53,770 nt of DNA from the IMG/VR virus record IMGVR_UViG_3300031227_000061, positions 1-53,770 of that record; one strand, given 5' to 3'. Positions 1 through 53,770 of the stretch are shown one piece after another (the stretch's first letter is position 1; the number at the start of each line of letters is the position of its first letter). The translations under genes were made by a program, and so were the position numbers. Origin of the DNA: a virus. Lineage: Duplodnaviria; Caudoviricetes. The notes under the pieces are model-generated. The model was not told where the DNA came from. It saw only the letters and a list, made by a program, of their open reading frames with translations, and searched no databases.

Positions 1-799
1 CGTCATCGGTCGATACGGTTGCCGTCACGTCGTTCCCGTCCTGTAAGACCACGACGGGCTTGACCTCATGTAGGAGGAACGGCACGCCCAAAGCGGCGGT
101 CGCCGAGATGGTGCTGGAGACCTGCGGGACGGTCGGTGCCGTTGACACGCTGTGCGGCCAGAGGCTTGTCCCGGACGCGCCCAATGAACGCAGGTCGCAC
201 GCGGCAACCCATTCCAGACCCCCGCCCTGCATCGGGCGTACAAGCCGCGTGGTGCCGTCCTGCATGAGCCGCACGCCGGTCAGCCCCCCGGCGGAGAGCA
301 CCCGCGTACCGATCACGGAGTTGGAGTAGCGGAGGTCCGCCACGCCAACATTGTGGAACTTGATCTTGAATATGCAGTCAGCGGGGAGGGGCACCTGATA
401 CACCGGAGAGTACCATGTGAACATCAGGTGCCCGTTCCCCGCAATAATGTCGCTGCCCCCGGCGGGATCGGCGTAGGCCGTCGCGTCGCCAAGCGTCGAG
501 ACCGGATCCGGCACGGCGGTGGTGATGTGCTGATTCTGCAAGTCCACCCACCAAATGAACAGCATGACGAGGCCCGCGACCAGCAGATGAGCGACGTAAT
601 ACCGGAGCTCGACGGTCTGCTCGAAGATCACGACACCATCGGCGGTGATGATCTGGACTTTCCACTCGCCATTCATCAGCGGCGACAGTTCAAACGGCGA
701 GAACTCGGTGTCGATGTAGTACAGGTACTGAAACGCCGATGCCGGGGTGTCTGAAATGGTGCCGGAAGAGCCGATTGACCTCCATTCCGTAAATGCCAT
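1..799 (-). CDS. Tail protein downstream of tape measure (partial, runs off the window)
   Basis: ATG at 799 overlaps the TMP stop (TAATG); hand translation (MAFTEWRSIGSSG...) stays open to position 1; absent from the ORF track because it has no stop. Confidence 0.7.
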   Translation of the reverse strand, partial: MAFTEWRSIGSSGTISDTPASAFQYLYYIDTEFSPFELSPLMNGEWKVQIITADGVVIFEQTVELRYYVAHLLVAGLVMLFIWWVDLQNQHITTAVPDPVSTLGDATAYADPAGGSDIIAGNGHLMFTWYSPVYQVPLPADCIFKIKFHNVGVADLRYSNSVIGTRVLSAGGLTGVRLMQDGTTRLVRPMQGGGLEWVAACDLRSLGASGTSLWPHSVSTAPTVPQVSSTISATAALGVPFLLHEVKPVVVLQDGNDVTATVSTDD

Positions 800-3519
800 T
801 ATCCGATTGAGACCTGCAACGAGCGGAACATATCCTGCGCTTGCAGGTACTCCATGCGCGCGGCGAATTCAGCCGACGGGTTGATGGTGACTTTGGCTTC
901 CGGCACGCCCCGGGCGGCCTTCTGATCGTCGGCTTCCTTCAGCGCATCGGCCATCGCGCGCTTCCACTCGTCATAGAAGCTGCGCTTGCCCACCTCTTCA
1001 ACCACGTCCCGCGCCTTGTCGAACGCATTGCGCACCGGGTCGTTATCGATGCCTTCTTTGCGGGCCTTGCTCCGGCGTTGATACTCCTGCTCCACGCGGG
1101 AGCTGTCTTCATCCGAGAGCCCGCTCTGGAAGGCCTTGTCGGAGAAGCCCATCTCCTTGGCGACATCCTGTCTCAGGACGTAGCCGCGAGACGCAGCCAT
1201 TGTGGCGGTCTTATTTGCCTCGCGCCCGGACTGCCACATGTCATAGGCGAGCCGAGCAAACTGGCCGCCTTCATTCGCGAGGGTACGAACGACCATGCCC
1301 GGCAGGCCCCCCTGCAGCGCGCCCAGCCCTGCCGATATTGCAGTGCCGCCAATGCGTCCAGCTTCGCGGTCGCCCTTGACGCCGCCCGTCATCCAGCCAC
1401 TGAGCGCATCACCGACAATGGGCAATGCTTTGCCGGCTATCCCGCCGAGGGCAGACCCTTCAGCCTGCATTCCCCACATGCCGAGCTTCGATGCGGCCGC
1501 GCCGAGCTTCGATGTGGCGGGAATGGCCGCGAGGACCTTGTTGCCGACTGACCCGAATGCCTGAGCGAGACGCGAACCGCCAGCCAGGACGGGCCGCACT
1601 ACCTTGTAGGCCTCGTAAGCCAGCTTGGCGACAATCCCGCCGCCCAGCACCTGCAACCACGGGCGATCTGCGACGGCGTCTTTTGCCCTGTCGGCGATGT
1701 TAGACGTGTCGAAATCGAAGCCTCCGCCGCCAATGCCCGGTGCCCCGCCCGTGCCGGAGCTGCTGCGCGGAGACTGCCCGCCACCGAAGCCACCGCCCGC
1801 GCCGCCCCCACTTCCGCCCGCGCCAGGCATCGAAATCCCAAGTAGGCCAGCGACCCCGCTGAAGAATGCTGACAACTTCGGCCAGAGGGTCTCGGCGAAC
1901 CACGTGTATATCTTCTCCAGCCAGTCGATGGCGATCGGCAGTTTGTCAAAGAACCAGTCAAGCGCCTTGCCCAACATCTCCGGTATCTGCTCAATAGCCG
2001 TAAAGACCGTTGCCTTGTTGTCGTCCCACAAGTTGAAGAGACCGGATGTGGCCGACTCAATGACGGGAATAGCCGCCCCCAGCACTTCGAGCTTCAGGCC
2101 GGTGAAGAGTGTCGAGAGCCGGTTCAGCGTGGGTTCAAGCGTTCCGAAAATGCGCTCCATCAACCGCGTGTTTTTGCCGAACTCACGGGCCAGGTCCGCC
2201 GACTGCTCCACCTGCTCCTCCGACATGTTTGCCATCCGCATGAGCGCGTCAGGATGCCCGCCAGAGAGCACGGACGCCATCGGGTGCTGCAACATCCCCG
2301 GTGCCCCGCGTAGCATCCCGGCAGCGCCCTGCATCGAGCCAACGGGATCCTCGGGGTCGTAATCCATCCCGAACGCGCCGAACTTCGCCTGCTGGAATTC
2401 CGGGCGCCCCTGCCAGGACGAAAACATGGAGCCGGTGTCGGCGTTTATCGCCTTGCCGAACAGCATGGTCGAGAGGTCGGTCCCCGGCTGCATCCCACCG
2501 ATCGCGCGCATGGCGAAAGTAGCCGATGACGCCTCCCGGCCGGTGCGCGTCAGGTCCTGAAGGACGGTCACGACGCCGGACAACGCCTTCTCTGCGGCTT
2601 CGGCCACGGCCCCGACGGTCTCCGAGATTGCGCTTGCGAGGCCCGTCCCGATGGTGGCAATGGCCCCGATGAACAGCCCGAGGATGGCCCCGCCGATGAG
2701 CCCAGCGCCCAAAGCGCCGGCCATCGACAGCGCGCCCGTCAGGAGTTGCGAGACGGCCTGCCCCATGGACGTGAGCACCTGCCCGCCGGTACGGAGTGCG
2801 CCGGTGAACAGCCCCGCGACGGCATCACCCATCCGTGCCAGGCCAGTGCCCGACGCTCCTGCGGCCATTTCGAGTGCCGAGGCGATGGTGCGGGTGGCGA
2901 ACCCTGCGATGCTTTGCGCCGTGCGCGTTGTGGCAGCCACGCCGGCGCCCACGAGCGCCCCGCCAGACGCGAACATGCCTGCTATGTCGTTGCCACGGCC
3001 ACGGCCCCGAGAGCCGCTTGCACCAGCGCCCGAGCCCGTATCGCCTTCGCCGCCTTCGCCGGAAGCACGTTCTGCGTCGCGTTGCGTCCGGAATGCGTCT
3101 ACGTCGGAGCGTTGAAATTGCCACCGGCCCTCTGCCCGGTTCGCCCGTACGTTGCCCTCTCGCGCATGGTGCGCCACCTGCTGAGGAGCTATCTGTAATA
3201 TGTCGGATGCCTGACGGCTTGTGAGCGTGTCGCCGGGATCGCCGCCGGATGAGAACGCGCCGCCCTGCCCGCCCTGCGTTTCTGGCGCAGCCCAGTCCGC
3301 CGCCATTTCGTCAGCCAGCGCCTGCGCCTGCTGTTCGAGGCTTTCCCGTTCCTGCGTGCGGATGAATGAGCCCGCCCGCCGGAGCGATCCTGTCGGACCA
3401 ACCTCTTCGCGCGCCGTCCGCCATCCGCCCGTTGCGGTCCACCGGTAACGGCCGCCAGTGCGTTGGGCAACGGCATTACGGGCTACGCGCATCTGTTCCT
3501 GCGGGTCATTCATGCTCAC
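799..3519 (-). CDS. Tape measure protein with N-terminal excisionase-like (HTH_17) domain
   Basis: 906 aa, Ala/Gly-rich helical repeats with hydrophobic segments, follows the chaperone genes; LTSRQASDILQIAPQQVAHHAREGNVRANRAEGRWQFQRSDVDAF near aa 96-143. Confidence 0.85.
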   Translation of the reverse strand: MSMNDPQEQMRVARNAVAQRTGGRYRWTATGGWRTAREEVGPTGSLRRAGSFIRTQERESLEQQAQALADEMAADWAAPETQGGQGGAFSSGGDPGDTLTSRQASDILQIAPQQVAHHAREGNVRANRAEGRWQFQRSDVDAFRTQRDAERASGEGGEGDTGSGAGASGSRGRGRGNDIAGMFASGGALVGAGVAATTRTAQSIAGFATRTIASALEMAAGASGTGLARMGDAVAGLFTGALRTGGQVLTSMGQAVSQLLTGALSMAGALGAGLIGGAILGLFIGAIATIGTGLASAISETVGAVAEAAEKALSGVVTVLQDLTRTGREASSATFAMRAIGGMQPGTDLSTMLFGKAINADTGSMFSSWQGRPEFQQAKFGAFGMDYDPEDPVGSMQGAAGMLRGAPGMLQHPMASVLSGGHPDALMRMANMSEEQVEQSADLAREFGKNTRLMERIFGTLEPTLNRLSTLFTGLKLEVLGAAIPVIESATSGLFNLWDDNKATVFTAIEQIPEMLGKALDWFFDKLPIAIDWLEKIYTWFAETLWPKLSAFFSGVAGLLGISMPGAGGSGGGAGGGFGGGQSPRSSSGTGGAPGIGGGGFDFDTSNIADRAKDAVADRPWLQVLGGGIVAKLAYEAYKVVRPVLAGGSRLAQAFGSVGNKVLAAIPATSKLGAAASKLGMWGMQAEGSALGGIAGKALPIVGDALSGWMTGGVKGDREAGRIGGTAISAGLGALQGGLPGMVVRTLANEGGQFARLAYDMWQSGREANKTATMAASRGYVLRQDVAKEMGFSDKAFQSGLSDEDSSRVEQEYQRRSKARKEGIDNDPVRNAFDKARDVVEEVGKRSFYDEWKRAMADALKEADDQKAARGVPEAKVTINPSAEFAARMEYLQAQDMFRSLQVSIG

Positions 3520-3525
3520 GGGTGG

Positions 3526-3792
3526 CTATCCTCCCAGCAGCGGGCAACCGCCGCCGTTCTTTGCGGATTCGTACAGCGCGTAGTGCTCGGACATGGTGAA
3601 CGCGGGGGCCAGAATGCACGCGGCATCCCACATCCGGGAAGTCGTGACGCGCCTCCCGAACTCCCACGGCGGGACGCCGGTATCCCGAAGTATCAGGTAG
3701 GCAAGCAGAAGCTCCCGCGCGGAGGCGGGAGCAGTATCAGAGGGCAGATCGACGCCGGCGGCTATGCTGTCGGCTGCCCTGCGGAGAAATCT
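3526..3792 (-). CDS. Tail assembly chaperone extension (gpT-like), probably reached by -1 frameshift
   Basis: Open -1 frame overlapping the chaperone 3' end and ending just before the TMP; no convincing own start. Confidence 0.55.
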   Translation of the reverse strand, partial: RFLRRAADSIAAGVDLPSDTAPASARELLLAYLILRDTGVPPWEFGRRVTTSRMWDAACILAPAFTMSEHYALYESAKNGGGCPLLGG

Positions 3793-4193
3793 GCTTCGTC
3801 GAAGCTCAGGGACGTCTCTTTGCCGATGGCGCGGGTCAGTTGCGCCTTGACGTGATTCGGGAGCCGCACGGCGTTCTCGGGCGTGCATTCGGTGTCGCCG
3901 AAGCCATCCCACGCCACGAGGCCAGCAGAAACGACCATATCGTACATCTCACGCTCCGACTTGAGCGCAGCCTGCCCGAGGGCGTTCATTTGGCTGAATT
4001 CGTCGTCAGACAGGTCGTTCTCGGTGTCTACGCGCCGGGCCAGGGCGGTCTGCGCACGGCGCTTCGCGACGACCTGCTCCCCGATGCCCCGCGCCTGCTC
4101 CTGCTCTTCATCCGTCAACTCGCGGAAGCAGAACGACACGTCCTCGATGGTGATCTCGTCGGCGTAGTACCCCTCGTCGCCTTGCAGCCTCAT
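3762..4193 (-). CDS. Tail assembly chaperone (gpG-like)
   Basis: 143 aa acidic/helical protein (FRELT...GLVAW..F...ECTPEN...LP) in the canonical position upstream of the TMP. Confidence 0.7.
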   Translation of the reverse strand: MRLQGDEGYYADEITIEDVSFCFRELTDEEQEQARGIGEQVVAKRRAQTALARRVDTENDLSDDEFSQMNALGQAALKSEREMYDMVVSAGLVAWDGFGDTECTPENAVRLPNHVKAQLTRAIGKETSLSFDEADFSAGQPTA

Positions 4194-4627
4194 TCGGGTT
4201 CACTCTCGCTCTCTCCGGTGGTTTGGCGCAGTTCGCAGCACGACGGTTGCGGCGCGGGCGCGTAATGCACATGCTCTTTGCAGTCGAAGCAGTTCGGGTA
4301 GATGTCGCCCGACGCCCCGACGTAGTACGTCGCAGTGTACTCGCTGCCTATAGGCCCGAGGTCCTCAAATCCAGAGACGATGCGACGCTCGTGCTTGACG
4401 ATGACCGGCTCTTCGACGGTCAACCGCATGTAGCATGAAAGAGACAAGTGCGCGTGGCCGGGCGGGTACTCAATGTCATAGAAGCGCACCCAGCGCCCCT
4501 CGGTAGGCGGGTGCAGTTCACACCGCAATTCCAGTGTGTCCCGCGGCGTGCAGAAGTCGCCGATATGGACGTAGACCTTCTTCGTGCAGCCGGGCTCGGC
4601 ACACTCATGGATGTAGCAGTCACACAT
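4190..4627 (-). CDS. Hypothetical Cys/His-rich protein
   Basis: ORF with SD, overlapping neighbours, bracketed by 21-bp direct repeats. Confidence 0.6.
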   Translation of the reverse strand: MCDCYIHECAEPGCTKKVYVHIGDFCTPRDTLELRCELHPPTEGRWVRFYDIEYPPGHAHLSLSCYMRLTVEEPVIVKHERRIVSGFEDLGPIGSEYTATYYVGASGDIYPNCFDCKEHVHYAPAPQPSCCELRQTTGESESEPE

Positions 4628-4654
4628 CGGGTGTCTCGCTCTCTCCGGTGGTTT
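4204..4654. repeat. Perfect 21-bp direct repeat TCTCGCTCTCTCCGGTGGTTT (4204-4224 and 4634-4654); partial copies at 4874-4885 and 13464-13478
   Basis: Read directly; on the minus strand each copy contains GGAG shortly upstream of a start codon. Confidence 0.9.
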
Positions 4655-4868
4655 CGAGTTGTGAGATCAACCGCCGCAGATACCAGACTGCCTTCTGCAG
4701 GTCCAGCACGCCGCCTTTGAGCTTGTAGCGGGCGATGTACTGCACCGCGGAGCCCTCGTGGAACCCCATGCCCTGCGCCTCGATGAAGTCAATGGGCTCG
4801 ATGGTCCCCTGCGTGTAGTGCGGCGGATGGTCGATCATGTCGGGCTCTTCAGGTGCTTCGCTCGCCAT
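4620..4868 (-). CDS. DUF3310 (SaV-like) phage protein
   Basis: DMIDHPPHYTQGTIEPIDFIE...F..GSAVQYIARYKLKGGVLDLQKAVWYL matches the family pattern. Confidence 0.9.
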   Translation of the reverse strand: MASEAPEEPDMIDHPPHYTQGTIEPIDFIEAQGMGFHEGSAVQYIARYKLKGGVLDLQKAVWYLRRLISQLETTGESETPDV

Positions 4869-4942
4869 CGCTTCTCTCTCCGGTGTTGGGAATATGCGAC
4901 AGGTGATTCATTTTCCACGCCAGGGCCATATTTCGTGAACAC

Positions 4943-4978
4943 AGAATATCGCACTGGCGGAGACGCAGCTACCGACCT
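4943..4978 (-). promoter_or_regulatory. Putative phage-specific promoter 1: AGGTCGGTAGC-N19-TATTCT
   Basis: One of three copies with the same 11-mer and the same 19-nt spacing to TANNNT. Confidence 0.7.
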
Positions 4979-6377
4979 ACGTGGTGGGCAGGTCGAGCCG
5001 CACGGTCTTTTTGCGCTCGGGCGGGTAGAATGCGTGTGGGATAGGTCGCAACTCATGGATAGTGCCATCGTCGGCGACGTCCATCTCAACCATCCACGCG
5101 GCGACCCCTGCCGATAGCCTCTTCCGACGCATGAATGGCGTCTGCCAGCATAAGGTGCCGGGACAGATCACATGAATGTTGCGAGGCGTGAAGTAGTTGC
5201 TTTTGTGGTAGTGGCCGATGAGCGCGAGATGTGGCTTCGTGCCACCTTCGAGGCTCTCAGCCCACTTCTGAACCTGGTACGACACGGCATAGCTGCTGCC
5301 ACCGTCGGGGTGCAGGAGGGAAATCTTCGTGCGGTACTCCGGCCCAACCCAGACGTTCTCCTCGTCGGCGCCGAGGTACACCATATCTTCGCGGCCAGGC
5401 ACCCAGAGCCGTTCCTCGCCGACCGGCCCCAGAGACGGGTACACAAAGCCGCGCGTCACCGCGTCGCCCATCGAGAACCCAGTTCTTGCGAAGCACCATC
5501 CCGCGTGCGACTTGCTGCTCTCGATGAAGTACGTCTTCATTCCCTCGCGGCGGGGGTATTCGTCGATGATGTACTTCGCGCATTCCCACTGCAACTGCAA
5601 TCCCGGCTGCACTTCGAGGTCGTGGCCGGGATACCCCTTGTTGCCGGGGCCGTCACTCAGGTCCCCCGAATGGAGAACAGCCGTGACGCCTTTCTCCAGG
5701 AACCAGTCGTACGTCCACTCAAGTTCTGCCCGTGCGCAGCTCAGGTTCTCCAGGTGCGTGTCGGAGATGGCCCCGAACCGGACGGTGCTCAGATTGTGGC
5801 CGGGCAGATCGTAGTCGCTGATCACGGCCGTCGCAGTCGTGAGAATTGACGCGGATGCGTTGTCGCCGCCTTTGTCAACGTGGACAACAAAGCCGGCCTC
5901 TTTGATCTGCTCCAGCGACTTGCGGATGGTCGCGACAGAGCGGTCAAAGCGGGTACTCAGTTGCTCGAGCGTGTAGTGTCTGTTCCGTTGCTTCAGCAGC
6001 CGGTGCAGCGGCCCGGCCAGAGACCCTTCCAGCCCCGTCTCCGGATCCGGCTTTTCCGGCTTCGTGCGCCGCGTGTTGATCGACATATCGAATGCCGGAA
6101 CGTCCTCCTCCAACAGCTTGTAACACGCGGCCTTACCTTTGATGCCCCGTTGCGTCCAGTATGTGTTGAGGTTGCCGCCAACGCCCTGGTAGCCGATGTG
6201 CGCAGCCATCTCGGGCCACGTCCCACAGTAGATGCGGAACGCGGCCAACTCTATGTCCGTCAGGCCGTAGATGCCTTCCATCTTGGCCCCGGCGAGATTC
6301 TTCAGCTTCCGGCCAAGCACATTCTTACATCGCTTCTTCAGGGCTACGTCTGCCTCTCCGGTGTTTTTGGCAGCCAT
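4977..6377 (-). CDS. Calcineurin-like metallophosphoesterase with N-terminal HTH
   Basis: ISDTH, HSGDLSDG, LLHP and GHYH motifs; winged-HTH-like YTLEQLSTRFDRSVATIRKSLEQIKEAGF. Confidence 0.85.
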   Translation of the reverse strand: MAAKNTGEADVALKKRCKNVLGRKLKNLAGAKMEGIYGLTDIELAAFRIYCGTWPEMAAHIGYQGVGGNLNTYWTQRGIKGKAACYKLLEEDVPAFDMSINTRRTKPEKPDPETGLEGSLAGPLHRLLKQRNRHYTLEQLSTRFDRSVATIRKSLEQIKEAGFVVHVDKGGDNASASILTTATAVISDYDLPGHNLSTVRFGAISDTHLENLSCARAELEWTYDWFLEKGVTAVLHSGDLSDGPGNKGYPGHDLEVQPGLQLQWECAKYIIDEYPRREGMKTYFIESSKSHAGWCFARTGFSMGDAVTRGFVYPSLGPVGEERLWVPGREDMVYLGADEENVWVGPEYRTKISLLHPDGGSSYAVSYQVQKWAESLEGGTKPHLALIGHYHKSNYFTPRNIHVICPGTLCWQTPFMRRKRLSAGVAAWMVEMDVADDGTIHELRPIPHAFYPPERKKTVRLDLPTT

Positions 6378-6393
6378 AGGTCCCTCCTCCCTA

Positions 6394-7365
6394 TCAGGTA
6401 GTGAGCCCGTACGTCGGCGTGAAGCCGTAAGAGGCCGTATCCACGGACCACGACAGAATGCCGTTGGCGTCCACGGCGGGCCGCTGGTACGAATTCAGGA
6501 ACGAATAGTCAATAACCACCTGGTAATACCGGCGCCCAGAGCCGGAGCCAGCCTGCTCCCAGCGGAGCGTCAACTCGCCCCAAGTGTCGGTGTCAGAGAA
6601 TGCGTCGGGGAGTTCATCGTGCAACTGCACGGACAGCCGCAGGTTCTCCATGGTCGGCATCAAACGGTACGCCGTCCGGCTGATGGCGAGTTCGGAGCCG
6701 AGTGCGCCGAACATCTGCCGATGGCCTTGACGCTGCACGCCGTTGTCGCCAGACAGGTTCACGCCCGAGATGATGGGCTGATAGTCCGTGCTGCCGATGG
6801 TGAACGACTGGTATGCCCAGATCAGCACGTCGCCATCGGGGGCCGTGACGCCGCTTTGAGGCGACGTCTGTGGAATGTCAACCATGGGGATGATACCGAG
6901 GTCGTACCCGAGCGGCTGCCCCTCCTGCGAGCGGATGCTCCAGGTGTTGATGACACAGTCGAGGTACTGGGTCGCGATCCCGTCGCCGAAGACGTCGTCG
7001 GTCCCGTCCTCGATGACGATCTGCTGCAGGCCCTTGTTGAGGCCCGCATCGTCGGGGTCTGAGCGGTCGCGGAGACAATGCGTCAGAATGGTGCCGTCCG
7101 CGATGAGCCCACGAATGGACAGGTCCAATTCTTTGCGCCCCGGCACTTCGTCGAGCGCCTTTGACGCCCCGATGCCAAGCACCGGCGTGAAGTTATGCGT
7201 GACGTTCGAGCCCGGCAGACTACACGGGCCGAGGACGTTGCTGAGACCGGTTTGCAGGGATGGGGCGGTAGTGGCGCTAGGAGAGACCAGTGTTGCGGCC
7301 TGCGTCTTCCAGACGACATACCCCTGATGCCCCGCCCGATATTCCGCTGTGCTGAAGAGCGACAT
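6394..7365 (-). CDS. Major tail (tube) protein
   Basis: 323 aa beta-rich protein with strong SD (GAGAGGTG), upstream of chaperone and TMP. Confidence 0.7.
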   Translation of the reverse strand: MSLFSTAEYRAGHQGYVVWKTQAATLVSPSATTAPSLQTGLSNVLGPCSLPGSNVTHNFTPVLGIGASKALDEVPGRKELDLSIRGLIADGTILTHCLRDRSDPDDAGLNKGLQQIVIEDGTDDVFGDGIATQYLDCVINTWSIRSQEGQPLGYDLGIIPMVDIPQTSPQSGVTAPDGDVLIWAYQSFTIGSTDYQPIISGVNLSGDNGVQRQGHRQMFGALGSELAISRTAYRLMPTMENLRLSVQLHDELPDAFSDTDTWGELTLRWEQAGSGSGRRYYQVVIDYSFLNSYQRPAVDANGILSWSVDTASYGFTPTYGLTT

Positions 7366-7380
7366 AGGTCACCTCTCACG

Positions 7381-7409
7381 AAAAAAGCCCCGCCCAATGG
7401 GCGAGGCTC
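7381..7409 (-). terminator. Intrinsic terminator-like hairpin upstream of tail tube gene
   Basis: GAGCCTCGCCC-ATT-GGGCGGGGCT followed by a T tract on the minus strand. Confidence 0.75.
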
Positions 7410-7452
7410 AGAATGGTCGCAGGTTGTACGTGCGGGTACGGCGGGCGAGAGC

Positions 7453-8412
7453 TTAGAGCGCGAGACGCCGGTCGGGCGCCGGATAGAATGCGATGGCGTC
7501 AGCCGCCGTGCCGCCGCTTGACGTGGCCGATACCCCGCCGATGAAGCAGGGGTACACGAATGCGTCGGTGGAATACGTGTGGAGCAGGTTCGTGGTCACG
7601 GTGATCGACGTGTTCTCGTCGACGGAGGCGACGACGCCGTATTCCTGCTGCGCCCACGCCTCGGTGGGTGCGGAGCCGGTCCACTCAGTGATGAGCACCG
7701 TCTGGCCCTCGCTGAACTGAGCCGTGGCAGACATAAGGATGATCTTCTGTGCGGCAGCCGCCTCGGACGTCACAGCCTCCGCGCCGAACACATACGTGTC
7801 GCCGACGGCCCCGGTGGTGCCAGAGCCGACGACAACCTGCTCCACGGCCTCGTTCGCCTCGCTGGTGACCTTGAACGTGCCGGTGACGGTCCAGTTGTCG
7901 GTGCCGATCTTGGTCACGCGGCCGAGAACGGGTGACGCCGAAGCCGCGGCGGTGTCGATGTCCGCTGCCGCCACCATGCTGCCGCCGAGAATGAACGTCC
8001 CGAGGCAACGCCCGGGGGCCGATGCTCCTGCATCAGATCGCGCGTGCTTGTTCACCGTCGCCAGCGCGTAGCCCGCCGACGTCAGAATGGCCGCAGTGCT
8101 TTCGTCCACGCGGAGCATCAAGTCCGCGAAGAAGTCGGGGATGGTGGTGTCTTCGCCCGCCATGTACGTGCCGAGGTCGGACAGCCACGCATCCATTTCT
8201 GCGAGGTCCCCGAGGTCTGGCACGAGCAGGACGGCGTCGAGCGCCGTGGCGTTCGCGTTGCATACACAGTTCTCGTAGGTCTCGTCGCCGGTCGCGTCAG
8301 CGCGTGTCCAGATGTCAGTGCCGCCGGTCATTGCATAGCCGCTTGCCTGCACCTGGTAGGCGAACCGATCCATTGCGCTGAGTACGGCTTTCTGTACAGT
8401 CGAAAATGCCAT
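7453..8412 (-). CDS. Putative virion structural protein (tail-associated)
   Basis: Thr/Ala/Gly-rich with a beta-rich C-terminus, SD GAGAGGTG, between tail terminator and tube. Confidence 0.55.
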   Translation of the reverse strand: MAFSTVQKAVLSAMDRFAYQVQASGYAMTGGTDIWTRADATGDETYENCVCNANATALDAVLLVPDLGDLAEMDAWLSDLGTYMAGEDTTIPDFFADLMLRVDESTAAILTSAGYALATVNKHARSDAGASAPGRCLGTFILGGSMVAAADIDTAAASASPVLGRVTKIGTDNWTVTGTFKVTSEANEAVEQVVVGSGTTGAVGDTYVFGAEAVTSEAAAAQKIILMSATAQFSEGQTVLITEWTGSAPTEAWAQQEYGVVASVDENTSITVTTNLLHTYSTDAFVYPCFIGGVSATSSGGTAADAIAFYPAPDRRLAL

Positions 8413-8443
8413 TTGTGTCACCTCTCAGCCCGCAGGCGGCGGG

Positions 8444-8998
8444 CTATGATGTTCTGTCATTCCAGAGATTGCTTTGCGGCGGTTGGCGGAGCACGAAGCG
8501 CGCTTGCCAGCCGGAGTAGTGCGGGAAGTCGCCGGGCACGATACGATAGCCAACGGGGTGCAGTTCGTTCCACAGCCGCACCGTCGCGTCGTCGGGGTCC
8601 TTCATGTTCGCTCGGTACTCCGGGTGGTACAGGATGGCGCTTGCGACCGTGGCAACGTCGAGCGAGAGCTGCAACTGCCGTCGGTCAATCTGCGGTGCGA
8701 ATGCGCAGGTGATCGCGATTTCGGCTTCGTCCATGTGGCCCATGCCGAATTCGGTTGAGTTGAAGGCCCCGCCGACGATGATGGCCGGCCAGCCCTTCTC
8801 GCCGATCCCGGCTTCGCCCGCGTAGAAGTAGCCAGCCGGCTTTGCCGTGGCCTCGCGGAAGCCCAACCCTTCAAGCACCGGCCACAGGTTGGTTTCCATC
8901 GCTTCGAGGATCATGTCCAGGGCAGGCACGGCGCGGCCCCGTCGCGTGTTGAGCACGTCTATCACTTCGTCAACGTCGAGTGTCGGCGCCGTCGGCAT
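8444..8998 (-). CDS. Putative tail terminator/completion protein
   Basis: Size, position and WPAIIV beta-strand pattern. Confidence 0.5.
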   Translation of the reverse strand: MPTAPTLDVDEVIDVLNTRRGRAVPALDMILEAMETNLWPVLEGLGFREATAKPAGYFYAGEAGIGEKGWPAIIVGGAFNSTEFGMGHMDEAEIAITCAFAPQIDRRQLQLSLDVATVASAILYHPEYRANMKDPDDATVRLWNELHPVGYRIVPGDFPHYSGWQARFVLRQPPQSNLWNDRTS

Positions 8999-9013
8999 TC
9001 AATCACCGCCTCT

Positions 9014-9853
9014 TTAGTCCGCAAATCCGGTCCAGTCACCATGAGAAGCCGCTTCTGCGTTGACGACGCCTTCCCCGAATGTCGCTTCGTCGAGGTCACG
9101 AGCGCGGGACGCCCCTACGGCCTGTTGGTGCCACTCAGCTTGAAACAACGGCAGCATCTGGTCGAGCACGTACGGCCAGGGGCCGTGTGCCTGCATCTTC
9201 ACTGTCCCGTGAGCCAGGAACCACGAAATGGGCGCGCCACGGTCGGACTTGCGCTCATTCCAGAAATTGAGTATCAGTCCGTCGGCAGACGGCACCATAT
9301 TCCAGCGCCACGCACGCTCAAAGGCACCACTCTGCGAGTTCACCACGGCGCGGTTCTGCACGAAGCCGCGGGCGCCGACGCGGTGCTTGCCCACGAACCC
9401 CGGCATCTGGCGAGGGTTGCGGAGCGTGGTCCAGGTCGCTTTGACGTGGCCCGTGGACCGGCTGCGCGGGTGTCCGTAGCCGTAAGGGTGGCCCATATCA
9501 CGCAAGTCGCCAGACGAGTACGGCCCGCGCGACAGGCGCTTGTAGGCGTTGAACATCTGCTGGGCGAGCCGCTTCATGCCCGACAGGTCCATATCTTTGA
9601 TGTACTTCGAGCGGAGCCGGATGGTCTGGACGGTGTTCCCCGACGCCGACAGGTGCATATCGACCGACGGGTGTCCGACCACGTCCATCCGGAGGGGCTC
9701 AGAGACTTCAGACGGCATAGGCGTTCCCGGCGGCCTGTGCGGCGTGTACGCGCGCGGCTTCAGGCCCGGCAAGCCAAACGCCCACCGGGTGTCTTTCGGT
9801 GGGCGCTCATACACGGGATGATCTTCGATGAAGGTCCAGTCTTGAATGCGCAT
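9014..9853 (-). CDS. Putative neck/tail-completion protein (HK97 gp10-like position)
   Basis: Basic protein with VNSQSG.F...W and FLAHGTVKMQA.GP motifs typical of this class. Confidence 0.55.
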   Translation of the reverse strand: MRIQDWTFIEDHPVYERPPKDTRWAFGLPGLKPRAYTPHRPPGTPMPSEVSEPLRMDVVGHPSVDMHLSASGNTVQTIRLRSKYIKDMDLSGMKRLAQQMFNAYKRLSRGPYSSGDLRDMGHPYGYGHPRSRSTGHVKATWTTLRNPRQMPGFVGKHRVGARGFVQNRAVVNSQSGAFERAWRWNMVPSADGLILNFWNERKSDRGAPISWFLAHGTVKMQAHGPWPYVLDQMLPLFQAEWHQQAVGASRARDLDEATFGEGVVNAEAASHGDWTGFAD

Positions 9854-10732
9854 TTAGGGTGCCGGTTCGGCCTTTCGGGCACCGATAACCAACGGCTCGC
9901 CGTCTGTGCCTCGCCTCGGGATAAGCCATCCGTCAGCCCACACTACATCTTCTCCAGATGCCGCTATGAACATCTGCGATACCTCATCGGTTGGCCCCCG
10001 CGGAATCTCGCCACCATCAGCCCGTTCCGTCACCGCCATCAGACTCAGGCCAGCCTCTGGGTAGTCGTCTCGGTAGTTGTGAGAATATCCCCTATTGGAG
10101 ATTTCGCCATAGCGCCACCCTCGCACATACAGGAGTTTCTCAATGCCGCGGAACGCCGCCCAGAACGACTGCTCAAACTCATTAGAATTCCAGGGGCGCT
10201 CCCCGAACTCACCGATGGCTTCATGGATTTCCGCGTAGACTTTGTCACCGGCGACCTCGTTCTGCCAGTGTCCATACTTCTGGTGCTGCGGATGCACCTG
10301 CAGTGTCCAAAGGGCCAGAAACTCGTCCCGGTCCATGAAGTACTTCTCGGCAATCTCGTGGGCCTTCGCGCCCAGACGCATCCCATAATCTATGAGCTTG
10401 CGAGGGGGATGCTGCTCGACGGTGGGCTCTGCCAGCGGTGTGAATTGGGGCTCTTTTGCGTTGCCCTTATCACGTGCCCCGTCGCCGCCCTTCCGGTTAT
10501 GCTGTCTCACATTGATCACCTTGCCGCTCTTCAGCCTGCGCGGATGGGACTTCACGCTGCCCTTCGCCAACGCGGATGGGAACACGACAAGTGTTTTCGA
10601 CAGGCGTCGGCGCGAACCTGTGCTCTTCGCCATCGGCGTACCGCCGTCGCCGTCCAACTGCGCCAGAAACGCCATAAACTCGCGTTCGTCGTCGGATATG
10701 CTCAGTGCGCCACGTCTCATGATGCACCCCAC
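9854..10732 (-). CDS. Hypothetical protein with N-terminal cargo-like tag
   Basis: LVVFPSALAKGSVKSHPRRLKSGKVINVRQHNRK resembles the tag on neighbouring Topo IB; start uncertain. Confidence 0.65.
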   Translation of the reverse strand: MGCIMRRGALSISDDEREFMAFLAQLDGDGGTPMAKSTGSRRRLSKTLVVFPSALAKGSVKSHPRRLKSGKVINVRQHNRKGGDGARDKGNAKEPQFTPLAEPTVEQHPPRKLIDYGMRLGAKAHEIAEKYFMDRDEFLALWTLQVHPQHQKYGHWQNEVAGDKVYAEIHEAIGEFGERPWNSNEFEQSFWAAFRGIEKLLYVRGWRYGEISNRGYSHNYRDDYPEAGLSLMAVTERADGGEIPRGPTDEVSQMFIAASGEDVVWADGWLIPRRGTDGEPLVIGARKAEPAP

Positions 10733-11673
10733 GGTACGGCGCCGATCAGTCCGCCGTGCTCGGTGTAATGCTCGAGCACCTGCGGCAGGATGTAGCTCTT
10801 CTTACAGACGCCCACCGTGTGCCCCAACTGTTCCGCCACCGACGCCACGGCCTCTTTGATCCGCGCTTTGATTTCCTTCTTCGTCAATGGTTCGTCAGAC
10901 GTTTTCCGGCTTACCCGCTTCAATGCCTCGTGGGCGAGCCGCGTTGCGTGATACGTGCGAAAGTCCTTGGCGGTGATGCCGTGCGGCTTCAGGTACGCAT
11001 TCACGTCGTCGGCTTTGACCGGCTTCTGTGTTCCGTCCGTGTCGTGATACCAGAAGAGCTTATCTCCCGGCGCATTCGCTTTCAGGTCGCTCACGAACGC
11101 CGCCAGACGCGGGTCGGTGGTGGCCTTGTCCCACTCAACCTGTTTCTTCCCGGCGAACTTGAACTGAATCTCGTTGCCGTGGACATCCACGTGCTCGGGC
11201 CGCAGCGTGGAGACGCCATAGGTAGGTGCGTGCGCCTCGGCATACCTGTCGCTGCCGATACGGAAATAGCAACGGTCGATAAGTGCGACGATGGCCGCGA
11301 GCACCTTGTCTTTGGGCGTGTCCGCCTTCGCGAGCGCCGTACCGTACCCGTTCACGATCTTCGGCAACGCCGCAGCCAGCGTCTTCACACGGGCGACTTT
11401 CTGTCGGGCGGCCTCCACATAGTGCTCGTCGGGATAGAGGTACTGCTTATTGCCTTTCGGCGTTGTGCGTATCTCTGTGGCCGCACTGCCACGGGATGTG
11501 GTCGGCTGTGCTTGCGGCGGGACGTCAACCAGCGTCGGCTGCTCCGCCTTCTTCGTGCGCTTGTCGGTATGAGCCGGGATCCAAGTGCGCTTACCATGAA
11601 CTTTCCGGTAGTGCCCTTTGACCGGGCCTTTCCGCAGCCGGGACAGCCCAAACACCACGGCGAACTTGCCCAT
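10717..11673 (-). CDS. DNA topoisomerase IB (bacterial/poxvirus-like) with N-terminal tag
   Basis: QYLYP, FRIG...Y, YGVSTL...H, F.GKK, KDFRTY.A, LGHT..VCKKSYI give the R-K-R-H-Y catalytic set. Confidence 0.92.
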   Translation of the reverse strand: MGKFAVVFGLSRLRKGPVKGHYRKVHGKRTWIPAHTDKRTKKAEQPTLVDVPPQAQPTTSRGSAATEIRTTPKGNKQYLYPDEHYVEAARQKVARVKTLAAALPKIVNGYGTALAKADTPKDKVLAAIVALIDRCYFRIGSDRYAEAHAPTYGVSTLRPEHVDVHGNEIQFKFAGKKQVEWDKATTDPRLAAFVSDLKANAPGDKLFWYHDTDGTQKPVKADDVNAYLKPHGITAKDFRTYHATRLAHEALKRVSRKTSDEPLTKKEIKARIKEAVASVAEQLGHTVGVCKKSYILPQVLEHYTEHGGLIGAVPWGAS

Positions 11674-11675
11674 CT

Positions 11676-12311
11676 TTACCCGCCCCCCGGATGCTTCTCG
11701 ACCAAGTAGCCCTGCTGCGGCGTCTGCTCCGCCCCGTACCCCGGGATCGGCCGCGTCGGCGTTTCGTCACCGAAGACGAACCAGTAGATCGGGAAATACT
11801 TGTAGGTCACGGTGTACGTGTCGCCGTCGTCTGGCCCCGCACCATCCGTCCAGGTGATGACGCGCGTCGTGGTGTCAAGTGTGCAGTCCGTCCCGATGGT
11901 GTACTCTGTCCCGCTGTCGCGCACGTCCACCAACGCCGAGGGATACGGCCTGCTCAGTGTGTCTTCGCCACGCGCGACACGCTCCGAGTGCGGCTTCGGG
12001 CGCTGCAGCAGCACGACCTTGTCCATCGGCGTCAGGAGTATCTCCGCCGGCCACACCTGTATGTTCAGGTCGCCGGCCTTGATGAGCCCCTCTTCCGTGT
12101 GCGGGTACTTCCGCTTCTCCCGCGACACCAGAGCCCGCACGTCCGCCGCAAGCGTCTGCTCCGTGTAGATGTGCCCGAACTCGCACTTCGTGCAGGACCT
12201 GTCGAATTTGTTGTACTCCGGGTTGTAGCACGAGCACGGAACCGCGCGCCACCAGCGGATGGTTTCACCGCCCGCCCTGATTGCCTGCCTGAAGACCTCG
12301 GGGTTGAGCAT
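11676..12311 (-). CDS. Head-closure/neck protein
   Basis: WWRAVPCSC...CTKC..G.IY N-terminus as in SPO1/K-like neck proteins; synteny. Confidence 0.65.
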   Translation of the reverse strand: MLNPEVFRQAIRAGGETIRWWRAVPCSCYNPEYNKFDRSCTKCEFGHIYTEQTLAADVRALVSREKRKYPHTEEGLIKAGDLNIQVWPAEILLTPMDKVVLLQRPKPHSERVARGEDTLSRPYPSALVDVRDSGTEYTIGTDCTLDTTTRVITWTDGAGPDDGDTYTVTYKYFPIYWFVFGDETPTRPIPGYGAEQTPQQGYLVEKHPGGG

Positions 12312-12314
12312 TGA

Positions 12315-13076
12315 CTACAGGACTCCCAGCACGAACGGCCGCTCGCGGTGCTTGTATTTCTTCAGGAACGCCAATTTTTGCTTCTCCAGGTCTTCCAGTC
12401 GCCGCTCCACGGTGTCGAAGTTCTGAGTGAAGCCGTCGAGGGTCACGCTGTTCGGGAGCAGCCCACGCGCCCGGCGCAGGACACGTTCCGCCGCCATCGC
12501 CGCGAGCCCCATGCACAGGTCGGCGTATTCGTCATCATCTTCCGGGTTCTCGTACCCCGCCCGGTAGTCAATGGCGACGAACCTCGGGATCACGCCGCCC
12601 GGATACGCCCAGTAGCCTAGGTGCGGCATGAACATCAGCCCGCCGGCCGACGCCGCCGCGATGCCCGCCGTCCCATACGGAACGATGCTGACGACGCCCA
12701 GCCGCTTCTTCAGTCGCAGCCACGTAGACGGGAAGTCCAGCACGCTGAATTCGTCATTGAACTCATAGCGCATGGACAGTATCTCGATCACAGGCCGGCG
12801 GCGCAGGTGGAACCGGATCGACCGCCGCGAGAATGCCCGGTGCAGGTCCAGCGGCTCTTCCTCGATGTCGTATGAGCTCTCGCCGTCCGGGTTCATGCGG
12901 ATGGTCTTCGGCGTCAGGAGGATCCTCGTGTCGCGCTCAAACTCCGCCTCTGCAGCGACGACATTCTCCGCGTAGAAGTCGGCCTCGATGAAGCCCTCCG
13001 TGGATGCTGCCGCCGCGATGTACGGCGCGATGCCGAGAAGATGCGTTTTGACCTGTGACGTCGTGACAACAGCCAT
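12315..13076 (-). CDS. Head-tail adaptor protein
   Basis: LRRRPVIEI, IDYRAGY and SVTLDGFTQ patterns; position after capsid genes. Confidence 0.7.
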   Translation of the reverse strand: MAVVTTSQVKTHLLGIAPYIAAAASTEGFIEADFYAENVVAAEAEFERDTRILLTPKTIRMNPDGESSYDIEEEPLDLHRAFSRRSIRFHLRRRPVIEILSMRYEFNDEFSVLDFPSTWLRLKKRLGVVSIVPYGTAGIAAASAGGLMFMPHLGYWAYPGGVIPRFVAIDYRAGYENPEDDDEYADLCMGLAAMAAERVLRRARGLLPNSVTLDGFTQNFDTVERRLEDLEKQKLAFLKKYKHRERPFVLGVL

Positions 13077-13450
13077 TACTCAGCCTCCAGGGCCGCTTTC
13101 AGGGCCGCCTCAACAGCATCGCGCTTCATCCCGACCTGCCGCACTCCGTGTTGCTTCGCGAGTGCCCTCAGGTCTTTGGACGACAGGCCACCGAGGTCGC
13201 CGGGATCGTCATCGGCGACGACCGCCATTTCCGCGACCGGGGCCGGATCCGCGCATTCCTCGATGACCTGCACGTACTCAAAGTTCGCGAGGTAGTCAAC
13301 CTCGCGGTCGGGCAACGGCTCCAGCGCCATCTTCCCGAAGTCGTCGGTCGTCACGACGCCCAAGCAGATGCCATCGGCGTCGAATGCAACGCTGTGCTCA
13401 TGGACACTGATGGTCTCTCCGGCGTAGTGCTTGCAGACAACCGTTCTCAT
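13076..13450 (-). CDS. Small protein with C-terminal Rho_N/HeH-like domain
   Basis: DLGGLSSKDLRALAKQHGV...MKRDAV; start chosen at ATG 13450 after GGAG. Confidence 0.65.
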   Translation of the reverse strand: MRTVVCKHYAGETISVHEHSVAFDADGICLGVVTTDDFGKMALEPLPDREVDYLANFEYVQVIEECADPAPVAEMAVVADDDPGDLGGLSSKDLRALAKQHGVRQVGMKRDAVEAALKAALEAE

Positions 13451-13554
13451 AGCGAGCCTGCTTTCTCTCCGGTGGTTTGATACGGTCAGAAAATGTGTCG
13501 GCGGGGATCTCAATGCCAGACAGCGGACCCCCGCCGGGGTGCGGTGCGATGCGT

Positions 13555-14004
13555 CTATCCGGTTGAACCAGGCAGCGCGAAGCCGGTCCTGGTCCACGTC
13601 AGTGTCTCAGCGGCGTCGCCGGCCTCGGATGCCCCGCCCGTATCAACGGCGTACACGTACTCCGCCGATTCACGCAATACCTCGACGCGGAAGCCGGTGC
13701 CGGTCAGGTTCTCCAAACACAGGAGAACGCGGTATCCCTCTGCGGCAGAGAATGCCGGAATAGGCAGGCTGCCGATGAACGTCGCGGTGGCCGTGCAAGC
13801 GCCGTCTGTTGCACTATATAGAGTGTCGTGCGGCACTTCGTAGACCTTGCGCGAGCCGTCCGTAATGCCGCTCAGGATGATCGTCCCCACTGCGGTGGTG
13901 CCACATAGGGCATTGCCGAGCGTGACCGCTCCGTCACGACGGGGGTGCAGGCGCGTGGTCCACTTATTGAGTTGCGCACGCACCGTAGCAAGCGTCCAAG
14001 CCAT
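13555..14004 (-). CDS. Hypothetical virion protein (possible head decoration)
   Basis: SD GGAGG; directly downstream of the major capsid gene. Confidence 0.5.
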   Translation of the reverse strand: MAWTLATVRAQLNKWTTRLHPRRDGAVTLGNALCGTTAVGTIILSGITDGSRKVYEVPHDTLYSATDGACTATATFIGSLPIPAFSAAEGYRVLLCLENLTGTGFRVEVLRESAEYVYAVDTGGASEAGDAAETLTWTRTGFALPGSTG

Positions 14005-14021
14005 GATGTCCCTCCAAACGC

Positions 14022-14050
14022 AAAGGGGGCGCCCCGAAGGACGCCCCTCT
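14022..14050 (-). terminator. Terminator-like hairpin after major capsid gene
   Basis: AGAGGGGCGTCC-TTCG-GGGCGCCCCCTTT with UUCG tetraloop. Confidence 0.75.
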
Positions 14051-14094
14051 GCAGTGATTGGTTACTGGTTTGCGTCAGGTACAGCCGGTGCCCG

Positions 14095-15540
14095 CTACAG
14101 CGGGTCCCAGGTCTCCAGGACACGGCTGGACAGGATGTTCTTGATGAGCACCATGCGGTGCGGCACGGACGGCTGGACGCCGCCGTAGATCATTTGCAGC
14201 CAGCGGTAGGCCGGCGCCAGGATGGCGAGCGGGAGCTTGCTCATGCCCATGAGTTCGATCCACTCGCAGCACGGCATCTCCGTGGACAGGTCAAGTCCGA
14301 AGCCGTGCGTCGCGCCGGGAATCCAATCGCCATCGTCCTCGAAGGTCGTGCTGCCGCCCACGTCGGCCGCACAGTTATAGAGATAGCGGCACTCGGTGCC
14401 TTCCGCGGTCGCGTCTCTGACGCCCCGGTAGATGCGGAAGCCGGTGACGGCGGAGTCTGTGTGGGTGATGGTCAGGGTGACGACTTCGCCCACGGTGACG
14501 GCGACGGCAGAGGCGACGGTGGACGCCGACTCGCCGTTGGCGTTGATCGACGTGACGCGGTAGCGGTAAGAACCGGTCGCCACGGTGCCGCCGGTTCCTG
14601 CAGACGCACCCGAGACGACGGTCGGCGCAGCGGGTGCCGCGTTGGTCGCGTCACCGCCACGGCTTGCGCTCGGCGCCGTGTGCAACGGCGTGGACTCGGT
14701 GAACCAGCCCTGATGATCCGCGAGGAAGAGGTCGTTGACGAGCGCGACCGGCCCCCACGCGGTGTCCACGGTGCCGATGTCGATGCCGACACGGGCGTTG
14801 CCGTGCGACGTCTGATCGGTCACGGTGAATCGCTCGGCGGAGGTCATGTTCTTGTTCAGGTCTGACTTGCTGCCGGGGTCGAGGAAGATATGCGTCGGCG
14901 TGCCACCGTGGTTGCCGATGACGTCGGCGATGTTGTGCAAGTAGGTCTCGGCGTCGAGGGAACCGCCGGCCAGGTCGATGGTGCATTCGGAGTACCCATT
15001 GCCGACGATGGTCGGCAGGAGACCGTCGATGTTGTCGGGGACGACGTCCGTGTCGCCGAAGAACAGGGCGCGCTCAATCTGCCCCATCAAGAACTTGGTG
15101 CCACGCGCCTCTTCGCCGGCTTCGGCGGACTCGATGTTGTCGGTCAGCGTCAGGACGTGGGTCACAGAACGCAAGGTACGGAAGAACTTCACGTACGCCA
15201 GCTTCCGCTCGAGATCGGAGTCGGTGGCAGGCGGGTTATCGCCCTCTGCCGAGACGGCGCCCCAGGGAGCACCGTAGTCATTGGCAACAGTGAACTGGTT
15301 CACCGTGGAACCGACCTGATGCCGCTTCAGGATGTTGAACAGCTTGACGTGCTTCTCCGCGAACAGCATGTCGCGGAGCATGTTGTCGAGCGACTCAGTA
15401 CGTAGAGCCGCACCACCGGTCATGGATGAGGGGTCAACGCCGGCGCCCGCCGAGAGTGCCTTGGCAATCTCGCTGAAATTCGGATCAAACGGGCCGAAGT
15501 TCCCGGCGAAAGCCTGTTGGTACGGACCATTCTGGTACAT
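14095..15540 (-). CDS. Major capsid protein, SPO1/phage K-like, with Ig/FN3-like insertion
   Basis: IAKALSAG...GGAALRTESLD N-terminus, IERALFFGD, DGL, and APAAPT...YRYRVTSIN..GES insertion. Confidence 0.92.
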   Translation of the reverse strand: MYQNGPYQQAFAGNFGPFDPNFSEIAKALSAGAGVDPSSMTGGAALRTESLDNMLRDMLFAEKHVKLFNILKRHQVGSTVNQFTVANDYGAPWGAVSAEGDNPPATDSDLERKLAYVKFFRTLRSVTHVLTLTDNIESAEAGEEARGTKFLMGQIERALFFGDTDVVPDNIDGLLPTIVGNGYSECTIDLAGGSLDAETYLHNIADVIGNHGGTPTHIFLDPGSKSDLNKNMTSAERFTVTDQTSHGNARVGIDIGTVDTAWGPVALVNDLFLADHQGWFTESTPLHTAPSASRGGDATNAAPAAPTVVSGASAGTGGTVATGSYRYRVTSINANGESASTVASAVAVTVGEVVTLTITHTDSAVTGFRIYRGVRDATAEGTECRYLYNCAADVGGSTTFEDDGDWIPGATHGFGLDLSTEMPCCEWIELMGMSKLPLAILAPAYRWLQMIYGGVQPSVPHRMVLIKNILSSRVLETWDPL

Positions 15541-15566
15541 TACAAGCCTCCTCGTATTCGGTCACG

Positions 15567-15595
15567 AAAAAGCCCCCGCCGGGTGGCGAGGGCTC
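15567..15595 (-). terminator. Terminator-like hairpin just upstream of capsid gene SD
   Basis: GAGCCCTCGCC-ACCC-GGCGGGGGCT followed by TTTT. Confidence 0.7.
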
Positions 15596-15632
15596 TTGTG
15601 GTTTGCGACAGGTTGTGTACGTCAGGCGGGTG

Positions 15633-16562
15633 CTACTCGCTGTCCTCCGGAATGCGCGAGAGGACCTGAGCGATGGGAACGGGGTTGCCGCTCTCGTAGC
15701 CCAACTCGACAGTGCGGACGTCAGCAGCAGTGATATCGCCTTCGCCGTTCTTCAGCGCCTTGCGAACGCGCGAGATGGCCTTCTCGGGGTCTGTCGGCAC
15801 ATCAACGCCGCCGATGTCGCGTGAGTCAGCACCGCCCGCGGACTTCTCCACGGTGGTGTACGGCGCTTTCTGCTGCGCGCCGGCGGGGATCATGCCCATG
15901 CGCTGCAACCCGCCTTCGAGCACCTGCATCCGCTCATCCATCTGCTCGAATGCGCCGCCGATGCTCTTCGTCATGGCCGTGATCGACTTGACGAGCTTGC
16001 CCGTCCGGCCGGCATCGCGCTCGTCATAGGAGCGCATAATGGCGTTCATGAGTTCATTGCCATCAAGCACGCCGTCGAACCCCTGTTCCTTGAGTGACTT
16101 CTCCAGGCCGGTCAGTGAGCGTCTCAACAGATCCTCATCCTCCTCGCCGGGTACGCCGGCGGCGTCAAGGGCTGCGTCGATGTCGGCTTCAGCGTCGTCC
16201 TCGACACCGTCCGCGTCCTCGTCGTCATAGTCCAGGTCCAGGTCTTCGTCGCCCTCGGCATCGGGCGGCACTTCGTCTTCCAGATCGGACTCGTCAACGG
16301 CCTTGCCGATGCCCACGAGGGCCTTCAAGCCACTTGTGGCGTGGGCAAGCGACTTCAGGACGCGGCCCATGCTGCCCTCGTCCTCGGCGTCGGCGCCATC
16401 AACGTCGTCGATGGCCTTGTTGATGGCCGTGTCCTCGTCTACGTCCTGTCCGTCGCCCTCCGCAGGTTCAGAGAGAGCCTTGCAGATAGCGACGGCATCG
16501 TCCGCTTCGAGTGTGGCGGGGTCGAGCCCGTGCTGCTCGCAGAACTGCGCGAATGCGCTCAT
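15633..16562 (-). CDS. Capsid scaffolding protein
   Basis: Very acidic, coiled-coil, many K-S/K-A sites, between protease and capsid; ATG 16562 after AGGAG. Confidence 0.8.
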   Translation of the reverse strand: MSAFAQFCEQHGLDPATLEADDAVAICKALSEPAEGDGQDVDEDTAINKAIDDVDGADAEDEGSMGRVLKSLAHATSGLKALVGIGKAVDESDLEDEVPPDAEGDEDLDLDYDDEDADGVEDDAEADIDAALDAAGVPGEEDEDLLRRSLTGLEKSLKEQGFDGVLDGNELMNAIMRSYDERDAGRTGKLVKSITAMTKSIGGAFEQMDERMQVLEGGLQRMGMIPAGAQQKAPYTTVEKSAGGADSRDIGGVDVPTDPEKAISRVRKALKNGEGDITAADVRTVELGYESGNPVPIAQVLSRIPEDSE

Positions 16563-16587
16563 TATCGCTCTCCTTTGCTTGTACATG

Positions 16588-16613
16588 AAAAGCCCCCGCA
16601 ACGTACGGGGGCC
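16588..16613 (-). terminator. Hairpin plus T tract upstream of scaffold gene
   Basis: GCCCCCG-TACGTTG-CGGGGGC-TTTT. Confidence 0.6.
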
Positions 16614-16663
16614 ATAAAGCACAGTGCATCTATCATGTCGCCGTCAGGCGGGGGTCGTTACGG

Positions 16664-17671
16664 TCACCTCACCCCCCTGCGGCCTTTGAGCGATGCCAAT
16701 GCCTTGCGCACGTTGCGCGCGAGGCGTTCGATATTGGGCCGGCTTCGTCGCCGCCGCTTCCGCCTGTTGGTTGTTGTCAGAGATTTCTCCGTTTTGCGGG
16801 CCATGGCGGCGCCGCATTCGGTGCAGGCGAGGTCGTCGCAGGGTTCGCCAACGTCGTGCTCCTCTTCGTGCCCACACGACGGGCACACACAGAGCCCGCC
16901 CGGGCCTGCTGCTTCCGGGCCACCGTTGCGCCCCAGATAGTTGTCGCGGGCGCCGCCTTCGAGGCTTTCGCGCTTGATCGCCTGCCCACCGGTCATCGTG
17001 GACGGATTGACGCCGCTGCCGGCCGCCAGGGCTTTCGCCAGGGCAAAGACCGTGGGGTTCGGACGTACGCGCTTGATCTGTTCCAACTCTGGCTGCACGA
17101 CAATGACGTCAGGTCCGTCGCCGTCAGTGGTCTGGGCGTCGTCAGACAGCGCCGCGGAGAGGCTCTTCACCACCCGAGCAACCGAAGAGGGGTTCACGGG
17201 TTGCGCACATAAGGCGGCGCCCTTCGAGATCATCTTCTCAAAGCCGCCTCCAGGCTTGCGGATGGCGACACCGTCAGCAGAGAACCCCAGCTTCGCGCCC
17301 GCGTCGGCGAGGTAGTGCGCACGCTTCAACGCCGGCGGTGCCAGGGCAACGTCATTGATGGGATAGATGCGCGTCTCGATCCGGGTGCCTTTGCCGTTGA
17401 GGCGCACGTCAAACTCGCGTGCGGCATCGGCGGCCGTAATCGACCGCACGTCGGTGATTTCACCAATGGTCTCGTCGCCGTGGTCCCAGTTGACCTTGCC
17501 CCACTCGCGCATGTAGTCGTAACTCTTCTGCATCATGTCAAAGGGGATGCTCTCGCCTTCGAGATCGACAGTCTCGTCCGACAGGATGCCGACGACGCGG
17601 AGGGAGCCGTCCGCCTGCTTGACGGACTTGAAGAGCGGGATATATGTGGCGATCCTGAGTTGGTCAGGCAT
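16664..17671 (-). CDS. Prohead maturation protease with C-terminal extension
   Basis: [23 protein letters not shown] (His), LGFSADG (Ser), ALCAQPVNP; start 17671. Confidence 0.88.
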
Positions 17672-17690
17672 TGGTCGGTCCCCCGAATCA

Positions 17691-17719
17691 GAAGAGCCCC
17701 GCCGTGGAGGCGAGGCTCG
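17691..17719 (-). terminator. Hairpin upstream of protease gene
   Basis: GAGCCTCGCC-TCCAC-GGCGGGGCTC-TTC; stem nearly identical to the one at 7381. Confidence 0.55.
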
Positions 17720-17774
17720 GGTTGAACAATAATGTCGATAGTTATGCGTAAGTGTCGGCGTTTTTGTGCACACT

Positions 17775-18146
17775 TTATGAGCGAGACTCGGCTACCAGTC
17801 GTCGCAACAGCGCGCACGTCTCCAGCATGTACTCGGGCGGGTCCGCAACAAGCTCGGGACACGGGAACCTTCGGCACATATCGGGCCGGGTCTCATAGAT
17901 GCCGCAGCGCCCGTCCGGCAGAATGTGCTTGCACTCACAGTCGATGCGAATTTGGTCGCCGTCGTAGTACGGCTCGCCTAACTGTTCGACATTCGACAGC
18001 GTCTCCGCAACGTCGTCTTTGAGCCGCTTCCGCTGCCATGGCCTGCCTGTGAGGGCTCCGTAGACGTAGAAGCCCCTGCAGCAGTTACCGTCGCACTCCG
18101 CGCACTCCGGTGCGTTCTCCCGCTTCGCGAGTTCTGCGTCAGTCAT
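17775..18146 (-). CDS. YkgJ-family cysteine-cluster (CxxCxxxCC) protein
   Basis: CAECDGNCC...[25 protein letters not shown]. Confidence 0.88.
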
Positions 18147-19009
18147 GCCAGCGTCAACTGCCCTTTGCGGTAGGGCCGATGGTGCTGGTACTCCGCGAAC
18201 GGCACGGCCTGCGTGTAGCGCAAGTTCGCGTAGTATGAACAGGTGCGATCAAGTTCCTTGTGTGTCCACGCCGGATGCACATAGGAGTTCTTTTCGAGTG
18301 CGTCCAGCGGCTGATAGCGCATCGGGAACGGCCTGTATCCGCGCTCCACGACCGCCCCCAGGCGATACTGTGCGTCTTCCGGCGTGTCATCGAAGCCGAT
18401 GAGACAGTAGATGTACACCGCCGTCTTCGGGAAGCCGGCCGCCGCGATCTGCTCCACGGCACTCCACACGGCTGCCTCTTCGCCCAATGCGTCCCATCCC
18501 ATGCGCAGGTGCTTGACGTCCAGGCTCTTCAGCATTTCGAGTCGTTCGGGCGTCAGGAACCTCGGCTCGATGCCCTGCAGGTCAACCGCTTCCTGCCCCC
18601 GCAGGCTTTCCACCACGCGGGCAAAGTGCTTGTCGCTGCAGGCCATCAAGTTGCTGTCGCAGAGTATGCGCCCCGCCGGCCAGTCCGCGAGTTCCTGGTA
18701 TTCGCCCTCGATCCGGCGAACGCCGCAGAATGCGCAGGACATAGGGCACCCGCGAGTGGTGCGGGTTGCATCGCGATGGTACTTCGTCAGGGGCGCCTGA
18801 AGCAGCGTCATTGGCGCCGTATCTGCCCATTCGGCGACGTACTCGGGCATCAGTTGGACGGCAGGGCCTCCCGCCACGGCCCGTTCTGCACCATGCGCGA
18901 GGACCAACGCCCGCGCTTTCGGTAAGAGCCAGGTGAACGGGACCGAGATGCACAAGCGGCCCTGCTCTCGCCACGAGATAATGTCCTTATGCCAAGTCGT
19001 GTCAGCCAT
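18143..19009 (-). CDS. Radical SAM protein (truncated B12-binding-like N-terminus)
   Basis: TTRGCPMSCAFC CxxxCxxC motif, AGGP motif, YCLIGF. Confidence 0.9.
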   Translation of the reverse strand: MADTTWHKDIISWREQGRLCISVPFTWLLPKARALVLAHGAERAVAGGPAVQLMPEYVAEWADTAPMTLLQAPLTKYHRDATRTTRGCPMSCAFCGVRRIEGEYQELADWPAGRILCDSNLMACSDKHFARVVESLRGQEAVDLQGIEPRFLTPERLEMLKSLDVKHLRMGWDALGEEAAVWSAVEQIAAAGFPKTAVYIYCLIGFDDTPEDAQYRLGAVVERGYRPFPMRYQPLDALEKNSYVHPAWTHKELDRTCSYYANLRYTQAVPFAEYQHHRPYRKGQLTLA

Positions 19010-19015
19010 GCCCCC

Positions 19016-19051
19016 AGTCTATCGGTCCATCCGCCACGCAGCTACCGACCT
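19016..19051 (-). promoter_or_regulatory. Putative phage-specific promoter 2: AGGTCGGTAGC-N19-TAGACT (possibly leaderless)
   Basis: 16-bp identity with copy 1; the radical SAM ATG lies 6 nt after the hexamer. Confidence 0.7.
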
Positions 19052-19311
19052 GCAGCCCCAATCATCCGCTGCAACGTCACCCGCTCTTTGCACAGGTCCA
19101 CATAGTACCCACGGGCCTTCTGAGCACGCGGCTTGTCGGCAAGTGGCCCCATGGCCCCAATGGCCTCTTCAACCTTCCCCAGGCGCTCCTGTGCGGCCCG
19201 GATAACGTCCTCATCAAGTGCCTTCGCGGCGTGCCGTCGCCCTTCGGCGTGTGCCGTCAGCTTGCGGAGGCCGGCCACGGACGCCTCGTGCTGCTCTCGC
19301 GTGATTGCCAC
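19042..19311 (-). CDS. Hypothetical helical protein
   Basis: 89 aa ORF translationally coupled to the helicase gene. Confidence 0.6.
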   Translation of the reverse strand: MAITREQHEASVAGLRKLTAHAEGRRHAAKALDEDVIRAAQERLGKVEEAIGAMGPLADKPRAQKARGYYVDLCKERVTLQRMIGAAGR

Positions 19312-22300
19312 TATGCCGCCGCCTCCGAGGTGTTGGTGATCTTCCGCGCGTCTTGCTCAAGGTTGTGGTGATACATGCTCCTGATGAGCCCCGCGCGGCC
19401 CGTGTCGTCGAGGAGCTCCGTCGCCTCCTGGAATGTGCTACCCAGCTCGTACTTGTCTTTGACGCGCTGTGCGTTGCGCTTGTCGAGTGGCGTGTCGGCG
19501 ATGGCGTTATGGACGTACACCTGCTCACGCAACTGCCCGATCCGGTGCATACGGCCGGTTCGCTGCTCGTGTGTCTTCGCCGTCATCGGCTGATCGTAGT
19601 GGTACAGCCAGCCGGCGCGTTGCAGGTTGGCGCCACACGCCGCCGCGTCGGACGCGATGAGAATGTCACTCTTTGCGGCCTCTCGCGACGCCTTCGCGCG
19701 TTCCGCCGGCGACATGCCGTCGGTGTCCAGCGGCGGATGGAAATTGAGCCGCGCCACTTCCTTCTCAGTTGACTGGTTCTCGCCGGTCAGGATGCCGACG
19801 CGGTAGCCGGCTTTCTCCATCTGCTTCTTCAGCATCCGGCAGCTTGCCAGGTTGTGCGCGAACACGATCCCGGGCAACTGCCCGCCGTCGTCGTCTTTCG
19901 CGGCGTACTCCTGCGCCGTCGCCATGACGTGCTGCAGCTTTGCGTTCTGCTCTGGCGGCACGTCATCGGAAGCGTTCTGGATCCGACTCAGGGCAATGTC
20001 TCTCAACATGCCCGCCGCCGATCCGCGCTCAACGGCAATCGCCTTCGCTTCTTCGTCAGTCGCGCCCTCAAAAGAGCGAGGAGAGAGCGTTCGCAGGGCT
20101 GCAACATGCTCCGGGGAACCGGGTTCGGCGACCTGTGCTTTGCGATAGCTGGCCAGCACCTCCCGATAGGCGTCTCCCTGATGCTTCGAGAGCTTGATTT
20201 CGTGGTCTTTGACGACCATTTCGGAATCCGGCGAAATCTTCGTCGCGTACACGTACGGGGCCATTTCGCGCTGCAGGGCCTCGCGCGTCGCCTTCGTGTC
20301 GAGCCCGTAGCGGCGATGAAACTCCTTGTAGCGGCTCTTGGGATACAGGTCGGGCCGCAGCTTGTGGAGGACGTCGAATGCCTCCGACGTGTCGTTCTTA
20401 ACCGGAGTTCCGGTGGCATTTACGTGATAATCATGAGCCGTCGTCAGGTCGTCAAGGGCGTTCGCCATGACGCTGTTCGGCTTGCCCACACGGTTGAGGA
20501 GATCGTGCCCCTCGTCGATCATCGAGAAGTCGAACGTCCAGCCGGCGTCTTTCAGTGCTTCCTGCACCTGCGGGCGGCGCTCTTCCTCTTTCGTCTGTCG
20601 CATCCAGGTCGCGGCGGCCGTCACGTCCCCGCCGAACCGCTGTTGCGCCACTTCGTACACAATGTCATCGCGCATCGCCTGATGGGTCACGAAAACCATA
20701 TCGACCTTCGGGTCCTTGTAGGCCGCGAGGCGTTGCGACAGGGGCATACCGGCGGCCACTTTCCAGCGATACCCGCGGGTGCCGTCGGCAGAGTGCGGCT
20801 CGAGGAACCGGAGCGCCTCAGAGCCAAACTGCCCGGCGACCACGGACGGCACGGCGAAGATGCCCTTCGAGACTTTGCCCTGCTTCTGCAGGTTGGTGAA
20901 GGAGCCGAGGCCCATCAACGTCTTGCCAGACCCCACGCCGGCATGAACGCCGACGCGCCCCTGCCTTTCCACGAGCTTTACGGCACGCTGCTGAGGAGCG
21001 TACTTGCCATCCATCGAGACGGCCGGCGGAAGGCTTACGGCCTGCCCCGGACGAAAGTTCACCGCAAGTTGCGGCATGATCGCCGCCAGTTGCTGCTCTA
21101 CGCCGTCGCCGAGGGTGGCGCGTTCTGACAGCGGCTTGTACTCGTCTTTGTCCGCGTCATCGTCGAAGTCGAAGCCGAATGACGACTGGTGCGCGTTGCG
21201 CTCGTCTTGGAGTATTTTATCTACAAACTTACGCCGCTCGCCCGGCAGGAATTTCCCTTTCTCATCGCGAAGCGCCACGTTCGCGCCAATCTTTGCGCGC
21301 CTGCTGGTTTCTTCCTCGATCTTCCGTTCCCGCTCTTCTGCCGTCATGGTGCCGATGGTGAACCGATCCCAGTTGGGGACCTGCTTCGTGCCGGCCTTGA
21401 GTGCCGCGCCTGTGCGCGAGCCGTACTGCTTCGCGAATGTCTCGAGGAACGCCCCGCGCATATGGTCGCGTACGGCGTCGTGTGCGTCGGAGACCGACGA
21501 GAACGACGACACAAAGCGTTCCCATGCGTCCGGCGGGGCTTCCGTCGGTTCCCCTTCCGCCGCGCCACGGGCAACCTCGATCTCTTCGCCGAAGATGTTG
21601 GTCTGCACGCCGGCGGTCTCTTCTGCCCGCGTCTGTGCCGTACGGACGGCCTCACGCGCCGTTGTCGCGTCCTCGCGGCTGTCGGCGGTCAGGTGCTCCC
21701 AGAAGTAGTCACGGAGTGCCGACTGTACCTGGTGCCGGTTGTCCTCCGAGACGGGTGCGAATGCCATCGCCGCCTCCGGCATTTCGGTGAGCGTGGCGTG
21801 AACCGTCTCGTCAGTGATGTGCCCGAGTATGATGGTCTGAGCCCCGAGCGTCGGCACGTCCTCTGCCAATTCGCCGCGGTGGATCATCTTCTGCCGGGCG
21901 GCCTCGGTTCGTTCGGCGTACCACGCCGCCTGTTCGTCGGTGTCGAGGTCATCAGGTGGGAAATAGTCGCGAATGGCGTCATTGTAAGCACGCTGCAGGT
22001 CATTTGGGACGTTCTGCGAGATGAATGCCTGCGTTGTGGCCTCTCGTCGCACCGCCCGCGGGTTGTACGGGTTGTCGGCAAGGGCACGGTCGAGAAAGTC
22101 GAATGTCTCTTCCTGCACGGCGTCGGGCGCCATGCCGGTGTCGAGGGCGATATCCCGCTTGAATGCGAACGCCGCTTCGGCCTCGGGGTACGTGATTTCC
22201 TGCGACGGGTCCCGGAAGCCGGCCGGCAGCCAGCCGTCCTCGTCCTGCTCTCCGGACTTGATGGCGACGGCGTCCTTATAGTCCTGCGCCGCTTCCGGCG

Positions 22301-24203
22301 ACGGCGGGTTGAGGAGCTTGTACTCCGCTTCCGGCGCGATCCGGAGATACTTGTTGTTGAGGTCAGAAACCACTTCATGCTCGCCGGCGTCGAGGCCGAA
22401 TGCCGCGGCGAGTTGATGCGCCTGCTTCGAGCTTATCTGGCCGAGGGATGCCTTGATTTCGGCCGGGTTGTCATTCATCATCGCGAAGTTCAGCGTGCCG
22501 ATAAACTCCAGCCGGCCGAGGGCCTCGCCCAGGGTAGACGCCGCTTCGTCCAGCAACTCCTTCCGCTGCTCATTCAACTGCTGCACCATCATCAGGTCGT
22601 CGGCGTCGCAGTCGGAAAGCGTCTTCATGCCGGCGACCATCGCGTCCGCCTGCTTGATGAGGGCAGCACCACGGGTTGCGGCCCCGCGTGCGATCTGCGC
22701 CTGTGTTTCGGCGGGTCTTAGATTTTGTACAGCGCGTTCCTCGTTGATTTCCTGTAGGTCCTCGACGGTTGCCGTATGCGCCCGTTCAAGCCCGTTGCGG
22801 ATGGCGCGGAACATGGCGGGGCTGTCCTTGTACTTTTCCTTCCAGGTGTTCGCCAACAGCGTTGCCGTCGCGTCGAGGCCGATGTGGTCGGCAACGAGAC
22901 GGTCAATCGGGCACGGCTCCTGCATGATGCCTTGCGCTATGTCCATCATTTCGGCGTAGCGGCCGGTGTTGATGTGCTCTTCAGCAGGGGCCGCCGCCGG
23001 GTGGTTCTCCTGCGCGTCCTCGATGGTGGACATGAGCGTGTCGAGTGACTGCTTCATGTTCTTCTGATGGAAGTCGGCTTTGAGCGCCTCTTCGAGCTGC
23101 TCCCTATCACGCTTGCCGATATTCTGTGACACAACAAGCGAGACACCCTTCGTGATTTCGAGCACCTGATCGGCGTCGGACGCCCGCCCGAGCTTGTTGA
23201 TTTCCGAGTTGACCGCGGCCATCTTCTGCTTGTACTCCTGGCGGGCCATCAGAACGTCTTTGAGCTTCGCGGGGTCGATGGGCTTTTCTGCGCCCTTGAC
23301 GCGATGCAGGCCCTCTTCCCGCAACGGCTTGTCGGCTTCCCGTGCCGAGGCCGCCCCGGCCAATAGTTTCTGCGTCATTTCCTCCGCGATTTCGGCGTCC
23401 GCAATGTAGCCGCTCTCTTCGGCAGCGGCGAACGACGCCAGCCGCGTTTCTTCGGATAGCTCGCCGGCTTCCTCGCCGCCAAGCCCGTTCTCTTCCGCGA
23501 ATGCCTTCAGGCTGTCCATGTAACCGAGCCCGGTGGTGTCTTTCTGCGCGGACGTGTCAATATCGCCCAGCGACACTTCGCCCATTTCCGCAGCGCGCTT
23601 GTCATTGTGATACTTGAGGAGCTTCTCTTCCTCCTCCGCAATGCGCTTGTCTACTTCAGCCATGGCGCTCTTCTGGCGGGCACGCTCAAACCGTGCGCGC
23701 TGCTTCTCGGGCATCTGCTGCGCAATGTCATCCGGCAGCCGCACTGACTCTTCCCAGCCCTGCGCCTCCGAGATCGCGGCAAGGTATTCTGCCGTAGCCT
23801 CTTCCTTGGCACTCGCGAGTTGCTCCGCCGCTTCCGCCTTCGCCGCCTTGGCGTGTTCCGGCAGTGCTTCATTGCGTTGCTGCTTTGCCTGCTGCCGTTC
23901 CCGCGCCGTCTGCTTCCACTCTTTCTCCGACCGCAGGCGCGTGAGCTTCATCGCATTCAGCTTGCCGCCGGCCCCGCCGACCACCGTGCCCGTGCCGTCC
24001 GAGTTCACCCGGATCTTGATGGGCATGCCCTTGGAGTCGTCGCCGCCCGGGTGGACCGTGATCCACTTGTAGTCCGGCTCATCGACGGCTTTGTACAGGA
24101 CCACCGACTTTGTGAGCGTCCCCCAGCGGATAAGGGCGTCCAGGACGTTCGCCGGGATGTGCTTCGGCAGGCGATAGGTTTTGTCGGCGACGCGGATGAG
24201 CAT
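19311..24203 (-). CDS. Giant protein with C-terminal SNF2/SF2 helicase (DarB-like position in head module)
   Basis: GVGSGKT, DEGH, ATGTPVKN, GANLQ and QRTGRMHRIGQ motifs; about 1050 aa helical N-terminus. Confidence 0.9.
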   Translation of the reverse strand: MLIRVADKTYRLPKHIPANVLDALIRWGTLTKSVVLYKAVDEPDYKWITVHPGGDDSKGMPIKIRVNSDGTGTVVGGAGGKLNAMKLTRLRSEKEWKQTARERQQAKQQRNEALPEHAKAAKAEAAEQLASAKEEATAEYLAAISEAQGWEESVRLPDDIAQQMPEKQRARFERARQKSAMAEVDKRIAEEEEKLLKYHNDKRAAEMGEVSLGDIDTSAQKDTTGLGYMDSLKAFAEENGLGGEEAGELSEETRLASFAAAEESGYIADAEIAEEMTQKLLAGAASAREADKPLREEGLHRVKGAEKPIDPAKLKDVLMARQEYKQKMAAVNSEINKLGRASDADQVLEITKGVSLVVSQNIGKRDREQLEEALKADFHQKNMKQSLDTLMSTIEDAQENHPAAAPAEEHINTGRYAEMMDIAQGIMQEPCPIDRLVADHIGLDATATLLANTWKEKYKDSPAMFRAIRNGLERAHTATVEDLQEINEERAVQNLRPAETQAQIARGAATRGAALIKQADAMVAGMKTLSDCDADDLMMVQQLNEQRKELLDEAASTLGEALGRLEFIGTLNFAMMNDNPAEIKASLGQISSKQAHQLAAAFGLDAGEHEVVSDLNNKYLRIAPEAEYKLLNPPSPEAAQDYKDAVAIKSGEQDEDGWLPAGFRDPSQEITYPEAEAAFAFKRDIALDTGMAPDAVQEETFDFLDRALADNPYNPRAVRREATTQAFISQNVPNDLQRAYNDAIRDYFPPDDLDTDEQAAWYAERTEAARQKMIHRGELAEDVPTLGAQTIILGHITDETVHATLTEMPEAAMAFAPVSEDNRHQVQSALRDYFWEHLTADSREDATTAREAVRTAQTRAEETAGVQTNIFGEEIEVARGAAEGEPTEAPPDAWERFVSSFSSVSDAHDAVRDHMRGAFLETFAKQYGSRTGAALKAGTKQVPNWDRFTIGTMTAEERERKIEEETSRRAKIGANVALRDEKGKFLPGERRKFVDKILQDERNAHQSSFGFDFDDDADKDEYKPLSERATLGDGVEQQLAAIMPQLAVNFRPGQAVSLPPAVSMDGKYAPQQRAVKLVERQGRVGVHAGVGSGKTLMGLGSFTNLQKQGKVSKGIFAVPSVVAGQFGSEALRFLEPHSADGTRGYRWKVAAGMPLSQRLAAYKDPKVDMVFVTHQAMRDDIVYEVAQQRFGGDVTAAATWMRQTKEEERRPQVQEALKDAGWTFDFSMIDEGHDLLNRVGKPNSVMANALDDLTTAHDYHVNATGTPVKNDTSEAFDVLHKLRPDLYPKSRYKEFHRRYGLDTKATREALQREMAPYVYATKISPDSEMVVKDHEIKLSKHQGDAYREVLASYRKAQVAEPGSPEHVAALRTLSPRSFEGATDEEAKAIAVERGSAAGMLRDIALSRIQNASDDVPPEQNAKLQHVMATAQEYAAKDDDGGQLPGIVFAHNLASCRMLKKQMEKAGYRVGILTGENQSTEKEVARLNFHPPLDTDGMSPAERAKASREAAKSDILIASDAAACGANLQRAGWLYHYDQPMTAKTHEQRTGRMHRIGQLREQVYVHNAIADTPLDKRNAQRVKDKYELGSTFQEATELLDDTGRAGLIRSMYHHNLEQDARKITNTSEAAA

Positions 24204-27038
24204 TTAGGCGGTTCTCCTGAAGGCGACGGCGAAGCGGAGGGACTTGCGTACCACTTCCCCGATCTGCCGTAGCTGCTTCACCAGGTCTGCGTCATAGGGT
24301 ACGCGCCAGCCGATAGCACCAGCGCCACCGGTCTGGACATTGTTGAGACTCCAGTCGTCGCCATCCATGCCGTTGTTCCTGACATACCAGATATGGGTGT
24401 TGCCAATCACGAAGCGGTCCCCGCCACCGTGAGCATCAAATGTGTCCGCAATCACGTCGCCAAATGGCTTCGTTGGTCCGTCGGGCTTTTCTCCATCATT
24501 CATGATGTCTCTGGAGATTTGGTCGCGAACACTTTGCGCGCCAACCTGTTGGGCCGTTGCATCGCGCTCCGCCTGCGCGGGGGCGGCCTCTTCGCCCGTT
24601 GCGGGACGTGCCTCAATCGTCCACCCATAACCACCATCGGGGATGTCCATGAAGCCGAACGACATCGCGTCATCCTCGCTGTAGTACTTCGGTGCTCGCA
24701 GCTTGGTTACGACATAATCCTGGGGAGCGCCGTCTTTGCCATGGAGCGTTACCCTATCGCCCACTTTGTGGGGTGCATACTTGCCCGATGTCCCTACCCG
24801 GAATGTCTCAACTTCGGCCGGCGCCACGGGCGCGCTGTCGGCGGTCTTCTCCCCCTTCGGGAACACGACGGCGGTCTTCTTCGGGGCGGGCTTGTCGGCA
24901 TCGGTCGAGTTGGCGATGGACTCCAATTTCTTGCGGACACCATCGTACTTGCTCAACGGAAGTACCCACGCACGGTTCGGTTTGTCCCACCTGCCCTTGC
25001 GGTTCTTCAGGAATTTGCGGAGGTCGTCGTCATACGGCGTCTTCACTGCGATGGTCTTCTCGCCGACGGTGATGGAGTATGCGCCCGACTTCCAGTTCCG
25101 TTCGTCTTCGGCGACAGGCGTCTCCGCCGCCACTCCGGGAACGCTTTCATCGGCAGCGGGTTTGGCCTCGGGTGGTGGCGCGTTCCTCATTGCATCGCGG
25201 AGAGTATCCGTCGGGTTCGTCTGCATTTCCCACCAAGCGGGGTCAGTGATGGCAATGCACTTCTGCGCGGCGGCCAGTGCGGCGTCTCTCTGCTCCGGCG
25301 TTCCACGGTGCAACCGCGGGCGAACATCGCTGGCGTAGGTCGACATGAAATTGCGGCGGTTGTCGACGGCGCGGCGGGCGGTCGTGGTCTTGAAGCTCGG
25401 GCAGGCGGGCATACCCTTGGCCTCGTCCATCTCGGGCAGCGGGTATGTCTCTCTCCAGCAGGCGGTGCAACGCAAGCCCCTGAGATACTTCATGCCATCC
25501 GCGCTCACAGGACCAGGAACATTTTCGGTGTGCCCGCAAGACCTTCGCACGCTGACGCTTGTTGCGCCGGTGTCAGGTGTACTCTCTTCCTTCGGCTCTT
25601 CCACAGGCGCGGCAGGCTTCGGCACCGGCTGCTCCTGCTTCTTCGGTTCTCTCGCGGGCACCGGCACGTCTTCTTCGCCAGGGCCTTGGAATAGGCCGAG
25701 TTGCCCCGCTTCATCAGCCTTCTTCGTCCGCCGGTCCGTGTGCTGGGGGACCCAGATACGCTTCCCGTTCACCGTCCGATAGTGGCCCTTCACGACGCCT
25801 TTGTGCAGCCGCACCCACTTCGCGGCGTCCCCGAAAACGACGACCAACTTGCGCACGGATTTCGTCACTGCATCATCCCCAAACAGAGACGCCTGCTCCC
25901 GGCGGCGGACCCTCTGCCGGTTCCCGGCGTTCGCGGTTTCGTATTCGCCGCTGCTGCTGCCCATCGAGCGCACCGTGGCCCAGAAGTCGGCGTGGATGGT
26001 ATGCGGGCTGTACACGTTCCCGTACTCCGAGACGAGCCGCCTCAGCAACGGCGTGTGCGCTTTCTGCCCGTAGGCGTCGGGCGCCGACCAGGTACTCGTC
26101 ACGGCGACGCCGGAGCCGTCCTTGAGCGCCTGCGTGTGGACGGTGCCCATGAGCTTGCCTCGGGCGTCATAGATGCCGTAGCCGCGCTTCGCGCCCGCCC
26201 CGTGCTGCCGGAGCATGACGGGCAGGTCTTTCGCGATGAATGCCTGGTGGTCGGCGGTCGCCTTCCCGTACCGCTTCTCGAGCTGCTCTGCGGACCTCGA
26301 GGCGTGCTTCGAGTTCTTCATGGTGACGCGGGGGCCTTGTGCGCGCTGAGGCTCAGATGCGTCCCCGCCGTTGCCTGTCCGTGATTGACGGCTGTGCCCG
26401 CTCACTTGGACGGTTCGGCCGTTCACGCGGCGAGTGTACGGGGCGATAGGGGCGACGGCCTTTGAGAGCTTCTCGCCGGTCCCCAGCTTGAATACGTGCT
26501 TCTCGCCGTCGCGCTCAAACTGTACCGTCACCCGCGGCGCCGTCCACTTGAAGCTGGGCACGTCCACCCGCTTCTGTGCGGCACCGTTCTGCAGCGTCAC
26601 GTGCGGGTACCAGTCGTAATCGGTCTCTACGGCCTGCCAGTGGTGTTCAAGCGTCTCCCGCAAGTCCGCGTATGCCTCCGCCCCATGATCGACCTTGACG
26701 GTGCCCACGAGGGGCTTCTCGGGGCTGTCGAAGACGGCAGAGCCGGAGACCTCGCACTTGAGCGGGTCCGTGCGCGCGGCCCAGTCCTGCACGGCCGCCA
26801 GGATGGCTTCGCGGTCGGCGTCAGTCGTGACGCCTTCCTGCAGGTAGAGAACCGTCATATGCAGATCGTCTTCGAGGCGCGGGATGGCGGAGAACGCCTT
26901 GCGCGCCCGTGGAGGGAGCCAGACGGCGACGAATGCCGTCTTTGCCCCGACGGGGACCGAGACGCTCTTCATCAGCCCCCTCAGCCCGAACACCACCGCC
27001 GTCCGCTTCGGTTGTCTGCGGCGAAAGCCTATGAGCAT
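24204..27038 (-). CDS. Multidomain (polyvalent-type) protein: 2H phosphoesterase, GNAT-like, Cys/His knuckle, DUF5710-like and unknown C-terminal domains
   Basis: LHMTVLY and PHVTL (two HxT motifs); GNAT-like strands ending PDAYGQK; CGH...CTAC; TPYDD...K..KGRWD...AW. Confidence 0.8.
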   Translation of the reverse strand: MLIGFRRRQPKRTAVVFGLRGLMKSVSVPVGAKTAFVAVWLPPRARKAFSAIPRLEDDLHMTVLYLQEGVTTDADREAILAAVQDWAARTDPLKCEVSGSAVFDSPEKPLVGTVKVDHGAEAYADLRETLEHHWQAVETDYDWYPHVTLQNGAAQKRVDVPSFKWTAPRVTVQFERDGEKHVFKLGTGEKLSKAVAPIAPYTRRVNGRTVQVSGHSRQSRTGNGGDASEPQRAQGPRVTMKNSKHASRSAEQLEKRYGKATADHQAFIAKDLPVMLRQHGAGAKRGYGIYDARGKLMGTVHTQALKDGSGVAVTSTWSAPDAYGQKAHTPLLRRLVSEYGNVYSPHTIHADFWATVRSMGSSSGEYETANAGNRQRVRRREQASLFGDDAVTKSVRKLVVVFGDAAKWVRLHKGVVKGHYRTVNGKRIWVPQHTDRRTKKADEAGQLGLFQGPGEEDVPVPAREPKKQEQPVPKPAAPVEEPKEESTPDTGATSVSVRRSCGHTENVPGPVSADGMKYLRGLRCTACWRETYPLPEMDEAKGMPACPSFKTTTARRAVDNRRNFMSTYASDVRPRLHRGTPEQRDAALAAAQKCIAITDPAWWEMQTNPTDTLRDAMRNAPPPEAKPAADESVPGVAAETPVAEDERNWKSGAYSITVGEKTIAVKTPYDDDLRKFLKNRKGRWDKPNRAWVLPLSKYDGVRKKLESIANSTDADKPAPKKTAVVFPKGEKTADSAPVAPAEVETFRVGTSGKYAPHKVGDRVTLHGKDGAPQDYVVTKLRAPKYYSEDDAMSFGFMDIPDGGYGWTIEARPATGEEAAPAQAERDATAQQVGAQSVRDQISRDIMNDGEKPDGPTKPFGDVIADTFDAHGGGDRFVIGNTHIWYVRNNGMDGDDWSLNNVQTGGAGAIGWRVPYDADLVKQLRQIGEVVRKSLRFAVAFRRTA

Positions 27039-27290
27039 TCCGGCTCCTCAACAGGAAACTCTATCACGATGCCTTCATTGTCCTGCACGCGCCGGAGCAC
27101 CGGATGCAGCCCCGATGGCCGGTGTTCGTCACACGCCGTCAACGGCCTACAAGCCACGGCCTTCTCCATCAGCGGGTGCAGGCAGCCCCGGATGAACGCG
27201 GCATAGCCGTCCTCCGACGCCGTTGCCGCGGCCCTCCAGGTGGCGAACGCGCAGGTGGCGCAGGGGATGTCCGACCAGTCGGCGGTCATG
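27029..27290 (-). CDS. Small Cys-rich hypothetical protein
   Basis: CATC...C.H...C...C..H; ATG 27290 overlaps the upstream stop region. Confidence 0.55.
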
Positions 27291-27969
27291 GTGTCCCTTC
27301 GCCCTTCACCGACATTGGCCGGAACCAGGTGGCCCGGTCTGTCTGTCGCTTCACGATGGCCCACGGCGCACTCCGCAACGTCGCCATCGGCCGCCAAGTG
27401 TAGTAATCCAGATTTGCGGTTTCCCGCGCATTGGTCACGCGCTTCATGCGTCCGTAGACGCGGGCATACCCGACCTTCACCCATCCACCCCGATCAGTCA
27501 CATAGCGCAGGCCGTACGGCGTCCAGATAAGCGTGCCGAACGGTATTTCGGGGTTGGACGCGCAGCCGCCGAGGTGCACCCGTGATCCGCTTGCGGTCTG
27601 TGTGCCGCCGGCAAGCCACGCGGGTTCCCACTTGTGCCCGTAGCTTGTGACTTTCGCCACGCCACAGCAGGTGACGCCGGTTGCCAGCCCCCAGGCGTAA
27701 GCCGCCTGCCGCCAGGGCCGAAGCGTCCCGAAGTCGCCGCGTAGTGCTTTGGTGGCACACCGCCGGAAGGGGTCAAGCGGCAGGGGCATATCCGCCCCAG
27801 AGCCATCCGTGACGTGCGCCGGGGCCTCCGGCGGGGCAACGTCACCCCGGACGGCGTCAACGGCCACGACGGGAGCAGGTGCGGCCATGGGGCCAGTTGT
27901 CTGTGCCGCTGTTGCCGTCGGCATGAAGAGCGCCACGGCCACGGCTACTGCCAGTCGAGTGCTTCCCAT
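27286..27969 (-). CDS. Secreted 3D-domain (MltA-like) cell-wall protein
   Basis: Signal peptide (RLAVAVAVALFMPTATAA); VTSY...TASG......ASNPEIPFGT.......VTDRGG. Confidence 0.75.
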   Translation of the reverse strand: MGSTRLAVAVAVALFMPTATAAQTTGPMAAPAPVVAVDAVRGDVAPPEAPAHVTDGSGADMPLPLDPFRRCATKALRGDFGTLRPWRQAAYAWGLATGVTCCGVAKVTSYGHKWEPAWLAGGTQTASGSRVHLGGCASNPEIPFGTLIWTPYGLRYVTDRGGWVKVGYARVYGRMKRVTNARETANLDYYTWRPMATLRSAPWAIVKRQTDRATWFRPMSVKGEGTP

Positions 27970-28001
27970 ATCCACCTCAGTGCGCGTCTCCAGACACGAC
28001 G

Positions 28002-28030
28002 AAACCGCCGCCCAAGCGAGGGGCGACGGT
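28002..28030 (-). terminator. Hairpin upstream of 3D-domain gene
   Basis: ACCGTCGCCC-loop-GGGCGGCGGT-TT; short T tract. Confidence 0.45.
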
Positions 28031-28074
28031 CACGGGGTAAGGCCGGTTTGCGACGGCGGGCGATCATGGAGGCA

Positions 28075-28365
28075 TCATGTGCCGATGGTCAAGCGGATAT
28101 CTCTCAGTGTGTCCTTTGTGACTTGCACCGTGCGCATGATGTAGACCAGGCGAGGAACAATGCCGGCTGGCGCGACCTCCACCGAGCGATCCGTCTCATC
28201 GTCGATGAACGAACGCCTGACGGCGTCGGCGTGTTCTGCCGACATGTCCACCTGCGCGCCGATCATATCGATCAGGCCGAAGACTGTCTCGTCAATCATG
28301 TCCACGTCGGCGTCTTCAACGGCATTCAGTTCAGCAACATCTACTGCAGCTTTCGCTTTCGCCAT
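28075..28365 (-). CDS. Hypothetical acidic protein
   Basis: ORF with GGAG SD. Confidence 0.6.
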   Translation of the reverse strand: MAKAKAAVDVAELNAVEDADVDMIDETVFGLIDMIGAQVDMSAEHADAVRRSFIDDETDRSVEVAPAGIVPRLVYIMRTVQVTKDTLRDIRLTIGT

Positions 28366-28404
28366 GTCTTTCACTCTCCAGTGGTTTGGGTGGTGGTGGG
28401 ACGG

Positions 28405-28815
28405 CTACGGCCGTTCGCCCTCGTCCTGCGTGGTACCCAGGCGGGGCGGGGACTTGTGAATGCAGGTGCCGTCGGCAGTGAAGACAGAGAAGCCGGGCGG
28501 GATGTTGTGTAGGCAACGCATCGCAGATGGTGCTTCCGACGGCTTCAGGCCGTTCTCGATGGTAACGATGGGCCTGTGTGCGGCGTAGTCGAGACTGTTC
28601 CATAGGCCACAGGCGGCAGATGGTGCATTCGGGGGCATCGGCGGCTCGTCCGGTACAGCTTTGATGGAGTACCGATAGGTCACTCGCGGCGGACACTCGG
28701 GCTTCGGGCCGAAGAGCTCCTCGAAGGGCGGCTTGCGCAGCACCTCGGCAGCCACAATCCCGATAGCGATTCCCGTTGCGACGCACAGGAGGCCGAAGAG
28801 GACTTGGGCGAACAT
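28405..28815 (-). CDS. Hypothetical membrane-anchored protein
   Basis: N-terminal hydrophobic helix; coupled to the upstream gene. Confidence 0.6.
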   Translation of the reverse strand: MFAQVLFGLLCVATGIAIGIVAAEVLRKPPFEELFGPKPECPPRVTYRYSIKAVPDEPPMPPNAPSAACGLWNSLDYAAHRPIVTIENGLKPSEAPSAMRCLHNIPPGFSVFTADGTCIHKSPPRLGTTQDEGERP

Positions 28816-29156
28816 TAGGAGGTAGCCCCCTCAACCGTCGCAAACCCACACAATGCCATGCCCTGCTCCGGGCTGCTCAAACGCACGCCGCCGGGTCCGC
28901 CGTTGTTCAACTGCTCCACCACATCTTCCGGCAGCAGCGCCTCATCGACGTTGACCGTGATGAGCACGCCATCGACTTCGGCCCCCCTGAACTCGTGCCA
29001 GACGGGCTCGCAGGGCTCGCAGGGCTCAACCGCTACGATAGTCCCGATGGTGCCCGGCTGCTCGCCGTTGCGCTTGAACGTCACCGGGAGGCCGAGGAGG
29101 CCTTCGGCGGGCTGCGCCGGGTTGGGGATGAATGGCACCTTGCCCTGGATTCTCAC
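28815..29156 (-). CDS. Hypothetical protein, paralog family A
   Basis: GTGA-coupled start; similar to 30266-30580. Confidence 0.6.
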   Translation of the reverse strand: MRIQGKVPFIPNPAQPAEGLLGLPVTFKRNGEQPGTIGTIVAVEPCEPCEPVWHEFRGAEVDGVLITVNVDEALLPEDVVEQLNNGGPGGVRLSSPEQGMALCGFATVEGATS

Positions 29157-29554
29157 GAGGACACCCCCAAGGCATCCAACACAGCAGCCGCGCGCTGTGC
29201 CGTCGACGCCCGCCCCGCTATCTGCTCCTCGATGGCACACACCAATGCCGTCGCGCCGATAGGCATCATGGCTTGCGGGGAGACGTGCATGAGCGTCCTC
29301 GTCGAGACAGTGACGGTGGCCCCGAGGCCCGGCGCGTAGCACACGACCACGGGAACAAACATCAGGGACGTGCGCAATACCATCACCGGGGGCGCTTCGG
29401 TGTCGTCCGTCCATTGAAGCTCGCCGGACGCCGTCTTATTGGTGAGCCGCCCGAGTATGTCGGCGCGGCAGTCTGGCGGCACCCATCCGGCGCGGGTCTT
29501 TGCCGCCCAGTCGGCTATTCGTGCCGCGGCGTCGGGATACTCGGCTTCAGTCAT
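29153..29554 (-). CDS. Hypothetical protein, paralog family B
   Basis: IL..L..KT..G.L.W and C-terminal ALGV. Confidence 0.65.
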   Translation of the reverse strand: MTEAEYPDAAARIADWAAKTRAGWVPPDCRADILGRLTNKTASGELQWTDDTEAPPVMVLRTSLMFVPVVVCYAPGLGATVTVSTRTLMHVSPQAMMPIGATALVCAIEEQIAGRASTAQRAAAVLDALGVSS

Positions 29555-29892
29555 TCCGTCACCCCCAGGGCGGCTTCGACTTCAGCCATTGCGGCCATAC
29601 GCGTGTCCACACTGCCGGGCCTGTCGGATGTCACAAGGCCCCACAACTGCACGAGGAGCCCGCTCAGGACGTGCGGTAAGTGGTTATCCTGCGTGTAATC
29701 AACCAAATGCAGGACATACACATCGTCGTCTTCGATATGGTAGCAGCCAATGGCGACCATGGCGTCGCAGGGCACTATGGCTTCGTACGACCGAGCAGTG
29801 TTCGTGTTTATGTGCGGGCCTGTCCACCGCACATCCCCCGTCACAGTCTTCTCGATCAACGCCAGCACAATCCGCTCTTCTCGCGAGGTCAC
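29551..29892 (-). CDS. Hypothetical protein, paralog family B
   Basis: REERIVLALIEKT..G.V.W...ALGV; GTGA-coupled start. Confidence 0.65.
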   Translation of the reverse strand: MTSREERIVLALIEKTVTGDVRWTGPHINTNTARSYEAIVPCDAMVAIGCYHIEDDDVYVLHLVDYTQDNHLPHVLSGLLVQLWGLVTSDRPGSVDTRMAAMAEVEAALGVTE

Positions 29893-30269
29893 GCCACCAC
29901 CCCCAGGGCCTGCTCCATGTTGTCGAGCGCCGTGGCCCGCCTTCCTTCTGCGTTGCGGCTGATGTTGCAGGCGACGGCGCGCAACAGGTCGCACATGATG
30001 GCCTCGGGACCGGTGCTGACTACGGCCTCGTCTCCGTTGATTGCCAGCATCGCCCCGCTCCCGCTGTATTCCACGCCAAGCCAGATGTTGGCGACGTCGC
30101 AGTTCGGGTCTCTATTGGTGGGCTCCGCAACCGGTGGCGGCGTGGCGCCGACGCCAACGACACGGAACGCCTTTTCGTACCCCGGCGGGGCCTTCGACCA
30201 GGCCCAGATGATTGCGTTCGCTTCCGTCTTCTCGACGAGGGCTTGAATGATCCGTTCTTCGCGTGTCAT
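29889..30269 (-). CDS. Hypothetical protein, paralog family B
   Basis: REERIIQALVEKT....I.W...ALGV. Confidence 0.65.
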   Translation of the reverse strand: MTREERIIQALVEKTEANAIIWAWSKAPPGYEKAFRVVGVGATPPPVAEPTNRDPNCDVANIWLGVEYSGSGAMLAINGDEAVVSTGPEAIMCDLLRAVACNISRNAEGRRATALDNMEQALGVVA

Positions 30270-30580
30270 TCCGGCCGCCCCCAGTCGATGCTCAGGGCGT
30301 CGATGCTCAGGGCGTCGAGCGCGGTGGCGGTGATCTCCAGGGACTTGATAGGCCCACTCGGCGTCCCAGCGGCGTGGAGCTTTCCGGCCACATCTGCCGG
30401 CAGGGCGCCAGGCTGTAACGTGGCATTGACCACCCAGTGCTCTCCGGCGCGCCGCACCGACGTGATCTCGCCGATGACCTGACCGGGGAGGTCGGGCTCC
30501 TCCGCGCGGAGCGTCAACGGCATTCCGAGCATGGACGACATATCGAAGCCTTCGTCTGGGATGTTGCCTTCAATCTCCAT
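30266..30580 (-). CDS. Hypothetical protein, paralog family A
   Basis: I.G..P...LG.P.T......IG.I..V...LP.DV...L. Confidence 0.6.
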   Translation of the reverse strand: MEIEGNIPDEGFDMSSMLGMPLTLRAEEPDLPGQVIGEITSVRRAGEHWVVNATLQPGALPADVAGKLHAAGTPSGPIKSLEITATALDALSIDALSIDWGRPE

Positions 30581-30617
30581 TCCATCACGTCCCCCTTCCG
30601 TCTGCTTGCTTTCCCCC

Positions 30618-30653
30618 ACTGTAGCAGGGCGGAGAGGGCGCTGCTACCGACCT
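30618..30653 (-). promoter_or_regulatory. Putative phage-specific promoter 3: AGGTCGGTAGC-N19-TACAGT
   Basis: 13-bp identity with copy 1, same spacing, TGn-extended -10. Confidence 0.7.
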
Positions 30654-30787
30654 ACGGCGGTCGCGTTGCATCCAGTGACACTATATGCCATCTGGGTTGC
30701 GGTTGGTATCACCCGCCGCCGCCGACCGAGGCGAACGGGGCAGGTGGACCTGCTCAGGTTGGGGAGACCGGACATGCTGATGTTCGT

Positions 30788-31843
30788 TCACAGGGCATCA
30801 CCTCCGCGCCAAACAGGTATCGGCTTTCCGCTTCTCCCGACATGCTCATGCCCCCATTCGTCGGCCAGCCGGGACAGCGCCGCTCGGTCCTCCGCACGGC
30901 CCGTCCGGGTGTCCATGGTCTTGTCTTTCGGTGCCAGCGACACAAACTCGCCCTGCTCGGTGCGGCCCGGCTTCTGTGCCGTCTTCGGCGCCCGCGCCTC
31001 TTTCAGTTCGCAGTGGCAGCCGGTGCAACAGGCCAGCTTGCCACTCTGCGGCGTCACGGCCATGCGCACGAGTTCCTGCACGCGGTAGACACCAGTGCCC
31101 CAGCGCCCGCCCTGTGTGGCTTTCCCGCGCTCTGCGGCCGCCAGGAGATCGTCTTCCCGCGCCGTGGTGTCGCCGCGCTCTTTGCCCTTCGCCCGGATGC
31201 CCGCCGTGTACGTGTGCATCTTGCCGGCCATGTAGGCGCAGTCGATGCAGTGCTCTGCGTCCGTCATAATCCAGCGCACGTACCTGTCGTGGCTCAGGTC
31301 CGCGTATAAGAACCCCAGCCACTTCATTTCCTCGAGGGCGTTGCCGTACAAGTCAATGCGCCGCTCAATCGGCATCGTGTACTCGCCCGTCTCGATGTCG
31401 ATGACCATATTCAGGGCGTACTGCGCTTCATTGTTCGCAAGCCGCCGCACCATTTCGCGCTCATTCTTCTGCAGCGGCTTGTCGGAGCCCGCCATGCGCT
31501 TGCCCTGGATGAACATATCCCGATAGTACCGATTGAGCGTGGTCCGTATCTGCCACTGCGTGCGGTCACGTTGCCGCTTGTGGATCATGACCGCTTCGTT
31601 CAGCGCATCGCCCTCGGGCATCAACCGCACGAGTTCGAGCATCCGGCAGTGATCGACGAACGCCTCCACGGTATCGCGGAACTCCGCCCGGAACCCGGCC
31701 TGGAGGTTGCCTGCTTCGGCCTGCGCCTTGTCGCGCTCCACCACCGGCAGCTTATTGCCCATCGCTTTCCACAGCGCACTCCACGCATCGGCCTCGCTCA
31801 CGCCGTCGGGAATCGAGAACCGCACCCGCTCAATCGACGACAA
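30788..31843 (-). CDS. Head morphogenesis protein (Mu gpF-like)
   Basis: Follows portal; VRW....EHCIDC and PQSG...CC.GCHC.L motifs; TTG start after GAGGT. Confidence 0.75.
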   Translation of the reverse strand: MSSIERVRFSIPDGVSEADAWSALWKAMGNKLPVVERDKAQAEAGNLQAGFRAEFRDTVEAFVDHCRMLELVRLMPEGDALNEAVMIHKRQRDRTQWQIRTTLNRYYRDMFIQGKRMAGSDKPLQKNEREMVRRLANNEAQYALNMVIDIETGEYTMPIERRIDLYGNALEEMKWLGFLYADLSHDRYVRWIMTDAEHCIDCAYMAGKMHTYTAGIRAKGKERGDTTAREDDLLAAAERGKATQGGRWGTGVYRVQELVRMAVTPQSGKLACCTGCHCELKEARAPKTAQKPGRTEQGEFVSLAPKDKTMDTRTGRAEDRAALSRLADEWGHEHVGRSGKPIPVWRGGDAL

Positions 31844-33692
31844 AGCGCACCTCAATCTCCTTGCCTGCGGCGTTGACGCTCTTCCGTGCGGGCTCTTCGC
31901 CACCGGCACCAGGCAGCGGCAACTGCATCATGCCATCTGGTGGCGTGGGGGCCGCTTGACTCCCGTTGTCCGCGTCGGCCTGCCCCAAGCCCGGCGGCGG
32001 TGTCTCGGCCCCCATCTCACCGCCCATAGCGTCCATACCCGGCATCATTCCGCCCATATCGCCGCCGTTGGCCTCCATCAATTCGTTCGACCACATCTGC
32101 TGCATCGCCGGCGACAACGGCAACTGCGACGCCAGCGAGAACGTGCCGTCAACCCGCGCGTACGCCTCTTCCGTGTAGGCGTAGAGCTGATCGGGATCAC
32201 TGAGTATCTTCGGGTCGCGCTTGATGACCGCCGCCTGCACTTTGCCCCACAGCTCCAGGTCCAGCGGGTAGCGCCGCATCGGCAGATCATCCCACAGCCG
32301 CTCTTCCTCAAGCGTTGTGAAGCCGGACTGCAGCCGGCCGGTGCGCTGCTCCTGCTCCTGCTCGGTGTTGCCGCGCCCCAGTCCCTGCCATTCGAGCTTC
32401 CACTTGCCGCCGTCAAACAGGACCACGATGGAGTTCAGGTACGCCCCCAACTCCACCATCAGGGGGACGAAGCCGGTGTCCTCGCCGTGGATGATACGCG
32501 TCTCGGGGTTGGCTTCCTGCAGTGCGCCCTGCCGGGCGCTGAAGTTGGGGAAGTTGACCTCTTCGGGGTTGGCGCCGTAGATGGCGCAGATGGAGGCAAA
32601 CGTCATGATGATAAAGCGTTCCCACACCATGTCGCCGGGGCGCTCACCCAGCGGCACCCACTGCACCGTCGGCTGGCCATCGTCCTGCCGCTCAATGACG
32701 GGTATCTCCGACCATTGCCCCATGGGTCCGCCGATGTTGGTCTCCAGCGTGGTCAGGAAATCTTCGAGCTTGTCCTCGTCAACCGGCGGTATCTCGAGGA
32801 TGCCCTGCGGCAGCTTGTTCTCGCTGAACTGGCCTTTGTTGTAATTGAACGCCATCGCGAGGCCGGCCAGAAGGTCCACGCAATGCTCTAACGGGCTCCT
32901 GCCGTAGCCAGTGGGCCGCCCGCGCTCGACAAGCGGTTCCCGCACCCAGTGCCGGAACTCGTTATGCGCGAGCTCATACTCCGCCTGTTCCTCTTCGTTC
33001 AGGATCACGTACTCGACATACTTCACATCGTCGCGGAAGTCGGGGCTGTACTCTGAGAAGTCGGTGAGCCGGATACTGGCGCCGGGGGCCGGCCGCATAT
33101 GCGCCACCGGGTACCGCTTCGCGTCGCGGCCTGCCTCGATGATGCTGCCGGCGTTGCCGACGGTGAGAATGTCAGTCACGAGCACGGACGTGTGCTGCAT
33201 CAACGACAGCGCCGGTGTGAAGCCGTCGGAGGACCAGAAACCAATCTTCCCGTCAACCGGCCGGGGCCAGGCGAAGCCGCCTTTGAGAATGAAGTCGATG
33301 ACTTCCTGCCGGCGCTCTTCATCGTCCGGCTCAAGTATGTCGTTTTCGTCTGCTGGCACGATATTGAAGCCCACGTCGCCGCGGCTCTTCGGTATCTTGC
33401 AGAACGCCATGGTCTGCGTGACGCGATGTCGTACAATCATCTGGATAAACGGATGCGCCGCCATTGACCGCAGGAGGCGGTCATTGGTCTGCATAATTTG
33501 GGGTTGGCGCATACCGCGGTAGAGGTGGCGGAACAGACGTGTGGAAATGGGGTTGCGGGGCACGAGGCGCGGGATCATGCCCTCGTCGGCACGGTCCTGC
33601 TTATCCAGTTCGCGGACGTCCTCGGCGTTGATGGACCTGTCTCGCGCCTTTTGGACGGCTATAGCATGGAGTGCGTGTCGGTCAGGTCTCAT
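31830..33692 (-). CDS. Portal protein
   Basis: GYGRSPLE, F.....PQGIL, IPVI, DM.W..F......IC..YG..PEE; follows TerL. Confidence 0.92.
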   Translation of the reverse strand: MRPDRHALHAIAVQKARDRSINAEDVRELDKQDRADEGMIPRLVPRNPISTRLFRHLYRGMRQPQIMQTNDRLLRSMAAHPFIQMIVRHRVTQTMAFCKIPKSRGDVGFNIVPADENDILEPDDEERRQEVIDFILKGGFAWPRPVDGKIGFWSSDGFTPALSLMQHTSVLVTDILTVGNAGSIIEAGRDAKRYPVAHMRPAPGASIRLTDFSEYSPDFRDDVKYVEYVILNEEEQAEYELAHNEFRHWVREPLVERGRPTGYGRSPLEHCVDLLAGLAMAFNYNKGQFSENKLPQGILEIPPVDEDKLEDFLTTLETNIGGPMGQWSEIPVIERQDDGQPTVQWVPLGERPGDMVWERFIIMTFASICAIYGANPEEVNFPNFSARQGALQEANPETRIIHGEDTGFVPLMVELGAYLNSIVVLFDGGKWKLEWQGLGRGNTEQEQEQRTGRLQSGFTTLEEERLWDDLPMRRYPLDLELWGKVQAAVIKRDPKILSDPDQLYAYTEEAYARVDGTFSLASQLPLSPAMQQMWSNELMEANGGDMGGMMPGMDAMGGEMGAETPPPGLGQADADNGSQAAPTPPDGMMQLPLPGAGGEEPARKSVNAAGKEIEVRFVVD

Positions 33693-35545
33693 TGTTTCCC
33701 CTGCGTCAAGCGCATCGCCGCTTTGCGGCCCTCGCGCTGCAGCTTGCGGAGTTCCGCCGGCGTGATTTCGCGTCCGCGTGTATCGGTGACCGGCTTCTCT
33801 GTCGGCGCATCGGCGTCGGGCTCAGTCTGCCCGGGCCGCGCCAGCGTCTGGGGCTTCGTCGGCTTGCCAATGGCATCCGCGGCGTCGCCGCCGGAGCGTT
33901 GCTGGGAGATGTAGCGAATATTGACCTGCCGGCCGCCGCCGATGTCGGAGGCAACCAGGTAATAGGCGTGTGCGTGGCGCAGGTGGTCGGGGGCCGTCTC
34001 GATCCACACTGCACGTTGATTGCCGTCGGCGGCTTGCTCCATGGTTCTCTTCGGGGCGCACAGCATACCGATGAGCGCCTCGCGTTCGGCGGTCGGGAGG
34101 GCCGGGAACACGTCGCCGCCGTCGGGTCCCATGATGATCTGCTCCGCCGACCAGTCGAGGGCGCCGGTGCGGTAGATGCGCACGCGGATGGGTTCCTCGT
34201 CGGGGATGGTGAAGAACTTCTCGCCGGCGGTGCGAAGGCTATAGTCGGCGAACTTGACGCGCCGCGGGAACTCCGCCGCAAGGTGCTGAAGTGGCCGTGC
34301 GTTCGGGGCAACGTCAGCCACGAGGAGCCGTATCTTCAGCGTCCGCATGATCTGCGCGACCTGAGCCCAGTCGTCGAGGCGGAACACGCCGACAATGTGG
34401 CCTTGCCCGTCGCCGACGATCATGTCGAGCTTCTTGCCCTGATCGAGCCCCGCGTACAGCCACTTGTCGCTATGCAGCGTGTTGGGCCAGTCGCCGAAGG
34501 CGATGACGTCGGGCGTTATCTCCTGCTCGCCGGAGACCTCGGGGAGGCCGATGTGGCCCTGTACGAAGAGTTCTACGGCGGTGGCCTTCGCGTGCTCTTT
34601 GGCAAGCCGTGTGGCGTCTGCAACGGCCATCATGATCGCGGATATGTGATAGCCCGCAACGTCGCTCTCGGGGGCCATGGCAACCCACTGCCCGAGCCTG
34701 ACGGCGTCTTGATCGACGGGCGCCTGGCACGAGATGCAGCGGAACGCCGGTTCGTCGCTCTCTACGTCGAGCCCGACTGTCCAGGAGACGGACCTGTCAG
34801 CCGGCGCGAATATCTGCTCATAGCCGCACTCGGCACAGCGCCACACCCACTCCTGCTGATCGGTGCGGTCCCAATGCGCCGAAATGCCGAAGCCCGGCAC
34901 CGTCGGCGTGGAGAAGAGGTAGGTCCGGGGGTCGTCGGAAGCGCGAAGGCGGTCTGAGTACATCTGGACCGTATCCGGCTTGCTTTTGTCAACTTCGTCG
35001 TGTGCGAGTATGTCGGCGGGGACGGAGGTCGCCCCGAGTTTCTTCCAAGTGCCGCGGAAGTAGATCATCGAGCCGTTCTTGAACGTCTTCAGGCCGGTAT
35101 TGTCCGTGTCGCCGATGCCTTCGCGCAGGTACTCCGACGCCTCGATGGCTGGGTCTGCCCGTGCCGCCGCGAACTGCGTCACGTCTTCCTTCGTCGGGAA
35201 TGTGTAGATGCAGGTCCGCGCCCTGCCGGCATTCGGCCCCGGCTTCTCGCACAACCTCCAGAATATCTTCGCGAGGTATGTGACCGTCATCCGGCTTTGT
35301 GCGCACTTCATGACGACGTGCTCGGGCCGGTCGTCGTCGAGGATCTGATCCAGGTACGGGGCATCGGAGAACGTCAGCCGGTCGCCGCGCTCGGTGCGCA
35401 TATGCGACCACGCCCAGTGCAGCGCGCTATGCTTCGCCCTCTCCGCCGCCCCCTGCTCCACCGCCACCAGGCTCTGCCCCGTTGGGTGTGCCGTCGTCGA
35501 GCAGGAGCAGCCGAGTGCCTTCTTGGAGACGGAGGAGTTCTTCAT
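33689..35545 (-). CDS. terL: Terminase large subunit (GpA type)
   Basis: PYL..I, VMKCAQSRMT, YTFPT, DEVD, FSTPT, CAEC/CISC, GLDQG, DH.RHA; exact start uncertain. Confidence 0.93.
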   Translation of the reverse strand: MKNSSVSKKALGCSCSTTAHPTGQSLVAVEQGAAERAKHSALHWAWSHMRTERGDRLTFSDAPYLDQILDDDRPEHVVMKCAQSRMTVTYLAKIFWRLCEKPGPNAGRARTCIYTFPTKEDVTQFAAARADPAIEASEYLREGIGDTDNTGLKTFKNGSMIYFRGTWKKLGATSVPADILAHDEVDKSKPDTVQMYSDRLRASDDPRTYLFSTPTVPGFGISAHWDRTDQQEWVWRCAECGYEQIFAPADRSVSWTVGLDVESDEPAFRCISCQAPVDQDAVRLGQWVAMAPESDVAGYHISAIMMAVADATRLAKEHAKATAVELFVQGHIGLPEVSGEQEITPDVIAFGDWPNTLHSDKWLYAGLDQGKKLDMIVGDGQGHIVGVFRLDDWAQVAQIMRTLKIRLLVADVAPNARPLQHLAAEFPRRVKFADYSLRTAGEKFFTIPDEEPIRVRIYRTGALDWSAEQIIMGPDGGDVFPALPTAEREALIGMLCAPKRTMEQAADGNQRAVWIETAPDHLRHAHAYYLVASDIGGGRQVNIRYISQQRSGGDAADAIGKPTKPQTLARPGQTEPDADAPTEKPVTDTRGREITPAELRKLQREGRKAAMRLTQGKQ

Positions 35546-35966
35546 GGGTGAGTTCTGACTTCAGGCGAACCGTGCTGTCACTGATGGTGTCGGGATTGCC
35601 ACTCAGAACTTCGAGCAGCTTCAGTGCTTCGAGCAGGGCTCGGATAGCAGCGTCTTTGCTGTTGAACGGGAGGGCGGGGTCGTCGAGCGCTTCGAGAGCC
35701 ACGTTCGCGGCCTTCGTCGCCGCCGCTTGAGCATCAAAAGCTACTTGGGCGGCCTGCTCGGACAGTTTTTCCTGCGTTTTTAGTAGTGCTTTGGTGGCGG
35801 TTTGGTCGTGGTGCATCTTTCGTCTTGCGACCCACTCACCGTCTCGCCCGTGCTGCTTGACCGTGCCTTCGTGTACTCCGTGCTTGGCCGATAGCGCCTT
35901 GTAGCTAATTCCGTCTGCCGACTCCACGTACTCTCGCTCTATCGCACTCCAATTCGCTTTCGCCAT
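35427..35966 (-). CDS. terS: Terminase small subunit
   Basis: NWSAIEREYV...SYKALSAKHGV..GTV......EW HTH pattern; upstream of TerL. Confidence 0.85.
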   Translation of the reverse strand: MAKANWSAIEREYVESADGISYKALSAKHGVHEGTVKQHGRDGEWVARRKMHHDQTATKALLKTQEKLSEQAAQVAFDAQAAATKAANVALEALDDPALPFNSKDAAIRALLEALKLLEVLSGNPDTISDSTVRLKSELTHEELLRLQEGTRLLLLDDGTPNGAEPGGGGAGGGGEGEA

Positions 35967-35979
35967 AATCCACAACCGC

Positions 35980-36010
35980 AAAAAGACGGCGCCTGTGAAG
36001 GCACCGCCTT
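35980..36010 (-). terminator. Terminator-like hairpin upstream of terS
   Basis: AAGGCGGTGCCT-TCAC-AGGCGCCGTCTTTTT. Confidence 0.7.
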
Positions 36011-36087
36011 GGGATAGTTGCTCTTTCCTGCGTGCGTGCGCGTAGAGGACTGTACTACTAGGCCTTCTTACCCGAACACCCTACGGC

Positions 36088-36249
36088 TCATCGCCGCTTC
36101 AGCGCCCCTGCCTGCTGGAATAACGGGGACTTGCCGCAATGCCGCTTTGCCATTGCGTCACGGAACATCTGCAGCGATTCGGGGGAAACCACCCGCCGGG
36201 CCAGCTTCGCCCTCTGCTCTGGCGTCATGGCAAGCCTGATCTGCGTCAT
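36088..36249 (-). CDS. Small hypothetical protein (53 aa, not in ORF track)
   Basis: ATGA overlap with the upstream stop; MTQIRLAMTPEQRAKLARR... Confidence 0.45.
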   Translation of the reverse strand: MTQIRLAMTPEQRAKLARRVVSPESLQMFRDAMAKRHCGKSPLFQQAGALKRR

Positions 36250-36512
36250 GGCTTCTCCCACAACTGCCCTTCGGACCCCTCTACGGACATGATCCCAAAG
36301 ACGTACTCCTCGTAGTCACCTGCTACAAGCCGGGGCACGCGAAGGAATTTCGTCGGCACGGCCTTCATACCCAACACCTCGCCCACGCCGTCCCATCCCG
36401 GCAGCATCGGAACGTCAATGCGTTCGGCGCCTTCGGGCCGTCCGGCGCGGAACAGGGCCTGCGCGTTCTTCAGCACCGGCAGCGCCGCTTTGAGCAGTTC
36501 CTTCTGCGTCAC
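36246..36512 (-). CDS. Hypothetical protein
   Basis: Coupled ORF. Confidence 0.6.
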   Translation of the reverse strand: MTQKELLKAALPVLKNAQALFRAGRPEGAERIDVPMLPGWDGVGEVLGMKAVPTKFLRVPRLVAGDYEEYVFGIMSVEGSEGQLWEKP

Positions 36513-36856
36513 GCGACCGCCCCCTCTACGTCGAACACCAGGAGCGCCCTCAGTTGCATCCGCTGCTTCTCGGGGTACAGAGCCAAGAGGGCGTCGAGCT
36601 TGCCACGCCGCTCCACCTGCCGCAGGATGCTGCGGGCATACTTCCGGCCGGGGGCGCTATGGTTCAACTCGTCGAGGGTTCCGGGGCACATGGCGCTGCC
36701 GTCATCACCGCGGTTCGTGATCGTGCGCCCACGGCGGCTGGACAGGTCGGGCATGCTGATGGTGCGGCTGATGTCGACCTGCGCGCCGGTGAGGGAGCAC
36801 TCATGCCCTTGGCGGGCGCGGTTGAATTCGCAGGCGGGGCAGTCACGGCACATCAT
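36509..36856 (-). CDS. Cys-rich hypothetical protein
   Basis: CRDCPAC...C...CP; coupled ORF. Confidence 0.6.
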   Translation of the reverse strand: MMCRDCPACEFNRARQGHECSLTGAQVDISRTISMPDLSSRRGRTITNRGDDGSAMCPGTLDELNHSAPGRKYARSILRQVERRGKLDALLALYPEKQRMQLRALLVFDVEGAVA

Positions 36857-37146
36857 GGGGCCAGCACCTCACGGAACTCCATGGGTTCAGGGCAACCGTT
36901 GAGCTTACGGAGGGCGTTCTCGATGGCGTTGCGGGCGGTGACGCGCACATAGCCACGCCGGTTCTTCGCACGCCGGACCTCGGGGAGCTTCTCCCACAAG
37001 CGGATGTGGACTTCCTGCACGAGGTCCTCTACCTCTATGAGCCGGGGGACGCCCTGCTCCAAGGCACGGATGCACTCGCCGATGATCAGCCCCTGGTACG
37101 TGTCAGTAATGGCCGCGAGCTCCTCGTTCCGGGGTGCGCTTTGCAT
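36853..37146 (-). CDS. Stand-alone sigma-70 region 2 protein
   Basis: EVEDLVQEVHIRLWEKL...RGYVRVTARNAIENALRK is the ECF-like sigma2 pattern; protein ends at 97 aa. Confidence 0.8.
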   Translation of the reverse strand: MQSAPRNEELAAITDTYQGLIIGECIRALEQGVPRLIEVEDLVQEVHIRLWEKLPEVRRAKNRRGYVRVTARNAIENALRKLNGCPEPMEFREVLAP

Positions 37147-37221
37147 TCTTCTCTATTAACAAGGACACCAAAACACCCCAATCTTGAAGCATAGCAGACG
37201 AAAATAGTTGCCGCAGTGCGC

Positions 37222-37668
37222 TCATATGTGTTCCATTATCTCTTCGCCAGCGGCGGTGTAGCCGCAGAGGAAGATGGCAACTTCGCGGACGCCGGAACGG
37301 ACCCATCGGGCGGCGGTGGTTTGATGGACGCCGAGGCGTGGGGCGCAGTGGCGGGAGTCGCCGAAGCCTCGAAGGAAGTACAGCGTGAGGGCTTTGCACC
37401 AGTTGAGATCGTGACACATGCCGACGTGCGAGATGGCAAGCTCGATGTCGCACTTGCGGGCGGCGAGCATTTCGATAGGAGCGCCGGGGACGTAGATAGA
37501 GCCGCGGCCCTCTTCGGCGTCGGATGTGCCGCGGAGGTAGCCGACTGAGGCGTCGGCGCCCATCTGGGTATAGCCCCAGAGGGCTTCGGCTACCTGTCGG
37601 GGCGTCCACTCGCTACGGACACGGCGGGCGCCGTTGGGTGGTCGTTTGGTGCCTGAGGCGGTGAGCAT
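37222..37668 (-). CDS. Sigma-70 region 4-like / RinA-ArpU-like transcription regulator
   Basis: DIELAI...L.LYFLRG......APRLGVHQTTAARWVRSGVREVAIFL. Confidence 0.7.
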   Translation of the reverse strand: MLTASGTKRPPNGARRVRSEWTPRQVAEALWGYTQMGADASVGYLRGTSDAEEGRGSIYVPGAPIEMLAARKCDIELAISHVGMCHDLNWCKALTLYFLRGFGDSRHCAPRLGVHQTTAARWVRSGVREVAIFLCGYTAAGEEIMEHI

Positions 37669-37789
37669 GGATAGGCCTCCGCGTCAGGGCTCTGTTGTGG
37701 CGAGCCCGGTGTTGGTGGTGTACGGCGCCCCCTTTTTGGCGCGTGCTGCCTCTCCCACCGGGTGCGGCTGCTGTGGCGTTGCGGCTACA

Positions 37790-38023
37790 TCAATTTGCCC
37801 CTATCAGAACGAAGATGAGACAGCCCTCGACAATCTGCAGTAGGACAAACACGAGGCCAAATACCCGGTCCCCCACGGTTACCGTCCGGCGTGGCTTGGC
37901 GGTCTCGTGCAGGTATGCGTGGAGGCCACGCCAGAGCACGTCCCCCATCGCAATAAACCCAAGTGAGGCAGACATTGCGCCACAAATCAGAAGGACGATC
38001 TCAGCGACAGTCAGCGATTCCAT
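37790..38023 (-). CDS. Small two-TM membrane protein
   Basis: Two hydrophobic stretches; SD GGAGG. Confidence 0.65.
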   Translation of the reverse strand: MESLTVAEIVLLICGAMSASLGFIAMGDVLWRGLHAYLHETAKPRRTVTVGDRVFGLVFVLLQIVEGCLIFVLIGAN

Positions 38024-38084
38024 GGCTTTCCTCCATCGGCTTCGTCAGTTCTGGGTTGGTCTCTGCATCGTGCGGCGGTTGTGG

Positions 38085-38318
38085 CTACACGTACTTGCGC
38101 GTCGTATCGGCCGCAAGCATCAACTCGCCCTCTTCATCGACGGCTTCATACGTCGCGCGGAAGATCGCGTCCTCGCACGGGTACTGCTCGCCCTGGATGC
38201 CGGTAATGAGCCACCAGCCGGGGTGCCCGTGCATCAGGCCTTCCTTCGTGTCCACGTCGAACGCCTCTTCCATCTGCACGGCTTCAATCACTACTGGGAG
38301 CTTGCGGTACTTTGGCAT
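38085..38318 (-). CDS. Conserved phage protein (PGDYG-like)
   Basis: KYRKLPVVIEAVQ...TKEG.M...PGWW.I.G..GE.YPC...IF..TYE. Confidence 0.8.
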   Translation of the reverse strand: MPKYRKLPVVIEAVQMEEAFDVDTKEGLMHGHPGWWLITGIQGEQYPCEDAIFRATYEAVDEEGELMLAADTTRKYV

Positions 38319-38958
38319 GGGTCGTCTCCTTTTGTCGTGGCGGCATAATCATCGCGTACAACTCGACGAGCTCGTGGTCGCACTGATAAAGCGGCCCGTA
38401 CTCAAGCCAGTCATACGTCCGGCCGTCATCCGGCCTGACGCCAATCCGCGGTCCCTTGTCGGTCTCTTCGGCGAAGAACGTGCCCTCGTCGGACAGCCTG
38501 ACGGCGCGTCCGCGACGGTAGAGGACGCCCTCGATGTCGAAGTCAAATCGCTGCCGCAACGCGCTCCACACATTTACCTCAACCAGCAGACAGGCGAACA
38601 GCGCGCCGCGCTTGCCGACCACGTTCTCATCCCGAAGATAGAGCGACGAAGGGGCATCGGGGCCGAGGATGGCAACGCAACGCTCCATCCAGTCTGCCGG
38701 GAGGTCTTCGTCGTCCGCCACATCCCATAGCCCCACGGCACCATATCGCCCCCCTATGCTTTCGCCGCGTCCCCAACTCAGGTTGCCGAAGCCCAGGTGG
38801 TGCTTCTCCATCTGGGGCCGAATGCCCAGCCACCACACCACCGCCTGAAGCATCCACCTGGCGCGCCGGTACCTGCTGTTGACCCAGTCGCGCCGCATCG
38901 CCGGTTCCGTAGCCATGCAGCGGATGTCGAGCCATAGCCTGCGTAGGGTTCTCTTCAT
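38284..38958 (-). CDS. Hypothetical protein
   Basis: ATGA overlap with rusA stop. Confidence 0.6.
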   Translation of the reverse strand: MKRTLRRLWLDIRCMATEPAMRRDWVNSRYRRARWMLQAVVWWLGIRPQMEKHHLGFGNLSWGRGESIGGRYGAVGLWDVADDEDLPADWMERCVAILGPDAPSSLYLRDENVVGKRGALFACLLVEVNVWSALRQRFDFDIEGVLYRRGRAVRLSDEGTFFAEETDKGPRIGVRPDDGRTYDWLEYGPLYQCDHELVELYAMIMPPRQKETTHAKVPQAPSSD

Positions 38959-39464
38959 GGCGTCCCCTCCAAGTTCAATCTCTTCACGCATTCGAGCGCA
39001 TCCCAGATCGCGGCGCGCATGTACTCGGCTACGCCCTCCGTCAACTCGGTCACGACGATCTCCACACGCTGCTCTTTCTCGGGCACGCCGTAGATCACGT
39101 CGCCGCTGCCCTGCGGCACGCGGGTGATATTGTCATCCCGCACGATCTCCGGCTGCAGGCCATCGCATAGCGACTTCTCGATGTTGTCTTTGTCGGGGAC
39201 GCCCCTCTGCTTGCTGATGTAGGCGATCCAGTCCACGCGGACGGGGACCGTGAACACGCTGTCATTGCGGCGCATGTTCTTCGGGACGAGGCCGGCTTCA
39301 TTGGCGGCCACGAATGCGCAGAGCCGAACGCGGCCCTGGTACTTCAGGCACGCCTGTGCCTTCGGGCTCCACTTGCTGCGCTGGGTCATACGGACCTTCG
39401 GCACCGGGCGGCCGGGGACGGTGAATGTGAGCGTGCGGAGGGCGGTGGTGGTGTCGGTTGGCAT
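38955..39464 (-). CDS. rusA: RusA-family Holliday junction resolvase
   Basis: F.VPGRPVPK.R, PDKDNIEKSLCDGL, RDD motifs. Confidence 0.88.
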   Translation of the reverse strand: MPTDTTTALRTLTFTVPGRPVPKVRMTQRSKWSPKAQACLKYQGRVRLCAFVAANEAGLVPKNMRRNDSVFTVPVRVDWIAYISKQRGVPDKDNIEKSLCDGLQPEIVRDDNITRVPQGSGDVIYGVPEKEQRVEIVVTELTEGVAEYMRAAIWDALECVKRLNLEGTP

Positions 39465-39679
39465 CAGCCGCTCCCCATAAACTCGCGCCCGTGCGGTGTC
39501 CGCGCCCACGCCCCGAATGCCCTGCCGGACCCGTGGCAGACGCGACACCAGTCGCTTTCAATGGGCCGGGTGCTGCCAACGCCCACGACGCGACTGTCCC
39601 TGCCCGATCCGCCGCACTCGGGGCACCGTTGCCAGTGTGGCTTGCCGATGGCGTGTGTGTCGGTTGCGGGGAGGCTCAT
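39464..39679 (-). CDS. Small DnaJ-type zinc-finger protein
   Basis: CPECGGSG...CRVCHGSG. Confidence 0.7.
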   Translation of the reverse strand: MSLPATDTHAIGKPHWQRCPECGGSGRDSRVVGVGSTRPIESDWCRVCHGSGRAFGAWARTPHGREFMGSG

Positions 39680-39996
39680 CCGTCCGCCCCTTCGCTCTCG
39701 GTATTCTCGCCGTCATCGCCGCCGTGCGCCGCCACGATCTCTTCCAGCAGCGCCTGGGACCCGAGAAGCATAGCAACCGGCTCCTCCCCGATCTCGCGTT
39801 CCATGCAAAACAACTCCGTGAACGCCTTCCCCAACCTGCCCTCCATGCCCCTGAAGTTCACGCTGCCGCCATTGCGCAGGTCATAACTCAGAGACGTGTG
39901 TGTGTCGGTGCCGTCCACCGTCTGTGCGCTACGAACCCGCTCGATAGGACCCAGCTCCACGTATGCCACTCGCTTGTCTGTCGCCATCCATCCCAC
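39676..39996 (-). CDS. Hypothetical protein
   Basis: Coupled ORF. Confidence 0.55.
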   Translation of the reverse strand: MGWMATDKRVAYVELGPIERVRSAQTVDGTDTHTSLSYDLRNGGSVNFRGMEGRLGKAFTELFCMEREIGEEPVAMLLGSQALLEEIVAAHGGDDGENTESEGADG

Positions 39997-40036
39997 TTCC
40001 TTTCACCATCAGTCTAGCGCTTCGCCGGGGCCGTTG

Positions 40037-40558
40037 CTACCGGGGCCGGGGGCATCCTGTGTGGTCTCGGCGTCGGGCGTGGCGTTCAACCCGTCGTGCT
40101 TGCTCGTCTCGGGTCATGACCCTGACTACCGCATACCCGAACGATTTGACGAGCATGTCGCCAGTGACATTTGCATATCCCTGGAACTGTTCCGCCAACT
40201 CCATCGCCACATCCCGCATGAAGCCGGCGCGGCGGACGTGCGGCTGCCACTTGCCGTCGGCGTCCTGAAAGACGGCCAGTTCGGCGCGGCAGACGGGGCA
40301 GACGCCGCAGTAGCCGTCTCCGCAGGCGGGCATGTGGGAGCGATAGTCCTTGTCGTTGATTTCGGCTTTCAGTTGCCAGCCCACGACAATGCCGTCGTGC
40401 ACGGACGGCACATAGCCCTCGCCGTCGAATTCGTGACCGTCACCCCACGTCGTCCACGTGTCACGATCATGGACTATCTCCCGATGCTGCTCATTTGCGG
40501 GGTCACACAAGCACGTATCCCGCGCCACGAACCCCAGCCTGTCATCCTGTTCGCTCAT
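40037..40558 (-). CDS. Hypothetical Cys-containing protein
   Basis: SD AGGAGG before ATG 40558. Confidence 0.55.
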   Translation of the reverse strand: MSEQDDRLGFVARDTCLCDPANEQHREIVHDRDTWTTWGDGHEFDGEGYVPSVHDGIVVGWQLKAEINDKDYRSHMPACGDGYCGVCPVCRAELAVFQDADGKWQPHVRRAGFMRDVAMELAEQFQGYANVTGDMLVKSFGYAVVRVMTRDEQARRVERHARRRDHTGCPRPR

Positions 40559-40615
40559 CGGTTGCCTCCTGTCGCTTCTGTTCATCCAGCGGGGTGTCAG
40601 CAGGTGGTACGTTCA

Positions 40616-40861
40616 TCAGCCGCCCTCTCCCTTCGCACACTCCGGGCACAGGTCGCGCATGATGTAGATTTTCTCGTGTTCGGCAGGATAGATGCGCTTA
40701 CGCCGACGTGCCCAGCCGAACTGCTTGGCCTTTGCCCGGATGTCTGGTATATCGTCATAAGCACAGTACGTCCAATTCTTCGCTTTCCCGCAAACATCGC
40801 AGATGATGGTGCTTGAACCACTTGTCCAGGCAACGCCGATTGGCCGGATGTCAACCATCAT
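40616..40861 (-). CDS. Small zinc-finger protein
   Basis: IICDVCG...AK..GW...DLCPEC, a common phage motif. Confidence 0.7.
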   Translation of the reverse strand: MMVDIRPIGVAWTSGSSTIICDVCGKAKNWTYCAYDDIPDIRAKAKQFGWARRRKRIYPAEHEKIYIMRDLCPECAKGEGG

Positions 40862-41202
40862 CCACCATCCCCCTTCGCGATCTCCCGCGCCCTCTGCGCC
40901 CACCGCTCCACGCTCTCCTGCGCGCTGGGCTCCACATCCGGCGGCTCCCATGCGTCGGGGTTGCCACCTTCTGCACCGGCCAGGCCTGCTGCCAGGATCG
41001 TGAGGGCCGCGCGCTCCTGCTTCAGAGCCACCCCTGTGCTCTGCCAGTGCTTGTGCTGCCAGTCGCGGTCAGCCGTCAGCCGCGCCACATCAGCTTCCAA
41101 CTCCGCCACCCGTGCCTCCGCATCATGCACGCGCAACGCTATGGCGCTGAGTGTCCGGTAGCCATCCTGCAGGTCTCGCAGTTCATCCGCGCTATCCGTC
41201 AT
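40858..41202 (-). CDS. Hypothetical coiled-coil protein
   Basis: SD GGGAG; AEARVAELEA heptads. Confidence 0.6.
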   Translation of the reverse strand: MTDSADELRDLQDGYRTLSAIALRVHDAEARVAELEADVARLTADRDWQHKHWQSTGVALKQERAALTILAAGLAGAEGGNPDAWEPPDVEPSAQESVERWAQRAREIAKGDGG

Positions 41203-41566
41203 CGGTCTTCGCTCCCTTCGTCTGTTTCCGCGCCCAGGCGGCCACGCGCTCCGCATCCCATCGGCCCGGCTGGTCCGCGGCCATAGCGCCCGCCAGCACA
41301 TCCACCGCCGCGCGCTCCTGCTCAAGTTCATTCTCCAACCGCGCCACGCTTGGCCCCACCGTCACCGCGCCATCGGTGAGGGTGAACTTGGCGCCGCACT
41401 TCAGGCAGTGTTGGGGCACGCCCTCTTCGAGTTCCATATGCTCCGTGAGCCCGTCCTCGTGCGGACCACGGCAGATGGACGCGGTGGTCCTGTAATACTC
41501 GCCTGGGTCATCGCCCATCGGCGGGCGTATCCAGATGCCCTCGCACCCGCAGCGTATCTCACTCAT
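41192..41566 (-). CDS. Hypothetical Cys-containing protein
   Basis: SD GGAGG; RCGC...HCLKCG. Confidence 0.6.
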   Translation of the reverse strand: MSEIRCGCEGIWIRPPMGDDPGEYYRTTASICRGPHEDGLTEHMELEEGVPQHCLKCGAKFTLTDGAVTVGPSVARLENELEQERAAVDVLAGAMAADQPGRWDAERVAAWARKQTKGAKTDDG

Positions 41567-41762
41567 TCCATCGCCTCCCATTGTTCTCGGCCTCCAGCGC
41601 GTGCATACATCGCTTGCAGTTGATGTCGGAAAACGGGGCGCCGCGCTCCCAGTCAGTTCCATCCCCAATGCGAATGCCGCACAGCGTGTGCTCGCCATCC
41701 CGTGAGCAGTGTATCGTCGGGAGACCACTACGCAGGTAGTGAACCAAAACATCAAGTGCCAT
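41559..41762 (-). CDS. Small Cys/His zinc-binding protein
   Basis: H...TLCG...INCKRC. Confidence 0.6.
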   Translation of the reverse strand: MALDVLVHYLRSGLPTIHCSRDGEHTLCGIRIGDGTDWERGAPFSDINCKRCMHALEAENNGRRWNE

Positions 41763-42279
41763 CAGCCATCGCCTCCATGTCGTTGTCGTCGTATGCGTCA
41801 TAGTCTTTGCACTCGCACTCATACATGCTGCCGAGAATTACGAGCGGGTAGTCGAATAAGCCGCTGCGGTTGACTGCGCGGACCACGTTGCCGAACTCGT
41901 CTGTGTTGAGGTGCAACTTGCCATCCGGCAGCAAATCATAGAACACGTTCTCCGCGACACTGACGAGTTTCGTCCATTTGCACTCGGGCAACATCGCCTG
42001 ATGCGTGAGGGCATAGGCTACCTCGGGATGCCGCACGAACTCTTCCAGCAGTGCCGCCACGCTCTTGCCCACCACCGGCTCCCCATCATCCACACTCAAC
42101 CGGCACCCGCAGGAACCAGGGCAGTGGGCGTGGTGTGTACCATTCGCCGTGTGTATCAGCGGCACCGATGCTTCCGGCCCAATCTGCCAATGCCATATCC
42201 CTGCATCATCGTCAAACCAGCACGCTTTGCACTCGCAGCGCAAGGGTTCGGGCTGTTCAGTCTGCTCGCTCACTGCCAT
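41752..42279 (-). CDS. Hypothetical Cys-containing protein
   Basis: SD GGGAG; RCEC...HCPGSCG. Confidence 0.6.
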   Translation of the reverse strand: MAVSEQTEQPEPLRCECKACWFDDDAGIWHWQIGPEASVPLIHTANGTHHAHCPGSCGCRLSVDDGEPVVGKSVAALLEEFVRHPEVAYALTHQAMLPECKWTKLVSVAENVFYDLLPDGKLHLNTDEFGNVVRAVNRSGLFDYPLVILGSMYECECKDYDAYDDNDMEAMADGT

Positions 42280-42487
42280 CAACTCCCTTCGCGCGCCATC
42301 GCGGCACGCCCGTCTCTGCGTCGCGGTGCTTCTCAATCGCGCCCCGCCCCGTCAGCACCTGCACCGGGTGGAGCACCTGCTGCTCGGAGAGGTCGTTCAA
42401 CCCGGCGGCCTGCGTAATCTCCTGCAGCGTTGCCCAGGTTCCGAGGGCATGGAGGGCGTTGTGGATCGTGTCGATGTTGGTGCTCAT
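42257..42487 (-). CDS. Small winged-helix-like protein
   Basis: ATLQEITQAAGL...QV...V.VL..RG.I. Confidence 0.5.
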   Translation of the reverse strand: MSTNIDTIHNALHALGTWATLQEITQAAGLNDLSEQQVLHPVQVLTGRGAIEKHRDAETGVPRWRAKGVDGSERAD

Positions 42488-42708
42488 TCCGGCTCACACC
42501 CCTCGGGCCACAACCGCTCCATGCGTTCTCTGTCGAGAGCGAGAACGTAGACTGAGCAGCAATCATCCGTCACGTGCCGTAGGGGAGAAAACTGAAGCTC
42601 AAATCCAGTCTCGTCAGCAACTCCCTGCAACGCGCTCCGCATTGCCGCCTTGAATACGCTGCCCATGTCCTGCTCTTCATTGCGAGGCTCGGGGTCGGGT
42701 ATGCTCAC
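42484..42708 (-). CDS. Hypothetical protein
   Basis: Coupled ORF chain. Confidence 0.55.
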   Translation of the reverse strand: MSIPDPEPRNEEQDMGSVFKAAMRSALQGVADETGFELQFSPLRHVTDDCCSVYVLALDRERMERLWPEGCEPE

Positions 42709-43055
42709 GTCGCACTCTCCTTCCGCTTGTCATACTCCGCGATCCAGTCTGCCATCGACAGGAACACCGGCCCCCGGCATTCGTCCCACGTCCACCAGCC
42801 TTCAGCCATTTCGGAGAAGTACCGCAGGGCGTCGCGTTCGGCGTCGTCAAGCCAGCACTCAGCGTCGCCGGTCACGGCGGCCCACAGGTGGTACTCCAGC
42901 CCCATATGCCACCCGGCGTCCTCGTACTGCTCGCTCAACCCGCTCATCAGATCGTACAGCCGTTGCCGTGCGGGTGAGAGAGATACAGGTACTTTGCCAT
43001 GGACCAGCCCGGCGTCAATCAGCGCCCGCAGTGTCTCTTCTGGTGTCGCGCTCAC
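42705..43055 (-). CDS. Hypothetical protein
   Basis: Coupled ORF, Trp-rich (MSGLSE...AGW..GLEY.LW). Confidence 0.65.
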   Translation of the reverse strand: MSATPEETLRALIDAGLVHGKVPVSLSPARQRLYDLMSGLSEQYEDAGWHMGLEYHLWAAVTGDAECWLDDAERDALRYFSEMAEGWWTWDECRGPVFLSMADWIAEYDKRKESAT

Positions 43056-43489
43056 GTCGTCGCCTCCTCGGTTTCAGCCACATCCCAGTGCGCTCGCGTC
43101 AGATACCGCTCCCTGCCGGTCGCCGCAAAGTGCTCCGTGATCGCCTGCATGAGATCATTGATCACGGGACCGGTATGCAGTGCGGCCGGACTCCTAAAGC
43201 ACACCCTCGCGCTGGGATACCAGAAAACATAGACCCAGACCCCGCCGATTTCAGTGGCGATGACGCGGGCGCTGACGTACCTGTCGCGGATGTCAAACGG
43301 CAATGTCCTTCCCCACTCGACTGCCCCCTCTCGCGTAGCCATCGTCAGTTCTTCAGCTAGGCGCATACTCATCGCCTCCGCCATCCCTTGCAGGTGTGTC
43401 GCCTGCTGCCTCCAGTCTTCAAGTTGCTGCAGACACTCCTGTACCGCGTCAGATGCTGTTGCCATTCGCTTACACCCCTTTCTGCTCAC
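43052..43489 (-). CDS. Hypothetical protein
   Basis: Coupled ORF. Confidence 0.55.
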   Translation of the reverse strand: MSRKGCKRMATASDAVQECLQQLEDWRQQATHLQGMAEAMSMRLAEELTMATREGAVEWGRTLPFDIRDRYVSARVIATEIGGVWVYVFWYPSARVCFRSPAALHTGPVINDLMQAITEHFAATGRERYLTRAHWDVAETEEATT

Positions 43490-43923
43490 TCTCCGTAAAG
43501 CTGTATCATCTTCTCCAGGTGCGCCTCAGCCTCGCGCACGGCATCCGTCAGGGCAGCGGCACAAACCGGGCAGGTGCCGCTACTGCTCTTCCCGCTCCAC
43601 CGGCACCGTCTGGGGCGGCCCGACGGATGCCGCACCATCGCGTCACACCGCTGCGTTAGCGGACTGTACGCCCGGGCGGCCTCCAGCCAGACTTGCGCCG
43701 CCTGGACTTTCGTCAGGTCCTCGTGCATCATGCCCCGCGTCGCCTCGTTCGCGATGTCCCGGTACTTCAGCGTCCCGATCATGCCCGCGATCAGGTGCAA
43801 CGCGGCCTCCAGTGTCAGTTCTCCGGTGCCAACCGCGACGAACCACTCGCGTATAGCCAGCCGCGGGGTACTGTCCGCGCCCTCAATCTCAGCCGCTATG
43901 TGGTGCGGTAGTGACATGCTCAT
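43486..43923 (-). CDS. Hypothetical protein with C-terminal Cys cluster
   Basis: SD GGAGG; downstream of replication initiator. Confidence 0.55.
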   Translation of the reverse strand: MSMSLPHHIAAEIEGADSTPRLAIREWFVAVGTGELTLEAALHLIAGMIGTLKYRDIANEATRGMMHEDLTKVQAAQVWLEAARAYSPLTQRCDAMVRHPSGRPRRCRWSGKSSSGTCPVCAAALTDAVREAEAHLEKMIQLYGE

Positions 43924-44980
43924 TCACAGCCTCCAGGATTTCGTCAATGTGTTCGGCGCACGCCGGCTCAAGGTCGATCAGCGACTGGCGAACGGCACTC
44001 TCGTCGCCGCCGTGCATGGTGGAGAACCGTTGCGCACGGCGTTGCATATCCGCGATCCACTCGCCGAGGTGGCGCTCCTGCTCTTCGGGGCTCACCGTCG
44101 GTTCGGTATCGCGCTTCTCGCGGCTCTCACGGATAACGTGCTTCAGATGGCGCAGCCACGCATCGGCCCGCTGAGTGTTGGATGGTTTGTCCGTCTCCAG
44201 CGCATCGAAGATATACTCCCACGTGAGTTCGGGGTAGAGTTCGTCTTCACGCAGCACCGCCAACTCATTCGCGAATTTCTCAGCCCGCCAGTATTGCCCA
44301 TCGCGCCACGATGGCACTGCCGTCTGAATGCGGGTGACGAGGCCGGACGCCTGGACGTTGCTTTCGGTGCCGTGATTGCGCTGGCCGGGTGGGATGGCCG
44401 GCGTGCCGTGCTCCGCTGTTGGCTCCGAGGCCCGCGCGCTAGAGGTGTGGACGTCTTCTTCTTCTTTCTCTTTCTCTTTCTCTTCTCGGGACCGAGTCGG
44501 GACTGGTCCCGGACTGGTCCCGGACTGGTCCCGGACTGGTCCCGGCAATCCGTAGTATTCTGGCGACCTCTCGCAACCGTCTTTGTCCAGATATGCCCCG
44601 AGTTCATCCGGTACGTGCCACTCTGCCGGTAGTGAGTACTCGGGGCGGCCAACGCGGTGCCACTTGACATCTTGATACTTGTGATAGTTGCAAATGTATA
44701 ACAACTCCCGGACTGGTCCCGGACCACTCCCGGAGTAGGGTAGGATCAATCCAGCCGCGGCCTGCTGCTTGATGGCCGTCTCAATCTGCTCAAGCGTGAG
44801 TTGGCTGGCCGGCCAGACGAGGGCCTTATACTCGCGTGGGTTGGCCGGCAGGATGCCGTAGATGTTTGCAGCCGCCAGGCTCCAAGTGAACATCAGCGCC
44901 GCGTGCGGATGCTGCTCGGCAAGCTCCGCCATGGTCGCATCCCGCCCGATCTTATCGCTCAGCTTTGCCCAGTGTGCCAT
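43889..44980 (-). CDS. Phage replication initiator (replisome organizer, lambda O-like architecture)
   Basis: N-terminal wHTH (GLILPY...LYICNYHKYQ), low-complexity linker with iterons followed by EKEKEKE tract. Confidence 0.8.
   Translation of the reverse strand: MAHWAKLSDKIGRDATMAELAEQHPHAALMFTWSLAAANIYGILPANPREYKALVWPASQLTLEQIETAIKQQAAAGLILPYSGSGPGPVRELLYICNYHKYQDVKWHRVGRPEYSLPAEWHVPDELGAYLDKDGCERSPEYYGLPGPVRDQSGTSPGPVPTRSREEKEKEKEEEDVHTSSARASEPTAEHGTPAIPPGQRNHGTESNVQASGLVTRIQTAVPSWRDGQYWRAEKFANELAVLREDELYPELTWEYIFDALETDKPSNTQRADAWLRHLKHVIRESREKRDTEPTVSPEEQERHLGEWIADMQRRAQRFSTMHGGDESAVRQSLIDLEPACAEHIDEILEAVNEHVTTAPHSG
44455..44720. repeat. Putative origin of replication: four tandem 11-bp GGACTGGTCCC (44500-44543), a fifth at 44710-44720, and a pyrimidine tract at about 44455-44487
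   Basis: Read directly, inside the initiator gene. Confidence 0.8.
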
Positions 44981-45033
44981 CAGACCACCCTCACAAACCT
45001 GCCTCAGGGAACGGGAACGGGAACAGCGTCGGT

Positions 45034-45999
45034 CTACGTGGTCAACGTCGTGTAGTCTATGGTGTAGCCTTTGCCACCGCACTCACGGCACTTCTCGCGC
45101 TTCGTGTACGTGCCCTCACCGGAGCAGCGCGTACAAGGCAGGGGGGTCCCGTCGCGCCGCTTCAGCGACAGTTCCCCCGTCCCGCCGCATTTATCGCATT
45201 TCGTCCCAGGCCGCGGGACCACGCCCTTCTCGCAGTGCGGGCAGTCAACGGCCTTCGCGTAGAACGGGTCCTCTATCGCTGCGAAAAATGAGCGGTGCAT
45301 TTCGTGGCACAGGTTCAGCGCAATCTGCCGGGTCGCGTACTCCGTGCCGCCGGGCATGATGCAGTGCTCCAGGCGCACAGGTCGCTTCAGGATACGCAGG
45401 TTGCGGTCGGTCCGGGGGTCGTACTGCAGGATGCCAACGTGGTCGGGCACGTCTTGCTTCTTGCAGACGCCGGGGCAGACGCAGACCCAGTTAAGGTCGG
45501 CGACGTTATCGCAGTAGCCGGAGAGGAAGTCCGACCGAGACACCTTGACCTCGATGCCGACGGTCACCAACTCGTGGTGCATGGCCCACAGGGCTTTGTG
45601 GTGCGCGTTCTGTTCGGCTTGTAGGCGCTTGTACTCCGCGGTGTCGCAATCCAACCCATACGGCCACCTGGGCGCAACGGGCCGCCGCGTCTTCGGCATA
45701 GCACGCCACAGGGACATTAGCCCGAGAACGTCAATGATGGGGCCGGTATGATGGAGACGGCAGGCCGGAGCCCTGTCTGTACCACACGGCATTCCAGCTG
45801 GATAGTCTCGTGACCACGCTGGGAAGCTGACCTCGATTCCCACCATCCACGCATGGTCCTGCAGGAGCCAGTTCCGCGATAGGTACTTCAGGTACTGGTG
45901 CTCACGGCTCTCAGACCCCGACCGCGCCGTGAGGTCAACGGCACGGGGCCGCTCGTCGTCTGCAAACATCTGTGCCTGTGCGGGCTCTACGATTGACAC
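45034..45999 (-). CDS. MmcB-like PD-(D/E)XK nuclease fused to DnaJ-type zinc finger
   Basis: ES..H..LK, IDVLG, GIEVKVSRSDF, VP..VGIL; four CxxC(xGxG) units at C-terminus; GTG 45999 after GGAGG (alternative start 46080). Confidence 0.75.
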   Translation of the reverse strand: MSIVEPAQAQMFADDERPRAVDLTARSGSESREHQYLKYLSRNWLLQDHAWMVGIEVSFPAWSRDYPAGMPCGTDRAPACRLHHTGPIIDVLGLMSLWRAMPKTRRPVAPRWPYGLDCDTAEYKRLQAEQNAHHKALWAMHHELVTVGIEVKVSRSDFLSGYCDNVADLNWVCVCPGVCKKQDVPDHVGILQYDPRTDRNLRILKRPVRLEHCIMPGGTEYATRQIALNLCHEMHRSFFAAIEDPFYAKAVDCPHCEKGVVPRPGTKCDKCGGTGELSLKRRDGTPLPCTRCSGEGTYTKREKCRECGGKGYTIDYTTLTT

Positions 46000-46076
46000 T
46001 TGCTTACCCCTCCGTCCGTCGCATACTCTCCGGCCACTCCTGGCGGAGATCGTCGCCCATGACGGGGCGTAAGTTG

Positions 46077-46397
46077 TCACTCAGCGTCGGCATTGCCGGC
46101 ATCCCCAGTCATTTCTGCGTGTGCAATCTTCTGCCGGGTCACGTCGAGTGTTCTCTGGCGACTGGCAATCAGCGCGACCAGCCGTTGTTCTTCCGCACGA
46201 TCCCACTCCAACCACTCGTCGGGCGTAGGGCAACCGGTGCCCTTATGGCCAGAGCACGGATAGTCTTTGTTCGGAAATGAGACCAGGTCGTTGGCTATAG
46301 CCCATTCGACTGCAGCCGACAGAGTTGGAAACGATGGGACCATATCGTTCTCCGTACTTAGTTCTAGGCTTCCGACTAAGGGCCTTCCAGGCGTCAC
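46077..46397 (-). CDS. Hypothetical protein
   Basis: ORF overlapping the upstream membrane gene; start uncertain. Confidence 0.4.
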   Translation of the reverse strand: MTPGRPLVGSLELSTENDMVPSFPTLSAAVEWAIANDLVSFPNKDYPCSGHKGTGCPTPDEWLEWDRAEEQRLVALIASRQRTLDVTRQKIAHAEMTGDAGNADAE

Positions 46398-46581
46398 CTA
46401 CGACGTCCCGGAGAACGTAGTTCGCCGTGAGCCACACCATCCCCGCCACCACGAAGAGCGCCCACTCCGAAGGCAGTGTAGACCCTCGAAATGTGGCAAT
46501 CAGATAGCCCCACAAGCCCCACAGAATTAGGCGCATTATGTCCAGAAACCACGGGTATTTCATGGTAGGCCTCGCTTTCAT
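46243..46581 (-). CDS. Two-TM membrane protein
   Basis: Two hydrophobic helices and a basic tail; lower-GC patch. Confidence 0.5.
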   Translation of the reverse strand: MKARPTMKYPWFLDIMRLILWGLWGYLIATFRGSTLPSEWALFVVAGMVWLTANYVLRDVVGDAWKALSRKPRTKYGERYGPIVSNSVGCSRMGYSQRPGLISEQRLSVLWP

Positions 46582-46595
46582 AGGTAGTCATAGTG

Positions 46596-46655
46596 CGGCC
46601 CGGGAGCCGCCTCTGTTCCCCCGCAAAATGGTGGAAACGGCGGTCCCCCGGGCCG
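46596..46655 (-). promoter_or_regulatory. Long intergenic hairpin with CC-AUUUUGC-GG apical motif
   Basis: CGGCCCGGG/CCCGGGCCG arms; loop motif recurs at 47860-47874. Confidence 0.55.
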
Positions 46656-46862
46656 GTGTCAAACGACAGATAGCATGTAGCGCGCGCCGCCTTGGCAGGT
46701 CAGTTGCTGTGTCGCATGCTGCAGTATCTAGCGTCCGACGCGCGCACATTGTGGATCACCTCCGGCTATGAGATGGTTGCGAACGGCAAAGTTCGGTACA
46801 CCCCCTTCGGTTTGGTGACTTGCGCCCTGTACGACACCGGCTCCCACACCGGTTGTGGCAGG

Positions 46863-47378
46863 TTAAATCGCCATCGCGAGCTGCTTCGGCTTCAGGTCCC
46901 GCTCAAACTCGTGCGGCTTATACGGCTTCTCGATGCGCTTCTCAGTAGTTTCCAGGCACAGCCGGAACTGCCGGACTTCGGCACACGACGGGCACCATAT
47001 CCGCCAGTCCACGACGGGCCCGTTGCGGAACTGCTTCCCGGCTTGTCCTGGCCTGCGATCCGGCAACGCCATCAGCGCGTCGGCCATGATGCACAGCCAC
47101 TGACTGAGCGTCGGCGTAGCGGGGCTGTCCGCCGGATGGATCAGGAACCGGGGGCTGTCTACGGCGGCCCCACAGGTCCAGCAGTGCCGGTGGACGGCGA
47201 GGCGGTACACCGTGGCCGGCCATTTGCCGGCAGACGTGGCGCGGGTCTCAAACTCCGGGCATTCCCGGCCGCACTGGAGACAGACGGCCGTGCCGCCGAT
47301 GACCCAGGCTGACCGAAAGTCTCGGCAGTGCGGGCACCACACGGATTGTCGTTTCGCGGACGGCAGCGACATACTCAA
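46863..47378 (-). CDS. Multi-zinc-ribbon protein
   Basis: CPHC, CLQC, CWTC, CPSC. Confidence 0.7.
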   Translation of the reverse strand: MSMSLPSAKRQSVWCPHCRDFRSAWVIGGTAVCLQCGRECPEFETRATSAGKWPATVYRLAVHRHCWTCGAAVDSPRFLIHPADSPATPTLSQWLCIMADALMALPDRRPGQAGKQFRNGPVVDWRIWCPSCAEVRQFRLCLETTEKRIEKPYKPHEFERDLKPKQLAMAI

Positions 47379-47752
47379 GCATCTTCCGCAGCGGTTGGCG
47401 GCTCAACGGGTGGCACGACGTACACCGATTTGAAACCAGGCGCGTCCGTCACGGTGGTCGCTTCCGCGGGCGCCGTCACTTCGACGCCGACCTCGATGGG
47501 CTTGCACGGGCCGGGGCAGGTGTGCCGTGGCTTCAGGAGCGTCCACAGCCGTTCGCACCAGCCGCCTTCAGTCAGATACGCCACCGTCGTGTCCAACGCG
47601 CCCGCAACGGCCTTCAGGTTGGCGTAGATCACGTTCTCGTCACCGCGCCGGAGCTTACCGACAACGCCCTGGCCGACGCCGGCCTTCGCCGCGAGTGCTG
47701 CGATGGTCAGTCTCTTCCGCTTCATCATCTGCTTAATGCGTTGTCCCATCAT
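47375..47752 (-). CDS. XRE/Cro-family HTH regulator
   Basis: GQRIKQMMKRKRLTIAALAAKAGVGQGVVGKLRRG...L.AVA.AL......L. Confidence 0.88.
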   Translation of the reverse strand: MMGQRIKQMMKRKRLTIAALAAKAGVGQGVVGKLRRGDENVIYANLKAVAGALDTTVAYLTEGGWCERLWTLLKPRHTCPGPCKPIEVGVEVTAPAEATTVTDAPGFKSVYVVPPVEPPTAAEDA

Positions 47753-47781
47753 CGAGCGTCAGCTCCTGCCGTTCGCTTTAT

Positions 47782-47887
47782 GCAGGGGCGGGAGGGCCTC
47801 GAATGCCGGGAACCCGCTGGGTGCGTATAACGATGCAGTCTGCCACCGCCCGGCGACCATCCCCCGCGAAATGGGGACCGCCCCTGC
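47782..47887 (-). promoter_or_regulatory. Structured intergenic element closed by a 10-bp perfect inverted repeat
   Basis: GCAGGGGCGG (47782-47791) pairs with CCGCCCCTGC (47878-47887); inner UCCCC-AUUUCGC-GGGGGA hairpin. Confidence 0.55.
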
Positions 47888-47893
47888 TCTGTG

Positions 47894-49114
47894 CTACACC
47901 ACTCTCTGCGGCTCTGCCGCCGGTTCCGGCTCCGGCTCTGCGGCCTGGCCCGCGGCTTCAGCCCGGCCCACCAGAACGTCATCCGTCACCGTCACCAGGG
48001 CCATGATCTGCGCGTTGGTGGCGTTGTCGAGGTCGTCGATGATGCTGTTGCACTGCGAGCTTGCCGCCACGAGAATCGCCGCCTGCTCTTCCTCCGTCAG
48101 GCCCTCGCTTACCCACTTGGCTTTCAACTGCGCGACCGCCGGGTTGATGCTCTCGAAGTCGGCTTCTTCAACGTCGTCGGCGGGGGCGCCACCCGGTTCG
48201 GGCACGCCATGGTCCTTGTACTGCTTGCGGACCCAACGCCGCAGGGCGTCCTCGTCGGATGCCCTCGCATCTTCCGTCTTTTTGATGCCGAGTTCGCACG
48301 TTTTCCAGGACGCGAAGTCCGCCATGATGGGCGCGGCGACATCGGCCAGCTTCGGTTGCCGACCGCTGCCGACGCATTGGTCGTATATTTTACGGACATC
48401 GCCGAACAACTGCTCGGCACCACCGCCGAGAGCGCGCAGCAGCCGCTGGTGCAGTTCGCGTGCGAGAGCGCTCAGTTGGTCCTGTATCTCCTCGACATTG
48501 TCAGGATCAAGCCGTGGCTCCTGTGCAAACGGACTGGGGACAGGCTCGCCGTCTTGGTGAGTGACGCGAGGCGCGGCCTCGTCCTGTTCGGCGTCTTGCT
48601 TCTCGTCCTCGGTCATGTAGTCATAGCCGCCGATGATATCCGGGCAGGAGTCATTGAGTGCATTGCCCGTTGCCCGCGCGTAGAGCATTCGGCCGGGGTT
48701 CTTTATCCAGTTCGAGTCACCCTTCACGAGACCGGCTGTCTTTGCCATCTCCAGTGTGTAGGTGTGCGTGTAAGGGTGTTCCGGTCGATCTGGCCGGGTA
48801 ACGCACACCGTGCAGTGCTCCGGCCCTTCGTCAACTGTCTCAATCCGCACGCCAGCCCGGAGACACAGCGCCCGGCGGACCTTGGCGCTCGGGGAGATGT
48901 GGCCCTGGATGATCCATATTTCGTTGATCGCTTGCATTGGCGGGACACGCAATTCGTGGCCCGTCAGCATGACCGCTATGACGTCTGCCTCGGACATTTC
49001 GCGCAGGCTTGCTATCGCCTTCGAACCCGCCACGGCCGCCGCGGCCTTGGTGATGGAACGCAACTCCGAGTCGGTGGGCGGCCCTTGGAATACTCGCTCA
49101 ATCTGTGTACTCAT
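47894..49114 (-). CDS. RecT-like single-strand annealing protein
   Basis: G.EL...PMQA...I..I.G, T...AK.AGL....NW.K.P..ML.ARA......CPD..GG. Confidence 0.85.
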   Translation of the reverse strand: MSTQIERVFQGPPTDSELRSITKAAAAVAGSKAIASLREMSEADVIAVMLTGHELRVPPMQAINEIWIIQGHISPSAKVRRALCLRAGVRIETVDEGPEHCTVCVTRPDRPEHPYTHTYTLEMAKTAGLVKGDSNWIKNPGRMLYARATGNALNDSCPDIIGGYDYMTEDEKQDAEQDEAAPRVTHQDGEPVPSPFAQEPRLDPDNVEEIQDQLSALARELHQRLLRALGGGAEQLFGDVRKIYDQCVGSGRQPKLADVAAPIMADFASWKTCELGIKKTEDARASDEDALRRWVRKQYKDHGVPEPGGAPADDVEEADFESINPAVAQLKAKWVSEGLTEEEQAAILVAASSQCNSIIDDLDNATNAQIMALVTVTDDVLVGRAEAAGQAAEPEPEPAAEPQRVV

Positions 49115-49155
49115 CTGCGTCTCAAACCCCCTTTTAGGTGGTGTGTGCTCTGCTG

Positions 49156-49953
49156 CTACTTCGTTCCTGTGTCCGCGTCAACGATGATGATGACTTCCTC
49201 CGGCACCGGCTCGATGTACATGGCCGGGGTCGGCTGTGCGCCGTCGGAAAGCGCGATCTCCATCGGCACCAACTGGCCGCTCTTCTCGTCATTGAAGAAC
49301 GGCTTGCCGCCCTCCCAAACCACGTCCGCCTTCAGCGGCTTCTTCTGGATGCGCGGCTTGTTGTCCAGGTACTTCTCCTGCGCCGCGAAGTCCCCGGCGA
49401 AGTGCTCCTGCGCCCATGCCAGGGCAGCCACGTCGTGCCAGAGCTTTCGTTCGGTGGCCTCCTTCAACTGCACGCTACCGGGGCCGACGGGGAACCTCTT
49501 CTTCTTCCCGATGGCGTCCGCGATCTGGTCGCCGAAGTCCTGGTACAGCCACGAGACACACATCCGGATCCACTTCAGCGGCTGTGTATGCGCCTTGATG
49601 GCCTGCTCCTCACGTTCCTTCAGGCGTGCAGCCTCCGCCTCGAACGGCTCACGGAGCGCGGCGTAGTGCTCCCGGATGCGCGCGACGTCTTTCTGCCGTG
49701 CCTGCCAGCGGCCCAGGTAGAAGGCGACCTTATTCACGGCCGCCGAGAAGACGCCGTTGACGTCGGGCTGCCGCCAGAGCCATGACTTCCCCGTCTCGGG
49801 ATCCGGCTCGATGTTCTCCGGAGGCCCGTCCGGCAGTTCCGGTGATGCGTCCCAATAGGGGCCGTCCTCGGGGGCCGCCCACAAGGGCGCCGCCGACTGC
49901 TGCTCTTCTTCGTCCACGAGTTCGAGAGGTTGCGGCTTCGTCTCAACTGCCAT
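49156..49953 (-). CDS. Mu Gam-like DNA end-binding / host-nuclease inhibitor
   Basis: Coiled coil followed by KK.F....G.V.L and I.K..LK; between SSAP and ATPase. Confidence 0.65.
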   Translation of the reverse strand: MAVETKPQPLELVDEEEQQSAAPLWAAPEDGPYWDASPELPDGPPENIEPDPETGKSWLWRQPDVNGVFSAAVNKVAFYLGRWQARQKDVARIREHYAALREPFEAEAARLKEREEQAIKAHTQPLKWIRMCVSWLYQDFGDQIADAIGKKKRFPVGPGSVQLKEATERKLWHDVAALAWAQEHFAGDFAAQEKYLDNKPRIQKKPLKADVVWEGGKPFFNDEKSGQLVPMEIALSDGAQPTPAMYIEPVPEEVIIIVDADTGTK

Positions 49954-49986
49954 TGTCGGTCTCTCCTATCTGTTGGGGTGTGTGCC

Positions 49987-51405
49987 TTACGCCTCCACAG
50001 CCGCTTCTTCCGGCGCCGCGTCCCCGAGGAACATCCCCGGCCCGCCGGTCGTGACCGTCAGCTCCGGTTCGTCCGTGACTTTCGTGACCCAGAACTGCAC
50101 GTCGGGGTAGCCCGCCATGATCTGCAGCATTTCTGACCACCGCGCCGGATCGAGCTTCTCCGCTCCGTCGATACAGACGAGCTTCAGTTCCCCGGCCAGG
50201 GCGCACGCGATCCGCACGCCCAACTCCAGCTTCTCGGACTCCGACAGGCGCTCGATGGGCACACCGTTGAGCGTCGCGCCGTCGGACGTCAGGGCGAGGC
50301 CCTCGAAGGGGACGTCAGCCGCGGCGAGGAGCTTCTCCGGCAGCGCGCGGGCGGCCTCAAGCTGTGCGGCGAGGGCGTCGGCATCGGCCTGCGCTTCGGC
50401 GGCGAGTACATCTGCCGCGCTGGCGTCATCGAGCTTCGCGATGGTGGCCTGGTTGGTCGTGTACTTGGCGAGATGCTCTTCGGCGTCGGTGACGTCGGGG
50501 ACGGTGCAGGCAACAAGCGTTGTACGTGCTTTCTCAATCTGCGCCGCAATATCAGATCGCGATGCTTGGAGTTCGGCGATCTTCACGTCAAGCGCAGCAA
50601 TGCGACTGACGGCCTCCGCCAACGTCGCCTGGGCGTGTCTCTTTCGCTCTGCCACCTCCCCCGCGTCTTTGATCTCCTGCTGCAGCGCGCTTACATCTGC
50701 CGCCCGCGCCGCCGCTTCGTCGAAGCCATCCGGCGGGGTCACGGCCATCGCAGCCGCCCGGTCCTTCCGCTCTTTGAGCACGGTGTTCGCGGCTTTCCGG
50801 CGGTCGTAGATCAGGTCGATGGTGTCCGACACCACCTGCAGGCCGTGCTGCTTGAAGTCGATGCCGAGCCACTGCTCCTCGTCGGCTTCAGCGGCCTCGG
50901 CTTCAGCGCCATCTTCGGCATTCTCTTCGGCACGCTGAGACGCGAACCACTCGATGAGTTCCTCGCGGGTGACTTCGATAGGCATGAGCCCCATGAGCAG
51001 CTCACGCTGCTTCGCCGCCGGCAGGTCGCTGAAGTCCAGGGGCCGGAAGCGCATCGGGTCGCCGTAGAGGCCCGCGAGGTACGCCTGCGGCTTGCTGATG
51101 ATGGCCTCGGTGTCGGCGTCCACGCGCTTCGTGACCCTCGCGACAGAACCCGACGCTTCGGTGATGGTCCGGCGAACCGTCACGTCGTCATCGAGCTTGA
51201 CGAGGATTTCGGCGCCCTCCTCGCCGTTGTGGATCAGGTCCGGGCACTTCCCACCCGACGTGAACGCCGCGATGATGGCCTCCGGCACCGACGTCTTCCC
51301 CTGCCGGTTCGAGCCGGAGACGACGGTCACTTGCTGCAGGTCGGTAAGCTCCAGGTGCTTGATGCCGAGGACGTTCGTAATCTCCAGTTGCACGATGCGT
51401 GGCAT
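49987..51405 (-). CDS. Rad50/SbcC-like coiled-coil ABC ATPase
   Basis: I..LEI.N..GIK, Walker A GSNRQGKTS, coiled coil, signature LSESE, Walker B VCIDGAEKLD. Confidence 0.88.
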   Translation of the reverse strand: MPRIVQLEITNVLGIKHLELTDLQQVTVVSGSNRQGKTSVPEAIIAAFTSGGKCPDLIHNGEEGAEILVKLDDDVTVRRTITEASGSVARVTKRVDADTEAIISKPQAYLAGLYGDPMRFRPLDFSDLPAAKQRELLMGLMPIEVTREELIEWFASQRAEENAEDGAEAEAAEADEEQWLGIDFKQHGLQVVSDTIDLIYDRRKAANTVLKERKDRAAAMAVTPPDGFDEAAARAADVSALQQEIKDAGEVAERKRHAQATLAEAVSRIAALDVKIAELQASRSDIAAQIEKARTTLVACTVPDVTDAEEHLAKYTTNQATIAKLDDASAADVLAAEAQADADALAAQLEAARALPEKLLAAADVPFEGLALTSDGATLNGVPIERLSESEKLELGVRIACALAGELKLVCIDGAEKLDPARWSEMLQIMAGYPDVQFWVTKVTDEPELTVTTGGPGMFLGDAAPEEAAVEA

Positions 51406-51408
51406 TGG

Positions 51409-52740
51409 TCACTCCCCGCCTTTCTTCGCGTCCTGCACTCTCCGTGCGTCCTCGTGCCCAGCGTCGTCCAGCTTCGTGCGGTCGGCGGTTTCCGGCTCGA
51501 ACGCTGCCAGCATCTGCTCCACCTGACCCATGGACTCCCTGATGTATCGCTCTTGAGGGTTCATATTCCGCAGTTCCAAGTAGGCCGATTCCTGACAGCG
51601 CCGCCATGATACATCGCGTATGTCCTTCGGCTTCAGTTCGAGTGGCTTGCCGCTTGGCGTGGTGAACACGCACACGCACTTCGGTTCATCCCACCCGGCC
51701 AGCGCGCAGAGGGACAGGGCCTGCGATGGGGTCAGGTCGGCCCACACATCACGAGGTCCGCTTGTTGCATCTCCAATGATGCCAGTACACACTACGCCAT
51801 CTCGCCAGTGACATTCGATGCGCTCGATGCCGGACCACATTGCGTGCTTGGTCTCCACGCGAACGGACGGCAGGTCAATGCCCGCCAGGGCGGCGAGGGC
51901 GCGGAGGTCGGCGAGGGGGGTGGCAACTATCAGGTCGCAGCGACCTATATCCTGCACCCCAGTAAGCTGCAGATAGCCAGTACCACCTATGAGCACTGCT
52001 TTGATAGCATCTACCTCGGACCAGTGCGACACCTCGCCATTGGGGCCATCCACCACAATCTCCCGCTTCTCCTCCGCCGGGCAGGGGACGCCGTTCTCTG
52101 CGGCGAGGCGGCGGATGGCGGCGGGGTCCTCCATCGCCCACCCGCTCATTCTGCGACCATCAGGCATGTAGTGGACAGTTATCTCGGACTGACTGCCGTG
52201 TTCATCGGTGCCGGGGCAGAGCGAGACAATCTCACATACGTCCAACTCCGCGCCATTGTAGCCAGTGAGTGTGAAGCTCGGCGGGTCGCAGCAGGGGACG
52301 CCCGCAGCGATGGCGGCCTGGTAGATGGAGAATGGGATGCCATTGACGCCGGCACTCGCCATCGGTGGCAGCAGCATGTTCACGCAGTCTCCAGTGATGC
52401 AGCTATTGCCAGGACTGTCTGGGTGTCCGTGCAGCACATCAATGCGCGTCATGCGGAGGATGCCGATTTCTGGGTTAAGCGACTCCAACTCCACCACCGG
52501 CGGCTCCGGCTCCTCGGCGGGGACGCATGGCACGTCGTGCTGCTCGCAGAGCCTGCGTACTTCTTCGGGCGTCTCCTCAACCGTGCATGCCGCGATTCTC
52601 AGCTGGCCGTATTTGTTCGTGCCCCACACAAGCGCCCCGCTCGGATTGCCATTCTGCAGCTTGGTCACGCTGGATAACACTGCCCTGCCTGACGACCTAC
52701 CTCGCAATTCAACAGCTACGCCTTGCATCTCCATTGCCAC
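51409..52740 (-). CDS. Protein of about six tandem FlbD/SwrD-like repeats
   Basis: Recurring E(T/D/S)P..(V/I)RRL...GVPC ends; SD AGGAGG before GTG 52740 / ATG 52734. Confidence 0.65.
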   Translation of the reverse strand: MAMEMQGVAVELRGRSSGRAVLSSVTKLQNGNPSGALVWGTNKYGQLRIAACTVEETPEEVRRLCEQHDVPCVPAEEPEPPVVELESLNPEIGILRMTRIDVLHGHPDSPGNSCITGDCVNMLLPPMASAGVNGIPFSIYQAAIAAGVPCCDPPSFTLTGYNGAELDVCEIVSLCPGTDEHGSQSEITVHYMPDGRRMSGWAMEDPAAIRRLAAENGVPCPAEEKREIVVDGPNGEVSHWSEVDAIKAVLIGGTGYLQLTGVQDIGRCDLIVATPLADLRALAALAGIDLPSVRVETKHAMWSGIERIECHWRDGVVCTGIIGDATSGPRDVWADLTPSQALSLCALAGWDEPKCVCVFTTPSGKPLELKPKDIRDVSWRRCQESAYLELRNMNPQERYIRESMGQVEQMLAAFEPETADRTKLDDAGHEDARRVQDAKKGGE

Positions 52741-52766
52741 GCCTCCTATAGGTTCGCCCAATGCTC

Positions 52767-53672
52767 TCAGCACGTCACCGCCGCAGTCTCCGCCGTCTGT
52801 GCTATCTGCAGCTTCGCGGGCGCCAGTCGTGACGCCAGTTCATCCCGCGCCCACTCCACGGTAATCCCACGCCCGGGACAGTAGCGATTGCGCGGCTTGT
52901 AGGCCGCCTGGTAGTGCAAAAAGAGCCGGTCCGCCGGGAGCCCGAAGTGCGTGTGGACGCCGGCCAAGACACGGAACGCCACATCCAGCGACAACGGCAG
53001 CGGGTGCGCCGGCTCTTCGTCGAAGCGCCCGACGGCCGCCACGCTCACGGCGTGCTTGTTCAGCCACTCGCGGTCGGGGTACGCAAGCTGCCGCAGGTCC
53101 GGCGGGACGTGCTGCTGCGCGTCCGCAGGAACGTGACCCCATTCTTTCGCGATGTGCGAACCGCCGTAGGAGTCGTAGGGCCAGTTCAGCGGCCTGCCGT
53201 TGTAGGCCAACCCATCCGGCCCGCAGACGGCGTTGCCGTGGATGTCGGACGAGCCGTGGATCTCGATGTCCCGTCGCCGGTAGTAATCGACTGTCATCAC
53301 GCCATCCCACCATTCGTCACCATCCGCCAGGGGCTCACGGTTGTGCAGCACCGTTGCATGGATGGGCAGCGTGGGCCGTTCGGCCAGCATGAACGGAAGG
53401 AAGTTGCCGACGTACCTGGGGACGATCACGATTCTTCCGCAGGCGTAATCCGGGCGCGGCTTCACGTACTCTGGCGTCGGCGTGCGGCCGAGGATCCGGT
53501 TGATGAGACTGGCTAGTCTTCCTTGGGCCACGATTTCCCTCCGAATACGGCTTGCTTGAACGGCGTCTTTGGCGAGCGGTCGATCCACTTCTGCGCGCAA
53601 TTCTCGGAGCAGACGGGATACCCGACCCTTGCGCCGCCGTCCAGAGCGTCCCGTTCCATCGCTGCTCGACAA
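52767..53672 (-). CDS. N-acetylmuramoyl-L-alanine amidase (Amidase_2/T7-lysozyme-like; probable endolysin)
   Basis: VLH, Y.GRPL, G.H, N...VSV...G.F, FLH, YCPG (His-His-Cys Zn ligands); start uncertain. Confidence 0.8.
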   Translation of the reverse strand: MSSSDGTGRSGRRRKGRVSRLLRELRAEVDRPLAKDAVQASRIRREIVAQGRLASLINRILGRTPTPEYVKPRPDYACGRIVIVPRYVGNFLPFMLAERPTLPIHATVLHNREPLADGDEWWDGVMTVDYYRRRDIEIHGSSDIHGNAVCGPDGLAYNGRPLNWPYDSYGGSHIAKEWGHVPADAQQHVPPDLRQLAYPDREWLNKHAVSVAAVGRFDEEPAHPLPLSLDVAFRVLAGVHTHFGLPADRLFLHYQAAYKPRNRYCPGRGITVEWARDELASRLAPAKLQIAQTAETAAVTC

Positions 53673-53770
53673 CGATCAGGCCGTTCTCAAACCGCGCAGG
53701 GCAGGCGTTGCGCGGAGACGTCTTCATGCGGTCGTCCCGCCAGGGGTGAATGGTGCAGATCACCCGGTGC

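Follow-up and report, generated by a model that had tools for sequence, protein, structure and literature searches.

The 53,770-nucleotide stretch of viral DNA analyzed here (the window) raises the question of why three proteins encoded in its late-gene block, a topoisomerase (TopoIB), a multi-module cargo-like protein of 944 residues (p944) and a protein of 292 residues (p292), have in common one short cassette in which a lysine site resembling the likely cutting site of the head protease is followed by a small basic hairpin. The preliminary description of this locus had proposed that the cassette, or tag, is a portable address for loading enzymes into the prohead. All features for which coordinates are given below lie on the minus strand.

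The relationship between the copies was apparent in several comparisons. Alignment of TopoIB residues 3–46 with p944 at window positions 25707–25850 gave 66% identity (43.4 bits, E=9.0e-13), and the 22 identities in 29 residues originally counted between these proteins were correct. At the DNA level, 70 of 102 nucleotides were identical and the same codon was used at only 12 of the 24 identical residues, which argues that the likeness has been maintained at the protein level and does not stem from recent DNA copying. The tag of p292, also claimed at the outset, was recovered as the third copy when an HMM of the first two was compared with the 988 six-frame pieces of the window (14.8 bits, E=0.0011, the next-best piece having E=0.24), and with an HMM of the whole family it scored 43.5 bits (E=4.6e-13). 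The second copy suggested for p944 was less straightforward: this degenerate fourth copy (residues 198–217) was missed by the two-copy HMM (-1.1 bits) but was detected by the family HMM (11.9 bits, i-E 0.0076), and it is kept, and clearer, in the p944 homolog P0022. Across stretches of about 35 residues, the window tags carry net charges from +7 to +10. No entry for the cassette was found in the databases or literature searched.

In TopoIB the cassette is N-terminal (residues 1–44; 11542..11673; 49.6 bits with the family HMM), with an AVVFG strand, an LRK-G site and the hairpin preceding the catalytic body (10717..11541; PF01028 at residues 89–303, E=8e-35). The cassette of p292 (residues 44–86; 10475..10603; assigned by HMM matches) consists of LVVFP, LAK-G and the hairpin, and the true start of this protein may be M5 or M34. 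Both are single-module proteins, and the leader position is N-terminal in TopoIB, p944 and probably p292. The passenger region of p292 (9854..10474) matched no family in Pfam, PHROGs or NCBIfam and gave no Atlas match that could be used. The TopoIB and 2H passenger domains were confirmed, whereas p292 can be called no more than a candidate enzyme.

The most elaborate arrangement was found in p944 (24204..27038; PF13563, phrog_2659, phrog_18108), in which the order of modules is leader, 2H phosphoesterase, degenerate tag, unknown module, full tag, Cys/His knuckle and further modules; the 2H domain (PF13563) occupies residues 54–157 and phrog_18108 residues 644–708, and the rest is without assignment. 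Its N-terminal leader (residues 12–25; 26964..27005) has a basic stretch, an AVVFG strand and an LMK-S site without the hairpin, which in P0022 follows the same leader directly. The degenerate tag, in its wider extent (residues 191–220; 26379..26468; family HMM, conserved in P0022), has an LSK-A site and a weak hairpin, and the full cassette (residues 391–444; 25707..25868; 49.3 bits with the family HMM) has VTK-S, a VVVFG strand, LHK-G and the cationic hairpin. Toward the C-terminus are an AVVFP strand without a hairpin (residues 721–731; 24846..24878) and a VRK-S site with an RFAVAF strand (residues 930–944; 24207..24251). Lysine sites were scored with the structural-site pattern [VILMFAC]-x-K-[SA]-[LIVA], for which expectations were derived from shuffles, and p944 has four of them (residues 22, 191, 391 and 930) versus 0.94 expected. 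Judged by their positions these sites look like module borders. P0022 keeps those at residues 191 and 391, within otherwise variable linkers; the two proteins are 56% identical over 270 residues, and the flanking modules of P0022 differ.

The same cargo block encodes an SNF2 helicase of 1630 residues (19311..24203) with a long N-terminal region that is without assignment. The ribosome-binding site of the helicase gene lies within the last codons of p944. The helicase and the portal protein (620 residues; 31830..33692; phrog_12) had also been listed with the recurring motif, but we do not regard them as tagged: neither has the hairpin by the family HMM, and lysine sites occur in them only as often as expected by chance (2 versus 2.09 expected in the helicase; one, a K-S site at residue 602, in the portal, not significant). 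Relatives of the helicase (1621–1705 residues) do begin with a tag and have more tags near the C-terminus.

A profile of three copies identified 75 protein clusters at E<=1e-3 among 1.84 billion proteins, and a word-based search gave 59 matches, 41 of them additional, bringing the family to 237 tag copies in 115 proteins, with one to five copies per protein. The tags stand at the head of, or between, classic polyvalent-protein domains (InPase, ART, RadC, SNF2, TopoIB, 2H). Among the 69 proteins scanned the passengers included InPase (11), LPD1 (7), RadC (6), ART-PolyVal (6), SNF2 (3), SAM lyase (3), TopoIB (2) and Zeta (2), together with ParB, DarA_C and 2H. The diversity of passengers predicted for such a search was therefore realized, the 115 protein clusters having mostly polyvalent-protein domains.

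The core of the tag is [LMIFV]-x-K-[SAG] followed by a cationic beta-hairpin of roughly 25 residues. The lysine was present in 220 of 221 copies, a small P1' residue in 219 and a hydrophobic P3 residue in 217, counts that, like the family HMM, were built from matches selected by the motif itself. The lysine falls within the first 16 residues of the protein in 46 of the 221 copies and is internal in the remainder; in some it is at residue 5–8, so that a cut there would take off only a few residues. AF2, supplied with 54 copies, predicted a hairpin (pLDDT about 95 in the core), with strands at positions 28–32 and 35–39 of the 59-residue segment modeled for the full p944 tag and the lysine flanking the ribbon, beside a conserved H-x-D-x-R end. 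The VVF strand, which had been included in the proposed address, is specific to the lineage of the window's phage and lies outside the general tag, as it was found no more than 18 residues upstream in only 11 of 221 copies. Within the window the strand ([AVLIT][AVLI]VF[GP]) occurs five times in the 56-ORF proteome, each time in a tagged protein (p944 residues 14, 399 and 723, TopoIB residue 5 and p292 residue 48), versus a mean of 0.46 and a maximum of 4 in 500 shuffles.

The genes for the terminase, portal, protease, scaffold and major capsid protein (MCP) surround the tagged genes on the same strand. The putative prohead protease (16664..17773; weak phrog_1028 match; likely start M35) has four lysine sites versus 0.29 expected and also contains a version of the N-arm found in the MCP. 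The acidic scaffold (15633..16622; net charge -42) has nine h-x-K-[SA]-h sites versus 0.32 expected. The MCP is of the SPO1 type (14095..15540; phrog_752, E=3.1e-75; PF17236, 27.5 bits, cut-off 24.1) and is 29–32% identical to those of SPO1, Touem01 and Mecenats66. Its single site, at residues 25–29, is the presumed maturation site I-A-K27/A28-L (15454–15468); K27-A28-L29 is invariant in five MCPs and the same site is found in SPO1 and Touem01, the conserved N-arm motif being L-x-K/[SA]-L-x-A-G. In the window, in SPO1 and Touem01 and in four tag-bearing records alike, a K-[SA] motif recurs in the N-arm of the MCP, at the C-terminus of the protease and at many positions in the scaffold. The proposed match between the tag site and these structural sites extends from P3 to P1', where both share the signature [LMIFV]-x-K-[SAG], but fails beyond it, the tag having H/R/K/Q at P2' and V/I at P3' versus L/I/V at P2' of the structural sites. 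The assertion that SPO1/K-like capsid proteins are matured at a K-S site could not be substantiated: no statement that the N-arm is cut there was found in the literature searched, and for the related MCP of Felix O1 an absence of processing has been reported (PMC3185647).

Tags were found in 16 viral loci. Portal matches lay just upstream of the tags in seven of eight records tested, four of which also had MuF-like minor head proteins. All 21 tags in the four MCP-holding records are upstream of the MCP gene and on its strand (G003, 7/7; G004, 9/9; G007, 1/1; and G005, 4/4 if that record is read as permuted), and in G003, G004 and G005, where the portal was identified, they are between the portal and MCP genes. 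The window differs in that two of its four copies, those of TopoIB and p292, are downstream of the capsid gene and not between portal and capsid. With regard to the expectation that tags are confined to one protease/capsid type, an SPO1-type MCP was present in five of the six tag-bearing records of at least 43 kb, an association that is partly due to shared ancestry because these records are relatives recovered with the window's own profile; the background rate was 405 matches in 50,697 GenBank phage records. In the sixth, G006 (70.8 kb, 82% complete), no SPO1-type MCP was detected. Among cultured phages of the same capsid type, no canonical tag was found in SPO1, PHB04 or Rb1 at E<=0.1 and Touem01 had a match of only E=0.0015; PHB04 and Touem01 have a divergent version of the tag.

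The motif is real, is carried by diverse passengers encoded in the late block ahead of the capsid gene, and co-occurs with one capsid type that shares its lysine motif. The explanation we favor, at about even confidence, is that the tag serves as a portable leader, or as a cassette at module junctions, in virion-cargo proteins that travel inside the head and leave it with the DNA, and that it belongs to a clade made up mostly of uncultured phages whose heads are of the SPO1 type. What we infer here is packaging, cutting at the lysine, the partner to which the tag binds, and co-ejection. The cassette has two separable parts, [LMIFV]-x-K-[SAG], the signature of a presumptive maturation-protease cutting site, and the predicted cationic two-stranded beta-ribbon of roughly 25 residues, to which the basic-plus-VVF leader strand is added as a local third element in the window's lineage. 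Precursors would go into the prohead together with the scaffold, probably because the cationic ribbons, or else the VVF leader, bind the very acidic core of the scaffold (net -42). As it degrades the scaffold, the protease would also cleave the precursors behind lysines located at module borders. Contrary to the view of an address that is removed by the protease, such a cut would leave the hairpin on the cargo; each freed enzyme would then begin with the ribbon, which would ride on the packaged DNA and exit with it at infection. Extended to SPO1-type capsids in general, this becomes a portable cargo code in which h-x-K-[SAG] plus a cationic ribbon directs any protein to the scaffold core, with protease release and genome-bound co-injection, a proposal that we advance only tentatively.

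A less probable, though still serious, reading is that the hairpin is a nucleic-acid-binding beta-ribbon, for which the arms of HU/IHF offer a comparison, that holds effectors on DNA or the replisome after injection, with the lysine and preceding hydrophobic residues being structural and loading, if any, depending on other signals. The charge of the tags and their predicted fold are in keeping with this, as are the DNA-acting passengers TopoIB, SNF2 and ParB, and the tag lysine may indeed be conserved for structure alone. In addition, peptides similar to the beta-clamp-binding consensus, a Q-L-[SD]-L-F-like pentapeptide in a disordered stretch, follow the tags: Q-x-x-[LM]-F was found within 30 residues after 15 of 146 copies versus about 2.2 expected, and two of the only three such peptides in the window proteome, QASLF and QLGLF, flank the p944 tag. 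However, many passengers (InPase, ART, SAM lyase, zeta kinase, 2H, GNAT) act elsewhere than on DNA, h-x-K-[SAG], which hardly varies among tags, agrees with the site of the head module, and neither strict placement in the head module nor co-occurrence with one capsid type is predicted by this reading. Nucleic-acid binding is also compatible with cargo loading, as a second function of the ribbon.

It is improbable that the cassette is instead an ejection leader, an unfolded cationic segment that threads modules through the portal and tail channel and is not a loading address. Such a role would suit the occurrence of one tag per module (median spacing 257.5 residues), the N-terminal position in many proteins and the head-module context, but it is without a citable precedent and leaves the match to the protease-site signature and the link to capsid type unexplained. 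We give as little credence to the lysine being cut by a host protease after injection, or by self-processing, to free modules in the host cell. The module targets are disparate, and Iyer, Burroughs, Anand, de Souza and Aravind (2017) predicted that polyvalent proteins travel in the head, enter the host by injection and are split into units, for which they proposed zincin-like metallopeptidase domains as the device (PMC5512222). Against this, a domain search (E<=0.01) found no peptidase family in p944, the helicase, TopoIB or p292, and in six lineages the site motif also occurs in the head module's own MCP, scaffold and protease. That the cassette is a neutral linker, or a joint left by recombination, with no function of its own is very improbable: inter-tag modules have been shuffled between p944 and P0022, but the cassette is conserved as protein despite divergent codons, retains its lysine across records of 34–60% G+C and has a confidently predicted hairpin.

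With respect to known systems, the tagged family has the same vocabulary as the polyvalent proteins (2H and SNF2 in the window; InPase, ART-PolyVal, LPD1, RadC and ParB in tag-bearing relatives; DarA_C in the family), and both are encoded beside portal and virion genes. They differ in that a zincin-like peptidase is frequent, although not obligatory, in polyvalent proteins and that small single-domain proteins, TopoIB and p292, also have the cassette; the main text of Iyer et al. was found to contain no mention of a lysine-site-plus-hairpin cassette (PMC5512222). In SPN3US and phiKZ, whose ejection proteins have propeptides, the prohead protease cleaves many head-internal proteins at a common short motif, but the protease motif and capsid lineage are other ones and the abstracts report no conserved hairpin module. 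Encapsulin cargo-loading peptides are likewise short and portable and bring unrelated enzymes into an HK97-fold shell, but are not known to be cleaved, to form cationic hairpins, to be phage-borne or to involve DNA co-packaging. The T4 protease motif ends in glutamate, whereas the tag motif is K-[SAG]. The T4 capsid targeting sequence (CTS), a short leader on unrelated cargo that ends at the site of the prohead protease and can be transferred to foreign proteins, may be comparable to the tag in these respects, but it is only N-terminal and is removed (PMC9024508). The conserved part of the tag, in contrast, lies behind the presumed cut, recurs within a protein up to five times and would stay. 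Together with the CTS, the N-terminal 30 residues of P1 DarB (N30) are a precedent for an N-terminal capsid-targeting signal (PMC9024508). In P1, giant SNF2/methylase-type anti-restriction proteins of the Dar system are packed into the head, the DarB signal is sufficient for loading and DarA is cut by the prohead protease; the capsid is a different one with a glutamate-type MCP site, E120/S121 (PMC9024508; PMC12810830). According to the P1 authors the Dar N-termini have no consensus (PMC9024508), whereas here one recognizable tag is on many cargo proteins.

Detailed knowledge of how phages select the proteins that they pack and inject exists only for T4; for P1 it is partial, and no shared signal is seen. 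If more than 100 clusters of effector proteins share one sequence-defined cassette, sequence alone would suffice to predict virion cargo, and the cassette would suggest how polyvalent proteins are divided into working units. If the cargo code is true, polyvalent effectors would be loaded and partitioned without a peptidase of their own, and the tag would be a compact engineering handle, programmable for the delivery of arbitrary proteins into bacteria by phage. Since PHB04 and Touem01 are cultured and have the divergent tag, they are directly testable models.

The topoisomerase IB (Topo) and the 944-aa protein p944 share a short peptide tag, as the preliminary description had proposed, and that observation was largely confirmed. 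The N-terminus of Topo aligned with p944 at positions 25707-25850 with 66% identity (E = 9e-13), and the 22 of 29 identical residues counted earlier for the pair were recovered on realignment. An HMM built from these two copies and run against 988 six-frame pieces of the window had a sole other match, in the 292-aa protein p292 (E = 0.0011; next piece, 0.24). With a family HMM trained on 130 copies from other proteins, p944 scored 49.3 bits, Topo 49.6 bits and p292 43.5 bits (E = 4.6e-13), so that the p292 copy proposed previously was picked out by both models. No window piece beyond these three proteins matched the family HMM, and the helicase and the portal, which had been named as further bearers, are therefore considered untagged. 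The second copy claimed for p944 is weak when taken alone (-1.1 bits with the two-copy HMM; 11.9 bits, i-E 0.0076 with the family HMM), but we regard it as genuine because P0022, a homolog of p944, has a counterpart at the equivalent place that is more clearly a hairpin. At the DNA level the tag similarity amounts to 70 of 102 identical nt, with the same codon at 12 of 24 identical residues, which argues that the similarity is kept at the protein level; a recent DNA duplication as its source was ruled out by the codon divergence. The Topo tag, as the query of a word-based search, retrieved nothing but the window's own protein, and the p292 passenger had no usable Atlas match.

The tag recurs widely as an uncatalogued module, consisting of a lysine site followed by a cationic hairpin of about 25 residues. 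A profile from the three window copies (A1) matched 75 of 1.84 billion representative proteins at E<=1e-3 and 2 at E<=1e-10; P0029, among the 75, was rejected as a repetitive false positive. Of the 59 proteins found by a word-based search with 54 aligned copies, 41 were additional to these, and the family HMM located 237 copies in 115 proteins (one copy in 38, two in 44, three in 24, four in 6 and five in 3), with a median spacing of 257.5 residues. Among the 221 copies reaching the model start, 220 keep the lysine, 219 have S, A or G directly after it, 217 have L, M, I, F or V two positions before it and 211 have V or I three positions after it, figures that somewhat overstate conservation because the copies were selected with the motif itself. 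The lysine lies inside the first 16 residues in 46 of these copies. The hydrophobic VVF strand, previously regarded as part of the tag, holds as such in the window, where all five occurrences in the 56-ORF proteome are within the three tagged proteins (500 shuffles: mean 0.46, maximum 4), but not family-wide, a similar strand being found <=18 residues upstream in only 11 of the 221 copies. AlphaFold2, given the p944 segment and a 54-row alignment, predicted a two-stranded hairpin (strands 28-32 and 35-39; pLDDT ~95 at residues 31-40, 83 at 21-30 and 67.1 as overall mean) and left the VVF region unstructured.

As anticipated by the preliminary description, the profile search found the tag on diverse passenger domains. 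In 69 of the 75 A1 proteins (the five longest and P0029 were left out), Pfam identified InPase (11), LPD1 (7), RadC (6) and ART-PolyVal (6), followed by SNF2, SAM lyase and DUF3293 (3 each), TopoIB, Zeta toxin and GNAT (2 each), and ParB, DarA_C, 2H, PT-HINT and others (one apiece). These passengers belong to the domain vocabulary of polyvalent proteins (PMC5512222). In other phages, SNF2 helicases 1621-1705 aa long carry the tag at their start and one or two more past the helicase core, which implies that the window helicase either lost its tag or never had one. Catalogues were nearly blank: neither Pfam at E<=10 (on the five tag-bearing window segments) nor NCBIfam at E<=1 had anything on these segments, PHROGs gave only the C-terminal end of the unannotated phrog_10678 against the hairpin (best E = 1.4e-5), and PDB sequences gave only chance arginase matches (E ~0.3). 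Against GenBank phages, tblastn with the p944 tag found no match and a canonical tag copy had one, at E = 0.7. There was no tag match in the plasmid collection, none for the database protein P0014 in cultured collections, and only unrelated C-terminal matches there for another, P0019. When viral contigs were scanned with single proteins (the tag, Topo or P0022), no relatives appeared, and the giant DarB-like proteins of PBC5 had no tag. A pattern scan of species genomes also found no tag, which is weak evidence since the patterns were narrow.

The viral record from IMG/VR (53,770 bp, ~58% complete by CheckV, ~63% G+C) has its late genes on the minus strand, in the order large terminase (33689-35545), portal (31830-33692), a short plus-strand island, p229, p944 (24204-27038), a 1630-aa SNF2 helicase (19311-24203) and p89. 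Within the head module, a radical-SAM protein (18143-19009; phrog_9298) and the Cys-rich, 123-aa p123 (17775-18146) stand between the helicase and the putative prohead protease (16664-17773), and the acidic scaffold (15633-16622) precedes the major capsid protein (MCP; 14095-15540; phrog_752, E = 3e-75; PF17236). Four head-tail genes, Topo (10717-11673; PF01028, E = 8e-35), p292 (9854-10732), p279 and tail genes complete the order, all minus-strand from the terminase through p292 apart from the island. Both p944 tag copies thus sit between portal and capsid, and those of Topo and p292 after the head-tail genes. The start of p292 is ambiguous (GTG, M5 or M34); with M34, its VVF strand would occupy residues 15-19, a position like that in p944. 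The last p944 codons (24204-24235) contain the ribosome-binding site of the helicase (AGGAGA), which constrains the C-terminal R-R-T-A of p944. Residues 43-113 of the helicase (23844-24203), with K-W-I-T-V-H-P-G-G, match the unannotated phrog_25904, another conserved small module.

A similar setting was found in other records. Nine close copies, used to scan IMG/VR, led to 16 loci, at which small N-terminally tagged proteins adjoin giants of <=2,520 aa with <=4 internal tags. Among 20 neighbouring proteins from eight records, portal families were matched in seven records (L019 being the exception), and MuF-like minor head or head-morphogenesis families in four (L007, L012, L011 and L008). The expectation that tag-bearing phages share one capsid type was borne out in part: a homolog of the window MCP was present in 5 of 10 whole records (G003, G004, G005, G007 and G008; E 1e-23 to 1e-63), but G006 (70.8 kb, 82% complete) had none with the window MCP as query, and the remaining four, at 14-31 kb, are not long enough for a judgement. 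For comparison, the window MCP matched 405 of 50,697 GenBank phage records; its closest cultured capsids are those of Pseudomonas phage Touem01 (32%), Morganella phage Mecenats66 (31%) and SPO1-like Bacillus phages (~29%). Matches to the tag alignment lie on the strand of the MCP gene and upstream of it in G003 (7/7), G004 (9/9) and G007 (1/1), and also in G005 (4/4) provided that this record is read as circularly permuted; G006 has two short matches. The tags of G003, G004 and G005 are bracketed by an identified portal and the MCP, and no portal was identified in G007.

The recurrent lysine site, scored as h-x-K-[SA]-h, proved strongly enriched in the scaffold (9 versus 0.32 expected) and the protease (4 versus 0.29) and modestly so in p944 (4 versus 0.94; aa 22, 191, 391 and 930); it occurs once in the MCP (aa 25-29), shows no enrichment in the helicase (2 versus 2.09) and has a single instance in the portal. 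An alignment of the MCP N-arms from the window, SPO1 and Touem01 shows the shared motif L/I-x-K-[AS]-L-x-A-G, K27-A28-L29 is invariant in the window MCP and four MCPs from tag-bearing records, a copy of the N-arm lies near the protease C-terminus in each phage compared, and x-K-[SA]-h sites recur throughout each scaffold. Judged by sequence, this distribution is the pattern that would be expected of maturation protease substrates. Our literature search on the SPO1/K-type capsid found no statement of such a cut, and the Felix O1 MCP is described as unprocessed (PMC3185647). The tag matches the structural sites at P3, P1 and P1' and differs at P2'/P3'. Structural-type sites (K-[SA]-V) do occur in p944 and P0022, where they are conserved immediately before both the VVF strand and the weak copy, in linkers that vary in other respects. 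In the window protease, residues ~243-272 resemble the MCP N-arm from its K-A site on (15454-15468), a mimicry also seen in SPO1, Touem01 and records G007 and G008, which may be a means of building the protease into the prohead. Its C-terminus (16664-16900) has a four-cysteine knuckle and an R-R-K-R-R-R-R tail, beyond which come two more K-[SA] sites, and this tail may bind DNA or the scaffold.

These results partly support the earlier interpretation of the tag as a cargo address. The sequence analysis establishes the motif, how widely it is spread, its genomic context, its link to a capsid type and a predicted fold, and the packaging, cutting and binding in the following scheme are inferred. 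The cassette would mark head cargo, the tag lysine would be a prohead-protease site at which modules are parted, and the cationic ribbon would remain on every released enzyme, its likely partners being the acidic scaffold first (net charge -42; 75 D/E of 329 residues) and packaged DNA second. A complex prediction of tag, MCP and protease, run without controls, scored 0.00 and counts neither way. The main rival is that the ribbon acts after injection as a DNA or replisome tether. In favour of this rival, peptides of the form Q-x-x-[LM]-F, which resemble a sliding-clamp docking motif, follow within 30 residues of 15 of 146 tag copies (~2.2 expected) and flank the p944 tag on both sides (aa 382-386 and 446-450; about 25689-25895). 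The window proteome has only three, the third being at aa 35 of the product of 45034-46080, and gp027 of phage PHB04 has one as well. Tethering could equally well be a second function of one cassette.

Polyvalent proteins and their predicted packaging have been described (PMC5512222), and the cassette was not found in the main text of that paper, although its supplements and those of the P1 papers might list the motif; further literature searches found no description of it. In PMC9024508, T4 is credited with cleaved capsid-targeting leaders and P1 DarB with an N-terminal 30-residue signal, the P1 authors reporting no consensus among Dar N-termini; the P1 protease cuts DarA, as stated in PMC12810830. 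We assign the cassette to this known kind, the capsid-cargo leaders on polyvalent effectors. What appears from sequence to be new is a defined cassette repeated at module starts and tied to one capsid lineage and, probably, its retention on the cargo after the presumed cut. The canonical form was absent from the cultured phages searched, but gp032 and gp027 of PHB04 and gp31 of Touem01 open with a diverged version, h-h-L-K-[AG]-x-h-x-G-[YH]-x-[RK]-x-[DN]-G-T-x-V-x-P-[HY]-x-R, which the canonical profile misses in PHB04 and matches only weakly and partially in Touem01 (E = 0.0015). A further candidate bearer of this version is gp028 of PHB04. The proteins with this start (PHB04, L030, 6325-6903 and 9514-15807; Touem01, L003, 402-1193) are cargo-like, namely an HD phosphohydrolase, a 2097-aa DarB-like methylase and a hypothetical protein, and the divergent tags of PHB04 and Touem01 offer bench models for the cassette.
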